This document shows positions 1 to 64,000 of a stretch of 64,000 nt of DNA, piece by piece (the first letter of the stretch is position 1; every line of letters begins with the position of its first letter). Under the pieces are notes generated by a model, which worked only from the letters and a program-made list of their open reading frames with translations, was not told where the DNA came from and did not search any database. The translations under genes and the position numbers were made by a program. Origin of the DNA: a virus; IMG/VR virus record IMGVR_UViG_3300027974_000020, positions 96,001-160,000 of that record, one strand, 5' to 3'.

Positions 1-2467
1 CATTAGCTGCTTCAGATAAATCAAATAAACTTGATACTAAATTTCTTGCATCTTCTTTTGAAGTACCTTCTGCCAAATGAAACATTGCGTTCATTATATT
101 ATCAGAATCTCTTGTTGCATATGAATAACTGATTTCACCGGTTTTAAATAAATTTGTTGTTTTTGGTATGGCTGATTTTTCTGCCGCCTTTTCCATTACC
201 GATAGTGGCATAAAAATATTTTCTTTTAATACCGATTCTGTACCAACTTTACCAAACACATCAAATTCTCTTACACCTTTAAGATGGGTTACTCCAAATT
301 CAGCCATGATATCACCATAGTCAGCGTATTTCATTGCATCCATTGTCCCATTTGCTATGGCTGCAGCTTTTGCCCTTTCAACATATGGAGTAGAGGCGTC
401 TGCCATTATTGTGCTAAATACCCTACTTCTAATATCTAAGAAGGCATATGGGTCTGCGGCTTTTTGTGCGGCTGTGGCAAATTGATCAACTGCACCAGGT
501 GCTCTTGCAGTATAATCTTCAAGTCCAACACTAAAGTGCCCACCAAGTGAAGATCTACCTCTTGCAATATTAATTGCATCTGCTGTTGTTTCTGGATCAG
601 AACCAAATAGACTATATGTTTGCCCTAGTCTTGCCATCAAAGTTGTTTCATTTGCAGACGCTGTTACTTTTCCTAATGTTTTTTGAAGGTTTGTTACTTC
701 ATCTATCTGATGAGCTTGAGTATAATTTATTCCCAAATCTATAATATTTAAATCTGATTGATTTGCCATTATTGCTGGAGCGTTAGATCCATATTGAGAT
801 AAAAATCCGGGAGTTTGCAGAACTCCAGTTCTTGCATCATTTAAATTTCTTGTTATTATACTTTCAGCTAAACTTTGATCTACATCAGATATATTTGCAC
901 CTACTGCAAATTTATACTTACCTTCTTTTCCATCAAACTGAAGTAACCCAGAACCAAGTCCAGCTATATCCGTACGGAGCTTTACCCCCTTCATTCCACT
1001 TTCTGTTAAAGTTGATTGAAAAACTTGTTCGGATAAATTTGAAACACTAGCTATATTAGTTGTTGGTGTTACCGCTGAAGCGCCTAATATTACACTTTGT
1101 GCACCCTTAACTAAAGGAGAGTATTGAGCTCTTGCGGCAGATTCTACTACATCTAATTTATCTGCTATTTGATATTTTGCAACATAACTTTGCAAGAATG
1201 CGTCAGTATCTGCAATGTGCGTACCACTATATATTTTTTCAAATAATTCCTTTGCCCCGGAGTCTCCAGCTATCATATCTTGTTCAATTAATTGTAATAA
1301 GTTTGTATTTGTTGCAATAGCTTCAACAGAAGATGTTCCAGTTGATCCACCAAAATGAATTTTTGACATAAAATCTTCAGAATATAACAGGTCTCTAAAT
1401 CTAGATAATTCTTGAGCGTCTGATCCTACTGCTGTAGAAAGTTTTTCATTTACTTTATCATTTAGATAAGCCCTAGAATATTGAAGTGTATCAACTATAA
1501 AATTTTCATCATTAGTCATTCTTTGTGTAAACATTTGAACTGCTTTTTGTGCACCCTCGTGCTTATCATACCCTGACATTTGCTGCATCGTGCTGAATAG
1601 TGCATTTATGTCAAAATATATGTTGTGACCAGCAACAACTTCTGCTTCCATTAGTTTATTTAAAAATTTTGAAGACTCATCCAAAAATCCTGCTCCGTTT
1701 GTTCCATGTGGAATAACCTTTGTGTTACCAGCTAAGAATTCTGACATAGCCATTGAGCCACCATTGGCATTTGCTACATTTAATCCACCCATTTGTCTTG
1801 AGGCGTAGGATAGGTTGTAGTCTGGAAGTATATTAACTTTTCCGCCGCCAATCATTTCAGCAATAGCCATTGATCGTGTTTGTGCGCCCTCAAAAAGTCC
1901 AGCTGTTTCTACGTCAAATGTATATACTTTTTTATTTTCAAGTAATTCTTTTAAAGTTTTTTGACTACCTTGTTTTACAGTCCTAAGTCCAGCAATATTT
2001 GACATTCCAACATTGAATGCTTCTAATCCAACTCGTTCTGGATTAACGTTTAGCAAAACGCTGTTTAGCAGCATCCCTGCTGGGTTTCTTGAACTGGTAT
2101 CAACTTGATACCTAAATAACTGTCTGTACAAGTTTGCTGAAGGTAAATTTATATTAGGAAGACCAACTTCCTGCATTAAGGCAGGGAGCCTGAGAATTTC
2201 ATCAGTGTAGCTTTTTCTTAATTGATCCCTTGCAGTCTTGTTTAAAACTGATAAATCTATTTTTCCTTCACTTCTTAATATTTCTAAGTTAGCTCTACTC
2301 GCAGCTCTTGGATCCAATTCTGTTTCTAGTGCTCTTAAATATCTTTGCTGAAAACCTTCATACCTAGAAATAAATTCATCAGATGTTCCATATACTTTAT
2401 CTAAAACTGTTTTATCTATTATTTTGCTAGCAACCCCTCCGGTTAACAGAGGGTAGGTTTAAGCCAT
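1..2467 (-). CDS. Large protein (>800 aa, runs off left edge) with DEDDh 3'-5' exonuclease domain; in-frame TAA at codon 3
   Basis: Manual translation (absent from ORF track): Exo I VYTFDVETAGL, Exo II VVAGHNIYFD, IVDTL, Exo III GTHIADTD. GGAAGG RBS precedes ATG 2467, but codon 3 is TAA (2459-2461); next starts are TTG 2317 and ATG 2176. Confidence 0.75.
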
Positions 2468-2505
2468 TTTTAACAAACCTTCCAACACCAGTTGTAAAAT
2501 AACTA

Positions 2506-3246
2506 TCATCTATTTTCATTTTGCTCTTCTGGAATTTCTACTATAGTTTGAGCTTCAATATATTCATCGAGCTCATAAGTACCAAGTTTTTGTTTTAATA
2601 ATTTTTCTTTTTGGATTTCAATTGCTTGAACTTTATATAAAATATCAGATATTGCTTGAGCACTATCAATCTGCATTTGTCCAGCTTTTGCTTTTGCTTC
2701 TCTAGTGGCTAACAATTGATTTCTTAAATCTTTTCTTCTTTTATGAAGCTTATCTTCTAACTCTACAGCTAAGTGTAATTCTTTTCTAAGAATTGGTTCC
2801 CCACTTTCATCAATTCCAATAATATTTTCTTGAATAAAATGTTCTTTTGCTAACAGTTTTGTTTTTCTTAAGTATTGAACTTCTTGATCAACTAAGTCTC
2901 TTATCATGGAAACTTCAACTAAATTATCATAATGAACTTCAAGTTGGTCCATATATTCAGCTGTGAATTGAGAAACGATAGACATTTCAATTGGACATGG
3001 CTTTCCTTTTGGTGCAAGATTTTCTTTAAGTAATGGGCATGTTTCGGCAAAAATGCATTTAGTCGCTTCGCAGTTCATTGGTATTGAAGAAAACATTGAT
3101 GTTCTTGTTTTCTGTGGACGTACGAGTTCTACAACTCTATCCTTTTCTTCTTCGGTCCAATTTTCTGGAAAGAATAAATCTGGTCTTAGTGATTCAAATT
3201 CTTTAATAAAACTTTTTTTTTGATTTATGTTTTCTAATTCACCCAT
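2506..3246 (-). CDS. Hypothetical phage protein with Cys cluster and coiled coil
   Basis: 246-aa ORF; CEATKC..CPLL..PCPIE followed by helical region; part of tight minus-strand operon. Confidence 0.7.
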   Translation of the reverse strand: MGELENINQKKSFIKEFESLRPDLFFPENWTEEEKDRVVELVRPQKTRTSMFSSIPMNCEATKCIFAETCPLLKENLAPKGKPCPIEMSIVSQFTAEYMDQLEVHYDNLVEVSMIRDLVDQEVQYLRKTKLLAKEHFIQENIIGIDESGEPILRKELHLAVELEDKLHKRRKDLRNQLLATREAKAKAGQMQIDSAQAISDILYKVQAIEIQKEKLLKQKLGTYELDEYIEAQTIVEIPEEQNENR

Positions 3247-3421
3247 TAAAATCTATCCATTCTGAGCTATAAAAGCTATCATTTTTAAAAGTCTCTATCA
3301 CCAAACTGTTACAATACTGACAAAGATATTCATTTTTTATAATTATATCAGATTCTTTATCATCTATAAATTGCTCTTTATATATTAAACCCATGGTGCT
3401 ATTACACCTCGGGCAGAGCAT
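3239..3421 (-). CDS. Small zinc-ribbon protein
   Basis: CPRC...CQYC; overlaps neighbour by 8 nt. Confidence 0.65.
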   Translation of the reverse strand: MLCPRCNSTMGLIYKEQFIDDKESDIIIKNEYLCQYCNSLVIETFKNDSFYSSEWIDFNG

Positions 3422-3422
3422 C

Positions 3423-3836
3423 TTACATCTCTTCCAAAAGTTTCATTAAACCTTTTTGTAATTTAATCTGGAGTTCTGCATCGTGTGTGGCATTAACGAA
3501 TGTGCTTACTTCCCTCATCTCATCTGGAGATAAATAAGAAGATATTTTATATCTTGATCCCTTGCATATGTCGCAATAGATTTCTTTCTGACCCAGATAA
3601 CATTCACATTTCTCAATGATATCAAAATGCTCTAGTGCACTAGCTACATCTAGCCATTTATTCTTGAATAACTTTTTTGTCTGCTCTTTATAAGCCCTAA
3701 GCTTTTGGGCATCGTTTGACAGAAGTGTTCCCATGTCTAAAGAATGTTTCATTAGTTCATTTATGCTTTTATACAAAAAATTAGCTAACTGAAAATCTCC
3801 ATTTTTATCTGTATAATTCTTCCAATCATCCATCAC
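3423..3836 (-). CDS. Hypothetical protein with CxC...CxxCxG zinc motif
   Basis: ORF in operon; CEC..YCDICKGS. Confidence 0.7.
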   Translation of the reverse strand: MMDDWKNYTDKNGDFQLANFLYKSINELMKHSLDMGTLLSNDAQKLRAYKEQTKKLFKNKWLDVASALEHFDIIEKCECYLGQKEIYCDICKGSRYKISSYLSPDEMREVSTFVNATHDAELQIKLQKGLMKLLEEM

Positions 3837-3862
3837 ATATCACATCTTTCCTATATAAAATA

Positions 3863-4159
3863 TTAAGCGTATCTTCCTGATCCCCTAGGTCCCTTGTAAC
3901 CGCCCCTTGAACCATCTCTATTTCTCATCATACCAGCACCACCAAACAAAGCGGCACCGGTGAGAGCTCTTGCCCCCACCTGCCTCTGCCTAAGACCTAC
4001 TGCTGTTTGCCTAGCTGTTGATCCTGCTGCTGTATTTTTTGAGGCTATCTTCATTAACCTTTTCGCCCCGCGAGAACCATTATCAATATACTTTTGTGCT
4101 GATGCTGTATTATGCAGCATTGATCCAACACGCCTTGTTGCACCTGCTCTAATCCCCAT
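3863..4159 (-). CDS. Small basic Gly/Arg/Ala-rich protein
   Basis: 98 aa, very few acidic residues; tandem with a similar gene. Confidence 0.65.
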   Translation of the reverse strand: MGIRAGATRRVGSMLHNTASAQKYIDNGSRGAKRLMKIASKNTAAGSTARQTAVGLRQRQVGARALTGAALFGGAGMMRNRDGSRGGYKGPRGSGRYA

Positions 4160-4161
4160 AA

Positions 4162-4428
4162 TTAATGACCGTACATTCCAGTTGGCCTACCAGGAGTTCT
4201 CCTACCTGTTCCGCTTCCTCTTCTTTTTGAAAGTCCAGACATCCCAGCAGCTCCGCCGACAACCATGCCCGCCCTCATTTTACCTGACCTTGCCAATGCT
4301 TTAGTTCCAGGGTTAGAGCCAGCCTTGCGACCAATTGCCCCTACTGCACCAAAAAAACCATGTGCCTGTCTATTTGCACCAAATGTTTTTCTTGCTGCGG
4401 ACCCTGCTGCCATTCCTTGTTTAAACAT
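4162..4428 (-). CDS. Small basic Gly/Arg/Ala-rich protein
   Basis: 88 aa, no acidic residues; 2 nt from neighbour. Confidence 0.65.
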   Translation of the reverse strand: MFKQGMAAGSAARKTFGANRQAHGFFGAVGAIGRKAGSNPGTKALARSGKMRAGMVVGGAAGMSGLSKRRGSGTGRRTPGRPTGMYGH

Positions 4429-4439
4429 TTAAAAATATC

Positions 4440-5852
4440 CTACTTTGCTAGTTTAGTTTTCTTAGATGGTTTAATTAAATTAAAACTAAATTTATCTTCA
4501 TTGTAATCGATATTGAAAATAGTACCTTTAGGTATAGTATTTTGAACTATTATCCTAGATAGTTCAGTCTCTATTTGATCTCTTCGTATTTGTGATAAAC
4601 CTCTTGCGCCCTTTACTGAATCAATACCCTTATCAATCAAAGCATTGATTACATTGCTATTGTATTCTGCTGAAAAACCTTTTTTAATTAATTTATTTAA
4701 AACTACTCTCATTTCTAGTTCTGCTATTTTTTCACAATCTTGTCTTGACAAATGATTAAAAACTATTATTTTATCTAATCTATTAATCATTTCTGGTTTA
4801 AAGTATTTTCTTATTGCATCCATTGTATGTTTTTCTACAATATGTTTGGGTGGTAATGCGGTTGTAGAATTAAGATAATGAACATTTTTATTAAAACCAG
4901 TTCCACTTCCAATTAAATGATCCACAGTTTTATCGTTTCCTAAATTTGTTGTAAGAATAATAATTGTTCCTCTAAAGTCAACCTTATTTCCTTTTGCGTC
5001 TGTTACAACGCCTTCGTCAAATATCGTCAAAAATGTATTCCAAATATCAGGGTGAGCTTTTTCTACCTCATCAATAAGAACTACCGAATTTGGATTCTTC
5101 TGAATCTGGTTAACTAATTGCCCACCTTCATCATGGCCTACATATCCTGGCGGAGAACCAATCAGCTTAGCACCTTCGTGCTTTTGTTGATACTCGCCAC
5201 AATCAATTCTTACCATTGGCGTATCTGAACTGAATAAAAAATCATGCAGTGTTTTTGCAAGATGTGTTTTACCCACTCCAGATGAACCAGATAATAAGAA
5301 TACACCCAATGGCCTATTGACATCATTCATATCAGCCTGAGATCTCAATAGTGCTTGACACACTGCTTGTATAGCTTCATCTTGGCCAATAATATTATTT
5401 TTTAAATAATGTTCTAAAGAAATAAACTTTTGTTTTGAAACTTTCTTTATTTGTTTTTGTTTATTACCTTTACCTAAAGGTTTTTGTCCATATCTTGATA
5501 TTATATTTTTTATTTCATCAAAATTTTTATCAAGCTCAACTTCTGGCTCTAATGGCGACGATGCATATGCGATTGCAATCCAATAATCTATATCTAGACC
5601 TGGATTAAGCATTACACATCCGGTATATAATGCTTCTATACATCTTTCGGCATTAGACCTAGTCATCATTCCTAGTGCGGCTGAGATATCTGTCTTTAAA
5701 TTAAAAATAACATGTTGAAGAATTTTTCTTCTTCTATCTTTTTCTGTTTTTACTGTTATCTGAGAAACGAATTCATCAATTTCTTCCGGTTCCAAGACTT
5801 TGTATTTTACATATACATTTAAATCTGGAACGTATATTTGATATATCTTCAT
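4440..5852 (-). CDS. ClpA/ClpB-type AAA+ ATPase (second nucleotide-binding domain only) with unique N-terminus
   Basis: IIGQDEA, GSSGVGKT (Walker A), LIGSPPGYVGHDEGGQL, VLIDEVEKAHPD (Walker B), FKPEMINRLD, GARGL; start moved to ATG 5852 behind GGGAG. Confidence 0.9.
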   Translation of the reverse strand: MKIYQIYVPDLNVYVKYKVLEPEEIDEFVSQITVKTEKDRRRKILQHVIFNLKTDISAALGMMTRSNAERCIEALYTGCVMLNPGLDIDYWIAIAYASSPLEPEVELDKNFDEIKNIISRYGQKPLGKGNKQKQIKKVSKQKFISLEHYLKNNIIGQDEAIQAVCQALLRSQADMNDVNRPLGVFLLSGSSGVGKTHLAKTLHDFLFSSDTPMVRIDCGEYQQKHEGAKLIGSPPGYVGHDEGGQLVNQIQKNPNSVVLIDEVEKAHPDIWNTFLTIFDEGVVTDAKGNKVDFRGTIIILTTNLGNDKTVDHLIGSGTGFNKNVHYLNSTTALPPKHIVEKHTMDAIRKYFKPEMINRLDKIIVFNHLSRQDCEKIAELEMRVVLNKLIKKGFSAEYNSNVINALIDKGIDSVKGARGLSQIRRDQIETELSRIIVQNTIPKGTIFNIDYNEDKFSFNLIKPSKKTKLAK

Positions 5853-6227
5853 ACGTTCTCCCAACCATTTTTAAAAATAAAGATTCTATATATACTATAT
5901 ATTATAATAATATATATATATAGTAATATTATATATATAGATATATATAAAGGGGTAGGGGGTAGGGGGTAAATTCCCAGTCTACTAAACTTTTTATGCT
6001 TTGTCAAATTCACTTTGAATATTTTTCAACCGAAGGACAATCTTCCATGCATGGTCCGCAGAAAGACCAAAATCTTACTAAATCATCAACAGTATTAATT
6101 TTTTTTTCAAGTAAAAACTTTGCTCGATAAAAATCTTCTTTTTTTGTCATATTGTGTCGCATTGATATTCCGTTCTATGTATACTTGCCTAGAGCAATTA
6201 TACCATCCATCAAACACAGGAGACTAT

Positions 6228-6458
6228 ATGGAAAACACCTTAATCGACTATAAAAAAGAAATTGATGAAAAAATTGTATACATTAAAAAATTGGTTAAGT
6301 TAAAAGAAAAAGTACGTTTTGTGCAACTTGGCGCAGATGTACAATCTAGGGTAGAATATAAGTACATAGAAAAGCAAGTTGATAAAAAAATTGCTGAAAC
6401 AAAAAAAATAGCCAATGAACTTATTCTTAAACAAAAAAGAAATCAAAAAGGACAATAA
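6228..6458 (+). CDS. Hypothetical coiled-coil protein
   Basis: AGGAG RBS before ATG 6228. Confidence 0.6.
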   Translation: MENTLIDYKKEIDEKIVYIKKLVKLKEKVRFVQLGADVQSRVEYKYIEKQVDKKIAETKKIANELILKQKRNQKGQ

Positions 6459-6463
6459 AAAAA

Positions 6464-7426
6464 ATGGCAAATGAATCCAAGGGGCTAGAGCTAGCAATAG
6501 CACAACTTGAAAGACAATTTGGATCAGGCTCTATTATGAAGCTTGGTAATTTTACGACTCAACCTTGGCCGTCAGTTCCTACTGGTGCTCCGACTCTAGA
6601 TAGAATTTTAGGTAATGGCGGTTTACCTCGTGGCAGAATAGTAGAAATATACGGTCCAGAATCATCTGGCAAATCGACTGTAGCTTTGTCAGTTATTGCT
6701 GAAGCACAGAAGATTGGTTTAAAATGTGCCTATATAGATGCAGAACATGCTCTAGATCCAATATACATGCAATCTCTTGGGGTAGATCTCGATGCATTGC
6801 TTTTATCTCAGCCCGATTATGGCGAACAAGCACTAGAAATTGTAGACAAGTTAGTTAGAACAGGTGAAATTGGAGTAATCGTTATAGATTCAGTTGCTGC
6901 TCTTATTCCTAAGGCAGAGCTGGAGGGGGAGATGGAAGCCTCTCAGATGGGTCTACAAGCTCGTCTAATGGCCAAAGCGATGAGAAAGCTAGTTGCACTA
7001 GCCTCGGAAAATAAAACGCTCCTATTGTTCATAAACCAACTTAGAAGTAAAATTGGTATTATGTTTGGAAATCCAGAAACAACTCCAGGTGGAATGGCCC
7101 TAAAATATGCAGCTTCTGTAAGAATAGATCTTCGCAAGAAAGAAGACATTAAAGATAAAGAAGGTGTGTCTATTGGAATTAAAGTAAAAGCTAAAGTTAT
7201 TAAAAATAAAATGGCTCCTCCATTAAAAATGGTAGAATTTGATATACTTTACGGTAAGGGAGTTGACCAATACGGATGCCTATTTGACATAGGTATTGAG
7301 AAACAAATATTTACACAAAAAGGCGCATGGGTTTACTATAAAGATGAAAACTTTGCTCAAGGTAGAGATAATGCAATTGAAAAACTTAAATCAAGAGAAG
7401 ACATCATTGATCAAATAAGATTATGA
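6464..7426 (+). CDS. recA: RecA recombinase
   Basis: GGLPRGRIVEIYGPESSGKST, DAEHALDP, IDSVAAL, FINQLR, ETTPGGMALKYAASVR, KNKMAPP. Confidence 0.97.
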   Translation: MANESKGLELAIAQLERQFGSGSIMKLGNFTTQPWPSVPTGAPTLDRILGNGGLPRGRIVEIYGPESSGKSTVALSVIAEAQKIGLKCAYIDAEHALDPIYMQSLGVDLDALLLSQPDYGEQALEIVDKLVRTGEIGVIVIDSVAALIPKAELEGEMEASQMGLQARLMAKAMRKLVALASENKTLLLFINQLRSKIGIMFGNPETTPGGMALKYAASVRIDLRKKEDIKDKEGVSIGIKVKAKVIKNKMAPPLKMVEFDILYGKGVDQYGCLFDIGIEKQIFTQKGAWVYYKDENFAQGRDNAIEKLKSREDIIDQIRL

Positions 7427-7575
7427 ACCCAGTATTGAATCCAGCTGTTTGCGAAGAATGTTCTTTTCCACCTAATTTTGCTGTTAATTGCATTTCAAAA
7501 AAAACAGATGAAGTTCAAGTTTTTACAATTAAATGTAGAGATTGCGGAGATCAATGGAAGGAGCAATTAAATTAA
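7423..7575 (+). CDS. Small zinc-ribbon protein (50 aa)
   Basis: Manual ORF MNPVLNPAVCEEC...IKCRDCGDQW; ATGA overlap with recA stop. Confidence 0.65.
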   Translation: MNPVLNPAVCEECSFPPNFAVNCISKKTDEVQVFTIKCRDCGDQWKEQLN

Positions 7576-7576
7576 T

Positions 7577-8431
7577 ATGAATATGTTTGAAGAGTCTTTT
7601 AGAAAAAATCCAAATATAGAGCAAATCGCACCAAAACTTTTTATTTATAGAAATTTCATAAATGGTGATTTATTAGAAAAAATAAATTCTATCTTAGTAA
7701 AACAAATAGATACCCCGTCAGTTACCCATAATGTTGATTGGTATAACGATAGATTCACAACTCTTATTCCAGAAATGCACGAAGTATGGGAACTTGCCTC
7801 TGAATTAATTTATCCAGAACTAGCGATGCACCCGCAACTTTGCCTATTGAGGGCTAAAGTTGGAGATGATGGGATGTATCATCACGCTGATGCACCTGGT
7901 GCGCCACACGAAGATTGTGGCCCAATTTGTGGCACGTGTGAGATAGCAAAAAGTGTTTTGATATCCCCAGACAGATGGGACACTTGCTGTAGACTTCACT
8001 ATGGATTGATAGTATATTTTGGTGACTTTGAGGGTGGAGAAGTATATTATCCAAATTTTAATTCAAAAGCAGAGTATATTGGTGATTTTACCTCATTTGA
8101 AAATGATGATGAGTTGCGCGTTAAACCAAATAATGGAGATTTAATAATTCACGGTTCACATAGAGATTATTGTCATGGAACAAAAGAAATTACAAGTGGA
8201 GTACGCTTTGCTTTTTCTAACTTTGTAATACCAGCACATACTAATCCTGGAACTTTTTATAACTATAAAACAAAAGAATATTATGATCAAATAGAGTTTA
8301 TAAAACAAGACCCAGATAGTAGATGGTCAACTTGGTTTGAAACGATTAATGGATATGCTTGGGAAGAACCACCAGCGGTGTTAGAAGATAAGAAAAATGG
8401 CATAACAGGCATTAGGTATAGAGATCTATAA
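7577..8431 (+). CDS. 2OG-Fe(II) oxygenase
   Basis: HxD (HHAD), FEGGEVYYP, HGTKEITSGVRF. Confidence 0.85.
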   Translation: MNMFEESFRKNPNIEQIAPKLFIYRNFINGDLLEKINSILVKQIDTPSVTHNVDWYNDRFTTLIPEMHEVWELASELIYPELAMHPQLCLLRAKVGDDGMYHHADAPGAPHEDCGPICGTCEIAKSVLISPDRWDTCCRLHYGLIVYFGDFEGGEVYYPNFNSKAEYIGDFTSFENDDELRVKPNNGDLIIHGSHRDYCHGTKEITSGVRFAFSNFVIPAHTNPGTFYNYKTKEYYDQIEFIKQDPDSRWSTWFETINGYAWEEPPAVLEDKKNGITGIRYRDL

Positions 8432-8488
8432 TATTTATTATGTTATATTATTATAATAATTTAATTTATTTAAAAAAGTTTTAGATTT

Positions 8489-9283
8489 ATGAAATTACAT
8501 TGGATGAGCGTTCATGACGACAGTAGCATAGATAGTTTAAGAGAAAATTCAAAAATATTAAATGAATGCAATTATTATTCAAATTTATTAGTTTATCATT
8601 CAACAAATAATGACTATTGGATAAAGTGCGCAAATGTTTTAGATTTAAATCATAAATTTAAATATCTTTTAGCAATCAGGACTTATTCTATAAGTCCAGA
8701 ATATTTTGTAATGATGTATAAATCGTTTAATGAAATTCAAAAAAATAGAATAATGTTTAATATAGTTTCTGGAGATATCCATGATGGTGAATTTTCGATA
8801 AATGATCTTGTTACCGGACAAGATAATTTTAACACAGTAGAGAAAAGAGTTGCTTATACAGATAAGTGGATGCAAAAAACTTTATCTATTTTAAATAGAC
8901 AAAAACAAGAAATACCAGAAATAGTCATGTCTGGCATTTCGGATGAAACACTAAATTCTTCTGCAAAATTTGCTAACTATAATTTAGCTATGATGTCTGA
9001 ATATATAGAGTCACCAAAAAAGTTTGAAAAAAATAAAAATAGAATGATCGCAGCTGCTGTAGTCATAAGAGATTCTTATGACGATGCAGAGCGTGTTGTT
9101 GATCAAATTGACCAAAAGCATCAAAAAAAATGGACAATTTTTGGAACAGAAGAACAAGTTATAGAAAAAATAAAATATTTAGAGAGTATTGGAGTTACAG
9201 ATTTAATGATACGAACTCATAGAAATGATGATCAATACAATTTAATACACACCTTAGCAAAAAAGAACCATGGAGTAATTTAA
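8489..9283 (+). CDS. Luciferase-like (LLM) flavin-dependent monooxygenase-family protein
   Basis: LAIRTYSISP, NRIMFNIVSG, IFGTEEQVIEKI..L...GVTD. Confidence 0.7.
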   Translation: MKLHWMSVHDDSSIDSLRENSKILNECNYYSNLLVYHSTNNDYWIKCANVLDLNHKFKYLLAIRTYSISPEYFVMMYKSFNEIQKNRIMFNIVSGDIHDGEFSINDLVTGQDNFNTVEKRVAYTDKWMQKTLSILNRQKQEIPEIVMSGISDETLNSSAKFANYNLAMMSEYIESPKKFEKNKNRMIAAAVVIRDSYDDAERVVDQIDQKHQKKWTIFGTEEQVIEKIKYLESIGVTDLMIRTHRNDDQYNLIHTLAKKNHGVI

Positions 9284-9287
9284 TAAA

Positions 9288-9944
9288 ATGAAAAAAATAT
9301 ACTTAATTGGAGACTGTCATTTATCTAGAGTTTCTGAACATTATGAAGAAGATAACAACCAAGTTGACATGACTTTTTGGGGCAAGGCAGCAAAGAAAAT
9401 TTGGGATCTAGATTTTCAAGAAATGTATAAAGAGGATGAATTGTCTTCTGGCAAAGAGTCACAAAAATTTCAAAATGATGGTGTTATTCCATTTTCTGAA
9501 ATAAAAGATGATGGAATATTATTTTCTTGGTTTGGATATGTAGATGTAAGAACATTCTTATCAGCATATGATAACGCAGAAACTGTGGCAAGAAAGTATA
9601 TAGACCAATTAAAACAAAATTTTAATAATTCAAAAATAGTGATAATAGAACCACTCCCGCAGTTTACGGAGATGCTATTAAAGTATGAAGGGATCAGCCC
9701 ATCTTATACCTATGAGCAAAGATTGGAGCAGAATAGAAAGTTCTTAGACTCCATGCATGTGCATGCGCGTGAGGCTGGAATAACAGACTTTATTCTTCAA
9801 TCGGAGATACTGGATTCATTAGGTGTATCTAAGTTAATTCCTGAAATGACACATGATAAAGCTCCTCATCCAGTAGATGGCCTTCAAGACAAATATAATA
9901 AAAAAATATTAGATCTATTTATAAAAAAGGCATTAGAATTATAA
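9288..9944 (+). CDS. SGNH-hydrolase-like protein
   Basis: N-terminal LIGDCH, FGYVDVR block, late DG motif. Confidence 0.5.
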   Translation: MKKIYLIGDCHLSRVSEHYEEDNNQVDMTFWGKAAKKIWDLDFQEMYKEDELSSGKESQKFQNDGVIPFSEIKDDGILFSWFGYVDVRTFLSAYDNAETVARKYIDQLKQNFNNSKIVIIEPLPQFTEMLLKYEGISPSYTYEQRLEQNRKFLDSMHVHAREAGITDFILQSEILDSLGVSKLIPEMTHDKAPHPVDGLQDKYNKKILDLFIKKALEL

Positions 9945-10487
9945 ATGATTAAGTTAACTAAAGATATTTTATTATTTACAGATTTATTTGAAGATTTAGA
10001 TAAAATATTTTTAAATTTAACAGAACTAGACTGGAAAATGTGGGGTCGAAATAACAATGATCCAAACTACAGAATTGGCGAAACAGGCACAATAGACGAT
10101 AACGAGTATTTATCTACTCAGATAAAATCTGCTACTCAAAAATGCCTAGATGATTATATGCTAAATTTGGGTATAGATAAAAATTTATATTATCATTACC
10201 AACATGGTCTATATGTAAGAAAATGGGATTTTCCAATGGCCGGCATGAGTGCTCATAGAGATTACACTTATGATGATCAAGGTGGAATCAAAAAAGTTGC
10301 ATATACAATATGCGGTTACCTTAATGATGATTATGAAGGTGGATTAATAGAATTTCCGGAACACGATCTTTCGATTAAACCGCCGGCTGGATCCGCAATT
10401 GTTTTTAACTCAAATGAATTACATCTGGTAACAGACTTAAAAGATAAACACAGATACATGTGGTCTTGCTTTGTTTATAACAAATAA
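9945..10487 (+). CDS. 2OG-Fe(II) oxygenase (prolyl-hydroxylase-like)
   Basis: AHRD, YLNDDYEGGLIEFP, KPPAGSAIVF, HLV..R. Confidence 0.88.
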   Translation: MIKLTKDILLFTDLFEDLDKIFLNLTELDWKMWGRNNNDPNYRIGETGTIDDNEYLSTQIKSATQKCLDDYMLNLGIDKNLYYHYQHGLYVRKWDFPMAGMSAHRDYTYDDQGGIKKVAYTICGYLNDDYEGGLIEFPEHDLSIKPPAGSAIVFNSNELHLVTDLKDKHRYMWSCFVYNK

Positions 10488-10583
10488 TCGACTCATGCTA
10501 ATCCTTTGATCCCCCGCCCCAAATCCGCGGCGAATTATTTTTTTTATTTTTAATAATTTGTAGTATTATGATACTATAAGGGG

Positions 10584-10973
10584 ATGGAAGAAAAATACTT
10601 ATGGATACTTTTAGGGCTTATATTTGGAGTTACTATTAGACTTATGAATGAACACATCTTTAGAAAGATTCTATCCTTTTTTATGACCTCTAGAGATCCG
10701 CACTATGACGAGTCTGGCCTCTGTTCATTTGCAGTTGGTGAATCTGAAGAGTTAACCAAGTTTATCACCATTCATGGAGACGCAAAAGGTAATCTTATAT
10801 TCTCTGCTTTTGAACCAGAAGAATGGGAGATGATGGTTGGTATGTGTGAAATTACCGGTAAAGACATTTCTCAGTTTATTGAAGAAATCCAAGAGGATAA
10901 TAAATCAAGAATGCTAGTAGTAGATCCAACTAAATTTACAGATGATGATGAGGATCCATTCGGAATGTTCTAG
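10584..10973 (+). CDS. Hypothetical protein with N-terminal TM segment
   Basis: Hydrophobic N-terminus, acidic C-terminus. Confidence 0.65.
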   Translation: MEEKYLWILLGLIFGVTIRLMNEHIFRKILSFFMTSRDPHYDESGLCSFAVGESEELTKFITIHGDAKGNLIFSAFEPEEWEMMVGMCEITGKDISQFIEEIQEDNKSRMLVVDPTKFTDDDEDPFGMF

Positions 10974-10993
10974 TAAGATATAAAAAGATATAT

Positions 10994-11032
10994 AAAAAAA
11001 GACCCCTATCCATTCGGAGAAGGGTCTTTTTT
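10994..11032. terminator. Bidirectional intrinsic terminator between convergent genes
   Basis: A7-GACCC...GGGTC-T6. Confidence 0.75.
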
Positions 11033-11047
11033 AATTTATATAGGTTT

Positions 11048-11266
11048 TTAGAAGTCTGAGCTATATTCGTAGTTATCCATATCATAATTATCGTAATTTA
11101 CTCCAACTTGGGCTGAAGCGCCATAATAAGTCTTTACACTAAGAGCATCCTCAAATTCATCTTCAACCCACTGTAGACAGTCTGGACAACGTAGATTATC
11201 ATCATACATTCCCTCTGATACCACTATCTCTGATGAACAGTATGGGCAATCTATAAAGCTTGACAT
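11048..11266 (-). CDS. Small zinc-ribbon protein
   Basis: CPYC...CPDC. Confidence 0.65.
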   Translation of the reverse strand: MSSFIDCPYCSSEIVVSEGMYDDNLRCPDCLQWVEDEFEDALSVKTYYGASAQVGVNYDNYDMDNYEYSSDF

Positions 11267-11557
11267 ATTCTTATCTTCCCTTCGCCTTATTAGGCATTGT
11301 TGTTATGGATGTTTATTCTTCTTATTATATAACAGCTCAATCATAATACACATTTGTATAGATCAAAACAACTCCTGATCAAACTTTTTTTCTGCGGGCC
11401 AATTCTTATTCTCAACCTGTATAAACATATATAAAATTCCTATAAGCCTAAAAAATAGGTAAAAAATATAAGGGGGTAATAGTGAGTATATGTTGTGCTT
11501 CATAAGTTTTAACGAGGCCACCCCTGTATACCCCATCGCTCCTCTGTTTACAAGAGC

Positions 11558-11644
11558 TAACCGTTGACAATGAGGTTATAAAACACAATGTAAGTCTGAC
11601 ACTACATAGGCGAAGGTGATATGGATGCACCTACCAATACATCC
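11558..11644 (+). ncRNA. Predicted tandem pseudoknot leader (3 units)
   Basis: Stems TAACC/GGTTA, ATGTA/TACAT, AGGTG/CACCT; each loop complementary to a 3' segment (e.g. GGATG/CATCC). Confidence 0.5.
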
Positions 11645-11670
11645 CACTACATGTTCCTTAAGGAGGAGAC

Positions 11671-11964
11671 ATGTTTACATCAATCATTGAGTGGTTAGTA
11701 TTCCTTACAGTAGTAGGCAGTATCGCAGCATCTGTAGGCCTGATGGTCTATGGTGTGTATGTGGTCGTGTCAGATATAAGTACTGTTAATGCAGTGCTGG
11801 TCTTGACAGGGCTATTTGGTACAGTGTTCTCACTGCTTGCGCCATTTATATTCAATGGTGTTATCCCAGCTAATAACTGGGGATTAATGGTTGGTTTTAG
11901 CTGCTGGTTGGTAGCTCTTCCTGCCTTTATAATACTGGGTGCTTGGGCTATAGAGCGCAAGTAA
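11671..11964 (+). CDS. Membrane protein (3 TM)
   Basis: AAGGAGG RBS; hydrophobic. Confidence 0.75.
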   Translation: MFTSIIEWLVFLTVVGSIAASVGLMVYGVYVVVSDISTVNAVLVLTGLFGTVFSLLAPFIFNGVIPANNWGLMVGFSCWLVALPAFIILGAWAIERK

Positions 11965-12047
11965 TCAGTTAATCAACTAAGAAGGCTCTTCCATGGTAGT
12001 GCATGGGAGAGCTTTCTTTTTTATGGCTAGGTATAAGACATCTAGCT

Positions 12048-12148
12048 ATGTCTCATCAGATCGACATTAACTGTCTGTGACCCCAGCGTAGGTAGTGGCT
12101 GGACAACACACTGCTATGGAGACACGCGTGCCATATATAACAGCGTGT
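12048..12148 (+). ncRNA. Predicted tandem triple pseudoknot leader
   Basis: ATGTC/GACAT with CAGA/TCTG; CCAGC/GCTGG with GTAGTG/CACTGC; TATGG/CCATA with ACACGC/GCGTGT. Confidence 0.65.
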
Positions 12149-12164
12149 AATAAGGAGGTAGCTT

Positions 12165-12449
12165 ATCGCTGCTATAACACAAGGTAAGACAGTTACATTC
12201 AAGCAAGTTGATGATATCATCAATTCTGCCGCTAAGGAATACCGGGTTTACCACTACAATGGTGGACAGGTCTTCATCCGTTTAAGCGCGTTGGATAATA
12301 TGATGATGGTTATCGACCATTCAACAGTAGACATTACAGTTGAGTTGTTTGACGGAACTGCATACTTGGCTGCATATGCCAATAACAACACTGAATACAG
12401 CAACCGTTTTATTGCTGCGCCATCACAATTGGCTGTGTTGTTTGCTTAA
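12165..12449 (+). CDS. Hypothetical protein (94 aa) with probable non-canonical ATC start
   Basis: TAAGGAGGT SD 5 nt before ATC; 95-codon open frame fills the unit up to the terminator. Confidence 0.65.
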   Translation: MAAITQGKTVTFKQVDDIINSAAKEYRVYHYNGGQVFIRLSALDNMMMVIDHSTVDITVELFDGTAYLAAYANNNTEYSNRFIAAPSQLAVLFA

Positions 12450-12553
12450 GTAAGTAATAAAGAAAGATACCCTGGGGTCTTCGGACCCTGGGGTTCTTTT
12501 TTTATGACTAGGACAAAGGTCTTATGTCAATACTCTCTAGGAGGGGAGTAGAT

Positions 12554-12823
12554 ATGAATATGAAAGACAAACTAATAATGGCAATAATTGCAGTATTATC
12601 AGTGCTTGCAATTGTTAGCTTTGTAGATGCAAGTAACAACCCAGTATCCTGCCAAGTTGACAGTTTGGTAGCGACATATGGAGATACCTATTGGACATTG
12701 AGCAGTGATGCTGGTTGTGTTGGTGGGTATGATAAGCAAAGTAGGGTTGGGCAGATAATTGATCTTAATGGAGGTTCTGCGGATCTCCGTCATGGTCAAT
12801 TGGTAATATTCCCAACTAAGTAA
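12554..12823 (+). CDS. Membrane-anchored LysM-like domain protein
   Basis: N-terminal TM; GDTYWTL...IIDLNG...LRHGQLVIFP. Confidence 0.7.
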   Translation: MNMKDKLIMAIIAVLSVLAIVSFVDASNNPVSCQVDSLVATYGDTYWTLSSDAGCVGGYDKQSRVGQIIDLNGGSADLRHGQLVIFPTK

Positions 12824-12915
12824 ATTAAGTAAGTAAACCCAAAAAGAATTCCCCGAGCTGGTACCCTCTGCCAGCTTGGGGTTTTCTTTTTATGACTAGA
12901 GCTCAGGCTTTAGTC

Positions 12916-12975
12916 GGGCTATAAGCGTTACGCCCTGAAAGTAATGCACCGGTCGTTGGCTACCGTAAAGCTAAC
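12916..12975 (+). ncRNA. Predicted tandem double pseudoknot leader
   Basis: GGGC/GCCC with GCGTTAC/GTAATGC; CGGT/ACCG with GTTGGCT/AGCTAAC. Confidence 0.6.
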
Positions 12976-13027
12976 ACCTGTTGCGCAATTTGGGACTTTC
13001 TCTCCCAAAAAAACAGGAGGAATACTA

Positions 13028-13351
13028 ATGATTACAATGATCATTATCGCAACACTCATGGTTGTGGCTGCAGTTGCAGTTACAGTCTGCGTGATGCAGC
13101 AAAAGGCAATCGTTCTGATCAATCAGATCAAGAACCTCATCGTTCAATTGAGCGAAGAGAAAGCAAAAGCAGCCAAGGTTCTTTCCGAAAAGGAACAAGA
13201 ACTGAGGGAAGCCAAGGATACAGCACGCCGTCATTTAAATGATTGGAATGCTCTCTACTTGGAGAAAAGGGCAGCTGAAGCCAAAAAGGCAGAAGCAGCA
13301 AAGAAGACAGAAGCGAAAGCTACTGTAAAGAAGACCAAAACAACCAAATAA
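13028..13351 (+). CDS. TM plus coiled-coil protein with Lys/Ala-rich tail
   Basis: AGGAGG RBS before ATG 13028. Confidence 0.75.
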   Translation: MITMIIIATLMVVAAVAVTVCVMQQKAIVLINQIKNLIVQLSEEKAKAAKVLSEKEQELREAKDTARRHLNDWNALYLEKRAAEAKKAEAAKKTEAKATVKKTKTTK

Positions 13352-13476
13352 GACAAATTAGGGAAAGTCCTAATTGCGCAACAACAAAAGATGCCCTGGG
13401 GGTTAACACCCCTGGGGTTTTCTTTTTATACCTAGAACATAGGTCCTTATAATAAGTGAAGGGAGGTGAAATAGAA

Positions 13477-13650
13477 ATGGAAAACGCTAGGAATGGCATA
13501 TTCCCACATAAGTGTGGATGGCCATCCTGTGAGTTTGTAGTGGAATTGGACGATGAGCCCAATTGCTTTACTCATTCACCAGACAGCGGCAGTTCCGAGG
13601 TCGGCTACTCTGCAAGGAGAGATGCTGAACGCGGAATCGTACGGTTCTGA
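13477..13650 (+). CDS. Small Cys/His zinc-binding protein
   Basis: GGAGGTG RBS; CGWPSC...CFTH. Confidence 0.6.
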   Translation: MENARNGIFPHKCGWPSCEFVVELDDEPNCFTHSPDSGSSEVGYSARRDAERGIVRF

Positions 13651-13785
13651 TGGGATGGCAGCCAACTGACTAAGAGTCGGGGCAGATGAATAGTGCCTGG
13701 CAACAGAAACTATCATGAAAGAATAATCTCAGGGGTTAGCATCCCTGAGATTTTCTTTTTATGACTAGGGAAAAGGTCTCTAGTC

Positions 13786-13836
13786 TGGTTAGCAGACCAT
13801 AATCTGTTTAGCCGTAGCTGTACATACGGTGCCAGC
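13786..13836 (+). ncRNA. Predicted tandem double pseudoknot leader
   Basis: TGGT/ACCA with AGCAG/CTGTT; GCCGTA/TACGGT with GCTG/CAGC. Confidence 0.5.
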
Positions 13837-13879
13837 GTGATGGGCGCATCCCATCTTTATGATTTCTTAAGGAGGAATC

Positions 13880-14170
13880 ATGTTCGGCATCATATTGCTA
13901 CAAAACTGGTTGACTTTTGCGATATTCGCAATTTTGATATCAGTCTCGGTAATGATCATTATCGAGGAAACAAAAGGTAAAGGTATCATTAACACTATCC
14001 TATACACTTTAGGATTTGTGTCACTGTTGTCTTTATGGCCTGTATTTAATATCTATACAGCCATACCTATCACAAACGATAATAATTTATTATTTATAAT
14101 AGCTTTATTTACAACATATTTTGCTCTGGTATTTGCTGGAACAGAGTTGATGGATAAAGCTACAAAATAA
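13880..14170 (+). CDS. Membrane protein (3 TM)
   Basis: AAGGAGG RBS; hydrophobic. Confidence 0.75.
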   Translation: MFGIILLQNWLTFAIFAILISVSVMIIIEETKGKGIINTILYTLGFVSLLSLWPVFNIYTAIPITNDNNLLFIIALFTTYFALVFAGTELMDKATK

Positions 14171-14336
14171 TAAAAAACTAGAATACTTTAGTTGTACAGA
14201 GCTAAAGTTTTCTTACCAAACTAAGAAGTCCTTGGGGTTAGCATCCCAGGGATTTCTTTTTTATGCCTAGTGGATAGGTCACTAGGTAGGCAATCTTATT
14301 ATGCCTACAAATAATAAGAGGAAGGGGAGCCTCATC

Positions 14337-14522
14337 GTGTCTGACACCTTGAAGCGCTTTCCTACCCTGACCTTACAATGCGCAGACACAATCTGCTTCA
14401 TTTGTAAGACAGAAACCAAAGTCAATGGGGATACCAACCCCTATGACCTTGGTTTTGCCAGGGTAGGTGGCAACTCCGCCAACGGGTACGAGATCTATCA
14501 CATCTCGTGCTGCAACGGCTGA
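14337..14522 (+). CDS. Small Cys-rich protein
   Basis: AAGGGGAG RBS before GTG; CFIC...HISCC. Confidence 0.6.
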   Translation: MSDTLKRFPTLTLQCADTICFICKTETKVNGDTNPYDLGFARVGGNSANGYEIYHISCCNG

Positions 14523-14680
14523 GTTAGCCTAATACTGGCCACCTGTGCCTGTCTCATAACTGGGGGACATTAAACTACTCAGTGAGAGGGTAGCCCAAAG
14601 CATTAGCTAGGGCTACCCTCTTTTTATATGACTAGGAGAAAGGCTTCTGGTTAAACCAAACATACAACAAAGGAGAAACC

Positions 14681-14950
14681 ATGCGTACATCACCACGCTG
14701 TGTTGGTATAGTAAAACCAACAAGTAGGCGAGTGTTAAAGAAGGGGTTGGAGAGGTATCCTCAGATAAAGGGGGATGTAACTCAACAACGGTGCTTAAAA
14801 AGTATCAACTGCCCACACCACAGGGTTGCTAATGCTAGAATTATGGAGCTTCCATTAGAAGAACCATATGTAGAGCTAACAAGAGAGCAAATAAGGCAAT
14901 TGATTAACATCGGTTACATGGCTGAAACAGGCCGTCCATACTACTTATAG
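14681..14950 (+). CDS. Hypothetical protein (C..C..CPHH zinc motif)
   Basis: AAGGAG RBS. Confidence 0.7.
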   Translation: MRTSPRCVGIVKPTSRRVLKKGLERYPQIKGDVTQQRCLKSINCPHHRVANARIMELPLEEPYVELTREQIRQLINIGYMAETGRPYYL

Positions 14951-14974
14951 ACCATAGGTCAAAGGAGAATAACA

Positions 14975-16102
14975 ATGAAATCATTAAAGCGTTTATTAAT
15001 AATCTCTACTGTTGCAATTTCTTTTATTGGGGTCAATGAAAGTTCTGCTTCAGCTAGAAATAACAAATGTGTAAAAGTTGGCACATTTAAAACGGCAGTA
15101 AAAGTTAAGTACGAATGCAAGAGATTGACCACAGGTCTCAGATGGGTAAAGGTACAAACAAAAGTTGTACCAACAACACCTGCTGAAGTTATAATACCAA
15201 TACCAACTGATTGGTCAAATATTGAAAAGTATGCACAAAACATACCATACGCAGCATGGAAGGCAAGTGTTGGCGCGATCACCACTGGTATGCCTCAGAT
15301 GCCAACAGTGAATATCATTAATGGACCAAATGCCCTTATAGCTTATTCAACTCCGGAAGTTAAGATTAATTTAACATCACGTTTATTTTCATCTGCAAAG
15401 CAACTTTCGCAGGTAAATATTATGCGTTTTGGGTATGATGATATTGGATGGGCTAATTCAAAGTGGTTAGAGCAATTTAATGGCCAAGATAATTCTGTTC
15501 CAAGAGAAATATTCGATACGTGTAAAACTACCACGACATGTTGGGGTGGCATTTCGCGCAATACCAAAAGTGGAATAGCTTGGTTTGCTTTGGCAACAAT
15601 GAAAGATAATCTATCTGAACCTAAACTTGTAAACGGGACTAACTACGCGCACTCATATGCTCATGCAATCCAATACGCAGCACTGTCTGAAATACCAGCA
15701 CAAAGACTGCCAAGATGGTTGCTTGAAGGAGTTGCTACTTATTCACAAGCTGCTGTTGAAGGCATGGTAAGTTTTGATTTATACAAGTCTGAACGCACAA
15801 GAGAAACAGGAGGATTAAATAACTCTCTTGAATGGCTTGAATCATTTCTTGCCCCAACAGGCAATGATTGGTCTCATTGGAACAAATATACTGGTAATGA
15901 TTCTTGGAGAGTTTATGATGTTGGTTTTATGGCAACCGAAGCGTTAGTAGCCCTCAGAGGACCAAACACTGTAATGAGTTTGTATACAAAAGTAGGAAGT
16001 GGTCAAACTTTTGATCAAGCGTTTAATGAGCTATATGGAATCTCTTGGGCTGAAGCTCACAAGATAATTGCTCGTGTAATTTCCTTACAAATTAACAAAT
16101 AA
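14975..16102 (+). CDS. Secreted protein with degenerate gluzincin-like motif
   Basis: Signal peptide; HSYAH (HExxH with E replaced by S) followed by PRWLLEGVA. Confidence 0.65.
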   Translation: MKSLKRLLIISTVAISFIGVNESSASARNNKCVKVGTFKTAVKVKYECKRLTTGLRWVKVQTKVVPTTPAEVIIPIPTDWSNIEKYAQNIPYAAWKASVGAITTGMPQMPTVNIINGPNALIAYSTPEVKINLTSRLFSSAKQLSQVNIMRFGYDDIGWANSKWLEQFNGQDNSVPREIFDTCKTTTTCWGGISRNTKSGIAWFALATMKDNLSEPKLVNGTNYAHSYAHAIQYAALSEIPAQRLPRWLLEGVATYSQAAVEGMVSFDLYKSERTRETGGLNNSLEWLESFLAPTGNDWSHWNKYTGNDSWRVYDVGFMATEALVALRGPNTVMSLYTKVGSGQTFDQAFNELYGISWAEAHKIIARVISLQINK

Positions 16103-16190
16103 TCTTATTAAAGAATAGAGGGTCCTTCGGGGCCCTTTTTTCTTTATGACTAGTGGATAGGCCACTAGTCTTTAGTTAAGGAGAAGAGTA

Positions 16191-16517
16191 ATGAAAGAAA
16201 TGGAATGGTGTGGATGCATGGATGTGCGTTCATGGAAAGATGGCTTTGCTGATATTTTTAGCAGAGAGTTAGTAGAAGGTAAAAGAAAAGGTGAGTTGTA
16301 TGAATTGTTTGAAGTTAAAAGCTTTGAAGAATTTAAGGATGAGTTAAGTGATATTGCATGGGGTGTAGGACGTATTGTTGGTGGTTTGGTTGGTAAGCCA
16401 TATGTACGGATTATTGGTGATGCAATACATTACAATAAGGTTGTTTCTCGTATGAATGAATATGGTTGTATGAGGAGCAAGCGATTTCTTATTAAGGGTG
16501 AATGTCCTAATAAGTGA
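16191..16517 (+). CDS. Hypothetical protein
   Basis: AAGGAG RBS; fills one repeat-delimited unit. Confidence 0.75.
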   Translation: MKEMEWCGCMDVRSWKDGFADIFSRELVEGKRKGELYELFEVKSFEEFKDELSDIAWGVGRIVGGLVGKPYVRIIGDAIHYNKVVSRMNEYGCMRSKRFLIKGECPNK

Positions 16518-16633
16518 TTTAAGTTAATTAGTAAATAATTGACGGGGTATGCCCCTAGGGTCGTTTGATCCTAGGGGTATATTTTTTATGCCTAGTGGAA
16601 TGGCCGCAGGTTATAGATTATAGGAGAAGAGAA

Positions 16634-17065
16634 ATGAAAGAGAAAGCAATTATAGTTGATATTGATGGTACTTTGTTTGAAGAGGTGCCAGGTTGGACAA
16701 TGGAGACTGATGCATGGTGGGTGGAAGAAACACTTAAGATGCGTGAGTTGAAAGTTGGAATTGGATTAATTAAAGTATTTAAGGAAATGGGATTTAAGTT
16801 GGTTTTCTTGACAGCAAGAGGACAAAGCTGCAAGAAGAATACTTTGATTAAGTTTAAGGAAGCTGGTATTGATAACTTGGTAGATTCGATGTGGCACAGG
16901 CCAGTTAAGTGGAATGGCGTGGCACCAGTTGAATATAAGAAGTTCATGATGCAACGGATTATGAAAAAGTATGATGTTGTGTTTGCTATGGATGATAGCG
17001 ACAAGAACTTGGAAATGTTTAAGGGATTGGGTATCAAGGTATTTGATGCAAAGAGGTGGTGGTGA
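16634..17065 (+). CDS. HAD-superfamily phosphatase (polynucleotide-kinase phosphatase type)
   Basis: DIDGTL, LTAR, K, MDD motifs; AGGAG RBS before ATG 16634. Confidence 0.85.
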   Translation: MKEKAIIVDIDGTLFEEVPGWTMETDAWWVEETLKMRELKVGIGLIKVFKEMGFKLVFLTARGQSCKKNTLIKFKEAGIDNLVDSMWHRPVKWNGVAPVEYKKFMMQRIMKKYDVVFAMDDSDKNLEMFKGLGIKVFDAKRWW

Positions 17066-17148
17066 GGTTATTGATAAACCTCAGACCAAAGAAACTAGGG
17101 TCCTTCGAGGCCCTTTTTTCTTTATGACTAGGACACAAGTCTTAAGTC

Positions 17149-17213
17149 TGTCTATTGGTAGACATAAACTTCATGACCCCACTATTGGTAGTAGGTGGCA
17201 AATCATACTACCA
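17149..17213 (+). ncRNA. Predicted tandem pseudoknot leader
   Basis: TGTCTA/TAGACA-TAAAC-TTCATGA; CCAC/GTGG with TGGTAGTA/TACTACCA. Confidence 0.6.
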
Positions 17214-17251
17214 GGGCACAGCCTTCACTGTGACTAATAAAGGAGAATAAA

Positions 17252-17932
17252 TTGGAAATGAACGAAGAGCCCAAAGCAATGCCAAAGTGGTTGGGTAAAT
17301 TCCCAGCCTACATCAAACAATTGTGGTTGGATTCAAACAAAATTGAACCCACACCACCAGTGGAACCATCACTGCCAGCAGAAGGCGAATTTCGTTTTCT
17401 GTTGATTCCACAAAATGACACAAGCAACTCCGAGGCGGTACCGATGTTGGTGCTCATCCAGAAAGTACTTCAAGATGGGTACTTCCAGGTAATGCTTACT
17501 CATTGTGAAGATGCAATGCAAACATACTCTGATCTTTACGTCACTAGTGGCGAAACAGGTTTGGGGTATGGTGTTTTCATTAGCACCGCAATACAAAATC
17601 AAGCTAACGTGAATTGCTTGAGCGAAACTGCAGTTGGTAAGTTGATTCCTTCAATGGTACGAGCTAGGGGTACATACAATTTTGGACCTAATGATGAGTG
17701 GCGCAGAGGACGTCGCTTTTCTTCAGATCGATTTGTTGCACAACTAGATCCACGTTGGAAGTTCGTTAATGAACAACTTACTGCAATGCAATACCTACTG
17801 GGCGCATATGAAGATGAAGGCGATACTCGTGACTCTGAATTGAGCGCAAAACACCAAGCAGAAGACATGAAATCGTTTTACCAAGTTGACCGTGACAATG
17901 GTGAACTTCTTCCATCGCAGAAAAACAACTAA
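17252..17932 (+). CDS. Hypothetical protein
   Basis: AAGGAG RBS; 226 aa. Confidence 0.75.
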   Translation: MEMNEEPKAMPKWLGKFPAYIKQLWLDSNKIEPTPPVEPSLPAEGEFRFLLIPQNDTSNSEAVPMLVLIQKVLQDGYFQVMLTHCEDAMQTYSDLYVTSGETGLGYGVFISTAIQNQANVNCLSETAVGKLIPSMVRARGTYNFGPNDEWRRGRRFSSDRFVAQLDPRWKFVNEQLTAMQYLLGAYEDEGDTRDSELSAKHQAEDMKSFYQVDRDNGELLPSQKNN

Positions 17933-17941
17933 GTAAGTAAT

Positions 17942-18012
17942 AGGTCTGATTGGATCGACCTTAACTGTCCATGAACCAACCGTTAACCAAGAGGTTGTAA
18001 TTCACATGGTTA
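17942..18012 (+). ncRNA. Predicted tandem double pseudoknot leader
   Basis: AGGTC/GACCT with TGGA/TCCA; CAACC/GGTTG with TAACCA/TGGTTA. Confidence 0.65.
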
Positions 18013-18040
18013 TTTAATCACAAACAAAAGGAGAAGGATA

Positions 18041-18559
18041 ATGTCAGATAACAAAAACAAATTCCAGTCAAGGCTGGATGCAATCTCAAAGGTTGCAATT
18101 GTTTTACATGCCTTTGGCACATGGTATGAACTACAAATTGAATCCAGTGACAAAAATCGGTTGACTGATGGGGCACTGAAGTATACACAGCATGTTAGCT
18201 TGTTCCCAAGCAGCAGAACATTGTATTCTTTTGTTGGTGTTTCAGAAGATGGTGCAATTGTCAATGGTTTCATGCATGATGGAACAAGCAACGACAATGG
18301 TGGTTATGGCAGTGATTCGTTTGAATTGACGATGAAAGATGGATCACACAAAGTCATAACAGGACCATGGAGCTCAAGACCAGGAGTTCATACTGTTAAC
18401 AGCGGTATTCAATACACTGAAGTTAGAGTTGGTTATGGTATGTATGGATTCTCAAGGGAATTCATTGAAGCCATAATTGATCGATTTAACCTCGATGTAA
18501 ATCTTGACTCAGTAACTTTGGAAGACAAAGAAATTAATCTGAAAGTAACACCTAAGTAA
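18041..18559 (+). CDS. Hypothetical phage protein
   Basis: RBS; GGYG...GPWSS motif. Confidence 0.75.
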   Translation: MSDNKNKFQSRLDAISKVAIVLHAFGTWYELQIESSDKNRLTDGALKYTQHVSLFPSSRTLYSFVGVSEDGAIVNGFMHDGTSNDNGGYGSDSFELTMKDGSHKVITGPWSSRPGVHTVNSGIQYTEVRVGYGMYGFSREFIEAIIDRFNLDVNLDSVTLEDKEINLKVTPK

Positions 18560-18655
18560 GTAGCAGCGGTGAGCCTGGAGTTAGGTTTCAGGCTAAGGAA
18601 ATTAGGGTCCTTCGGGGCCCTTTTTTCTTTATGACTAGGAATAAGGTTCCAAGTC

Positions 18656-18725
18656 CGTCTGATTGGATCGACGTAAAATGTCCATGACCCCTGGTTATTG
18701 GTTACCCAGGACAACTACGTAACCA
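18656..18725 (+). ncRNA. Predicted tandem double pseudoknot leader
   Basis: CGTC/GACG with TGGA/TCCA; CCTGG/CCAGG with TGGTTAC/GTAACCA. Confidence 0.65.
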
Positions 18726-18773
18726 GAGAGACACTATCTCTCTATAATAAAAAGTGTAATAAGGAGGAATGTT

Positions 18774-19163
18774 ATCAAAGAGCAAATCAACAAAATCAAC
18801 CAGGTCACTGATGGTGACAAGGTCAAGTGCGAGCCGTGCTTTGGCACAGGTAAGTACATGAGCAAAACCGTCATCGATGGAACATGTTTCCGTTGCAAAG
18901 GCACTGGTTCAGAAAAAGCAATGTCAATCAAGCAATACAATTTCATCAAGGAATTGTTCATGGCATTGGTGAAAATGAACATCATTGTGAAAGAGAACAA
19001 TGAATGGCATGAAATGGTTAACACCATGAACCAACACAAGGATGGAATTACATTGCGGTCATCCAAGTGGGCATCAGACAAGATTGAGGAATACAAGGCT
19101 CGCAAGAACCGTGTCCTCAAACCTAAGAGGCCAGTGTATTCAGTTACCCACTGTGGAATTTGA
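18774..19163 (+). CDS. DnaJ-type zinc-finger protein, probable ATC start
   Basis: Frame extends upstream of ATG 18858 to include CEPCFGTG, partner of CFRCKGTG; AAGGAGG 6 nt before ATC 18774. Confidence 0.7.
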   Translation: MKEQINKINQVTDGDKVKCEPCFGTGKYMSKTVIDGTCFRCKGTGSEKAMSIKQYNFIKELFMALVKMNIIVKENNEWHEMVNTMNQHKDGITLRSSKWASDKIEEYKARKNRVLKPKRPVYSVTHCGI

Positions 19164-19354
19164 GCAGTGGGATGAACCACAGTGGGTAACTGAAGAATGG
19201 AAAGCTGGAGAAGATGCAGAGGCTGACATATACTAGCACCGCCAGGTGTATAGGTAGTCATCAAGTCAAAGAAGAGGGGGTCCTTCGGGGCCCTCTTTTC
19301 TTTTATGCCTAGGACACAGGTCTCAGGCTAACACTCTCTAGGAGGGGAGTAATC

Positions 19355-20806
19355 ATGAAGAATAAACCAACAACAAACAAGGAGGAAACGGTGTATAAAG
19401 ACACTGTCTACGCAAAACTGAGAAGGGCACTTTACAATGTCATTCTCGAAGGTAAATTCATGCAAGAAACTCAATGGGACGAGAATGGACGATGCCACAT
19501 GGTTCAGACATTTGGTGACCGTGGAATTATTGCAACAATGCAACGAAAAGCAAATAACAAAGGATGGGTTGTATTCTTTACTTTGTGCATGTACAAGCAC
19601 GAGCAAAATCACATTCCATTCATGCGTGATTTGAAAGTTAGATTGACTATCAATGAAACTCCATCTGGAGTAAGATTATTGTGGTTTGTTAATGGTAAGC
19701 CACAATGGATGGTAGAAAGTAGTCAAATGGCTTTCTCAAATAAATTCCATCATACTGGACATATAGTTCAAGAAGTTATTAATCAGATCAAGAGTATATA
19801 TTCTCCTGAAGATTTTATACCGATCTTGAAGTACATGCAAAATCCAACATGCAAAGAGTATACTTTGTATGGCCTTAACCAAAGGTGGATGAAAAAGTTA
19901 TCAGGTGGAACAAACCCTAGGCAAATCTTGAATAAAATCTATGGCAAAGATGGGCAGGATGGGTTGAGCAGAAATGCTTTTGGTTCAAATATTGGCAAAA
20001 AGAGTTTTGCTACATTTGCTATAGCAGCTGAGCTAGTGCGATATTTGAAATCATTTCCTACATCATTCTTTGATAAAATCATTCTTGATGACTTTGCAGT
20101 ACAAGATATTGCATACTTGGGGATGATGTATCAAGATGTAACTTACATCCAATATTTCATTAAGTACTTTAATCACAGTAAAATCCAACAAGATTTTATT
20201 AATGCGATTAATAACTTTGAAATGTATCCACATTCTGATTATGACATTTCAGATGCTACAGAACGTTTCTTTAGGATGAGCATTTGGCAGGAAGCACGTG
20301 ATACCGGCAGGATGTTCAAGGAAATAAAGAACAGAGCTGTTCGGAGAAACATCATTGCACTTAAAGGCACGGTTCAAGAAACCCATGACCTTGTCACTAT
20401 CGAGAATGCAAAGCTAGCTCGAGAAGATAAGCAAATCAAATACAGTGATAAGAGCCTTATCCTGGATGGTCAACAGATAACAGATAATATTATTTCTGTT
20501 CTTCCGAAGACAACGTTTGATTTAATATTATGGGGTTCACAACAGCACAACTGCATAGGTAGCTATGGAGATCGTGTTGCTCGTGGCACAGGTGCGATTG
20601 TTGTTGGATTCAAAGATGTGACAACAGATACTTGGGTCGGCCATGCTGAACTCAATAACTATTTCAACAGCTTTGGAAGTTCTTGGACAATCATGCAGTT
20701 GAGGGGCAAATATAACTCAAACCTTGATGAGTCAGATGAAACTACTATTCGTTTGTTTCTGGACAACATACTCAATGCTTGGAATGAAGAGTTAGTATTG
20801 CCATAA
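19355..20806 (+). CDS. PcfJ-like domain protein
   Basis: C-terminal LILWGSQQHNCIGSY...MQLRGKYN; start may be GTG 19391. Confidence 0.75.
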   Translation: MKNKPTTNKEETVYKDTVYAKLRRALYNVILEGKFMQETQWDENGRCHMVQTFGDRGIIATMQRKANNKGWVVFFTLCMYKHEQNHIPFMRDLKVRLTINETPSGVRLLWFVNGKPQWMVESSQMAFSNKFHHTGHIVQEVINQIKSIYSPEDFIPILKYMQNPTCKEYTLYGLNQRWMKKLSGGTNPRQILNKIYGKDGQDGLSRNAFGSNIGKKSFATFAIAAELVRYLKSFPTSFFDKIILDDFAVQDIAYLGMMYQDVTYIQYFIKYFNHSKIQQDFINAINNFEMYPHSDYDISDATERFFRMSIWQEARDTGRMFKEIKNRAVRRNIIALKGTVQETHDLVTIENAKLAREDKQIKYSDKSLILDGQQITDNIISVLPKTTFDLILWGSQQHNCIGSYGDRVARGTGAIVVGFKDVTTDTWVGHAELNNYFNSFGSSWTIMQLRGKYNSNLDESDETTIRLFLDNILNAWNEELVLP

Positions 20807-20936
20807 AGTTTTACCTCAGGTAAATAAGAGAGAAGGGTCCTTCGGGACTCTTTTCTTTTATGCCTAGTTCACAGGTCTCAGATCACTGAGGTCGCTAGGC
20901 AAGTAATACAAACCAATAAACCCTTAAGGAGGGAAT

Positions 20937-23528
20937 ATGGAAGACCAACCGGTCAAACCGCCCGATGCAGCGGCCAATGCATCAACAAAGGAGAAGAAGA
21001 TGCCAAAAGGTATCATCACTTTCCTGAAGGGGCGCTTTCGCGTTCTGACAAATAATCCAACTCCGAAAGAGGAGCAGGCATACAATTTGTCTCAGGAAAC
21101 CAATAAGCCAGTCCCGTTTGGACGGATCAAGACTGTTACTGGATACAATTATGTCCAGGACGTCTACGCTGTTCAGACTGGTGACTTCACCTACTCCTTG
21201 TTGGAGAACAAACTTACTAAGCGGGGAATTAAGTTCCGTTTAGGAGTCGTCTCTAACAAGGATCTATCAGAGCTCGTAATCAAACACGAACTGTTCAGTC
21301 TTAATGACATGATCAGTAAGTGCAGGTTCGCATGGGCTAACGCATCATACACCTTCTTCCTGGAGGTTCAAGACAGTAAAGAAGCATCAAGCTTTGATCT
21401 GTCTGATCTTGGGTTGGAGGTCTATGACTTCAAGAAGACCAGCAAACGTTTGCAGGAAGTGACTCGTATCACTCAAATGCATTCGTCTGGTCCGATTGGC
21501 AAACTTGATTATCGCATGTTGGAAGATCTTCCTGGTGAAGAACTTGCATATGATGGTCCAGTATTTGTCAGCGACTCATTTGCAGTGCGTTCTTGCTTTA
21601 GTATGACTGATGGTCCTGCTAAGAACAAGCACATTGCAATGATCAATCGCGGTAAGATCGGTCCAATGATTGGTCGTATTCTGATGGATCAAGGTGAAGT
21701 TAAGGGCCTTGTCCACGTTGTTCCACGACAACAGCTAGGTGCGGATGTGGTTTTCCACAAATCTGCTCTGAAGCGAGAGTTAAAGACTGACGATGGACGT
21801 TGGCACTATACTGCCTTCAAACACAAGAACCTCCACACTGCTATGTGGGATATGCAAACTATGTTCAATAACCATACCTGGTTAATGACCAAAGAGCAAT
21901 TCACACTGGACATGGAGTCTGTTATCACTGACTTTAACAAGTCTGTTGAGAATGGACAGCTTCCTGACTGGATTATCCACCAGGAAACTGACGGGCACAA
22001 GGATGACTCAGCTCCACAAGTAGAGCATGTGACATCTGGCTGGAAGAAGAGTTACATCCGCTGGCAACAAGCTGGTTTGGATGTAACTGCATCTAGCAAC
22101 CTCGTCTACATGGCTTTCGGATCATTGCTGAACCAAATGCGTTCTGCTTTGAAACGAAACACGTGGTGGGTTCCCATCTCTAATGCCTTTACGGCGACAG
22201 TAACCACCTTCGATGCTTTGGAGGTCATGGGTAACTTTGAGCTGCCTCAGCACAAACGAGACATGGTGTTCTTTGATGAACGCTTTGGCTGTATTGTGCC
22301 GACTAAGCGGTTCATTGAGACTGCTGACCTTCATGACACGTGGGATCAGGACGGTGACCAAGCTAAGTTCATCCGCATTAAACTGTGGAGTTCTTCGCTT
22401 GTTATGAGCCTTGATGGATACAACCATCCGGAACTCAGGGAAACATATGTCATTCCTGCTGATTTGGTAGTGCCAAGCACTCCTGAAGAGGCAATTGATA
22501 TGTGTGTCGTTATCCGTTCACCAAACGGTCCTGGCGGTTACTCTATCGAACGGTTTGATGCTGAAACGATGCCATGGCTTCGTGTAGCGGAAGATCGTGT
22601 ACAGGTAATTGATCTGGCCAAAGCACCAGCTGCAATGAGCACTTTGCTCGTTACAACTGAATGCGGTCAGATTAATAGCTCCACTACCTACAGCAAGGAA
22701 TTGTTCAACCGGGATCATGCTCTTAATATGATCTTGGCACAGATGAATAACCCTGGTGTTGGTAGGTACGCTAATCTCATTATGGTTTGGGCTGCAACAT
22801 TTGGTCCAAGCTATCCTGATAAGTTGCCTGCAATTGGTAACGATGTCATTGACTGTGTTCAACAGACCGCAGACCTTGGTTCATTTGTTCAATTGCAAAG
22901 TGACTACTCAGAAATGGCTGAAAGCATTGCTCAGGCGATCATTGACAGCGGTTGTGGTATTGACCGTTATGTTCTTGAGACCCGGTTCCCTGCACTCAGC
23001 GATGAGACACGCCAAATGCTGGTAGATATTGCAGTAGACGGTCAGTTTACTGAGATGTACAACGCATACAATCAAACTATTACAAAGGTGCAAAATATCG
23101 CATCCAAGGGTAGCTTTGATCTGCGTTTGACATCTGACACTCGTAACAAAGTGTACAATGCAATTCCAGCTATGAGGGAGTCAACCTCTGTTTGGTGCCG
23201 TGGCATCTGGTCAAAGTATGAACGTGAACTCTCAAGGGTTGACGGTAAGTACTCTGAACTGTCCAAGAATACCAATCGCTTTGTAAAGATGTCTGCTGTT
23301 GCACAACGCACAGAAGAAATCTCTACCATCATTGGTGCACTGTTGGATGAAGTCAAGGCAACATCACATCCTGAGCTCTATGCTCTTGCTATCTACCGTT
23401 GGATCATTGATCCGGAACTGACTCGCAGTAAGTATGGCGTGTCTGACCGTATCATCTTCCAGAACGGAATAGACGGACAAGAGACCATCATGGATCTCAT
23501 TATCACAGCAATCAAGGACCTGAAGTAA
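20937..23528 (+). CDS. Putative single-subunit two-barrel RNA polymerase (cellular RdRP/YonO-like), paralogue A
   Basis: KKTSKRL, YDGPVFVS, GRI..GEVKGLV, DVVFHKSALK, catalytic DQDGD (22344-22358), IRSPN, GVGRYAN, VIDCVQ; alternative start ATG 21000. Confidence 0.75.
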   Translation: MEDQPVKPPDAAANASTKEKKMPKGIITFLKGRFRVLTNNPTPKEEQAYNLSQETNKPVPFGRIKTVTGYNYVQDVYAVQTGDFTYSLLENKLTKRGIKFRLGVVSNKDLSELVIKHELFSLNDMISKCRFAWANASYTFFLEVQDSKEASSFDLSDLGLEVYDFKKTSKRLQEVTRITQMHSSGPIGKLDYRMLEDLPGEELAYDGPVFVSDSFAVRSCFSMTDGPAKNKHIAMINRGKIGPMIGRILMDQGEVKGLVHVVPRQQLGADVVFHKSALKRELKTDDGRWHYTAFKHKNLHTAMWDMQTMFNNHTWLMTKEQFTLDMESVITDFNKSVENGQLPDWIIHQETDGHKDDSAPQVEHVTSGWKKSYIRWQQAGLDVTASSNLVYMAFGSLLNQMRSALKRNTWWVPISNAFTATVTTFDALEVMGNFELPQHKRDMVFFDERFGCIVPTKRFIETADLHDTWDQDGDQAKFIRIKLWSSSLVMSLDGYNHPELRETYVIPADLVVPSTPEEAIDMCVVIRSPNGPGGYSIERFDAETMPWLRVAEDRVQVIDLAKAPAAMSTLLVTTECGQINSSTTYSKELFNRDHALNMILAQMNNPGVGRYANLIMVWAATFGPSYPDKLPAIGNDVIDCVQQTADLGSFVQLQSDYSEMAESIAQAIIDSGCGIDRYVLETRFPALSDETRQMLVDIAVDGQFTEMYNAYNQTITKVQNIASKGSFDLRLTSDTRNKVYNAIPAMRESTSVWCRGIWSKYERELSRVDGKYSELSKNTNRFVKMSAVAQRTEEISTIIGALLDEVKATSHPELYALAIYRWIIDPELTRSKYGVSDRIIFQNGIDGQETIMDLIITAIKDLK

Positions 23529-23872
23529 TAGGTTCTTCCGAGTAAAGAGAGAGAGCCCCTGGGGAAACCTAGGGGTTCTTTCTTTATTCCTAGATCCTAG
23601 GTCTTTAGTTATTATATTAATATTTTTTTTTCCTAGATCTTAGGACCCTATTCTAAAGTCACTCGGCGATTGCTTAGCCCTCAGACTCAAAATAGGCTGA
23701 GATTCTAAATCCTCTTTGGCTCATTTCCCTTGACGGGCTTGGGCTAAAAGGGGGGATTTTCTCTCTTCTTTGCTCAATGTCCCTAACGGGTCTGGGCCAA
23801 AAGGGGGGGATTATTCCCTATTATAAAGGCATTCTTGGGAGCCTACAATTCCAAGAGAACAAGGAGACGATT

Positions 23873-24385
23873 GTGACACTCACAGTCTACATTAATACCC
23901 CTCCTGCTGTTCGGGAGAACAAGACCACAGGTGAGACTTTCTTCTCATCTTTGGTTGGCGTTTCTGCCGAACTCAGGGCAACACTTCCACAGGTGGACGT
24001 TCTCAACTGGAACATCCAAAAGTGGGAAAACCTCACGCTTGACGCTGAAGTTGCTGCACTCATTGGCTACACCGCTGATGAGCCAGTTGACGAAGTGGTC
24101 ATTCCAAAGCACGAAGCCATTGACGCCTTCTTCCAATCTGCTGTTGCAGGTGGACTGAAGTTGGCAATCGTTTGTGACTCCGTCCAGCACGGGAAAGTCA
24201 CTGAAGGTGTTAACCCTAACACTAACAAGAACGAGCGCCGTATGGCTATCTGGCCTGAAGGTGAGTTCAGCATTGAACTGTTCAAGCCGACTGCAAAGGC
24301 TAAAGTCAGTGCTGCTACGGCAGACCGCTTGCGTAACAACAAGCAAGAAACAGCAGTAACTTCGGACGGAGATGCACCGTTCTGA
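23873..24385 (+). CDS. Hypothetical protein with SSB-like acidic-aromatic tail
   Basis: AAGGAG RBS before GTG; ends DGDAPF. Confidence 0.7.
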   Translation: MTLTVYINTPPAVRENKTTGETFFSSLVGVSAELRATLPQVDVLNWNIQKWENLTLDAEVAALIGYTADEPVDEVVIPKHEAIDAFFQSAVAGGLKLAIVCDSVQHGKVTEGVNPNTNKNERRMAIWPEGEFSIELFKPTAKAKVSAATADRLRNNKQETAVTSDGDAPF

Positions 24386-24410
24386 GTTGACTGCTCATTC
24401 CCCAAGGTGT

Positions 24411-24460
24411 GGAGTGTGGGACATTTGCTTCGGCGAGTGTCCTACACTCCCCCTTTTTTT
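24411..24460 (+). terminator. Intrinsic terminator
   Basis: GGAGTGTGGGACA...TGTCCTACACTCC followed by T7. Confidence 0.75.
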
Positions 24461-24687
24461 ACTTAGTTCCTCGGCTACTCCTACGGAGTAGGCCTCAGAA
24501 CTAATTCGCTGGCTGACGCCAGCTCAGACTCTTGCTATCCCCTCCTTGGATGTGCTAGCTCAGTAGTATAATAATATTGTATTACTGGGCTAGACATTCT
24601 AAAAAAAAATTCAACTAGTACAATAGTCACCAAAACTCAACTACAAAAGGGGGGTTTTCTAAATATTCCTATCTTGAAAGGATTGTT

Positions 24688-24906
24688 ATGACATCAGAAG
24701 ATACCGTATGGCACATCTCAAGTGCAATCATTGCTGCAATGTTTCCACCTAAATCATGGTGTGAAGAAGCAACCAACGATGAACTTGACAAAGCATTGTT
24801 CAGGGTCCTCAACAGTGAAGGGGAATCAAAAATCTCTCACATCAAAGGACTGAACAAGTTGGATGAAGTCCTTGCTACTCTTGCTAAAGAAGCAGGAATA
24901 AAATAA
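24688..24906 (+). CDS. Hypothetical protein
   Basis: GAAAGGA RBS. Confidence 0.65.
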   Translation: MTSEDTVWHISSAIIAAMFPPKSWCEEATNDELDKALFRVLNSEGESKISHIKGLNKLDEVLATLAKEAGIK

Positions 24907-25127
24907 TGTCAACAATAAGAATTAACACAAACACGTGTTTGCATTGCAAGCAAGAAGGTTTCATCGAAATGTCAGAAGATGAATACAATCGAGGCATCAA
25001 TGCATTCAACGAAGGAGAATTAATTCAATGTGCATTCCCAGGTCTATCTGTAGATCAAAGGGAACAAGTCATTTCTGGAACTCATCCAGAGTGTTGGAAT
25101 GAACTGTTCGCAGAAAAAGAACATTAG
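24906..25127 (+). CDS. Small phage zinc-binding protein
   Basis: CLHC...IQCAFPGL..DQRE..ISGTHPECW. Confidence 0.75.
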   Translation: MSTIRINTNTCLHCKQEGFIEMSEDEYNRGINAFNEGELIQCAFPGLSVDQREQVISGTHPECWNELFAEKEH

Positions 25128-25191
25128 ATCTACGGGCATTTGTTTGTAAAAGCTGACCCTTTTTGGGTTGCGCAGACATTTGCGCCGTATA

Positions 25192-25287
25192 CAGGTAATC
25201 AACACCTGAAAACCCCTCGGTAGTCCTATCGAGATGAAGTTGATTATGGATAGACGAGCTATAGCGTCTTTAAACATTTAGGATAGC
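25192..25287 (+). ncRNA. Predicted pseudoknotted intergenic RNA
   Basis: CAGGT/ACCTG with AATCAAC/GTTGATT; AGACG/CGTCT with GCTAT/ATAGC. Confidence 0.5.
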
Positions 25288-25505
25288 CTAGGCCACTGGT
25301 ACAAGGGCGACACAAGAACACTGTCTGGTATATGCAGAAGAAGCGTTGTATCAATATACTTTTAAAAAATAAGACTAGTACCCTACGTAAAAGGGGGGAA
25401 GGGCAATATGAAAACAATAACATTAATATTAACATCATTCATCGCCGGCGGACTTACCATGATCGTATGGGTTCGCAGGATGTTCAAAACAATGGAAGGA
25501 CAATT

Positions 25506-25691
25506 ATGAGTTACAAAAAGTTATTTTGGGGCTATGTAACACTAAACGTTATTTGGGGATTTCTTTATGGAATCTACCTTGGTGGCAAACAAGTCCAAGC
25601 AAGCGACAGGATCAGTGAGTTCAAGTTCAGCGATAAAATGCAAGAAATGGTCAAGTACTACGAAAACAAGAATAAGGAACAAGTAGCATGA
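25506..25691 (+). CDS. Small membrane protein
   Basis: Start refined to ATG 25506; one TM. Confidence 0.55.
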   Translation: MSYKKLFWGYVTLNVIWGFLYGIYLGGKQVQASDRISEFKFSDKMQEMVKYYENKNKEQVA

Positions 25692-25955
25692 TGATCCAAG
25701 TCATAGATGGTGAACTACGTACAGGCGTATGTGCAATATGTCACAAAAGAAAACCAACCATAACTGTATCAATAAACACTAAAGGAAGTCGGATACTCAC
25801 CACTGAAGATTGGTGCTTAGAAGACTTTAATAGTCTAAAAGAAAGAATATCACTAAAATGAAGAAACTCACAGCAATCACTACAGCAATAGCATTTGTTC
25901 TTGCCGGCTTAGCCGTATATCTCAAGAAAATGAGACTATTCAAAAAGGATAAATC

Positions 25956-26195
25956 ATGAACTCAATACTTATTATTTCACTTGTATTGTCTCATCTACTA
26001 GCCATAGCCATAAGCGCAAAATGGACATCTAAACTCATCTACACTGACATTAAAACTAATTACGATGTTATTGAGTTTGTGCGGGTGATAGAAGAAGTTC
26101 AATCTAGAAGAAACCACCCCACAGCTAGGCCTCAGTTCTATGATTGGGAAACGGAAGAAAAGTTCGAAAACATCATCGATCAATTCGACAAATAA
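25956..26195 (+). CDS. Small membrane protein
   Basis: RBS; N-terminal TM; RRNHPT motif. Confidence 0.65.
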   Translation: MNSILIISLVLSHLLAIAISAKWTSKLIYTDIKTNYDVIEFVRVIEEVQSRRNHPTARPQFYDWETEEKFENIIDQFDK

Positions 26196-26307
26196 TCATT
26201 CTAAACCACCTCCTATAAAAGGGGGGCAATCATAGAAAGGGGTGATGAATGTTCGATTGGTTCTTTGATTTAATAGCTGATCTAATAGATGCAATATTCG
26301 GAAACTA

Positions 26308-26535
26308 ATGAAAGGAAAAAGTATGCGTAAGCTTGGAGAACTGCTTGGTAAAACCACAGCAGGAAGTAAGGAACTGGTTAAAAGTTCAATTACTGGTTCT
26401 AAGAAAGTGGCTTCTGTCACTAAAACAGCAGTAGTCGATGCAAAATCTGACTTTGTTGCTGGCTTCAAAGCTACTTCTGGTACTCCTGTTGTTCCAACAG
26501 TAGATACAATAGAAGTTATTGAAGTAACGGAGTAA
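26308..26535 (+). CDS. Hypothetical protein
   Basis: ORF; probable start 26323. Confidence 0.6.
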   Translation: MKGKSMRKLGELLGKTTAGSKELVKSSITGSKKVASVTKTAVVDAKSDFVAGFKATSGTPVVPTVDTIEVIEVTE

Positions 26536-26625
26536 ACCCAAAAGGGGGGATTGCGTATCTAGTGCAATCTCTTTATATAATATCACATAACAACATATCC
26601 CATAATATCACAGAAAGATAATATC

Positions 26626-27669
26626 ATGTCAACACTAAGCAATATGTTTGGTATCAATAGCGATGATCTCGCTCTTGTTACCGAAAATCCCGATGCGTTC
26701 AAAAGCCAAAGCAATACCACGCTACTCCGTAAGGATAAGCGGGTAAAGGCAAAAGGCTCGATCAACAACATCGAAATCCCAACCTACGTCACACTTGAGA
26801 GTGCCTTCTGGACTCGTCTCACTGTGCGTGACCACTACATCAACCGTGCAGGCGCAGAAGCTCGTACCAGCCAAGTATTTGGTGGTGTCTTCAAGCCAGT
26901 CAAAATGAAGGTTGAAGTTGAAATCAACGGTAAAACTATGCTCTTGCAAGAGCTCATCCGCGACCTCATCGCTGAAACCTCTGCAGGCAAGTCAGCCGAC
27001 GAAATCAATCGTATCATTGAAGATACAAATCTTCTTCGTGGCTTTGCCGATGGTATGCCGTTGATGTTCCAACAAATGGGTGCCAGCGAAAACGGCTTCC
27101 AGCATGCAATTGAAATCTTCCGTTCCGCAGGAGCAGTAGATGACCTTGCTTCATTGAAGGGTAACAGCCGATTCCACACCTGCTATGACATGAAACAGAA
27201 ACAGGGTCTTGAAGTTGTAGCCTTTGAACTTGGTTCAGCAGACCGCACACAATCAAAAACAGGACAGGGCTTTACTGACATCATTGATGCAGTAATCAGC
27301 AATCTTGTTCGTGTCATCGGTCACAAAACAACTGCTGCTATTCTTCGTAAAGAAATTGAAGAAAAAGTTGCAAGTCTTTCGCAAGGTGACATCAAGGCTA
27401 AGCAGACTAAGATTGATTCTGAATTGGCAATGAGCCGTCAGTATCCAGTCATTTGGTCTGGTGCTGCGCGTCAGAAAGACACAACAGAAACTGGCGATAT
27501 GGTTACCCGTGATAAGTACAATGCTGTCAATGCACCTTGTGGTCGTTGGACTGTACTTCTCAATGGTCAAACAGAAGATCTGGATGTATGGTCAAATTCG
27601 ACCAAGCAACCAATCAATGCTGTAACCACCGCAACTGCAGTTGTAGATACAACGGTTAAACCGTTCTAA
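26626..27669 (+). CDS. Hypothetical protein (347 aa)
   Basis: Long ORF with biased codon usage; ends KPF; hairpin downstream. Confidence 0.85.
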   Translation: MSTLSNMFGINSDDLALVTENPDAFKSQSNTTLLRKDKRVKAKGSINNIEIPTYVTLESAFWTRLTVRDHYINRAGAEARTSQVFGGVFKPVKMKVEVEINGKTMLLQELIRDLIAETSAGKSADEINRIIEDTNLLRGFADGMPLMFQQMGASENGFQHAIEIFRSAGAVDDLASLKGNSRFHTCYDMKQKQGLEVVAFELGSADRTQSKTGQGFTDIIDAVISNLVRVIGHKTTAAILRKEIEEKVASLSQGDIKAKQTKIDSELAMSRQYPVIWSGAARQKDTTETGDMVTRDKYNAVNAPCGRWTVLLNGQTEDLDVWSNSTKQPINAVTTATAVVDTTVKPF

Positions 27670-27778
27670 CTATAACCAACATTTAAGTTCTGCTCTGGAA
27701 TATGTTAACCTCATTGCATATTCCAGAGTAGACTTAATTAAAAAAATAACACTAGACCTTTAATGAAAGGAAGGCTCT

Positions 27779-28060
27779 ATGTATATATTAGCATTAGCAA
27801 TCCTTCTTGGACTCGCTGTGGCAACCGTCACAGAAATTGTCTATGAAGTTGCACCAGCTATAAGTAAGATTAAGTACCTCGGCAACCCAGATCTTCTGTT
27901 CCCACTGCTTGCAATCCTCGCAGTATGGGCAACTGATACATCTATCCTAGGTGCCTATGGTCTTAACGGTGCAGAATGGTTTGACGTTGTAGGTTCAGGT
28001 TTGGCTGTCGCCGCTGCAACCAAAGCAACTGATGCCGTAGTTAACTATCTTAACAAATAG
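27779..28060 (+). CDS. Holin-like small membrane protein (3 TM)
   Basis: Three hydrophobic segments; own terminator. Confidence 0.6.
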   Translation: MYILALAILLGLAVATVTEIVYEVAPAISKIKYLGNPDLLFPLLAILAVWATDTSILGAYGLNGAEWFDVVGSGLAVAAATKATDAVVNYLNK

Positions 28061-28162
28061 TAAACTATAAACAATGATGTTAGCGTGGGTGGTAGAACTC
28101 TATCTCTATCACCCACACTAATCATAATATTATTTTTTTATTCTAACTCAAAAGGAAATAAG

Positions 28163-28426
28163 ATGAGCACACCAACTGAAGTAGTCGAAATCCAACGTTG
28201 GATGAAAGACGCAGCATGTAAGGGGAACACTGAAGGTGACTGGTTCCCAGAAGCCCCAGGCAATAACTCTGGAGTAAAAATAGCTTTAGCAATATGTAAA
28301 GATTGTCTAGTCAAACAAGAATGCTTTGACTATGCAATAACAAGACCAGAACTATCAGGTATCTGGGGTGGAGTAACATCACGCAAGCGTGGATCCTTAC
28401 GAGCCGAAAGGAAAAAAGGTGAGTGA
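28163..28426 (+). CDS. whiB: WhiB-family Fe-S transcription factor
   Basis: WMKDAAC...WFP...ICKDCLVKQEC...GIWGG. Confidence 0.93.
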   Translation: MSTPTEVVEIQRWMKDAACKGNTEGDWFPEAPGNNSGVKIALAICKDCLVKQECFDYAITRPELSGIWGGVTSRKRGSLRAERKKGE

Positions 28427-28796
28427 ATACCCAACAGATTATCCTCGCAATGGTTTCCATATCTGTCATGGGTGTGGGTCTATGGCTCCGCATCATAGTC
28501 AAGAAAGCCTTCCAGATAATGGATGGACATTCGATCTCAACCTATTCGGATACTATGGCGGTTTTACAGATCCCATTGGAGAAGAACCACAAAGAATAAG
28601 GTTATGCCACGACTGTGTGCTTAAGTTTCTAAACACATTTCCTCTATTAGGAGTACTCATAGGATCAGGCTGTCATAGTATGTCTGGCCCCAATGAAAAA
28701 CCATGCTGCAAATATGCATGGAAACTAGACTCCATAGAGAATAATCATATCACGTGGATAGCCACTGAAGATGGTGAATCTTGGACTGTGTTGTAA
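28419..28796 (+). CDS. Cys-rich hypothetical protein
   Basis: CHGC, GYYGGFTD, LCHDC. Confidence 0.7.
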   Translation: MSEYPTDYPRNGFHICHGCGSMAPHHSQESLPDNGWTFDLNLFGYYGGFTDPIGEEPQRIRLCHDCVLKFLNTFPLLGVLIGSGCHSMSGPNEKPCCKYAWKLDSIENNHITWIATEDGESWTVL

Positions 28797-29080
28797 TGCT
28801 TCTTCCCTATAGGCTTATCTATATATGTCTATAGGGAATAAGTACCCTTTGCCCTTGTTTTCGGGGGGGACCCGCGAAGCGGGGGGGTCCCCGATATTAA
28901 AATGACAACCCTTGTGGTTGTCTTAAAAAATAGAGGTAGTCTTTAGACTACCGAATAAAAAATAAGCCTAGGCTTTAGTCCGCCGGCTTAAAAAACTTTT
29001 TCTACTACGTGTTGTCATAGGCATGTTATACCTGCTATGATATACATATCAAGTAGTACACGACGATAGGAGTAATACAG

Positions 29081-29302
29081 ATGCCTCGGCAACATCAATC
29101 AAAAGCAATCAAACGGGTCTTTTCAGAACTGACAAGACTCGGCTTTGTAGTAGAGCAAAAAAGATCAGGGTCGTATAGGATTGTACCCCCTTCAACAATC
29201 CAAGGACCCGTATACACAACTCACGGTACAGAGTCGGCATTGCACCCAATGCGCCGTGACTTTAAAAAATATTATAATATAAACTTAAACTCTATCTCCT
29301 AG
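29081..29302 (+). CDS. HicA-like (dsRBD-fold) small protein
   Basis: ELTRLGFVVEQKRSGSYRI...VYTTHGT; AGGAG RBS. Confidence 0.5.
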   Translation: MPRQHQSKAIKRVFSELTRLGFVVEQKRSGSYRIVPPSTIQGPVYTTHGTESALHPMRRDFKKYYNINLNSIS

Positions 29303-29606
29303 AGATGCGGTTTACTCCTTGTAGGGTGTAGGGTAATATCAGAGCAATCTGAGTTACCTTACACCTTAATAATAAGATTTAACTATAAGAATAAGAATAA
29401 GAATTAACTTAAAATAAGAATAAATTGTTATCAATATAAAGAATTGGACCCCTCTCAGGGGTGGACCCATTTATAACATATATAAAGTATACAAAGTGTA
29501 CATATATGTTCCCCCACATGTCCCCATTTATCCCCATTCTTCTATCGTTATGCACATAACTCAAAACAATGCTTAATTACTCCTAGAAAGAATATGAGGA
29601 TTACTC

Positions 29607-30053
29607 ATGAATAACCCTAAGATTGTAGTAGAACAGTTCCTATCAGATCTAATCAATGATGTTTACCCTACCCTTAACAAAGATATGTCTTATCTCTATG
29701 GAATAGAGAATAAGCAATGTTATGTTTCGGGGGCGGCTCAACTGTTAACTACAAAAAAAGACATATACCAAATACTAGAAGATGATGCGACAGAAGCTTA
29801 TACAGCTATGTATGATATTCTCGCATTCTTCATTTGGGGATGGGCTGCACCCCTCCAATCAGATGAAGACCTCAACGTTCCACCTAGTCAACATCCAGAC
29901 AAAGTAAGAATATTCTTATCTATGTTCTCCTATAGTGATGGAACTATAATGTCAGCGTTAAAACATTGTGAAGATCCAAATATGCAGTTGCAATTCCAAT
30001 ATGGAGAAACGCAAGGTCCATTATATGAAACCCTATCTCAACTATATAACTAA
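29607..30053 (+). CDS. Hypothetical protein
   Basis: GWAAP...PPSQHPDK.R motif; RBS. Confidence 0.75.
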   Translation: MNNPKIVVEQFLSDLINDVYPTLNKDMSYLYGIENKQCYVSGAAQLLTTKKDIYQILEDDATEAYTAMYDILAFFIWGWAAPLQSDEDLNVPPSQHPDKVRIFLSMFSYSDGTIMSALKHCEDPNMQLQFQYGETQGPLYETLSQLYN

Positions 30054-30096
30054 TCTCTAAAACGTCAAAAAATTACAAAAAATTTTGCGGCGGATC

Positions 30097-30169
<73 letters not shown>

Positions 30170-30388
30170 CGAGGCATGGTAATCTAAAGCAATGGCTTAT
30201 TACCAAGCCACCAGCAGTGTAATCCCCGGGCATGAATTGCCCTCGTGTGACAGTAACCAATCAAAGATTGAGTCTCTACCTCCAGTTAAGAATCTCTTTG
30301 TGTCCACCCAAATTACCCCATAATTGGGTGCCGGGGTTTACACCCCTTTTTTTAGAAAGGCAATATCTAGTATATTAGAAGGAATGAA

Positions 30389-30868
30389 ATGACTATCTTA
30401 GAACAAGAAAGTAAACTTAAGTCGTTAGGCACAAGAGTGCCTTTGACGGATGATCCTAAAATTAGGGGCATCTTAGCAGTCCATTACAGCCTTTGGCAGG
30501 GCCGCGAATCTATTGAGCATAATGGCAAACAACTGACGGTTTACCAGCCGGCACATAAAGGATATTCATCCGTAGTTATCCCTTCAGAATCGGGTTATAA
30601 TTTTCTGTGGATTACACAGAATATGGAACCCTCTAAAGATAGCTACGGTTCAATGGCTATCCGTAGATCTCAACAGCTTGGGGACAACAAAATGATCACC
30701 TGGATTGTAGACAATACTGGTGGTAAATTTGTTTATGTAGGTAGCATACATACTACCCATTACTTCAACGGAGACCAAGATGTTATAATCGAAAGATACG
30801 TAGAAGGACAGACTGAAGTAGTCTACACAAACATGCCGTTCTATTATCAAGCTAAATCCAAATATTAA
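30389..30868 (+). CDS. Hypothetical protein
   Basis: 159-aa ORF with RBS. Confidence 0.75.
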   Translation: MTILEQESKLKSLGTRVPLTDDPKIRGILAVHYSLWQGRESIEHNGKQLTVYQPAHKGYSSVVIPSESGYNFLWITQNMEPSKDSYGSMAIRRSQQLGDNKMITWIVDNTGGKFVYVGSIHTTHYFNGDQDVIIERYVEGQTEVVYTNMPFYYQAKSKY

Positions 30869-31040
30869 AATTGTTATACCCCTAAATTTATATAGGTTTG
30901 CATGCCAACCCTATATAATAATATATGAGTTGTAACAATAAAAAAAACATTATCAACAAACTTGCTTAATTTTCATTTTTATACTATAATATTTATATAC
31001 CCTTATACACCTAAATAACCCACAGAAAACGGAGATTGAA

Positions 31041-31256
31041 ATGGCTAAGCCATCAAAAACCCCACTTATTAATCAATTCATTAATTCCAATACAGACAAA
31101 ATTTATTCCACAAAAGAAATGTGTGTACAAATTGGCGTTAGCCTTCCAACACTTCTTAGTTATATTAAGAGCAACACAGAGCGTTTTGAACTTGTTCAAT
31201 ACGGTGTTTACAAGATCGTTAAGAGTGGTCAACAACCTATTGCAGTTGAGATTTAA
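31041..31256 (+). CDS. Small helix-turn-helix protein
   Basis: STKEMCVQIGVSLPTLLSYI. Confidence 0.65.
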   Translation: MAKPSKTPLINQFINSNTDKIYSTKEMCVQIGVSLPTLLSYIKSNTERFELVQYGVYKIVKSGQQPIAVEI

Positions 31257-31430
31257 TAGTTAGTTTATTTAAAAATAAAGTTACTATTATTGCATCATCT
31301 ATAAACATAGACGGTGCGCAGTCAAGTCTGCTTTAAAACAAGATCTTTTAAGTTAAAAGATTAAGTAGACCCAACCAAGGAGTATTGGTATAAATACTTA
31401 CAATAACAAGAAATGTGATATAATAAATAC

Positions 31431-31610
31431 AATGCCCGTAACATGCGGGCAGGGAAATAATCCCTAACGTAACAGAGTAATACTGTGAAGTCGGAGATGG
31501 CTAACCTGCCAACTGTGACGGGCATTTCGTATCTGTCCGCACATCTTCGGTTTCGCAACCTGCGCCGTACTAATGGTGTTTCGCAACACCAGACAAAGAC
31601 GAAAAGGAGC
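31431..31610 (+). promoter_or_regulatory. Structured 5' leader of transglycosylase gene
   Basis: AATGCCCGT/ACGGGCATT long stem competing with local TGCCCGTA/TGCGGGCA hairpin; two GTTTCGCAAC hairpins; TTCGT..TGTC/GACA..ACGAA stem adjoining the AAGGAG RBS. Confidence 0.55.
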
Positions 31611-31619
31611 GAACACGAA

Positions 31620-32210
31620 ATGCAAGTAAAATACAAAAAAGCAATGCTAGTATCTATTGTTGCAGGAATATTCCTGTCTTCTGGTATAGCCAATTCTAGT
31701 GCTACTAGGATTGAACAACCAGTACAGGAACCTCCCAGTACCGTCAAGGTACTAACTGCACCCGATAGATTAGACAAATATAATGCAATTGATTCAATTG
31801 TGTTTAAACATGGAGATATATCTTGGCTTCCATTATTAGCCAAAGAGGCTGGTTGGCCCCGTAAAACGTGGGACAAACTAGGCGATATTATTCTCCGTGA
31901 ATCAGGTGGATGCCCCAATCGAATTGGTGGTTCCATAGTTGACAAAAATTGTAATGTAGTTGGGCACTCAGGTGCTGCAAATAAATCCGATTCAGGATTG
32001 CTACAAATCAATGGAGTCAATTGGGATCCCAAAAGAGATGGCAGACAACTACTTTGTGCAGATTATAGAATCTGTACTCAAGAACAACTCCTGGATCCGG
32101 TTACCAACTTAGTTGCAGGCTATGTCCTGTATCAAAAATCTGGTTGGGATCCATGGGACCCATGTGCATGGGGGCCTAGTTTTGCCCATAGGTGTAAAAC
32201 TGGCAAATAA
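31620..32210 (+). CDS. Secreted lytic transglycosylase (SLT/lysozyme-like)
   Basis: Signal peptide; IILRESGG (catalytic Glu), DSGLLQIN, LLDPVTNL, GWDPW; start refined to ATG 31620. Confidence 0.85.
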   Translation: MQVKYKKAMLVSIVAGIFLSSGIANSSATRIEQPVQEPPSTVKVLTAPDRLDKYNAIDSIVFKHGDISWLPLLAKEAGWPRKTWDKLGDIILRESGGCPNRIGGSIVDKNCNVVGHSGAANKSDSGLLQINGVNWDPKRDGRQLLCADYRICTQEQLLDPVTNLVAGYVLYQKSGWDPWDPCAWGPSFAHRCKTGK

Positions 32211-32308
32211 TTACAAATAAATATTATGAATAAAAGGGGGGGCCTTGTGCCCCTCCTTTTTGTTAATTCAAAACAAAGCATCCCATCGAACTAAAGAAAG
32301 GCTAGTTC

Positions 32309-32731
32309 ATGCTACTAACTATGATGTTAATCTTAGCTATCACTTCAACTCTAGTAGAGTTGTTGATTGCTTCTAAAGTTAAATGGTGGAGACAGAAGTC
32401 TCACGACAGCAAACTGTTCAACATGTTGAACTCGCTATTCCTATCATTCTTGATAGGTTTAGCATTCAGTGCCTCTGGCTTAATTGCCATGGGTGCTGGC
32501 GTAATATCAACCGTGTTGTCCGTTCCCGGCTATCAATTCCTGTATTGGAATTATGATGGCCCAATGGCACAAAAACATGGTGGTAATATGATGTTACATT
32601 TGAAATCTAAATGGTTTCAAACAATTAAGGATTTCTTTACACTTGTGTATAAAATCCTGAGAATAATCACATTCCCAATTTGGGGAACTAGATGGGCAGT
32701 AACTAAACTAAAGACAATCAAAACTAAATAA
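32309..32731 (+). CDS. Membrane protein
   Basis: Several hydrophobic segments; GAAAGG RBS. Confidence 0.7.
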   Translation: MLLTMMLILAITSTLVELLIASKVKWWRQKSHDSKLFNMLNSLFLSFLIGLAFSASGLIAMGAGVISTVLSVPGYQFLYWNYDGPMAQKHGGNMMLHLKSKWFQTIKDFFTLVYKILRIITFPIWGTRWAVTKLKTIKTK

Positions 32732-32759
32732 AAAAATCGAGTAGACCGTAGGAGGTAGC

Positions 32760-35321
32760 GTGTCACTAATCACATACAGACCAATTGTTCGGCTTCGCTC
32801 AGAAGCAAATGGGCCACTTCGCAGCATGAATGATTACCAGTTCGGATTTTACGATACTGGTTTTCTTCGTCAAGCTATGAAGTCTATCCCTAACGCAACA
32901 AATTATCGAATGGCTACTATGCCCATTCCACAGAATCCACACGAAGCTCGGATTGCTGAACAGATTATTAAGCACCCCGATGTATGCTATGCCGTAGTTG
33001 ATAAAAATAAGATTGCAATTGTTATCATAGAGAACAATCCAGGATGGTTGTCAATCTTTAAAGAAATGGGCTATGAAGTCTTTGCCGGCGATAAGACTGG
33101 CAAACGACTCAAGACCTTTCATCGTCCAGCATTGTTGAACGCTCACTTTGAAAAAGATGAGATTAAAGTTCACGTTGCTGATTCAACAGACTATTGCTCA
33201 TATGACTTTGAGAATGGAGAAGTTGCAAAACAATTTTGCGACCCATCCATTACTAAACGCCTTCTTGATGGCGGTTTTGTAATTTCTCGCAAGTTCGTTA
33301 AAAGAGCAATAGAAAATATTCCAATGTATCATCCAGAAGATACAACTGACAACAAAGAATATTATTATGATTGGCGTATTCGTAAGAAGCTTGTAAAGAA
33401 TCTTATGAAAGCTCCAATCCTTAATGTTCGCATTGTCTTTGAAGGAGGCTTCCTCAAGGGCAATGCAATCGTTGTTGACGAAGAACAAATGCCAGATGAT
33501 ATTGATATTATTACCAGTAGTGAAAATATTAAATCTGAAATAAAATATCACAATGGTTTTCAATTTCTGGCCGAACCTCAAGGTTCCCATGAACGAGTCA
33601 TCACTGACGATCAAACTGTAATCAATTTGGATAATCTTTTCATCACATCCGATATGGATTTCTGGTTAACAGAAGAATATGAGAAGATGTTCAATGATGC
33701 TATTAATTCTAAACTATTGACTAATTGGCAAGAAATTTACAAACGTCAGTTTCGTAATGTTGCATCAGCAGAAGATGAAGAAGCTAACTCTCGCATGTCC
33801 TATGTGGGATATCGTTGGGTGGCAAGCGGTATGAAAATTACCGATTCTCCATGGCTCTTTGAGACATTAGCAACAAGTCATGCAAAGCCATTTCAAAAGC
33901 GTATTCCAATTCCTTGCACAGTTTATGAGCAAGTAATTCCAGAATCTTTAGCTCGTGTGGCTGGCTATGACATTGATGTTGAGACAGAAACTATTCAGCG
34001 TATTAATGAACTTGGAGTTCATGTTGTCAATGATCTTGACTGGCTTGAGATGTATGAATCTCATGGCGGTCACGACGAGGACGACTACTTCAAATGCTTT
34101 TATCGCACAATGGTTGGTGGACAACAATTCGATGGCGAACGTGTCGTCATCATTTGTCGTTCTCCTAATGGCTATGGTGAGTATTCAATCTTTAGATATG
34201 TAGAAGGACAATGGTCTCCAACATGGCATAAAGCAGATGGTACTCCAATTCAGTTTCCTGAAGTTTCTGGACGTGGATGGCCAACTCGTTTGAGTGAAGC
34301 TATCTACCAGAATGAAGTTAAATATGACAAACTTCCATCTGAGTATCAAAATAAAGTAAAACCAAATGGTCATTATACTCCAGACGACGTTATCCACGAC
34401 ATGCGTGTAGCTATGGGTGGTGGTAATGTCGGTGGATATGTAAACGCCGTTATGGCTCATTCCCTTGTTTTACACACTCATCGTCCAAACCAACTCTGCT
34501 CCATGGAGAAAGCAATCGACAAATGTATCAATCCAGATTATATCGAAGATGCTCTTGCTATCGATGCCGAAGCTAGAGCTATCGTTAGAGAAATCATTGA
34601 TTCTAAACAACCAATCGATTCTGAATTCTGGAGCCGCAGAGGCTTTTCACGTTATCTAAAAGATGGTGAAACAGTAGATCTTTTCGAAGGAAAGATGAGT
34701 CACATGAACACATTGTGTTCAGAAAAATATCGTGACTACTGTTCTCGAATTCGTGAATGGTCACAAGCAAATGCTGGCCCACCACAGATAGTTCATGATC
34801 TTGGTAAGCGTTTGTATTTTCACGCACTGCCTATTGTAAGAAACTTTAGAAGTACTATTTATACAGTAAATACTTCTGAAGCTACTCAAGCAACAGGTAC
34901 AATTGTTCGCAATTCTTGGGAAGAATTGTATTCTGATATTGTAAATATTGTTAATTCTTTTGATAGAGAAGAAGACAAGCATGATTTTATTATTGCTATG
35001 TATTCTGTATCTTTAAAAGTACCAACTTCTAGTGGTAAAATAACAGATCAAATTGTTATGAATCGATTTGTATATCCTTATCTAGAAGCAGCTTTACAAT
35101 TTTATGGCATTGCAAATACCGTTGTATTTTCTCCTACCGAAGATGGAGACGTTGATATATTCAACGTTGAAAACAAAGAATGGAGATATCCTAATCCAAA
35201 TGGAGATATTGTAGTTTACAATGATCCAATTGAATTTCAAAATGCTCATCGAATAGATAGCACAGTTGTTTTTACAACTCAAGAACCACCAGTCAGACAA
35301 TCTAATATATCCAAATATTAA
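32760..35321 (+). CDS. Putative single-subunit two-barrel RNA polymerase (cellular RdRP/YonO-like), paralogue B
   Basis: DKTGKRL, LDGGFVIS, NVRI..GFLKGNA, DIITSSENIK, RIPIP, GGHDEDD (Asp residues 34074-34085), CRSPN, NVGGYVN, AIDKC; collinear with paralogue A. Confidence 0.7.
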   Translation: MSLITYRPIVRLRSEANGPLRSMNDYQFGFYDTGFLRQAMKSIPNATNYRMATMPIPQNPHEARIAEQIIKHPDVCYAVVDKNKIAIVIIENNPGWLSIFKEMGYEVFAGDKTGKRLKTFHRPALLNAHFEKDEIKVHVADSTDYCSYDFENGEVAKQFCDPSITKRLLDGGFVISRKFVKRAIENIPMYHPEDTTDNKEYYYDWRIRKKLVKNLMKAPILNVRIVFEGGFLKGNAIVVDEEQMPDDIDIITSSENIKSEIKYHNGFQFLAEPQGSHERVITDDQTVINLDNLFITSDMDFWLTEEYEKMFNDAINSKLLTNWQEIYKRQFRNVASAEDEEANSRMSYVGYRWVASGMKITDSPWLFETLATSHAKPFQKRIPIPCTVYEQVIPESLARVAGYDIDVETETIQRINELGVHVVNDLDWLEMYESHGGHDEDDYFKCFYRTMVGGQQFDGERVVIICRSPNGYGEYSIFRYVEGQWSPTWHKADGTPIQFPEVSGRGWPTRLSEAIYQNEVKYDKLPSEYQNKVKPNGHYTPDDVIHDMRVAMGGGNVGGYVNAVMAHSLVLHTHRPNQLCSMEKAIDKCINPDYIEDALAIDAEARAIVREIIDSKQPIDSEFWSRRGFSRYLKDGETVDLFEGKMSHMNTLCSEKYRDYCSRIREWSQANAGPPQIVHDLGKRLYFHALPIVRNFRSTIYTVNTSEATQATGTIVRNSWEELYSDIVNIVNSFDREEDKHDFIIAMYSVSLKVPTSSGKITDQIVMNRFVYPYLEAALQFYGIANTVVFSPTEDGDVDIFNVENKEWRYPNPNGDIVVYNDPIEFQNAHRIDSTVVFTTQEPPVRQSNISKY

Positions 35322-35376
35322 TAACTAACAGTGTGAGTATATTCTGCTCACACTGTTAGTATAAATAAAGAAAGGA

Positions 35377-35763
35377 GTGCTCGTGAGCACTACTACATCA
35401 TATACCAATACACATCCAATTGATGAAATGTTTAATAATATTCGTAATATCATTTCATCTCAACCTATTAGGTCAGATTATATTCCATATGTTGAAGAAA
35501 GAAATTCTGTTTCTTACAAACTTGGAAAATATAGCCGCAAAACTGTATCTTACTTTAAGAGATCAGAGACAAAAGCCTCTATGTTAATTGCAACATGGGC
35601 TGTAGAGAGTTTAGCATACGCTCTTACATTCCTAGTTCTAGTAACTTCTGGAGCTTTTATCACTGCAGCTCTTTGGACAGCTCTTTATGGGTATATTTCA
35701 TATGCATTCTTTGCTATGTTGCGCGACGCAGCTGTAGCAAATGTAATTTTTACAAAGAAATAA
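35377..35763 (+). CDS. Membrane protein
   Basis: Two C-terminal TM segments. Confidence 0.7.
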   Translation: MLVSTTTSYTNTHPIDEMFNNIRNIISSQPIRSDYIPYVEERNSVSYKLGKYSRKTVSYFKRSETKASMLIATWAVESLAYALTFLVLVTSGAFITAALWTALYGYISYAFFAMLRDAAVANVIFTKK

Positions 35764-35773
35764 TTACACAACA

Positions 35774-36376
35774 ATGAACTATTCTCAAATTAAATCCTAT
35801 GTTTCTGATCCAGAACAAGAGATATTGTCAATAAAATCTTCTTTTGAAGAACACGTATCTTTAGCTGGAAAAGAAACTTATCGCCCAAGAGTTATGTTCT
35901 ATAACTTTTTTGGCGAAAAACTTTTTGGCATAGTCTCTAGGCCATACGTTGATCAAACTGATTATATTAGTTCTATCGCAGAAATGATGTATTCTTATAC
36001 TGCTTTAACTGCATCTTCTGCTGTTATAGTTTTAGAAAGTAACATCACTAAAAATGGAAACCTAATTGGCAGTTGTCTAAATGCTTATTTGGTATCATCA
36101 GATACTGCTCACGCAGTAACCATTCCTTATGATCATGCCCCAGATAATAAAGTTATTTGGAAATCTTCTGAAGAAATTATTAAAGAAGTAGATATGAATA
36201 CAAATTCAGGCATGCCTTTGGAAATGCTAGAATTATCATATGCTTTTTCGCATATTGATGATGCTCCATTTTCAATGCCAGAATTGTTATCGTATTATAC
36301 TTCTATGGGGTTTATATTTAAATCCTTTAAGAAACTTAATTATACATACATAGATTATGCAGAAAATAATACATAG
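35774..36376 (+). CDS. Hypothetical protein
   Basis: 200-aa ORF in operon. Confidence 0.75.
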   Translation: MNYSQIKSYVSDPEQEILSIKSSFEEHVSLAGKETYRPRVMFYNFFGEKLFGIVSRPYVDQTDYISSIAEMMYSYTALTASSAVIVLESNITKNGNLIGSCLNAYLVSSDTAHAVTIPYDHAPDNKVIWKSSEEIIKEVDMNTNSGMPLEMLELSYAFSHIDDAPFSMPELLSYYTSMGFIFKSFKKLNYTYIDYAENNT

Positions 36377-36548
36377 ATTATGTCTTACTCAAACTCCCCA
36401 GAAAAAAAGCAAAAGCTTTATTGCTCAATTAAAGATAAAACTGTTATAGTGTACACTAAAACAGAACCACTTACCGATGAACAATTAGAAGACATGATGG
36501 TAGATTCTTTACCACATGGATATACGGAACCTTTTATCTAAGGAAAAC

Positions 36549-38240
36549 ATGACTATAACATTACGACCATACCAAACAGAAGCACTGCAGTCTATTGTAG
36601 ATTATCTTGAAAAAGGAATAAATAAACAACTAGTAGTGCTACCAACTGGTTCTGGTAAAACTGTAATATTTAGTCATATCCCTCAGATCATACCTAATAG
36701 TTTACCAATGTTAGTATTAGCTCACCGTGGTGAGCTATTAATCCAAGCAAAAGATAAGATATTAATATCTAATCCTCGTCTTGATGTACAAACAGAAAAA
36801 GCAGAAGATACCGCAGAGCTTAATGGCGATGTCGTTGTAGCTTCTGTCCCCACTTTGGGAAGAGCAGATTCTAAAAGATTATCTAAATTCCCTAAAGATT
36901 ATTTTAAAACTATAATTGTTGATGAAGCACATCACGCTTCTGCTGAATCATATAGAAGAATTCTAGATTATTTTAAACCAAACTTGTTGCTTGGTGTAAC
37001 TGCTACTCCTCAAAGATCCGATTCTGTTCGTCTTACAGATGTCTTTGATGAAATTGTATATTATAAAAATATAATTGATCTTATTCAAGAAGGTTATCTT
37101 TGTAGACTAGTAGGATACAGAGTTAAAACAGACACCGATATATCAGAAGTGGAGACTTCACATGGCGACTACATGGCTTCCCAATTGGAAGATACGATTA
37201 ACACTCCTAGGCGCAATGCTACTGTTGTTAAGTCTTATCTTGAGTTTGCTCCGAACAAAAAAGCAATCGTATTCGCATCCGGAGTTGCTCACGCCAAAGA
37301 CTTGGCCACATCCTTTGCGCAAAAGCAGATACCTGTACGAGTAGTACTAGGTGAAACATCAGATGAAGAAAGAAAAGAAATCTTTTCTAAATTCTCATCT
37401 GGTGAAATTAAAGTAATTGTTAACGTAGGTGTGCTCACTGAAGGATTCGATGAACCCTCTGTCGAATCAATCATATTGGCTAGACCTACTAGATCTTCAC
37501 TTCTTTATACTCAAATAGTAGGACGTGGTACACGTTTATTTGAAGGTAAAGAAAACTGCATTATCATAGATATTGCGGACATGACCAAAGGTAAAAAGCC
37601 TCTAGGTTTGCCAACCTTATTGGGCATGCCTGCAGATTTTGATTTGCAGGGTAGTGATCTAGTAGACATCTCTGAAAAATATAAAGAGCTTGAAGCTTAT
37701 TGTCCGGGAGAAGCAGTACGTGTACTTTCTCCTGATGACATAGACTTAGCTTATAAGCGTATTGATCTCTTCATGCCTCCTCCACCAAATGAATTCATTA
37801 TGCAATATTCCAGCTTTGTCTGGGCTGAAATTGCAGAAGGTGAATATCACCTTGGATTAAATAATAATGAATCATTAAAGATTTTTGCTGATACTTTAGG
37901 TAGAATAGTTGTATCTCATACACAAAAAACTACTGCTGGTAATCCTCCAAACATAACTATTCTAGGTTATCCAGATGATATTCGAGAAGCATTTGCGCGA
38001 AGCGATAGATGGGTGATGAACAATCGTCCAGTCTCAGTAAATCTTATTAACAATACTGCTGCTTGGAGAACTGATTATCCAACTGATAAACAAGTTAAAC
38101 TACTCAAGCGCATTGGTGTACCAGTTACGTCAGACATGACCAAAGGAACAGCAAGCAATATTATTTCTAAATATTACGAAGCTAATCCTAAACCAAAATG
38201 GCTTGAAAACAAAATAACTTATAACAAAAAATGGAATTGA
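36549..38240 (+). CDS. Superfamily II DEAH helicase (Irc3/RadD-like)
   Basis: LRPYQ, PTGSGKT, DEAHH, TATPQR, TEGFD, QIVGRGTR. Confidence 0.93.
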   Translation: MTITLRPYQTEALQSIVDYLEKGINKQLVVLPTGSGKTVIFSHIPQIIPNSLPMLVLAHRGELLIQAKDKILISNPRLDVQTEKAEDTAELNGDVVVASVPTLGRADSKRLSKFPKDYFKTIIVDEAHHASAESYRRILDYFKPNLLLGVTATPQRSDSVRLTDVFDEIVYYKNIIDLIQEGYLCRLVGYRVKTDTDISEVETSHGDYMASQLEDTINTPRRNATVVKSYLEFAPNKKAIVFASGVAHAKDLATSFAQKQIPVRVVLGETSDEERKEIFSKFSSGEIKVIVNVGVLTEGFDEPSVESIILARPTRSSLLYTQIVGRGTRLFEGKENCIIIDIADMTKGKKPLGLPTLLGMPADFDLQGSDLVDISEKYKELEAYCPGEAVRVLSPDDIDLAYKRIDLFMPPPPNEFIMQYSSFVWAEIAEGEYHLGLNNNESLKIFADTLGRIVVSHTQKTTAGNPPNITILGYPDDIREAFARSDRWVMNNRPVSVNLINNTAAWRTDYPTDKQVKLLKRIGVPVTSDMTKGTASNIISKYYEANPKPKWLENKITYNKKWN

Positions 38241-38243
38241 TAA

Positions 38244-38705
38244 ATGACTAGAATATTAGCTAAACATCCAACAATTCAACCTGAGAATTATCAAAGAAGT
38301 AAAAATTCAAAAGATTTACGTGTTAAATCTTTGCTTCTTCCTTCTTCTGATTTAATGTATCCAGAATTAATTTTTGATTCTTCTTTAAATATAAAAGAAA
38401 AAGTATTTTATAATTTAGAGGATATTTACCTACTTCCATTACATCCTTATTATCATATCTATATTGATAAATCTGTACAGTATGATTTAAAAAATGTTAA
38501 TCCTGTAGCTACTTACATTTATCGTCAATCTATTCGTTCTTTTATCGGCAAAAACAGTATCGAAACAATACATGGAGATGTATTATTTTTCGGTTCTGTT
38601 AATGCAGATACAAAAGAGAATGATGATATCGACTATTCTGTTCCTTACGAAATCGTAGAACAGATAGCTAGATATTATGATTTTAATATTTTCCCATCTA
38701 GTTAA
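38244..38705 (+). CDS. Hypothetical protein
   Basis: ORF; NPVAT...IHGDVL motif. Confidence 0.7.
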   Translation: MTRILAKHPTIQPENYQRSKNSKDLRVKSLLLPSSDLMYPELIFDSSLNIKEKVFYNLEDIYLLPLHPYYHIYIDKSVQYDLKNVNPVATYIYRQSIRSFIGKNSIETIHGDVLFFGSVNADTKENDDIDYSVPYEIVEQIARYYDFNIFPSS

Positions 38706-38750
38706 AATAAAAAAATAGGGTTCGTCAGAATTCCTATAAAGGAGACATTC

Positions 38751-38975
38751 GTGTCACTAAGTATAATGATAAATCAAACATCAGAAGATATCAGCATGAT
38801 TTCTTCTATTAAAAGTTATCTGGTTCAACTCGATCATAATAGTTATGATGTATCTGAATTAGATCTAATACCTTTAGACAACACTATCAAGTGGTTAAAC
38901 AATATATTATTAGTTCTTGATGATCCAGAATTTGGTCAGGAAGAACTTTATAATCCACTTGAAATATCTGGTTAA
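38751..38975 (+). CDS. Hypothetical protein
   Basis: AAGGAG RBS. Confidence 0.6.
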   Translation: MSLSIMINQTSEDISMISSIKSYLVQLDHNSYDVSELDLIPLDNTIKWLNNILLVLDDPEFGQEELYNPLEISG

Positions 38976-38980
38976 CATTA

Positions 38981-39066
38981 GCCCAGGTGGCGGAATTGGT
39001 AGACGCAAGGGGCTTAAACCCCCTCGGCTAGAAATGGCCGTACGGGTTCAATTCCCGTCTTGGGCA
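38981..39066 (+). tRNA. tRNA-Leu(TAA)
   Basis: Cloverleaf with long variable arm; TAA anticodon loop. Confidence 0.95.
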
Positions 39067-39087
39067 CATTAGATAGAAAGTTGAGTT

Positions 39088-39417
39088 ATGCGGCATATCC
39101 CCAAAATCAAAAATGTATTATATAATGTTTCTTGGATGAATAAAGCCGCTTGCAAAGGTCTTACTCATATATTCTTTGGCAAATATGCAGAAAGACCACA
39201 ATCTACTGTAAGGAGAGAAGCCAGAGCTAAATCTATTTGTAGCCAGTGTTCTGTCTTTGATCAGTGCCGTCAATATGCTAGAGATAATATGGAACTTGGT
39301 TACTGGGCCGGCGAAAACGAATATGATAGATATTTAATTTCTCCTTCTGAAAAAGTTCCAAGCATACATGCTAGAGCTTTAAAAACTTATTCTAATAAAT
39401 TAAATAAAAACAATTAA
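39088..39417 (+). CDS. whiB: WhiB-family Fe-S transcription factor
   Basis: WMNKAAC...FF...AKSICSQCSVFDQC...GYWAG. Confidence 0.92.
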   Translation: MRHIPKIKNVLYNVSWMNKAACKGLTHIFFGKYAERPQSTVRREARAKSICSQCSVFDQCRQYARDNMELGYWAGENEYDRYLISPSEKVPSIHARALKTYSNKLNKNN

Positions 39418-39425
39418 AAAATTTA

Positions 39426-39498
39426 TGGCGAGTAGCTCAGTTGGCAGAGCAGCGGACTGTTAATCCGCTTGTCGTAGGTTCGAGCCCTACCTCGCCAG
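39426..39498 (+). tRNA. tRNA-Asn(GTT)
   Basis: Cloverleaf; GCGGA-CT-GTT-AA-TCCGC. Confidence 0.95.
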
Positions 39499-39950
39499 CT
39501 ATGACAAAACAAATTACAGACCTTATAGATAATGCTATTAAACAAATATCAGGAAGACAATTAGTTTCATCTTCCGAGATGACTGATCTTCTTCTTGATA
39601 TTAGACTTCATCTTATGATAGATGAAGAATTAATTAAGGTTAATTAATGAACCCTTTACTAAGAAAATGTTCATCGCTTACAATTAATAAAACTTCTTGT
39701 AAGCGTATAGCTTTAAGGTTTAGCTCTTATTGTAGAGCTCATGAACAACCACACAAAAGAAAGCATTCTTTATGATTTCTTCTATATTAAATCCTGGTGT
39801 ATTTGAACCAGATTTTAGACCAATGATTATTTTAATATTAGCTATGACTTTTTCTATAGCTTATGTTATTAAAAAAAATTGGAATAATATTAAAGATGAT
39901 TTTGATGATGATTGGGAATCATAATATTATAATATAATACAAGGAGCAAT

Positions 39951-41360
39951 ATGAGAAAGTCTATTTCCTGGATTGTTTCCGCATCTTTGATCGGAACATT
40001 ATTTTTTATAAACAGTCCTCAAGTTGATGCTAAGGTATCAATGGACGTAATGCAGGCCACTGGTCCTGTACAGTTTAAATTAAATTTAACTAAAGCTATT
40101 CCTTACATCTCTGCAAACATCCCGTACGATTCGGGATACAAGGGACAAGGTAGCTACGTAGTAGTTATTGATTCTGGTGTGCAATCTGATCACCCATTCC
40201 TTGCAGGCAAAGTAGCTCTTGAGGCATGCTTTGCTCCTGTATGCCCTAACGGTACCACTAAGCAGATTGGACCGGGAGCTGCTAAACCAGTTCACTGGCA
40301 CGGCACTCACGTAGCTGGAATTATTGCAGGTTCCAATGCAACCATGCACGGTGTTGCACCAGAGGCAAAGATTATTGCTGTCAATATCTTTAATGCTGCT
40401 GGTTCAACTTACGATGAAAATATTATTGAAGCACTTACGTGGGTTGATTCAATATCTTCTGAGTATAATATCGCAGCGATAAATATGTCTTTGGGTACTT
40501 CTCAAGTATTTAAAACTTCATGCAATAATTATATTCCAGCACTTACATCTATTATCTCTACGCTTAAATCAAAAAATATTGCTACTGTTGTTGCCGCAGG
40601 AAACGGCTATGCATACGGCATGAGTTCTCCTGCGTGCATTACTGACACTGTTAGTGTGGCAGCAACTTATTCTGACAGAGATCTTATTACAAACTTTTCT
40701 AATGTTCATGAAGATACAGATCTTTCTGCTCCCGGTAGTGGAATAAATTCTTCAGATTCTTATTCAAGCTATCGTGTAGCTTCAGGTACATCTATGGCCG
40801 CACCAATGGTTGCTGGTTCATATGCTGTATATCGATCTAAATTTGGCATTCAATCAGTTGATAAAGTCACTTCTGATTTTAGAACTACTGGTATTGATGC
40901 CAAAGATGATTATACTTCTGTGATTACAAAACGTATAGATTTTAAATCTTTATTTAGTACTGGTTTACCTCCAACTACTACAACAATACCTCCAACAACA
41001 ACAACTACTTTACCCGGAGCAACCACTACAACAACCACAACAATACCTCCAACGGATGAAGAAGTAGAGTTTGGTTTATCAATTCCTTATATTGTATCTT
41101 TAAAGAAATATAAACCTAATACATCTTATATGTATGTAGATTTTGTTTATAGATACAATGAAACTAAATTATCTTCTTTCATTCTTGATTGTAGATATAA
41201 CAATTTGCCAAATGCTACAAAAGAAGTTTCAGACCGTAATAAAAATTATAATAATTATTTTATTAAAATTTCTACTGCGTCTATTCGTTCATGCAGAATG
41301 GCTGCAGTAGCTTACGATGGTACAATCGGCCAATATAGTAAATTTGTTTTAGTTAAATAA
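39951..41360 (+). CDS. Secreted subtilisin-like (S8) serine protease with Thr-rich linker
   Basis: VIDSG, HGTHVAG, AAGN, GTSMAAP; signal peptide; PPTTTT repeats. Confidence 0.93.
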   Translation: MRKSISWIVSASLIGTLFFINSPQVDAKVSMDVMQATGPVQFKLNLTKAIPYISANIPYDSGYKGQGSYVVVIDSGVQSDHPFLAGKVALEACFAPVCPNGTTKQIGPGAAKPVHWHGTHVAGIIAGSNATMHGVAPEAKIIAVNIFNAAGSTYDENIIEALTWVDSISSEYNIAAINMSLGTSQVFKTSCNNYIPALTSIISTLKSKNIATVVAAGNGYAYGMSSPACITDTVSVAATYSDRDLITNFSNVHEDTDLSAPGSGINSSDSYSSYRVASGTSMAAPMVAGSYAVYRSKFGIQSVDKVTSDFRTTGIDAKDDYTSVITKRIDFKSLFSTGLPPTTTTIPPTTTTTLPGATTTTTTTIPPTDEEVEFGLSIPYIVSLKKYKPNTSYMYVDFVYRYNETKLSSFILDCRYNNLPNATKEVSDRNKNYNNYFIKISTASIRSCRMAAVAYDGTIGQYSKFVLVK

Positions 41361-41386
41361 TTTTAACAAAAAACAATGACTTTGTT

Positions 41387-41462
41387 GCGCTTTTAGCTCA
41401 GCCGGTAGAGCACCGGACTTTTAATCCGTTGGTCCCGAGTTCGATCCTCGGAGGGCGCACCA
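41387..41462 (+). tRNA. tRNA-Lys(TTT)
   Basis: Cloverleaf with encoded CCA. Confidence 0.95.
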
Positions 41463-41532
41463 TACTAGAAATAATAACATACTGTGATATGTCTTTCTAG
41501 CTTTTTTAATTACAACAACATTAGGAGAATAT

Positions 41533-41877
41533 ATGCCACCATTTGGTAACAAACAAAAAAGAGCAGAAGACAAACGTTCTTCTAATGAAATCGCTATAGA
41601 TTCTGCTAAAACGTCTACCTATAATCTGTGTACTCCAATGTATAAAGCCGAACATATTCGTTTACGCAATCCCATTACTGGCTTAGACAAGCTGTACTCT
41701 GTTTCTGATCCAGCATTTTATGAAGCTTTTTATGAACTTTCTCAATTGGGTCTTCAAGATAAACTCATGCTTGAAATTGAAACATTTACTGCATCTATAG
41801 ATCCCGACTGGCAACCAGTCTATGATTCTCTTCAAGGCTATTTAAAGGCTAAGGAAAAAGAAAACCAAAATGTTTAA
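41533..41877 (+). CDS. Hypothetical protein
   Basis: AGGAG RBS. Confidence 0.75.
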   Translation: MPPFGNKQKRAEDKRSSNEIAIDSAKTSTYNLCTPMYKAEHIRLRNPITGLDKLYSVSDPAFYEAFYELSQLGLQDKLMLEIETFTASIDPDWQPVYDSLQGYLKAKEKENQNV

Positions 41878-42070
41878 AAATATAGTTCTTAAAAATATAG
41901 ATTCAGCTCAAAAGAGAAGAGATTCTTTTATCAAAAAGACTCCAGATGATATCTCTAGTATTCGCTTTTGGGATGGATACATATACGCTTTAAATACACT
42001 TGTATCAGTTCTCCCCGAAGAGTCTGATCAACAGGATATCGAAGATGAATGGTGGCAGGCAATTAAATGA
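41870..42070 (+). CDS. Hypothetical protein ending WWQAIK
   Basis: Shares motifs with 42765..43247. Confidence 0.65.
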   Translation: MFKNIVLKNIDSAQKRRDSFIKKTPDDISSIRFWDGYIYALNTLVSVLPEESDQQDIEDEWWQAIK

Positions 42071-42381
42071 AAATTAATAATATTAAACCTGGTAGTTCGA
42101 CTATACTTATATTGAACTATCTTGGAATGAGAAAAAGAAACAAAAAACAATGGACTACTTTAAAGGAAATTGCAAACTTTTTTCCTCATAAGTTTACAAG
42201 TAACACAAAAAAAACTGGTAATCTTTCTACTGCTATTAATCGTTTAGTTGAATCTAATTTTATTGTTAACAAAAAAATTAATAATGTAGATAACTATTCT
42301 ATTACTTCACTAGGTTCTGTTGTACCTTTTCAAGTTGCTTCCAATGCAAAAAAGAAATCAAAAGGTGTTATTTATGAATGA
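42067..42381 (+). CDS. Winged-helix-like DNA-binding protein
   Basis: ILNYL...TLKEIA...LSTAINRLVESNFI...YSITSLG. Confidence 0.6.
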   Translation: MKINNIKPGSSTILILNYLGMRKRNKKQWTTLKEIANFFPHKFTSNTKKTGNLSTAINRLVESNFIVNKKINNVDNYSITSLGSVVPFQVASNAKKKSKGVIYE

Positions 42382-42832
42382 ACTACAATTACAGATAGAG
42401 GAACTTAAGAAAAAAATAGTTCCTGAATACTGGAAATCAATAGATGTTGACGAAGGCTGGTATCAAATTGTTATTGATTGCGATAAAGAACTAACACAAA
42501 TAGATCCTGACTATCAAATATATCAAATAAAAGAAAAGTTTGGTAGGCTTCGTTATTATCACAAGGCTTCTCAACCATTTGAAGAAAAAATTTATTTAAA
42601 ACTAGCATCTATCGTAAGTAAATATGAAGCTCTTTCTAGTTGCACTTGTGAAGCCACTGGTCTTCCCGGTTTACTTATGAAGTCTCCAAATGGATACTAC
42701 AAAACATTAAATCCACAATGGACTTCTACATCTGAAGTTTATAGTAAATATACTATAGTTAAACATGATACTTATAAACAAACAGATGACATGTTACCTT
42801 GGCAGCATTCTGATGATAGTGACTACATCTGA
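42374..42832 (+). CDS. Hypothetical phage protein (GW...QIKEKFG.LR family)
   Basis: Characteristic motif; start refined to ATG 42374. Confidence 0.75.
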   Translation: MNELQLQIEELKKKIVPEYWKSIDVDEGWYQIVIDCDKELTQIDPDYQIYQIKEKFGRLRYYHKASQPFEEKIYLKLASIVSKYEALSSCTCEATGLPGLLMKSPNGYYKTLNPQWTSTSEVYSKYTIVKHDTYKQTDDMLPWQHSDDSDYI

Positions 42833-43247
42833 TATGGATACTGTAGATTGGTATAAAGTTTCTCAAGATTGGAAAAAAACAGCAGAACTTTTAGCAATAA
42901 ATATTGGCAATGTTAAATCTGCTCAAGAAATTTATCAGGATATTGCTGATGGTTTATATGATAGAGTTCGCGAAAAAATGGCTATTGAAAAAAATACTCA
43001 AAATACATTTGATTCCATTCATGATTATGTAAATGTAATTTCTCAAAAAACTTTAATGGCAGAAGCCCAAAGATCGTTAGCAGAAGCTGATGGCACTAGT
43101 GATTATTATTACTGGGAGGGTTATGTTGACGCATTAGATTATGCTATCGATCTAGTCCCTAATTATAATGATTCTCCAGAAACTGAATCACCCGCCGTAA
43201 AAGCTGCTTATGATCTTGAAGAAGATTGGTGGCAAGCAATAAAATAA
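42765..43247 (+). CDS. Hypothetical protein ending WWQAIK
   Basis: ORF; true start probably downstream. Confidence 0.65.
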   Translation: MILINKQMTCYLGSILMIVTTSDMDTVDWYKVSQDWKKTAELLAINIGNVKSAQEIYQDIADGLYDRVREKMAIEKNTQNTFDSIHDYVNVISQKTLMAEAQRSLAEADGTSDYYYWEGYVDALDYAIDLVPNYNDSPETESPAVKAAYDLEEDWWQAIK

Positions 43248-43252
43248 TAAGA

Positions 43253-43325
<73 letters not shown>

Positions 43326-44308
43326 CTATATCTATAATTAACAAAGGATACTATATGAAAAAAATAAACGGTAATAAGCTGCGTAAAAAGCTGCACAAAA
43401 TTCTTCCTAATTCTTCTTTTGATAAAGATAATGAAGGTCAGGTTATTATTTACACAGGTTTAAAAGAAACCAAAAACCAAAATTACAAGGTAAAAAAATG
43501 AACAAGAAAAACTTTATTTCTTTATATAAGATGAATCGCCTATGGGGCGACAGTAGACTTGAAGCAGCATACTGGGCATTGCGCGGTAAAGCATTTCTTA
43601 CTTCTTTTGAAGGTCGTCTATTAGAAGACCAAATAGTACAATATGAGAATTGGGGCGATTAAATATTGTGTCTCAAGGAATAAACTGCAATCCTAAAAAA
43701 ATTATTCAATGGTTTACTGATAGCGAAAAATGTTTAATGCATTCAAATACATCGTTTCTTGAAGTTGTTGAGATTACTTTATCCAATGATCAATTAGACG
43801 CATTGATTAAACAGGGAGAGAAAGTTACTAATCAACTTAAAGAAGATAAAAGAAACCCAAAATTATGTTGACCGATTACATTGCCCACACATTAACAAAA
43901 TTTAAAAAACAAAAATATGAAAACAAACGCAAAGATTCACACTCTATACACATGCGTATACGTCGTCATCAATCTAAGCGTAGGATAGACGGAGACTTCA
44001 ATGCTTAATAGTAAATTTAAAATTGCAGTTTATATCACCATAGCTACTATGTATATGTTTTTTATGATTTCACTAATTGCTTCTTGCGTTGAAAGTTTAT
44101 AATGAGTGATCAAATTAAAAATACAGAATCATTTAAACTTATTCAACAAATGCCAAGAGGAGAATGCTCTTATTGTGACCTAGAGTATGACAAGCCTACT
44201 GGCTTCTTTCCGCCTCACACAGCGTCTCCTAGGTGCCAATCAGGGCATTATAATCACTGTACATGTGATACTTGTTTTTAAACAATATTAAACAACAAAG
44301 GATATATT

Positions 44309-44551
44309 ATGACAACTTTACCAGCTATAGAATTACCGCTTAATCCTGAATCTTATTACGGTCAAAGCAGCACTATACCAAACCTCATGCCTAATTCTTA
44401 TATATATATTGGCCCTTCCCGCACTGCTACAGCTGTTCTTGTAAATCATATTAATTACAACCCACAAGGGTGGCATGAATTATACACAGATCATGCTGTT
44501 TATATTGCCTTACCAAATACTAGAGTAGCTTTTAAAAATGATAACTTATAA
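44309..44551 (+). CDS. Hypothetical protein
   Basis: AAGGA RBS. Confidence 0.6.
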   Translation: MTTLPAIELPLNPESYYGQSSTIPNLMPNSYIYIGPSRTATAVLVNHINYNPQGWHELYTDHAVYIALPNTRVAFKNDNL

Positions 44552-44562
44552 GGAGATTTACT

Positions 44563-45057
44563 ATGGGCATGGATGTCTATGGAAGAGAACCAATCAGTGA
44601 GGTTGGATCTTATTTTAGAAATAATGTTTGGTGGTGGCGGCCACTTTGGAATTATTGCATAACTCAATATCCAGAATTAACTGAAGAAGTTGCAGACAAT
44701 GGTCACAGTAATTCTGGAGATGGATTAGATGCAAAGAAAGCTTATGAATTAGGTAAGAAGTTACAAGAAGATATAGATTCAGGAGTTGTTCTTCAGTATA
44801 AAGAAGAATATATGCAATATATAGAATCTTTACCTATGTTAGATTGCGAATATTGTGAAGGCACTGGAACAAGACGTGACAAATTAATTGCTACTGACAC
44901 TCCTACTGTGCCTTGCGGTTCTGCTCCGGTTAATTGCAACGTATGCAGTGGTGCCGGTAAGGTTAAAGATTTTTCCGCAAATTATCCATTTTCTGTTGAG
45001 AACGTTCAAGAATTTTCTAAGTTCCTTGTTTGTTCTGGTGGATTTAATATATGGTAG
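44563..45057 (+). CDS. Phage protein with DnaJ-type zinc finger
   Basis: MGMDVYG, FRNNVWWWRPLW, CEYCEGTG, CNVCSGAG, SGGFNIW. Confidence 0.8.
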   Translation: MGMDVYGREPISEVGSYFRNNVWWWRPLWNYCITQYPELTEEVADNGHSNSGDGLDAKKAYELGKKLQEDIDSGVVLQYKEEYMQYIESLPMLDCEYCEGTGTRRDKLIATDTPTVPCGSAPVNCNVCSGAGKVKDFSANYPFSVENVQEFSKFLVCSGGFNIW

Positions 45058-45252
45058 ACAAGTCAATTCTTACTGTTCCTCCAGTTCATTTTATGACAAA
45101 AATACTGGAACGTTATCAACAACAGCTCAAAACATTGGGTTATATAGATGCTCTTGTAAATTATAAAAACTCAATGCAGAATTTGTATATTAGATACAAT
45201 CCTCATATCAGGAGAAGATTTATCACTAGAGATAATGTTCTTCCTAATTGAC

Positions 45253-45324
45253 GCCCGTTTAGCTCAGTGGTAGAGCTCTGCACTTGTAATGCAGTGGTCC
45301 TCGGTTCAATCCCGAGAGCGGGCT
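45253..45324 (+). tRNA. tRNA-Thr(TGT)
   Basis: Cloverleaf; CTGCA-CT-TGT-AA-TGCAG. Confidence 0.95.
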
Positions 45325-45449
45325 CTAGACAGCAGCGTGTCTTACTGGAAACAGTGGGTGAACCTAATGATGTAATTAGCACGTGAGACACATATTCTCT
45401 TGGCATCACTGCTGTCTTTTATCTTTGATAATGATATGATAGGATCAAT

Positions 45450-45656
45450 ATGTTTTTTAAAAAAACTGTCAAAGTAGTATTGATATCTGATTCTACTGAT
45501 AGAATTATAGATACAATAAAGTTTTCTAAAAAAGAATTTGATCTATTTAAACAATTGGCAGAAAACAACAATATGACCATTGATCAGTTTTTTTCATTTG
45601 CTTTAAACAATGCTTTAAAACAGCACCCATTAGATTTAGAAGGAAAGTTACAATGA
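45450..45656 (+). CDS. Small ribbon-helix-helix-like protein
   Basis: TIKFSKKEFDLFKQLAENNNMTIDQFF. Confidence 0.5.
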   Translation: MFFKKTVKVVLISDSTDRIIDTIKFSKKEFDLFKQLAENNNMTIDQFFSFALNNALKQHPLDLEGKLQ

Positions 45657-45687
45657 CGATTAATCGAATAGGCAGCATATAAGACAC

Positions 45688-45763
45688 AGGGCGGTATACC
45701 CTCACTCTTATAAGGTGTTGAAAGGTTAGTTGGTTCACGTGGGTTCAATCCCCACCCGCCCTA
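45688..45763 (+). ncRNA. Non-canonical tRNA-like gene (TAT anticodon loop, no D-arm, long extra region)
   Basis: Acceptor AGGGCGG/CCGCCCT; T-arm GTGGG-TTCAATC-CCCAC; CACT-CTTATAA-GGTG. Confidence 0.75.
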
Positions 45764-45777
45764 CTAGAAAGAATTTT

Positions 45778-46059
45778 ATGAAGAAAAATCAAGTTGATCA
45801 GTTATTTGAGGAAACTTATTCTTCTTATAGCAATAAAATAAACGATAAAGTTATTGAAATACAATCTATTATTATGGAGATAACAGATACTACTTCAAAG
45901 TATTCTTCATTAAAAGAAACTCTTACTTCTCTTTTTGTAAATGAAGATTTTGATGACAATGACACGTTACAAGTTTATGAACTTTTTTCTGCTATAATAA
46001 GAGATATTAATAGATTGAATCAAGATCTATTTAACATCATGCAAAAAGAAATTAAATAA
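45778..46059 (+). CDS. Hypothetical protein
   Basis: Start refined to ATG 45778, after the tRNA-like gene. Confidence 0.65.
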   Translation: MKKNQVDQLFEETYSSYSNKINDKVIEIQSIIMEITDTTSKYSSLKETLTSLFVNEDFDDNDTLQVYELFSAIIRDINRLNQDLFNIMQKEIK

Positions 46060-46064
46060 TTTTA

Positions 46065-46379
46065 ATGTTAAATCAAAATCCTAATGAACAAGATTTTACT
46101 TGGCACAATAAAGCTGCATGTAAAGACCTCCCTGCAGATGTATTTTTTCCACTTAACTATAATGCCTCTTCTTTAGAACAAGCAAAACAAATATGTTCTA
46201 GTTGTCCTGTCAAGGTTGAATGTTTTCAAGATGCAATTAGCAACAACGTTTACGGTATATGGGCCGGCACTACAGAATACCAAAGAAGAAATATTGTAAA
46301 TAATTATTACAATGGTGAATATAAAGTAATTACTTTAAAAGAAGCTAAGTATATTTTAAATTCAATAATAAAATCTTAA
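46065..46379 (+). CDS. whiB: WhiB-family Fe-S transcription factor
   Basis: WHNKAAC...FFP...AKQICSSCPVKVEC...GIWAG. Confidence 0.93.
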   Translation: MLNQNPNEQDFTWHNKAACKDLPADVFFPLNYNASSLEQAKQICSSCPVKVECFQDAISNNVYGIWAGTTEYQRRNIVNNYYNGEYKVITLKEAKYILNSIIKS

Positions 46380-46424
46380 ATCTAATTCAAAGTACTAGAC
46401 CTACCTTAGTAAGGATGTACTCCC

Positions 46425-47177
46425 ATGAGCGAGAATTCATATTCTCAAAGCGATGATGATCTTTTCGATTACGATCCTTCTATCGAAAAACCAAAAGAAC
46501 AATTATATAATCCGGTTTCAGATATTAAATCAGATAACACACTTCTTAGTGATTTATCCCGGAATATAAAAAATAATGATGACCAAACTTTTGATGGTCA
46601 CACGGAAATACGTGTAAAATTAGCTGAAGCAATTCTTGGTTCTTACGACAAATGGATTAATAACGCTAGTTCTGTAGCCTATTTTAGCACCTTAAACACA
46701 ATGCTTGACGAACTAACAAATGGTCGTTTTAGTGTTATGTATTTCTATAACACAATAGAACAAAAGATACTTCGTCGGATTAATATTAACACTTTAATAG
46801 GTGAATCTTTTATTGTTAAAAATGACAACACTAAAGATAGTTTAAAAGATTTCTTAGGCAGAATAGGCATCTCTTATGATGGCCCTTATCTTTCAACCTA
46901 TGTAGGAACATTGGTTAGAATATCTAATCACATTCTTATACGGGAAAGAGCAATGTATCTTTCTTTGTCTGAAAGACTTCAGCTTCCTTGTAATCCTTTA
47001 ATTTCTCAAGATAGTCCAAACTTTGAAGAAGTTATTGCACTAAGCCAATTTACTGTTACTGATCAACAAGAGAAAATTATTCAAAATCAATTTATCCATA
47101 ATTCTGACGAATACTTTTTAGAAAAACTTAACAATATTAATTTATCTAATATTAACTTTAAAATTAGATCTATATGA
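46425..47177 (+). CDS. Hypothetical protein
   Basis: 250-aa ORF. Confidence 0.75.
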   Translation: MSENSYSQSDDDLFDYDPSIEKPKEQLYNPVSDIKSDNTLLSDLSRNIKNNDDQTFDGHTEIRVKLAEAILGSYDKWINNASSVAYFSTLNTMLDELTNGRFSVMYFYNTIEQKILRRININTLIGESFIVKNDNTKDSLKDFLGRIGISYDGPYLSTYVGTLVRISNHILIRERAMYLSLSERLQLPCNPLISQDSPNFEEVIALSQFTVTDQQEKIIQNQFIHNSDEYFLEKLNNINLSNINFKIRSI

Positions 47178-47623
47178 ATTCAAAATTTAAGTCTATTTTT
47201 ATGTTAATAATTACAGCTTCAGCCCTTGCTGCGATAAATTATACTATTGTTCATTCACCAACAGTATTTATTATCACTGCTGTACTTATTGCTCATGAAT
47301 TGGGACATTATTTTGCTGCTATTTCTAATGGCGCAAAAGCAGACATCCCATATATTATACCTTTTCCATTTTTTGGAATAGGAATAACAAGAATTAAAAA
47401 CTTTAAAAAATTAGATCCACAGGTTAGAAAGTCCATACTTCTGTTTGGACCTACTGCTGGTGTATTTACTGCTATTATAATTTTATTATTGTCTTTTATA
47501 ACTTCTCTTATAACTCCAATTTCAATTTTAATTATAGCATTGTTTGAAATCTTGTTTAATTACTTTGGTTCTGACGGAAAAAAGTACCGTCAAGCTGAAA
47601 AAGATATAGTGTTTGCTGCTTGA
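47174..47623 (+). CDS. Site-2-protease (M50)-like membrane metalloprotease
   Basis: HELGH in TM segment, FGP, SDGK motif. Confidence 0.75.
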   Translation: MNSKFKSIFMLIITASALAAINYTIVHSPTVFIITAVLIAHELGHYFAAISNGAKADIPYIIPFPFFGIGITRIKNFKKLDPQVRKSILLFGPTAGVFTAIIILLLSFITSLITPISILIIALFEILFNYFGSDGKKYRQAEKDIVFAA

Positions 47624-47666
47624 TATATTATCATATCCCACACTTATCTCACAGAAAGATCTAACA

Positions 47667-47888
47667 ATGAAAAATGAACAGGAACTTCGCAATACAATAT
47701 CTGAATACCTTGATGATTGTTGTTTTGATATTCACGGAATATCCTCTTCATCTTCTCTATCTTCTGCTTCCGAAGTTCAGCTTGCTAGAATTCTAACAAA
47801 AATAGCCATAGGAACTGCTTCCATATGGTGGTCTGTAATTGAGTTTAGAGATTTTATATCTAACAGAAAAATATCGAAAGGGTTGTAA
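47667..47888 (+). CDS. Hypothetical protein
   Basis: Start refined to ATG 47667. Confidence 0.6.
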   Translation: MKNEQELRNTISEYLDDCCFDIHGISSSSSLSSASEVQLARILTKIAIGTASIWWSVIEFRDFISNRKISKGL

Positions 47889-48247
47889 TGACTAATATTG
47901 ATAGATTTCATTTTTCATTTGAAATGGCTTCTAAAGTAAAAAAACAATTGGAAGATGAAGCTTTTATTTTAAAGCAAAGAATTGATAAAATTGTTGATCA
48001 TTTTACAATAAGCGACACACCCATATTGAGGTTTATTCTTAATATGGAACCTAATAGAGATGACTTAAAAAAATTATCTAAAGCCTTAGATCGCTTGGCT
48101 GATATAGTCCAAGTTTATGAAGGCATTATGACAAAGCTTTCTGTTGTTAAAGCAGCGGAATCAGATCCAAATTGGTTTGCTTTGGCATTTGGTGATTTTG
48201 AAAAAGAGATTGATCAAGATATAGAAACGTTCTTTAACGCAAATTAA
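47888..48247 (+). CDS. Hypothetical protein
   Basis: TAATG coupling with upstream gene. Confidence 0.7.
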   Translation: MTNIDRFHFSFEMASKVKKQLEDEAFILKQRIDKIVDHFTISDTPILRFILNMEPNRDDLKKLSKALDRLADIVQVYEGIMTKLSVVKAAESDPNWFALAFGDFEKEIDQDIETFFNAN

Positions 48248-48251
48248 TATA

Positions 48252-49334
48252 TTGAAAGGTTGCAGCATAGTGAATTCTAAAGCTGATTATACATTCGTCC
48301 AGGAAAATGATTCTATTGTTTTTCGTTCTAAAGTAAAGTCGTTTGATCTTGATCATGTTACCGATAAAGATTTAGCGTCTTTTTATTTTAGCTTCTCTAA
48401 ATATGCCACTATGGATACAGGTTTACTTCCCCTTGATGGAACAGGTCTTCTTGGTATACGTAAAGCCGGCGATCATACTCAGGTGATATACCAGCATAAG
48501 CCTGGTACATATTACGTTAATTGGGGCCAGTACGAAAGAGATGTTAATGCTAAAAAATATTATCTTGCTCAACCTTATAGAATTATAATTGTAGATTTTA
48601 TCAATGACAATTTACTAGGTGCAAGAACTTTTTATTCCCCAATCCCAGCTACACATCCGGATATCCCTTTGTACCATGTTAATCTTCCTAACATAAATTG
48701 CAGAGGATATCGAGGCAATGCTGTTGGTTGGATTTGCTTGTATCACAATGAAGATTGGTCTAATCTTCCATTTAACGAAAGACTTGTAAAAGCTATTGAT
48801 CGCTGTTCTGGCACAGAAGCTTACAATGATGGAAACATGAGTGAGACTGATGGTCCAGGTTTTTATCGTGATCACCATAGAGATAATTCTGATTACCAGT
48901 ATTTGTGGAATCCACAAGAATGGGAGAGAAAAACTTCTCAAGAAGGTTTTCTTTGGACCTTAGATGAAGATGCTTGGATTCCAGTTCATGTTGATTCAAT
49001 TGATTCACAATCTCAACACAATCCAAAAGGAGAAGTTCTTACTCTTAAGATGGCTATTTTTGGAAATTATAAAGCCTATTATGACGATCAATATATTCCC
49101 AAACCAATTAATGCAATTCAACGTAATGAATTTAACAATGGAATTAAATTAATAACCAGTTGGTTTACACGAGCTTTTGTTACTGCAAAAACTAAGTATA
49201 GTGGTTTAGATTTATTTTCTGAAAGTTCTAAAGTTAGACAAGAAAATATTAAAAATGTTTATGATCTTCAAACTGAACACGAAGAAGATGAACCAGATGA
49301 AGATCACAACGAAGATGACGAAGGACCATTTTAG
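48252..49334 (+). CDS. Prokaryotic E2-like (UBC-fold) protein 1
   Basis: TGLLP, LAQPY, LYHVNLPNIN...GWICL (PN...G.IC with Cys); directly upstream of JAB-E1-Ubl. Confidence 0.7.
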   Translation: MKGCSIVNSKADYTFVQENDSIVFRSKVKSFDLDHVTDKDLASFYFSFSKYATMDTGLLPLDGTGLLGIRKAGDHTQVIYQHKPGTYYVNWGQYERDVNAKKYYLAQPYRIIIVDFINDNLLGARTFYSPIPATHPDIPLYHVNLPNINCRGYRGNAVGWICLYHNEDWSNLPFNERLVKAIDRCSGTEAYNDGNMSETDGPGFYRDHHRDNSDYQYLWNPQEWERKTSQEGFLWTLDEDAWIPVHVDSIDSQSQHNPKGEVLTLKMAIFGNYKAYYDDQYIPKPINAIQRNEFNNGIKLITSWFTRAFVTAKTKYSGLDLFSESSKVRQENIKNVYDLQTEHEEDEPDEDHNEDDEGPF

Positions 49335-49398
49335 TTCTTTAAAATCTAAATATAGAATTTCTTAATAATTTATTTAATTTTAATATGAAAGGAATGTT

Positions 49399-51153
49399 AT
49401 GTCTCAAGTAACTATGGACCAATTAAAACATTTTTGGATGCCCTCAGGGGTCCCATGTTTTATCGCAGATCGTTCAGACATCTGCGACTTAGTAGAGGGT
49501 ATGGGTTTCCAAATTTATTACCTTTTGGCTAATGATATTAAAGAAACTAAAGTAACACCTAATACTGCTCACCAAGGAAAATCTTATGGATATGGTGCAA
49601 CTACATATACTTATAATTCTCCAGCCGCTCCTCCACCTCCAATCATTACAAAAAATACAAAATTATTTAAAGTAGTTAATAATTTTGTTGGAAGATCAAT
49701 AGCTATTTCCGCCGACCCTATGCCAGATGAGTTTTTGTCAATTAACGAATCTTGCGAATACTGCATGCCCCCAATTCCTAATGTAATCATTGATAAACTT
49801 GATCAATTCTTTAGACTTGTTCATAGTCAACATGGTACAGAATCAATTGTTATTCTTACTTACAATATGAATGCAACTGGCTCAGAAGGTTGGGGCGTTC
49901 TTGTTCCAGATCAAACAAACACTCCAGCACATTGCAAATACGATGCTGACAGCATTGCTGAATTAAAACCTGAAGATGTTATGATTGTCGGATCTGTTCA
50001 TAGCCATCCAGAAATGAGTGCTTATGCTTCTGGCACAGATCATGCAGACCAAGCAGATTTTGATGGTTTACATATTACTTATGGTTGGCAGAAGTCTCAA
50101 AACAATGGTGCAACTCAGTACCATCTTGAACTTCAAATGTCTGGTCAAAATTATATTCTTAAACCAGAAGATGTTTTTGAAGATATTTCACTTTTAAAAG
50201 ATCCTGATCCAGACGTTGTAGAATGGTCCAATAAAGTAAAAAAAGTTCACCCCCCGTATTCAGCGGGGGTCCCGTCACAAATAACTCAGCAACAATTTCA
50301 GGCTACCCCTCAACGAGCTATACAACAAACGGCTGGGGACTTTAAATCTTTTCACAGTAGTACCCCTCAAATGCAAGAGGCACTATTGAATTTAAAGCTT
50401 CCCTCAGATGCTATTGTTGCTATTGAAATTCAACTTGAATCAGACAATAAAAGCTCTTGCCCATGTTGTGAATATGAAATTGATATTCATGATGTAAACA
50501 GTGGAGCTTGTACTGTTTGTGATATTCCTTTAGTTTCTACTACTGATTCTATAAATCAAATGTGTTTAAAAATTCATGATTATATTTCCAAAAGAAAGAT
50601 TAGTCATACTTCAGCAGTATATCTTTGGGGTTACGATGATAAAGACACCAGAGATTTTATTATAAACATTACTGAAGAATATGAATTTCATGCTTCTAAA
50701 TATTCTACTAGTTATTTAGATTTAGGTAATTCCGTTGTACCGGTTACTTCTTCTCACTGGGATTATTGGAGAGATGACGTTGATGATGATGACTTTTTAT
50801 TCAACAGTCTTCAGCATGCAACTGCCTGTTGCAACACTCCGATGACTAATGCTCACAGCCAATGCGAATGTCCTGTTATGCTGTTTAAAGAAGATTTAGT
50901 TGATTTTGATATTTATGTAAATAAAATAGAATCTGACATATATAGTTATGACGGAAATTGTTTTAATTGTTCATATTATCACACTACTGAATGCCCTGCT
51001 TTCTACAGTTTAGTTTCTGCATTTGTAACTGATAAAAGTAAATTTCTTTTAGATGAAAACACTCCTAAGATAACTGATTGTTCAAAATTTAAATTTTTTA
51101 CTTACGAAGATGAAAGTTTACAAAATCAAACTATTGATATAACAAAAGAATAG
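49399..51153 (+). CDS. JAB/MPN+ metallopeptidase with C-terminal Cys-rich zinc domains
   Basis: TESIV (Glu), VPDQ, GSVHSHPEMSAYASGTD (HxH-x7-S-xx-D); multiple CxxC. Confidence 0.88.
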   Translation: MSQVTMDQLKHFWMPSGVPCFIADRSDICDLVEGMGFQIYYLLANDIKETKVTPNTAHQGKSYGYGATTYTYNSPAAPPPPIITKNTKLFKVVNNFVGRSIAISADPMPDEFLSINESCEYCMPPIPNVIIDKLDQFFRLVHSQHGTESIVILTYNMNATGSEGWGVLVPDQTNTPAHCKYDADSIAELKPEDVMIVGSVHSHPEMSAYASGTDHADQADFDGLHITYGWQKSQNNGATQYHLELQMSGQNYILKPEDVFEDISLLKDPDPDVVEWSNKVKKVHPPYSAGVPSQITQQQFQATPQRAIQQTAGDFKSFHSSTPQMQEALLNLKLPSDAIVAIEIQLESDNKSSCPCCEYEIDIHDVNSGACTVCDIPLVSTTDSINQMCLKIHDYISKRKISHTSAVYLWGYDDKDTRDFIINITEEYEFHASKYSTSYLDLGNSVVPVTSSHWDYWRDDVDDDDFLFNSLQHATACCNTPMTNAHSQCECPVMLFKEDLVDFDIYVNKIESDIYSYDGNCFNCSYYHTTECPAFYSLVSAFVTDKSKFLLDENTPKITDCSKFKFFTYEDESLQNQTIDITKE

Positions 51154-51164
51154 GAGTAAATTAC

Positions 51165-51926
51165 ATGACTGATAATAAACGTTTTGTTGTCATTGGTGCT
51201 GGCGGAATAGGCACTTGGCTTATCGCTGGTCTTGTTAGGCTCTTGGAATGGAAACTTCCTGGTTCAGGTTTAATTATAGTTGATGGTGATAACTATGAAG
51301 AGAAAAATAAAGAGCGTCAAGATTTTGGAAAATTAGGTAATAAAGCAGTTGTTAAAGCAGCTGAACTTACTTCTCAATTTCCTTCTACCACTATTATTCC
51401 AGTTCCTAAATGGGTTGTTTCTGACGAAGATACGGGTGTATCTGCAGATGACGATGCACCAAGGATTAAAGCATCTCAGCTTATCCGCGAAGACGATGTA
51501 GTGTTTGCGGTAGTAGACAATTTTGCAGCACGGAAGATTCTATTTGATGCAGCCGCTAAATTAGACAATATTGATGTTTTTACTGGCGGCAATGATGATT
51601 TATTGTTTGGTTCTGTTTATCATTATCAAAAAAGAAACGGTATACAAGTAACAGAACATCCCGTTACGTTTCACCCTGAATACGAGAATCCACCAGATAA
51701 AAATCCTGGTGAACTTTCTTGTCAAGAAAGATCTAAACTTGAAGGTGGCACTCAGCTATTGGCTACAAACATGGCTGTTGCGTCCTTTATTTTAGGAAGA
51801 GTCCATAAGACAATAGTGCTAGATCAAAGTCCTGACGAGACCGAAATCTATTTTGACTTAGGACTTGGTAAAGCTGAACCATACAACAGAACAGTTTCTC
51901 AGGTTACACAACCTGTGATGATATAA
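51165..51926 (+). CDS. ThiF/MoeB-family E1-like activating enzyme
   Basis: GAGGIG, DGDNYEEKNKERQ, NKA, VDNFAAR, candidate catalytic ELSCQE. Confidence 0.92.
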   Translation: MTDNKRFVVIGAGGIGTWLIAGLVRLLEWKLPGSGLIIVDGDNYEEKNKERQDFGKLGNKAVVKAAELTSQFPSTTIIPVPKWVVSDEDTGVSADDDAPRIKASQLIREDDVVFAVVDNFAARKILFDAAAKLDNIDVFTGGNDDLLFGSVYHYQKRNGIQVTEHPVTFHPEYENPPDKNPGELSCQERSKLEGGTQLLATNMAVASFILGRVHKTIVLDQSPDETEIYFDLGLGKAEPYNRTVSQVTQPVMI

Positions 51927-51942
51927 AAAAAGGAGATATAAC

Positions 51943-52194
51943 ATGGATCAATCATCCAATCAACAGCAGCCATCTGCTGGAAATGGAATGGCAAACGTTA
52001 GATTTGGCGTTTACAATCAACCAGGCAATATCGCTGGTAAGTCTGTAAAAGACGCTAGAGACCAGTTTTCACGCCTTTGGGGAATTCCTCAAGATGCAGT
52101 TGCCTACAAAGGCAAAGATAAACTCGACGAAAACTATGTCATTCAAGCAGGCGACAACGTGGAATTCCACCGTCGTGCCGGCGAGAAGGGTTAA
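51943..52194 (+). CDS. Ubiquitin-like (beta-grasp) protein
   Basis: 83 aa; GKSV..AR..F...IP..AVA....LDENYVIQAGDNVEF; free C-terminal Gly (AGEKG). Confidence 0.82.
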   Translation: MDQSSNQQQPSAGNGMANVRFGVYNQPGNIAGKSVKDARDQFSRLWGIPQDAVAYKGKDKLDENYVIQAGDNVEFHRRAGEKG

Positions 52195-52209
52195 TTAGTT
52201 TTTAAGATC

Positions 52210-52258
52210 GTGGGGGAATCCGTGCGCCTTTCTCATGGGTTCCCCCACACATTTTTTT
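52210..52258 (+). terminator. Intrinsic terminator after Ubl gene
   Basis: GTGGGGGAA...TTCCCCCAC followed by T7. Confidence 0.7.
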
Positions 52259-52291
52259 ACAAGGCACTGATCTATTCATAGAAAGAATATT

Positions 52292-53893
52292 ATGCTCTTT
52301 AATCAAATAAAATTAGGCTATCCATCTTTATGGATTAAATCAACAGAGTTTGATAGATTAATTAATTCAATTGTTCAATATAATTTTAGAGAGTATTTTA
52401 CAATTGATACTGAAAAAGGATTTTCTCAGTACATTGATGGATCTTGGAAACCAGTTCTTGTAGACATTCCAGATCCAGAACAGGGTGGGACTATATTAAC
52501 TACCCCATTTGATTTGTCTTTGTGTTACGAATATATTAATAAATATATTGAATCTTCTAATAAACAAGTTAGTCTTATTATTAAAGTTTTTGGCAAGCCT
52601 GAATCAATAATGAATTATGTTCCTTTAATATCATCTCTCCAATCCAAGCACCGTAATATGTTTTGGAGTGATGAAATTGCAAGCTATCCTCAAATTATAT
52701 TTTTATCTTCTTTTGATGTTCCAGAAGATTATTCTTATTTATTTAAATCTTCTAATTTTGCATTTCCAAACGCGCAAGAATTATACCAAATCATTGATCA
52801 TATTAATGTTTCTTCTGAAGGCAAGTTTGTTGCTCAAGATTCTATTAAAGAAGTAGTTAGATCTGGTTTAGGTCTTAATGAATCTGAATTTATAGATTAT
52901 TGCTTACAGTCTGTAGTCGAAAATGGAACTGTTGATCCTAAATATATTTATGATAATAAAATGCGTTCCATTAAACAGCATGGAATTCTTGAAATTATTA
53001 AGCCAACAATGTCTTTTGATAACATTGGTGGTTTAGATAATATTAAAGACATAATCAGAAGAACTGCTTTTCTACGCGCAAATAAAGATCAAGCTGATAA
53101 GTTCGGGGTAGTTCCAATCCGCAGAGTATTGATGGTGGGTATACCTGGTACTGGTAAATCTGCTATTTGTCAAGCTACTGCTAACGAGCTTCAACTTGAC
53201 CTTGCTAGAACTGGTATAAGCCAAGTAATGAATTCTTTTGTTGGTCAATCAGAAGCTAATATGCGTGCAGTATTTAATCAGATTAAAGCAATGAATCCTC
53301 TTTGTGTTTGGATTGACGAGTTTGGTCGCGACCTTTCTGGTGGTGCTTCTTCTGCTTCTGTTGACGCTGGCACTACAGACAGAGTTCATGGTGAGTTTTT
53401 GACTGGTCTTCAAGAGTTGCCAGAAGAAACATTTTTGATGTGTGCTGCCAATCAATTGGATAATCTTCGTCCAGAAATGTTACGCGCAGATAGATTTGAT
53501 AAGATTATATTTGTTGGTATGCCTTCGCTTAATGAGAGATTAGATATTCTCAAAATTTATCTTAAAGAGATCAACACTGATCACCAATTTGATTATTATG
53601 CTCTTGCAGAATCAACTGAATATTTTACCGGTGCAGAAATTTCTTCTTTAATTCGAGAAGTAAAATTCTTTGTTGTTTCTCAAGATTTTAGACCTATTAA
53701 TACTCAAGATATTATATCTTATGTTCCAAAAATTAGAAATACAATTTGGAACAAACACAGAGACATGGTTCAGTCTATGTATCAGTTCGCTCTCGAACAA
53801 TGGGACTGGGCCTCGACAGAACAATATAATGATGCTAATATGATTATATCTGGCAGATCTTCGGTATCCCCTGAAGTATCTTGGAAAATATAG
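52292..53893 (+). CDS. AAA+ ATPase (Ycf46/CDC48-like; one intact and one degenerate domain)
   Basis: IGGLDNIK, GIPGTGKS, CVWIDE, AANQ, PEMLRADRFD, FTGAEI. Confidence 0.9.
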   Translation: MLFNQIKLGYPSLWIKSTEFDRLINSIVQYNFREYFTIDTEKGFSQYIDGSWKPVLVDIPDPEQGGTILTTPFDLSLCYEYINKYIESSNKQVSLIIKVFGKPESIMNYVPLISSLQSKHRNMFWSDEIASYPQIIFLSSFDVPEDYSYLFKSSNFAFPNAQELYQIIDHINVSSEGKFVAQDSIKEVVRSGLGLNESEFIDYCLQSVVENGTVDPKYIYDNKMRSIKQHGILEIIKPTMSFDNIGGLDNIKDIIRRTAFLRANKDQADKFGVVPIRRVLMVGIPGTGKSAICQATANELQLDLARTGISQVMNSFVGQSEANMRAVFNQIKAMNPLCVWIDEFGRDLSGGASSASVDAGTTDRVHGEFLTGLQELPEETFLMCAANQLDNLRPEMLRADRFDKIIFVGMPSLNERLDILKIYLKEINTDHQFDYYALAESTEYFTGAEISSLIREVKFFVVSQDFRPINTQDIISYVPKIRNTIWNKHRDMVQSMYQFALEQWDWASTEQYNDANMIISGRSSVSPEVSWKI

Positions 53894-53901
53894 GAGTTAA
53901 A

Positions 53902-54522
53902 ATGGATTTTGAAAACATCGATGAGTTTATAGAAACGGTTGAACAACCAACTGTAACAGATACTCTACAAAAAGAATACGATAAAGACCTTTATAAAAAA
54001 TGGTTTCGTTCTAAAACTCAGAGTGGATTTTTGTCCATTAAGCCTTGGTATCAGGGTTTAAAATTTAAAGTTGATATTGGCAAAACTTCTATCGATGGCA
54101 AATTATTGTCTAGCACAATGGTTTATTTAGACGCTATAGATTTTTCTGCTTATCTTAATTCTGTTGCTAATGGCACTGGTAAATTAAATTATATTCAGAA
54201 TGATAAAAGTGGTGTACCAACAACTGAAGGATTTGTATCTTACGGTGGCGGCATTATAGAATCAAAGCCTATATCAAGAATATTTAAATCTCATTACTGG
54301 CAGAATTCAGACCAGTCTTATGATGATTCTGCTTTTGTATGGAAGTGCGGTCATTTTGCTGCTCGAAAAACTGAATCAGGAGCTTTTATACCAGACATGA
54401 AAACATCTCTGTCTGTAGATAGTATCAAAGTTACAAGAGCTGAACTATGCAGCATTGCAAATATTATTAACCTATCTTTAATATCTCATGTTACCAATAA
54501 GTCTGATTGGTACGCAGTATGA
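53902..54522 (+). CDS. Hypothetical protein
   Basis: AGGAG RBS before ATG 53902. Confidence 0.8.
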   Translation: MDFENIDEFIETVEQPTVTDTLQKEYDKDLYKKWFRSKTQSGFLSIKPWYQGLKFKVDIGKTSIDGKLLSSTMVYLDAIDFSAYLNSVANGTGKLNYIQNDKSGVPTTEGFVSYGGGIIESKPISRIFKSHYWQNSDQSYDDSAFVWKCGHFAARKTESGAFIPDMKTSLSVDSIKVTRAELCSIANIINLSLISHVTNKSDWYAV

Positions 54523-54887
54523 TTTACGATAACGATAATGATACTCTCCAGGCTACTTTAAACACTATGCTTGATACTTTAAATAAAACTGTTCAAAATT
54601 CTTTTTCTGATTTAGACAATCGTATTGAATCTTTAGAAAAACAAATGGCTACTTTAGTATTGGCTTACGGCGAGCAAGCTGTTTTTATGGAAGCTTTAAT
54701 TTCTCAAATTTCTTTTGCTTCTGAACAGGCTCAAAAGTCTTTTCATGAGACTCTTAAAGAAGCTAGAAAGTCTATGTTAGAGGTGATGAAAGATGGAGCA
54801 GAAAATCTTGTGGCCCCAAGCGATCCAGTCCTTGGACAAGCCATTGTCAATATGGCTTCTGAAAAGTTATCTGACATTAATAAATGA
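54519..54887 (+). CDS. Coiled-coil hypothetical protein
   Basis: ATGA overlap. Confidence 0.7.
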   Translation: MIYDNDNDTLQATLNTMLDTLNKTVQNSFSDLDNRIESLEKQMATLVLAYGEQAVFMEALISQISFASEQAQKSFHETLKEARKSMLEVMKDGAENLVAPSDPVLGQAIVNMASEKLSDINK

Positions 54888-55076
54888 TAACGAATGTGCT
54901 CTGTTTGTTGACAAGCAAAATTACGAGTTACTGAATAGTTTCGAGTATTTATCTAAAATATATGGGTGTGCTAAACAAGTTTACCCTTCTTTTAAATCAA
55001 TGCATTTTATTAATTCAAACTTTTTAGAACATCTTAGATCAAATAAAATAGAACTATATTCAATAGAGGTCCTTTA

Positions 55077-55799
55077 ATGTCAATTATATCTTCTCCAATA
55101 TCTAAAGCTGATTTTAATGAATTGTACACTCAACGGATACAAAATTATAATCAGTTATTAAAGCTTAATCCTGTTACATATTTTGCTGCTTCTGTAGGGT
55201 CTCGTTCCTATCTTAGGATGCTTGTTTCTGGACAAGCACAGGATCATGTTCCGGAAACTCTTAGACAATCAGAAATTGAAGTTATTTTAAATCATATAGA
55301 TAAAGGTAGAACTGTTACTCCATTAGCTATTGAAAAGATTATAAATGAATATCCCCATGTACAGGTTGATCATTCTGGCCAATATGTATTTCCTGGAGAT
55401 ATAGAAGAATTTTCTTCGACATTTTTTCCCGGTATGCTTCCATCTATAAATAAAGTTATTATTGAACATTTGTTATTTAATAAAGTTATAAACGTTTTTG
55501 GTTCTTCAGCAAAACGATTTTTATTACTTAAAAATTACGATATTTCTGATATATCAATTACCGTAATTCAAAATAAAATAAATTCATGTTCTTATGATAA
55601 ACAAAGCTATGATAATTATTCTAATGTTTTAGAAAAGTATATCGCTACCATTGATGAATCATTAAAGAATTATCAGGTCGATCAACAGTATTTACTTGAT
55701 ATAGTTGATCGTTTATCTAAACGTGTTTTTGAACTGGAAACTGCTTTGGAAACTCAACAAAAAGAAGGTGTCAGTGGATATCTTCTCAGTTGGCATTAA
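55077..55799 (+). CDS. Hypothetical protein
   Basis: 240-aa ORF. Confidence 0.75.
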   Translation: MSIISSPISKADFNELYTQRIQNYNQLLKLNPVTYFAASVGSRSYLRMLVSGQAQDHVPETLRQSEIEVILNHIDKGRTVTPLAIEKIINEYPHVQVDHSGQYVFPGDIEEFSSTFFPGMLPSINKVIIEHLLFNKVINVFGSSAKRFLLLKNYDISDISITVIQNKINSCSYDKQSYDNYSNVLEKYIATIDESLKNYQVDQQYLLDIVDRLSKRVFELETALETQQKEGVSGYLLSWH

Positions 55800-55822
55800 A
55801 TTGAAAGGTATTTATAAAAACT

Positions 55823-57070
55823 ATGGATTCATTTACTAATAAAGAATATTATCAAAAAATACTTCAGTATTTTTATTCTAAAAAAACTGCTCAATATCAA
55901 TTAATCCCATCGGAAAAAATAAACACAAAGGTATGTCAATTAAGTGTTTCTTTGCCCGATATTCCACCGTTTACATATGGTGTCATGCTTAACGGCAGAG
56001 AGAATTTATCAGATAACCACATTGTTATTTGGGATGTTTTTAATACTGGTGAGTTTTATGTCAGCGATGGAGTTTACAATGCTGTAACTTACTTTAAGGG
56101 ATTATTTCCTGTATTTTATATTCATAATCTTAGTGATCAAAATACTGGTGTTTTTAATCCAAGTTTAGGAAATTCTTCTGCTGATTCACCAATTGCTCAA
56201 AATATAGGAGAAAAAACTTTTATATATTATAGATATAAAGATAATAATTATGATGGTTGGGCTTTTACCTGGACTTCATTGTTCAGTAATGAACCAATAG
56301 ATCCTACAGATTTTTCAGATAGTGATGAAAACAATTCTCAACTTGAAATTCCATTTGAAGTTGATAGCAATATAGACGTTAACAATGTCAGCAACGATAT
56401 CTTAGCTAATCTTTTCTCTGCGCTTTCAACTAACCAAAGTGCTTCTATGACAAATGAAAAGATTACTAAATTAATTAAAACTATCAAAATTGGCAAACAA
56501 GCTAAAAATCTTTTGTCTCAAATAGATGAACTTTCTTCTGATTCTAAGAGTTCATCTTCTTGTATTTGTTCTAATTTTACTTGTGTATCAAAATCTTCTT
56601 CTATAAATATAGTTTCAAAAGATCATGCTTTTGCTAATGCACCAGAGGGGTTTAGTTATTGTTCACACAAAAATGCAGAAAAGTCCTTTAACGGAACTGT
56701 TGCAGTTTGTGCTTGGCCCACTGGTAGCCAGCCTAGATGTTCTTTGTATAGTCCAAAAACTGAATTAGTTGAAAGAAGAAATTCTTTAGATACTTTTGGG
56801 AATATTTTATATGATTTTGAAGTTTCATTAAATACATTATCTAATTTTGATAATGTTATTTTTATTAAAAATATGATTAACAATGAAGTTGTTAATACAA
56901 TTACTTACCCAGCCAATGCTAAAAAAGAAGATGTAATAGCTGAATCTATTCGTGTTCTTGAAGAGTTAATTTTAGCTTGGACAGATCTTCCTCAAGAAAA
57001 TAAAAATATTATTTTTCCACAAGTTGAGTCTAGACCAAAGAAAGAAAGTTATATACTTTCATTGGCATAA
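55823..57070 (+). CDS. Hypothetical protein with Cys cluster
   Basis: 415-aa ORF. Confidence 0.75.
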   Translation: MDSFTNKEYYQKILQYFYSKKTAQYQLIPSEKINTKVCQLSVSLPDIPPFTYGVMLNGRENLSDNHIVIWDVFNTGEFYVSDGVYNAVTYFKGLFPVFYIHNLSDQNTGVFNPSLGNSSADSPIAQNIGEKTFIYYRYKDNNYDGWAFTWTSLFSNEPIDPTDFSDSDENNSQLEIPFEVDSNIDVNNVSNDILANLFSALSTNQSASMTNEKITKLIKTIKIGKQAKNLLSQIDELSSDSKSSSSCICSNFTCVSKSSSINIVSKDHAFANAPEGFSYCSHKNAEKSFNGTVAVCAWPTGSQPRCSLYSPKTELVERRNSLDTFGNILYDFEVSLNTLSNFDNVIFIKNMINNEVVNTITYPANAKKEDVIAESIRVLEELILAWTDLPQENKNIIFPQVESRPKKESYILSLA

Positions 57071-57082
57071 GAAAGGTTTAAT

Positions 57083-58600
57083 ATGATAAATATCTTAAAT
57101 TACGATAGTCAGTATACTGAGTTGGTTACTCTTAATTTTACTAAATATTCTGAAGATTATTGTTACGTAAAAGATTCATATTACCATAATACAAGAAGTA
57201 TTCTTCCTTCTATTTTTAATCTTTTTATAGATGCTAGTTATCAAGTTCCAACTCGTTATATAGATCACGACAGGTCTATGAAGAGTACAATTGTTAATCC
57301 GAATAGTTTGTATCCTATTGCTGTTCGGTATGTAACTACAGATAATGTTTACGTAATTGAACGACCTCCTTTTAAGCTATCTGTTGATTTTAAAAATTCT
57401 CGAGCTGCTCATAATTCTCCAAAAGTAGAACCTGTTGAAATTTGGATTCCTTGGACTGTAATGGTTCTTCCTTGGAATCAAGTAGTTAATGGTGATCCTA
57501 GCAATTTAAGACTCTATTTTAATGATGGTCCAATACAATCCTTAGATGATTGTGTAGTAGCACCTTATCTTCCTAATTCTTATTCAGATGGAAGAATATG
57601 CTGGTCTCATTCTTATAATCAGCTCTTAACTCAGCTTAATGTTTCTGAACCAAATACTGTAGATGTTAATTATTTATATTCCTCTATACTTAATGATTAT
57701 TTAATGGGTGGATGGAACACGGATCTAAATTTTCATTATCGTTATCTTCAGTATAGAGATTCTCACACATTTAATGCACAACTTGAATCTAACAATTATC
57801 CAATGATTTCTTTATTTGTTGATACATTAAAAACAAATTTAGATTTTTCAAATAAAGTTAGGTCAATTCTTGAAAGTAAGTTTGGATTAACTAAACGCAG
57901 AAGTCTTTCTTGTGTTGATGGTTCTATAATAAAAGATAAAAATAATGTTCCTTGTTCTAAAGATATATACCTTAAATTATTTGCTTTTATGTCTGCAGCG
58001 TCTCTTTCTGATACTCTTGCTTTTGTTTCTGAACTAAAAAGTATTTCACATTCTTCAAAAAGTATTTATAATAAAAAAAATACTATTTTAGAAATATCTT
58101 CCGTTAATCAAAATGCACACAATAATGATGATAGCATTACTTTATTAGCTTCTACATCCCCGATTAGAAGTGCCGCTGTTAATAATTCTATAGACCCAGA
58201 ATTGCGAACAATGAATGCTATCGTAGTTTATGCTAAAGATTATACTCCTGAGGAATCTGGATTTGTATCTTATGCTTCAAGAAGAGGTGATAATCTTGAG
58301 GCTATTTTAAGTGCGGATTTTGCATCGGAAAGTGATTTGCATGAGCTTATATATTTGTCAATGTATAAATTATGTAAACATAGATATAGTTATGAAACAC
58401 AAGATGAGCATAAGCCTTTTGTTGTTGTTATAAATGGTAACACTGGGACATTATCCATATATGATACTGACTATTTAGATGTTTTATTTTCTCAAGTATC
58501 CAGTAGAATAAAAGAATCTATGTCTAAAAACACTCATTTGAAATCTAATATTCGTGTATCAACCTATGTTGAACAGCATCTAAAGGAGCAAAATGCTTGA
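57083..58600 (+). CDS. Prokaryotic E2-like (UBC-fold) protein 2
   Basis: VIERPP, IWIPW, APYLPNSYSDGRICW, WNTDL. Confidence 0.72.
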   Translation: MINILNYDSQYTELVTLNFTKYSEDYCYVKDSYYHNTRSILPSIFNLFIDASYQVPTRYIDHDRSMKSTIVNPNSLYPIAVRYVTTDNVYVIERPPFKLSVDFKNSRAAHNSPKVEPVEIWIPWTVMVLPWNQVVNGDPSNLRLYFNDGPIQSLDDCVVAPYLPNSYSDGRICWSHSYNQLLTQLNVSEPNTVDVNYLYSSILNDYLMGGWNTDLNFHYRYLQYRDSHTFNAQLESNNYPMISLFVDTLKTNLDFSNKVRSILESKFGLTKRRSLSCVDGSIIKDKNNVPCSKDIYLKLFAFMSAASLSDTLAFVSELKSISHSSKSIYNKKNTILEISSVNQNAHNNDDSITLLASTSPIRSAAVNNSIDPELRTMNAIVVYAKDYTPEESGFVSYASRRGDNLEAILSADFASESDLHELIYLSMYKLCKHRYSYETQDEHKPFVVVINGNTGTLSIYDTDYLDVLFSQVSSRIKESMSKNTHLKSNIRVSTYVEQHLKEQNA

Positions 58601-59720
58601 TACAATCAGTGTTGTAACTGTTAATTCCCCTTATAATTCAATATATTCTGTTGCTAAAGTTGTTACTCAATATGGCAGTGAGTATGTTTTGAATCAAGAG
58701 CAGACAAGAGATTATTTACTTAATCATTATTCTTTGGGATATACTACTTTTTCTTCTCATTCTAAACCTACTGGCCTTATGCCTCCTGGTGTAAAGGCTA
58801 TTTTCCCTAATGTAGTTGTTTTTGAGCGTCCGCCAACTTATCAGAATGTATTCTATATTGCAGATACAGTATCTGAACGAATGTCTGAAGAACAACATGT
58901 TTATAGAGTTGCTCTTCCTTGGCAGCTTTATGTTGCTGTTTATAATTCTGATTTTTATTTAACTAATGTTTATATGTATTTTATGGATGCGCCTCTTACT
59001 TCTATACAGCAGAATATTTATGCTCCAAACATTCCCAATTTCTTTGCAAATGGATTATTGTGTAGGCCTAATTTTTCAACAATGGATGAAGTAGAAAGAT
59101 ATTCAAAAGATGTTTCTGGTATTATTCATTCTACTTTTGATTGGGTTTGGAATAACGGAACCAATCACGATTTAACTGAATCAATGGTTCTACTTCCAAA
59201 ATATACTAAAGATCTTTCTACTACAGTAATCGGTGGCTTACCTATATCTGGTCATTATTTTGATAAAAGCTACTGCAATGGTTATAAGCTTTCTGTAGCA
59301 CAAGTTAAAACAGCTTTTGCTTCTTGGGAAAAAATTGAAATTAAAGATATTTTAAATTATAAATGGGTTTCTCCATCTACCCAACTTCATGATGTCAACA
59401 GTGATAATTATATGTCTTCTATTCAAGAGTCTGCTCCTTATTCTGATAATGTTTATAGTTGGTTATCTGACCATTATTCCGATGAAGATGAAGACGATAT
59501 TATTAATAGAATGGATAATGGAGAATATGATATAGCTGAATATATTTCTTATCTTATAGATAATAATTATGTTTCTCCTCCATTTAATAAAAGAGCTGAT
59601 TTTTCTTATGAGCAAATGTTAAATGTTATTTTTTCAGAAAACAATACTTTAAGAAGAAAAACAGTAGGTATTTTGTCTGATATTAAAAAAATAACTGAGA
59701 TACTTCAACCTGTTTCTTGA
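58593..59720 (+). CDS. Prokaryotic E2-like (UBC-fold) protein 3
   Basis: TGLMPPG, VFERPP, VALPW, APNIPNFFANGLLC, TNHDL. Confidence 0.72.
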   Translation: MLDTISVVTVNSPYNSIYSVAKVVTQYGSEYVLNQEQTRDYLLNHYSLGYTTFSSHSKPTGLMPPGVKAIFPNVVVFERPPTYQNVFYIADTVSERMSEEQHVYRVALPWQLYVAVYNSDFYLTNVYMYFMDAPLTSIQQNIYAPNIPNFFANGLLCRPNFSTMDEVERYSKDVSGIIHSTFDWVWNNGTNHDLTESMVLLPKYTKDLSTTVIGGLPISGHYFDKSYCNGYKLSVAQVKTAFASWEKIEIKDILNYKWVSPSTQLHDVNSDNYMSSIQESAPYSDNVYSWLSDHYSDEDEDDIINRMDNGEYDIAEYISYLIDNNYVSPPFNKRADFSYEQMLNVIFSENNTLRRKTVGILSDIKKITEILQPVS

Positions 59721-59780
59721 CACATTTTTCTTTTAATGCTACTATATATAGATATATAAACTTAAATAAAGGTAGATAAA

Positions 59781-60075
59781 ATGGTCAAAAATGCTATTAC
59801 CGAGCCAATATTTAATAGGTCCGAAGTTGCTCAAATTCTTAATGTATCTACTTTAACCGTTTCTAATAGGGAAAAAAATCGGTAAATATCCTCAAGCTAA
59901 AAGAGATTTAAATAATTATAGAGTATATACTCTAAATGATTTATTTAATCTTCAATTAATTACATATAGTCATGTAGATCCCAAGCCTATTATATCTATA
60001 TTGTATGACAAAGGATATCAAAATATAAAAGTCTTGGGTCAAATGATTGATGATATCTTATCAAAGAGGGTGTGA
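59781..60075 (+). pseudogene. MerR-type HTH gene split by a one-base frameshift in an A7 run
   Basis: Frame 1 RSEVAQILNVSTLTVSNREK; shifted frame continues IGKYPQAKRDLNNYRVYTLNDL; A-run at 59872-59878. Confidence 0.75.
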
Positions 60076-60320
60076 TGGACAAAGAACGTTCTAATTCAGA
60101 GTCATACAGTTTAGTAGATGAAGTCCCCGAAGAAATATCGACTGATGTTATAACCGACCTTAAATCAGGTATTTATAATTTATTTATATCATTATACAGT
60201 CACCTCGTAATTGATTTTGGTGTTGACGAAGCAGTCAATCAATCAACTGCTTTTATCGACGACATATCACTAAACTTTAAACAAATAACCAATAAAAACA
60301 CAGAAAGCCAAACAACATGA
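60072..60320 (+). CDS. Hypothetical protein
   Basis: Coupled to neighbours. Confidence 0.65.
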   Translation: MMDKERSNSESYSLVDEVPEEISTDVITDLKSGIYNLFISLYSHLVIDFGVDEAVNQSTAFIDDISLNFKQITNKNTESQTT

Positions 60321-60760
60321 TAGATCCAAAAAACATAATAAATATTACCGGTGGAGTCGTTGCTGATCCAGAACTAGTAAACGATGGAAAGATTGCTAAC
60401 TTTACCCTTGCAGTTGACTACGCTGGTTCAGAAAAAGGCTCTGATAACAATACAGGTTATTTTGATATAGTTTACTACCTCAAAGATGGAAGTGCTTTTG
60501 CTAGCAAAAATGCATCTTTTATTCATAATCAAATTTCTGAGTCTAAAATCAAAAAAGGTGCTAGACTTTCAATTGTTGGTCGCGTAGTCCAGCAACGTTG
60601 GAAACAAGATGACAAAACTAGAACTAAAATAGTTATCATTGCAGAGCACATTGCTTACGCAGTCACGTCAGGTGCAAAGCCAGCAAATGGTTCAACTACT
60701 TCTTCAGATGCAAAAGAAACAACTTCTGCTTCAGCCGCTTCGGTTCCAGATAGCTTTTAA
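60317..60760 (+). CDS. ssb: Single-stranded DNA-binding protein
   Basis: ITGGVVADPEL, FTLAVD, KKGARLSIVGRV.QQRW, tail PDSF. Confidence 0.88.
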   Translation: MIDPKNIINITGGVVADPELVNDGKIANFTLAVDYAGSEKGSDNNTGYFDIVYYLKDGSAFASKNASFIHNQISESKIKKGARLSIVGRVVQQRWKQDDKTRTKIVIIAEHIAYAVTSGAKPANGSTTSSDAKETTSASAASVPDSF

Positions 60761-61494
60761 TGGAAGAAGAATTTGACGAAGCGTATTTAGCTTCTTTAAT
60801 TGAAGAAGCTTTAGGCGATAAAGGCAATAACCAAATGCATCCGTCTTCTGGCATGCATCTTGGTTTTGCCGAGTCGAATTTGATGTCTTTGGTTTATGAT
60901 AAATTAACTAAGTATTTTCCTGAGTCTAATTTAAATTCTTTTTTTCAAGATTTTAGATCTGATTTAACATCAAGAAAAGTTTCTTTGTCTATCAAAGAAT
61001 TGCATACTATAACCAAAAATTGCAAGAAGTGTTCTTTACTTTCGGCTGCAGAGCTTCCAAAATGGAATGTTGTAGATCCTGATGTTTTAATAATATTAGA
61101 ATCTCCAAATATACAATCGGATGCTGTAGATCTCTTGGTTAAAAAAATAAAATCAATTGGATTTACGTCTTCACAGATGTGTTTGACCTATGTCAATAGG
61201 TGTCCAAAATATGGTAAGTATGAAAATAAAGAAATAATTAATTGTTCTCCTTATTTGCATAACGAAATACAATTACTTAATCCCAAAGTCATTGTGCCAA
61301 TGGGTTCTTTAGTTACATCTGTTTTATTAAATTCAGACATAAAAATTAAGGACTATCGTGGTAATTTAGTTTGGCTAGGACATTGGCCTATAGTACCAAC
61401 GTATTCTCCTTCATATGCTTTGCGCTCTGGTTCAACCGCGCTGCAGAGTTTTGAAAATGATTTATCTTATGTTTATAAATTTATAAATACATGA
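60760..61494 (+). CDS. Uracil-DNA glycosylase family 4-like protein
   Basis: CKKC, LTYVNRCP, NCSPYL..EIQLLNPKVIVPMG, PTYSPSYALR; GEAP motif is ESP. Confidence 0.75.
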   Translation: MEEEFDEAYLASLIEEALGDKGNNQMHPSSGMHLGFAESNLMSLVYDKLTKYFPESNLNSFFQDFRSDLTSRKVSLSIKELHTITKNCKKCSLLSAAELPKWNVVDPDVLIILESPNIQSDAVDLLVKKIKSIGFTSSQMCLTYVNRCPKYGKYENKEIINCSPYLHNEIQLLNPKVIVPMGSLVTSVLLNSDIKIKDYRGNLVWLGHWPIVPTYSPSYALRSGSTALQSFENDLSYVYKFINT

Positions 61495-61504
61495 CAGGAA
61501 AAAT

Positions 61505-61879
61505 ATGACATTACATACTATCTACAATAGAAATGAATTATCTGCATTTGAAGCTTTAGTCACTAAAGATGTTAAATCTCAAATATCTGATTCAGAGATG
61601 GATACACTTGTTCTAAACATTGATAAGTGGTTATATTGTTTATATGTAATGAAGAGAGATGTGGAATATTATCTTTCTTCTAGAGTTTCTACCAGAAAAA
61701 TTTCTACACAACAAATGAAAGATAGATCTGCTCCCCAAGAGGAGCTGACTGTTTTTCTTGCTTCTGAATCTCTTTGGAAAGTTAATACTTTAAAGTTTTT
61801 AAATTCTTTAGAAAAGAAGATTTTGTTTGTTAAATTTTTATCTAAAGAATTATCTAATTCTAAAACATTAGAAGCTTAA
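61505..61879 (+). CDS. Hypothetical protein
   Basis: ORF with RBS. Confidence 0.7.
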   Translation: MTLHTIYNRNELSAFEALVTKDVKSQISDSEMDTLVLNIDKWLYCLYVMKRDVEYYLSSRVSTRKISTQQMKDRSAPQEELTVFLASESLWKVNTLKFLNSLEKKILFVKFLSKELSNSKTLEA

Positions 61880-62332
61880 ATGTCAGAATCACTTCTTCAT
61901 ACTCCAGAACTATTGTTTTCAATAGATTCTACTGTAGATGAAGAATCTTCCTATAATTTAGTTTCTTTGTATAGGTCTACTTTTATTCTAAATAATTATT
62001 ATGATTCAAAAGAATATACTTTAGAACAAATTTTGTATTTATGCACACAATTTGCATTATTTTCTGGTAGAGTAAAAATTGCTTCCAAACAGGATTCTCC
62101 CACTATAGCCTCTAAAATACCTTTAGAGGTTTTTAGATATAAGATGTTAGATGATGGTTCTTGGTATTATGCTAAAACCACACCTAGAAATCATAAACCT
62201 GGATATATAGTAGAAGGTGCTCTATGGACAAATGGCATGTTCTATTTAACCAGAACTGAAGATACTAAACAGATTTTAGAAGCCACTCTATCCGTTGATC
62301 AATATACAAAGGATTTACACGGTTACCCATGA
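61880..62332 (+). CDS. Hypothetical protein
   Basis: Abuts neighbour. Confidence 0.7.
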   Translation: MSESLLHTPELLFSIDSTVDEESSYNLVSLYRSTFILNNYYDSKEYTLEQILYLCTQFALFSGRVKIASKQDSPTIASKIPLEVFRYKMLDDGSWYYAKTTPRNHKPGYIVEGALWTNGMFYLTRTEDTKQILEATLSVDQYTKDLHGYP

Positions 62333-62589
62333 CAATTAAAACAACTTTTTACCGGTCGAGTTCATTTATTACGAATGTCTCTTGGGACGATGATACCGAA
62401 ACTTTACTTGTACAGTTTATCAGCGGAACTACTTGGTTATATCATGATGTACCTCAAGATACGTACAACCGTTTAGTTCGTTCTCCTTCTGTCGGACAAT
62501 TTTTTAATAAAAATATTAGAGACAAATATCCAAGCGAAGTAATAAATAGAGCATCTCAGCAGGTGGTGAAAAATGGGGAAGAAAAATAA
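62329..62589 (+). CDS. KTSC domain protein
   Basis: SSFITNVSWD...LLVQF.SG..W.Y.DVP...Y..L..SPSVGQFFN..IR. Confidence 0.88.
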   Translation: MTIKTTFYRSSSFITNVSWDDDTETLLVQFISGTTWLYHDVPQDTYNRLVRSPSVGQFFNKNIRDKYPSEVINRASQQVVKNGEEK

Positions 62590-62773
62590 AAATAAACGTT
62601 TTAAAAACTATGGTTATAATTATAGAAACCAGCATTTCTATGAGAATTTTTCCACAAATACCACTGGTTATATCGCTAAATCAGACCAAATAAATAAAAT
62701 TGCTTTAGAAGTTTTTGGTTCTTTACATTTTCAAGTCACTGCAGAAGACTAGAATATCTGCTATAATGTTATT

Positions 62774-63382
62774 ATGACTACCATAGTTGCCCTCCAAGGT
62801 GACGGCTTTGCTTTAGTTTCTTGTGATTCCCGTATATCAGATGTAGACAGTAGCGGTTATATTTCACAAGTTAGCACCTTAAAAGAAGGTACTGCAAAGG
62901 TTGCTTTAAACGGCAAATATCTTTTGGGTGCTGCTGGCGATCTTAGGGCAATAAACATTCTTCATCATGCCTTTACTCCTCCTCCACCACCTGCTGGAAT
63001 AAAGGGTAAGAAACTCGATCAGTTTTTTACTGTTAAGTTTATTCCTGCACTTCGTGAATGTTTTGAATCTCAAGGCTATGCTACTCCAGACAAAGACGAG
63101 AAAATGCATATGGCTGAACATGATTCATTATTGATTGTTGCTGTATGCGGGAATATTTATGTTGTTGACGGCGATTATTCTTGGCTATCTGATACATCCG
63201 GAGTCTATGCTCTTGGTAGTGGTTCTTCTTATGCTCTTGGAGCATTAACCGCGTTAATGCCAAAGACTGCACTAACGGTGCAAACAGCAAAAAAAACCGC
63301 ACTTAAAGCAATGAGTATAGCTTCTAGATTTGACCCTCACACTGGATCTCCATTTCATACTTTTGTTCAGGAAAATCAATAG
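62774..63382 (+). CDS. Proteasome-beta/HslV-like Ntn threonine peptidase
   Basis: MTTIVA (N-terminal Thr), DSR, K, GAAG, ALGSGS.YALGAL, D..TG. Confidence 0.88.
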   Translation: MTTIVALQGDGFALVSCDSRISDVDSSGYISQVSTLKEGTAKVALNGKYLLGAAGDLRAINILHHAFTPPPPPAGIKGKKLDQFFTVKFIPALRECFESQGYATPDKDEKMHMAEHDSLLIVAVCGNIYVVDGDYSWLSDTSGVYALGSGSSYALGALTALMPKTALTVQTAKKTALKAMSIASRFDPHTGSPFHTFVQENQ

Positions 63383-63456
63383 CTTATAAATTGTTTATAA
63401 TACGTTTTTATTGATTATTATATTCTTTAACTACATTATTGATTTTAAGGTCTAAC

Positions 63457-63834
63457 ATGAACGAAACTTTAGTTTGCACAGTGTGTGACAAGAAATGGCA
63501 AAGATTACGTGCCCGTGGCAGAAAACCAATTGTTTGCCCTGCATGCGTTGTCCAAGAAGCTTCTGACAATAAAGAACTTCTTACTACCCCTAAAGTTGAA
63601 ACTCATAATAATGATTTAACTTCTGATGTAAAAAGCATTCTTTGTAACGTATATAGTGCTTATTATCCGAAAGATATTAATGTTTACAAAATAACAGAAT
63701 CTAAACCCAAGGTAAAATGGGTTTGTGTTCATTGTAATTTTGAAATGGTTAGTGTTATACCATTAACTGCTGTGCCTTTGCACAAGTGTTCCAAAAACAC
63801 CTCTTCTCTTACTGAACTATCCTTAGCTAAGTAA
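63457..63834 (+). CDS. Zinc-finger protein
   Basis: CTVC..RGRKP..CPAC; CVHC..HKC. Confidence 0.7.
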   Translation: MNETLVCTVCDKKWQRLRARGRKPIVCPACVVQEASDNKELLTTPKVETHNNDLTSDVKSILCNVYSAYYPKDINVYKITESKPKVKWVCVHCNFEMVSVIPLTAVPLHKCSKNTSSLTELSLAK

Positions 63835-64000
63835 GTTATATATTATATTAATATATCACTCATTTCATAGCTCAAAAGGATTATATGGAGACTCAAGAAC
63901 AAATTAATACACCATTAGATAAGATAAAATATTTTTTATTAAATTTAATTAAAAAGTTATCTGATTTTAAAGTTTTTGTTAGAATAACTGAACTTATATT

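Follow-up and report, generated by a model that had tools for sequence, protein, structure and literature searches.

Gene organization and conservation of the locus

The DNA analysed here (the window, 64,000 nt, positions 96,001 to 160,000 of IMG/VR record IMGVR_UViG_3300027974_000020) comes from an uncultured lake phage of about 170-200 kb, which is large, apparently lytic, and probably infects an actinobacterial host. An initial annotation had described eight genes of an apparently complete ubiquitin-like conjugation and proteolysis system, and all eight open reading frames are present on the plus strand. Its remark that the native tag of the host phylum is Pup is reasonable, since three WhiB genes score above the Pfam cut-off in a profile search of the phage genome. 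Four of the gene products are recognised by profile libraries as a JAB protease, a ThiF/E1 enzyme, a Cdc48-D2-like AAA+ ATPase and an HslV-type Thr peptidase. The Ubl and the three E2-like ORFs (E2a, E2b and E2c) have no direct match in any profile library searched, which implies that the earlier E2 assignment rested on motifs.

From E2a to E2c the genes are densely packed, with intergenic gaps of 64, 11, 16 and 97 nt followed by overlaps, in a setting of early and replication genes. The order E2a-JAB-E1-Ubl-AAA-(five ORFs of no assigned function)-E2b-E2c is retained in about 50 collinear phage contigs. Across 49 related IMG/VR loci, the synteny comparison proposed with the initial annotation confirmed that the order is kept; all of these loci belong to one collinear clade, and co-occurrence of the genes therefore carries no independent weight. 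The position of the cassette within the conserved replication and early-gene region is fixed in 49/49 loci, with no sign of patchy gain or loss. The cassette belongs to the vertically inherited core of a clade of freshwater phages of ~200 kb, which are probably actinophages, and the set of Ubl, E1, JAB and three E2-like genes attributed to this phage is real and conserved across its relatives. Contigs from four RNA libraries of three studies fall on E2a, JAB, the E1-Ubl junction, AAA, E2c and other phage genes, which indicates presence in RNA libraries only.

The five ORFs between the AAA+ gene and E2b (within 53881..57070, plus strand) have no family match in the profile libraries. Three of them, at 53881-54522, 54507-54887 and 54793-55077, are conserved and kept in 48/49 loci; the start of each overlaps the stop of the gene before it, and the first shows 48-76% identity among related loci. 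The products of these three ORFs may be partners or substrates of the system. The other two (55077-55799 and 55823-57070) evolve fast, being found by tblastn in 9/49 and 11/49 loci, respectively.

The E1 enzyme, the Ubl and the JAB protease

The E1 gene (51165..51926, plus strand) codes for a ThiF-type adenylating enzyme (ThiF, 8e-13) of compact size, 253 aa. No other gene of the block is as conserved as E1, which shows 52-85% identity over 28 aligned sister orthologues; its GxGxxG loop, D..N..RQ motif and C186 do not vary in 29 orthologues. Its best NCBIfam match is PRTRC_ThiF (5.6e-6, far under the cut-off of that model), and the Cap2 E1-E2 models (4e-5) as well as the ThiF, MoeB and UbaA models are matched weakly. 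The nearest sequence of solved structure is UBA5 (7.5e-4).

The Ubl gene (51943..52194, plus strand) encodes a tag of 83 aa, in which a disordered N-terminus precedes a core of ~68 aa and the C-terminus reads ...EFHRRAGEKG. The free C-terminal Gly reported earlier was borne out, Gly83 being the last residue and the terminal motif EFHRR[AS]GEKG being invariant. The 128 homologues are 80-96 aa long and none carries a Pfam domain; four of them have variable extra residues beyond the C-terminal Gly. A fused, longer form of the Ubl was not found, which is itself weak evidence. The Ubl profile has no match among solved structures, and Prok_Ub gave no consistent match in the sister genomes, with a single 16.9-bit match to a 443-aa frame in one record.

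The E1-Ubl part of the complex prediction suggested with the initial annotation was carried out. In the predicted complex, Ubl residues 76-83 touch E1 residues 13-16, 116-120 and 140-144, so that the Ubl tail lies close to the nucleotide loop and to the region around Asp118 in the adenylation pocket. The ipSAE value is 0.70, compared to 0.00 for the best control, with a partner pLDDT of 88-90 and at least 89% of contacts shared between runs. Of 80 solved complexes, 58 attain the ipSAE mark applied to this pair, as do 2 of 110 mismatched pairs. It should be mentioned that ThiF-ThiS-type complexes have already been solved, and the E1-Ubl result may therefore reflect likeness to them.

The JAB gene (49399..51153, plus strand) encodes a JAB/JAMM metallopeptidase that has an additional domain at its N-terminus and is rich in Cys in its C-terminal half. 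Its identity was upheld by a Prok-JAB match of 1.5e-6, above the cut-off, accompanied by a weak match to PRTRC_A (8.5e-5). The JAMM motif is intact, E148, H201, H203, S211 and D214 being invariant in 25 orthologues, and the quartet C354/C357/C371/C374 is also invariant. The nearest solved sequence is the Rpn11-like 6fjv (E 0.068). The probable task of the protease is to process Ubl precursors and to detach the tag.

Three E2-like paralogues

E2a (48252..49334, plus strand, with a possible start at 48270) is a divergent E2/UBC-like protein. E2b (57083..58600) and E2c (58593..59720), both on the plus strand, combine an E2/UBC-like N-terminal domain with a variable C-terminal half. Sequence comparison indicates that the three families are mutually homologous. 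E2b and E2c are related by BLASTP (5e-10) and by hhalign (probability 99.3, E 1e-20), and the E2a and E2c families by hhalign (E 2e-5) with the LPN motif aligned. Each family has exactly one invariant Cys, located after a P-N motif. In E2b (N165/C173) and E2c (N149/C157) the Asn and the Cys are 8 residues apart, as in the canonical HPN...C arrangement, and E2a has a 7-residue insert. In E2a the predicted catalytic residue is C162, within the motif P-N147-x-N ... G-W-x-C162-x-Y; it is the sole Cys invariant in 44 diverse members, in contrast to C150 and C185. The E2a family comprises 203 representatives at 50% identity and has a sharp boundary. Residues invariant in 27 orthologues of E2b are E93, R94, P95, P96, W121, P123, W124, N165, C173, W211, N212 and D214.

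Fold matches of the UBC type, as expected in the initial annotation, came mainly from one of the modelled paralogues. When the E2c model (core pLDDT 88-97) was compared without bias against 48,161 chains, E2, UEV, RWD or UFC1 folds made up ~37 of the 40 top matches, including E2S (Z 5.6, 104 residues aligned), the bacterial BubB and a CBASS E2. The Z scores are modest (at most 5.6), and the beta-meander of the model has six strands, not four. Foldseek placed Rad6 and UbcH7 on top, yet with E values of 0.1 or worse. The whole-protein model of E2a (pLDDT 70.6) has weak E2 matches, to E2S (Z 3.4), Atg10 (3.3) and UbcH7 (3.2).

Family profiles are consistent with this assignment at sub-threshold level. 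The Prok-E2_D model PF14460 has matches in 17 of 32 sister genomes, with scores of 11.6-22.1 bits; the best 10 matches were all mapped and lie within orthologues of E2b and E2c, the same ORFs that are matched by PRTRC_B. Sub-threshold Prok-E2_D matches are restricted to orthologues of the E2-like ORFs. All 30 Atlas matches of E2c are to Prok-E2_D clusters, and 13-20% of the members carry Prok-E2_D in the Atlas clusters nearest to E2a. The description of three E2 proteins is hence favoured by homology, by the invariant Cys and by the UBC-type fold matches of E2c, but none of the phage's E2-like ORFs reached a curated threshold in the profile libraries.

The AAA+ ATPase and the HslV-type peptidase

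The AAA+ gene (52292..53893, plus strand; PF00004, 9e-24) lies 97 nt downstream of the Ubl gene and directly follows it in 48/49 loci. Its product is a single-ring, classic ATPase of the Cdc48-D2 type, whose N-terminal domain (~230 aa) is specific to the family. Profile matches include AAA_lid_3, CDC48 (1e-37), PAN (7e-36) and phrog_8638 (1e-68), and the best solved matches are Cdc48 (9e-59) and archaeal VAT (1e-57). The canonical pore loop (FVG), Walker A/B motifs and Arg fingers are all present. The protein is a candidate unfoldase or remodeller of the translocase type, as had been proposed. Its C-terminal tail is variable and nearly always has W or F among the last four residues. The coupling of this ATPase to tagging is only suggested, by gene position.

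The Ntn Thr peptidase reported at 62774 (62774..63382, plus strand) was also confirmed, with a Thr right after the Met and a phrog_1040 match of 6e-24. Its assignment as a proteasome beta subunit was rejected: the matches (Pfam Proteasome, 1.3e-6; HslV NCBIfam, 5e-9, under its cut-off) indicate the HslV type, and no alpha subunit is present. The peptidase is kept in 5/5 sister genomes tested at 60-71% identity. Its nearest named relatives are in the actinophages DSL-LC01 (49% identity), Pumpernickel and Pitbull.

Could these two proteins complete a miniature ubiquitin-proteasome system, in which Ubl conjugates are unfolded by the Cdc48-like ATPase and degraded by the HslV-like peptidase? The proximity of the AAA+ gene to the Ubl gene, the intact pore loop, the conserved Thr1 of the peptidase and the aromatic ATPase tail, which may be a docking motif, are in line with such a pathway. 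However, the peptidase gene is 9 kb from the AAA+ gene, in another module beyond a 351-nt gap and genes for SSB, UDG and KTSC proteins. HslV-type peptidases are known to pair with HslU, a member of the Clp/Hsp100 clade, whereas the ATPase of the cassette belongs to the classic clade; a ClpB-D2-like ATPase is also encoded by this phage at 4440-5864. The complete genomes of DSL-LC01, Pumpernickel and Pitbull contain neither a ThiF gene nor a homologue of the cassette AAA+, and the AAA+ homologues of mycobacteriophages occur without a match to the E1 in the same phage collection. The constant distance between peptidase and cassette in the sister phages is uninformative, as it results from whole-genome collinearity. 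We consider the degradation pathway unlikely, and the HslV-like peptidase is most likely an independent phage protease. Of the system as first described, the tagging core has stood and the complete proteolysis arm has not.

Comparison with known systems

The PRTRC type (ParB-Related, ThiF-Related Cassette), probably operon type 6d of Iyer, Burroughs and Aravind 2006 (PMC1779556), appears by profile comparison to be the closest known relative of the phage cassette. Both have stand-alone Ubl, JAB, E1 and E2-like genes, and the JAB of type 6d also has an extra N-terminal domain (PMC1779556). Among the NCBIfam models TIGR03735 (PRTRC_A, JAB), TIGR03736 (PRTRC_ThiF) and TIGR03737 (PRTRC_B, E2-like, of the Pfam Prok-E2_D type), the first two are the best curated matches of the phage JAB and E1, while PRTRC_B and Prok-E2_D are the only E2 models touching the E2b and E2c orthologues. 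The proposed PRTRC/Bil-type core is supported to this extent, but all phage scores against these models are far below the curated cut-offs (25.9 versus 144.75, 22.2 versus 101.8, and at most 22.1 versus 25). In contrast to PRTRC, which has one E2 and resides on a plasmid or ICE, the phage cassette has three E2 paralogues, an adjoining Cdc48-like AAA+ gene and no ParB gene found with it. No experimentally shown function of PRTRC was found in the literature.

Bil and type II CBASS (Cap2/Cap3) share with the arrangement proposed here E1 adenylation, an E2 Cys relay, JAB deconjugation and a C-terminal Gly, and the CBASS E2 8hsb_B (Z 4.2) is among the E2c fold matches. However, these are host defences and the phage cassette is virus-owned. 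CBASS has its E2 fused to the E1 and conjugates the CD-NTase itself, whereas the phage genes are separate; the Bil Ubl is ISG15-like (PMC11601596), and the phage Ubl is a single small domain. Bub (6E/DUF6527) is another diverged bacterial E1/E2/Ubl set, and BubB 9eav_D (Z 4.9) also matches the E2c model. Bub uses Ser/Tyr oxyesters and a Ser-His peptidase (PMC11601596), in contrast to the invariant Cys of the phage E1 and all three E2s and to the JAMM protease.

The archaeal and eukaryotic Ub/SAMP-Cdc48/PAN-proteasome systems likewise bring together a small tag with C-terminal Gly, a ThiF-type E1, a JAMM protease and a Cdc48/PAN-type AAA+ (phage matches to Cdc48 D2 and VAT). They differ in the 20S alpha/beta pair, which is absent from the phage, whose sole Ntn peptidase is of the HslV type and unlinked to the cassette. 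TAPI and TAPK of lambdoid and T1 tail assembly are also a phage-encoded Ubl with C-terminal Gly and a JAB peptidase, but no E1 or E2 accompanies them and they are encoded among the genes for the tail (PMC1779556).

Proposed mechanism and role

With a probability of roughly 0.7, we propose that the genes at 48252-59720 form a system by which the phage conjugates a ubiquitin-like protein to other proteins, with the bacterial PRTRC cassette as a distant relative, and that the HslV-like peptidase is independent of it. The tagging core of this system is well supported. The thioester relay and the lysines as targets, described below, are inferred from family chemistry, and what the AAA+ does and what the system is for are likewise inferred. 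The E1 would bind the Ubl and adenylate its Gly83, and the Ubl would probably be moved onto Cys186 of the E1, then transferred as a thioester to C162 of E2a, C173 of E2b or C157 of E2c. The differing C-terminal halves of the E2 paralogues would steer the tag to different targets, presumably lysines; no E3 was identified. The JAB would free the Gly of precursor forms and undo conjugation, and the adjoining AAA+ would most likely unfold or remodel conjugates or the machinery.

Since the cassette is inherited vertically as a core part of the genomes of this clade, we regard a function in the infection cycle of the phage itself (host takeover, counter-defence or the control of phage proteins) as more likely than that of an accessory defence island. 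A phage-borne island of the Bil or type II CBASS kind, tagging proteins of competing phages for superinfection exclusion, would agree with the antiphage function of all bacterial E1/E2/JAB systems characterised so far, namely type II CBASS and Bil (PMC11601596, PMC10097602), with that of Bub, inferred from genomic context (PMC11601596), and with the frequent location of such systems on mobile elements (PMC1779556). This is quite improbable given the fixed genomic place of the cassette, the absence of a CD-NTase or other effector, and a PADLOC result of weak Cap2 and IetA-type similarity only.

A similarly improbable reading is adenylation without tagging, in which the ThiF enzyme thiocarboxylates the Ubl like ThiS/MoaD for cofactor, thionucleoside or DNA modification and the E2-like proteins act otherwise; the E1 is indeed a minimal ThiF without UFD or dedicated Cys domain, and the Ubl resembles ThiS/MoaD in size and C-terminal Gly, but its last two residues are Lys-Gly and not the usual GG, rhodanese is absent from the phage genome (record 80% complete), conserved along with the Ubl are a JAMM protease and three UBC-like paralogues that each carry a Cys, and for E1, JAB and E2 alike the closest families indicate a cassette of the PRTRC conjugation type.

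Gene content and conservation of the cassette

The eight ORFs that the initial annotation had claimed for a phage ubiquitin-like tagging and proteolysis system, spread over 48252-63382, were all found at their coordinates on the + strand. Four of the eight are recognized directly by profile libraries: the genes for JAB (49399-51153, +; Prok-JAB, 1.5e-6), E1 (51165-51926, +; ThiF, 8e-13), the AAA+ ATPase (52292-53893, +; PF00004, 9e-24; CDC48, 1e-37; PAN, 7e-36) and a Thr peptidase (62774-63382, +; phrog_1040 HslV, 6e-24; Pfam Proteasome, 1.3e-6). From E2a, the first of three E2-like paralogues, to E2c, the last (48252-59720), the genes are tightly packed, with gaps of 64, 11, 16 and 97 nt and then overlaps; a gap of 351 nt follows E2c. 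The order E2a-JAB-E1-Ubl-AAA-three conserved uncharacterised ORFs-(variable ORFs)-E2b-E2c is common to 7 plus 49 IMG/VR loci, whose contigs reach 268 kb, and within the block conservation is highest in E1 and Ubl. The candidate tag Ubl, E1, JAB and the three E2 paralogues form a real, conserved and phage-owned cassette with an ancestry like that of PRTRC (ParB-Related, ThiF-Related Cassette). This tagging core is the part of the system first proposed that stands; membership of the peptidase is not supported. We estimate at roughly 70% the probability that the core conjugates Ubl to proteins.

Synteny was rejected as proof of functional linkage, since all 49 loci belong to collinear phages that also keep the genes for SSB and UDG. 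The related phages are collinear throughout, with SSB and UDG kept equally well, and co-occurrence within the clade is therefore no independent evidence on function. Terminator and promoter scans gave counts at or below the shuffled expectation. Metatranscriptomic contigs of 150-535 nt from four libraries in three studies, mostly at least 95% alike, map to E2a, JAB, AAA, the conserved uncharacterised ORFs, E2c, SSB/UDG and the peptidase, and also span the JAB-E1 and E1-Ubl junctions. These contigs carry no strand information, DNA carry-over is possible and uncovered bins have no meaning; they show neither transcription nor operon structure and give only a weak hint that the cassette genes are expressed.

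In the two most divergent relatives, L055 and L056, about 2.2 kb with 3-4 extra ORFs lies between Ubl and AAA (10200-12490), and JAB is about 150 aa shorter. The 267.8-kb contig IMGVR_UViG_3300042868_009074 (loci L040 and L046) has the entire cassette twice, in diverged form, along with two HslV genes; two related phages may have been assembled here into one chimeric or concatenated sequence.

Three E2-like proteins

None of E2a, E2b and E2c has a match in Pfam, PHROGs, PADLOC or NCBIfam, no curated threshold being reached. Four independent lines, namely homology, an invariant cysteine, the fold and a named family, support their assignment as E2-like. E2b and E2c are related to each other by BLASTP (5e-10) and by profile-profile comparison (probability 99.3, E 1e-20). 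E2a aligns with E2c at a profile-profile E-value of 2e-5 over 105 columns, the alignment ending at a common L-P-N motif.

Each of the three families has exactly one invariant cysteine, preceded by an invariant asparagine, so that a conserved Asn followed by a predicted catalytic Cys is found in every paralogue. The pairs N165/C173 in E2b and N149/C157 in E2c are both invariant with a spacing of 8, which is the spacing of the canonical HPN...C motif of E2 enzymes. The histidine of HPN is not conserved in these proteins. Among 44 diverse members of the E2a family, down to 29% identity, C162 is the sole invariant cysteine and C150 and C185 vary; N147, G159, W160 and Y164 are also invariant, and the spacing from N147 to C162 implies an insert of 7 residues. 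The E2a family comprises 203 representatives at 50% identity and has a sharp score boundary.

The N-terminal model of E2c has a core pLDDT of 88-97. Its elements run in the order of a helix at residues 35-52, six strands within 67-131, a long loop bearing the cysteine, and helices at 165-168 and 174-187, which follows the N-terminal helix, beta-meander, extended Cys loop and subsequent helices of the UBC fold. When the model was compared to 48,161 chains, about 37 of the top 40 matches had E2, UEV, RWD or UFC1 folds, with modest Z-scores of at most 5.6. They include E2S (Z 5.6, 104 residues), UBE2W, UbcH5c, Cdc34 and Ubc13, as well as bacterial BubB and the CBASS E2. Foldseek E-values were 0.1 or worse, and the predicted fold of E2c draws its strength from the purity of the match list, not from any single score. 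The matches of the E2c model in BFVD are all uncharacterised phage proteins, one of them from Acinetobacter phage vB_AbaM_ME3. For E2a, a whole-protein model (pLDDT 70.6) gave weak E2 matches, with a best Z of 4.2 in the wide search; a Foldseek comparison of the model to the PDB returned nothing significant, and the E2a family HMM had no match among PDB sequences.

The named family to which the matches point is Prok-E2_D. In a protein-language-model atlas, all 30 neighbours of E2c are Prok-E2_D clusters, with 75-78% of the members so annotated, and clusters near E2a carry this annotation in 13-20%. The Prok-E2_D profile (PF14460) has no match in the present genome even at E 10. It does match in 17 of 32 sister genomes at 11.6-22.1 bits, all below the cut-off of 25, and the 10 best matches, which were mapped, are all inside E2b or E2c orthologues. 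The same ORFs match PRTRC_B, the E2-like model of PRTRC, at 11.8-15 bits.

In most relatives the C-terminus of E2a is extended by a Cys-rich stretch of 115-350 aa, in which CxxC pairs are numerous. This phage and its nearest relatives, L009 and L010, have an E2a without the extension that keeps an acidic run and a terminal Pro-Phe, as seen on comparing 49200-49334 with the orthologues in L011-L057. When 34 E2a homologues were searched with Pfam, nothing was found beyond weak, scattered zinc-finger matches in the C-terminal extensions. The module lost here may have been a zinc-ribbon or RING-like part for target binding.

Ubl and its predicted complex with E1

The 83-aa Ubl is without matches in Pfam, PHROGs, PADLOC and NCBIfam, and its profile found no meaningful match in the PDB. 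Prok_Ub (PF14454) gave a single sub-threshold match in the 32 sister genomes, in a 443-aa frame of one record that is not a Ubl gene. The family was collected as 128 homologues of 80-96 aa, in which EFHRR[AS]GEKG is invariant at the C-terminus and forms the end of the protein in almost all cases. In four homologues, short or long unrelated tails continue beyond the terminal glycine. This pattern would be expected of a modifier whose terminal Gly is exposed by a protease. Longer proteins with a fused Ubl were looked for and not found.

Prediction of the complex of E1, ATP and Ubl gave an ipSAE of 0.70 (0.66-0.73 between runs) vs 0.00 for the best of three controls. Of 80 solved complexes 58 attain this mark, as do 2 of 110 mismatched pairs. 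The partner pLDDT is 88-90 and at least 89% of the contacts are shared between runs. Ubl residues 76-83 contact E1 at residues 13-16 (the GxGxxG loop), 116-120 and 140-144, so that in the model the C-terminal tail with its exposed or processable glycine is placed in the pocket of its cognate E1. The prediction supports binding of Ubl by E1, a pass that may reflect likeness to the ThiF-ThiS and MoeB-MoaD complexes, which are already solved. A beta-grasp fold is inferred for Ubl.

Conserved residues of JAB and E1

JAB exceeds the Prok-JAB cut-off with 28.5 bits vs 25. Its JAMM residues E148, H201, H203, S211 and D214 do not vary among 25 orthologues, nor do the four cysteines of a cluster, C354/C357/C371/C374. 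The cluster (CPxC ... CxxC) is located in the C-terminal half of the protein, at residues 354-374 (50458-50520), and it may be a module for substrate recognition or an E3-like module. Additional Cys-rich stretches of JAB are missing from the most distant orthologues (L054-L056). Across 29 orthologues, E1 keeps its nucleotide loop, D..N..RQ motif and Cys186 without exception.

The AAA+ motor and the HslV-type peptidase

Walker A and B, an FVG pore loop and Arg fingers can be read in the sequence of the AAA+ protein, and among solved proteins the Cdc48 D2 ring (9e-59) and archaeal VAT (1e-57) are closest to it. The location of a Cdc48-like motor next to the Ubl gene is suggestive, and the motor is a plausible accessory of the tagging core; no link between it and the peptidase was seen. 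The C-terminal tails of the AAA+ proteins are variable and of low complexity (53800-53893; orthologues in L009-L056), and Trp or Phe is nearly always found within the last four residues (...SWKI, ...TWK, ...GNW, ...TSF). This aromatic tail may be a docking motif.

The initial annotation had added a protease to the tag and the unfoldase, giving a possible miniature ubiquitin-proteasome pathway. The peptidase has an HslV-like N-terminus without propeptide, Met-Thr-Thr-Ile-Val, with Thr directly after Met, and HslV-family matches are present. Neither HslU nor an alpha subunit was found in the phage. The gene is 9 kb away from AAA+ and shares its module with SSB, UDG and KTSC genes, and its distance to the cassette is constant in five sister genomes because whole genomes are collinear. 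The nearest named relative, 49% identical, is found in the complete 129-kb lake actinophage DSL-LC01, where it adjoins a WhiB gene; further relatives occur in Microbacterium phage Pumpernickel and in 41-kb Arthrobacter phages. Neither a ThiF nor a homologue of this AAA+ was found in the three records searched (DSL-LC01, Pumpernickel and Arthrobacter phage Pitbull). The proteolysis arm thus finds no support: an HslV-type peptidase in a separate module, with no alpha subunit, that occurs in phages without this AAA+ or ThiF, is most likely unrelated to the cassette. Homologues of this AAA+ are found in mycobacteriophages, and the E1 query matched two records in the same phage collection, neither of them a mycobacteriophage.

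A full pathway of tagging, unfolding and degradation is accordingly improbable. We consider equally doubtful a branched, eukaryote-like network, in which one E1 and one Ubl would serve three E2s with different target-binding halves and the conjugates would pass to a dedicated Cdc48-like unfoldase, and possibly on to the HslV-like peptidase, so that host or defence proteins of actinobacteria would be dismantled, either in parallel with the Pup system or in opposition to it.

Relation to known systems

For E1, JAB and the E2s alike, the best curated matches point to PRTRC, and all fall far short of the cut-offs. E1 has its best NCBIfam match in TIGR03736, the PRTRC ThiF model, with 25.9 bits (E 5.6e-6; cut-off of 144.75 not reached), and JAB matches TIGR03735 PRTRC_A with 22.2 bits (E 8.5e-5; cut-off of 101.8 not reached). 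No ParB_N match at E 0.01 or better was found in the 169-kb record, which is about 80% complete. A PRTRC locus has a single E2 and lacks an AAA, whereas the phage cassette has three E2s and an adjoining AAA+. An operon with a stand-alone Ubl, JAB, E1 and E2, in which JAB carries an extra N-terminal domain, was described as type 6d (Iyer et al. 2006, PMC1779556), and we infer that PRTRC is probably this type.

Type II CBASS needs an E2-E1 fusion (Cap2), a CD-NTase and an effector; in contrast, E1 and the E2s of the phage are separate genes. The Cap2 models of PADLOC match the E1 part alone (E 4e-5), and its cyclase and effector models had no match in the ten proteins scanned. The characterised relatives, type II CBASS, Bil and Bub, all belong to the host; antiphage activity is shown for CBASS and Bil, and Bub works through oxyesters, not Cys thioesters (PMC11601596).

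A like arrangement is found in the cultured Bacillus cereus jumbo phage vB_BceM_WH1 (LC597490, 5716-8810), in which the order gp214-gp215-gp216 equals E2a-JAB-E1. By profile comparison gp214 is E2-like (E 0.0016) with matching motifs, gp215 is a weak Prok-JAB match and gp216 is a ThiF protein of 27.8% identity. No obvious Ubl lies beside gp214-gp216, the phage has no homologue of AAA+, and gp213 has no similarity to the E2c profile. A broad comparative survey covering 224 jumbo phages treats phage peptidases and ClpP/ClpS but describes no E1/E2/Ubl cassette (PMC7824862); no description of a phage-borne E1/E2/Ubl cassette was found in the literature searched.

In the papers searched, prokaryotic E1/E2/JAB/Ubl systems come from bacteria and mobile elements, and here the machinery belongs to a virus, one of a widespread clade of freshwater phages that keep it as a conserved core feature. 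The characterised systems, type II CBASS, Bil and probably Bub, are defences against phages; if the cassette is active, phages as well as their hosts would be using ubiquitin-like tagging in their conflict. An active cassette would also offer a compact Cys-based E1-E2 set, with three E2s, for the study of how target specificity branched before eukaryotes, and it could help with the uncharacterised PRTRC family. All of the proteins carry a hypothetical annotation, and the E2 and Ubl families score too low for the profile thresholds now in use, so that annotation would gain from new family models.

Source genome and host

The IMG/VR virus record, of which the window covers bases 96001-160000, has a length of 169 kb and a CheckV completeness of about 80%. 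GC content is about 33% in the region of interest, and the window also contains a phage helicase, a UvsX-like recombinase, a protease and tRNA genes. Three WhiB genes exceed the Pfam cut-off, at 46101-46292, 28199-28396 and 39133-39330 (67, 56 and 46 bits, respectively), one of them just upstream of the cassette. Because these three genes pass the cut-off and, among 14 control genomes, Corynebacterium alone gave a WhiB signal, the host is probably an actinobacterium, despite the GC content. A Flavobacterium host, suggested by the label 'Flavobacterium sp.' that one Ubl homologue carries at NCBI, was dropped after the three WhiB genes were found; the labelled sequence most likely comes from a phage contig that was mis-binned.

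Lake and freshwater metagenomes from at least 10 independent studies between 2016 and 2025 contain this DNA, with 70-100% of the sampled words present. Megablast of the cassette region against named phages gave no match, and the E1 protein found two weak Clostridium ThiF matches and nothing else on plasmids.

Other genes in the window encode a motor and proteases. A single-ring ClpB/ClpA-D2-like ATPase on the - strand at 4440-5864 (AAA_2, 4.8e-51; phrog_4871 'ATP-dependent protease') is a second candidate unfoldase of the phage. A subtilase (Peptidase_S8, 3.9e-36) is located among the tRNA genes at 39951-41360, with no link to the cassette. Two genes upstream of E2a, the small ORF 47174-47623 matches Peptidase_M50, a site-2 protease family (1.3e-8), and is kept in 32 of the 49 related loci.
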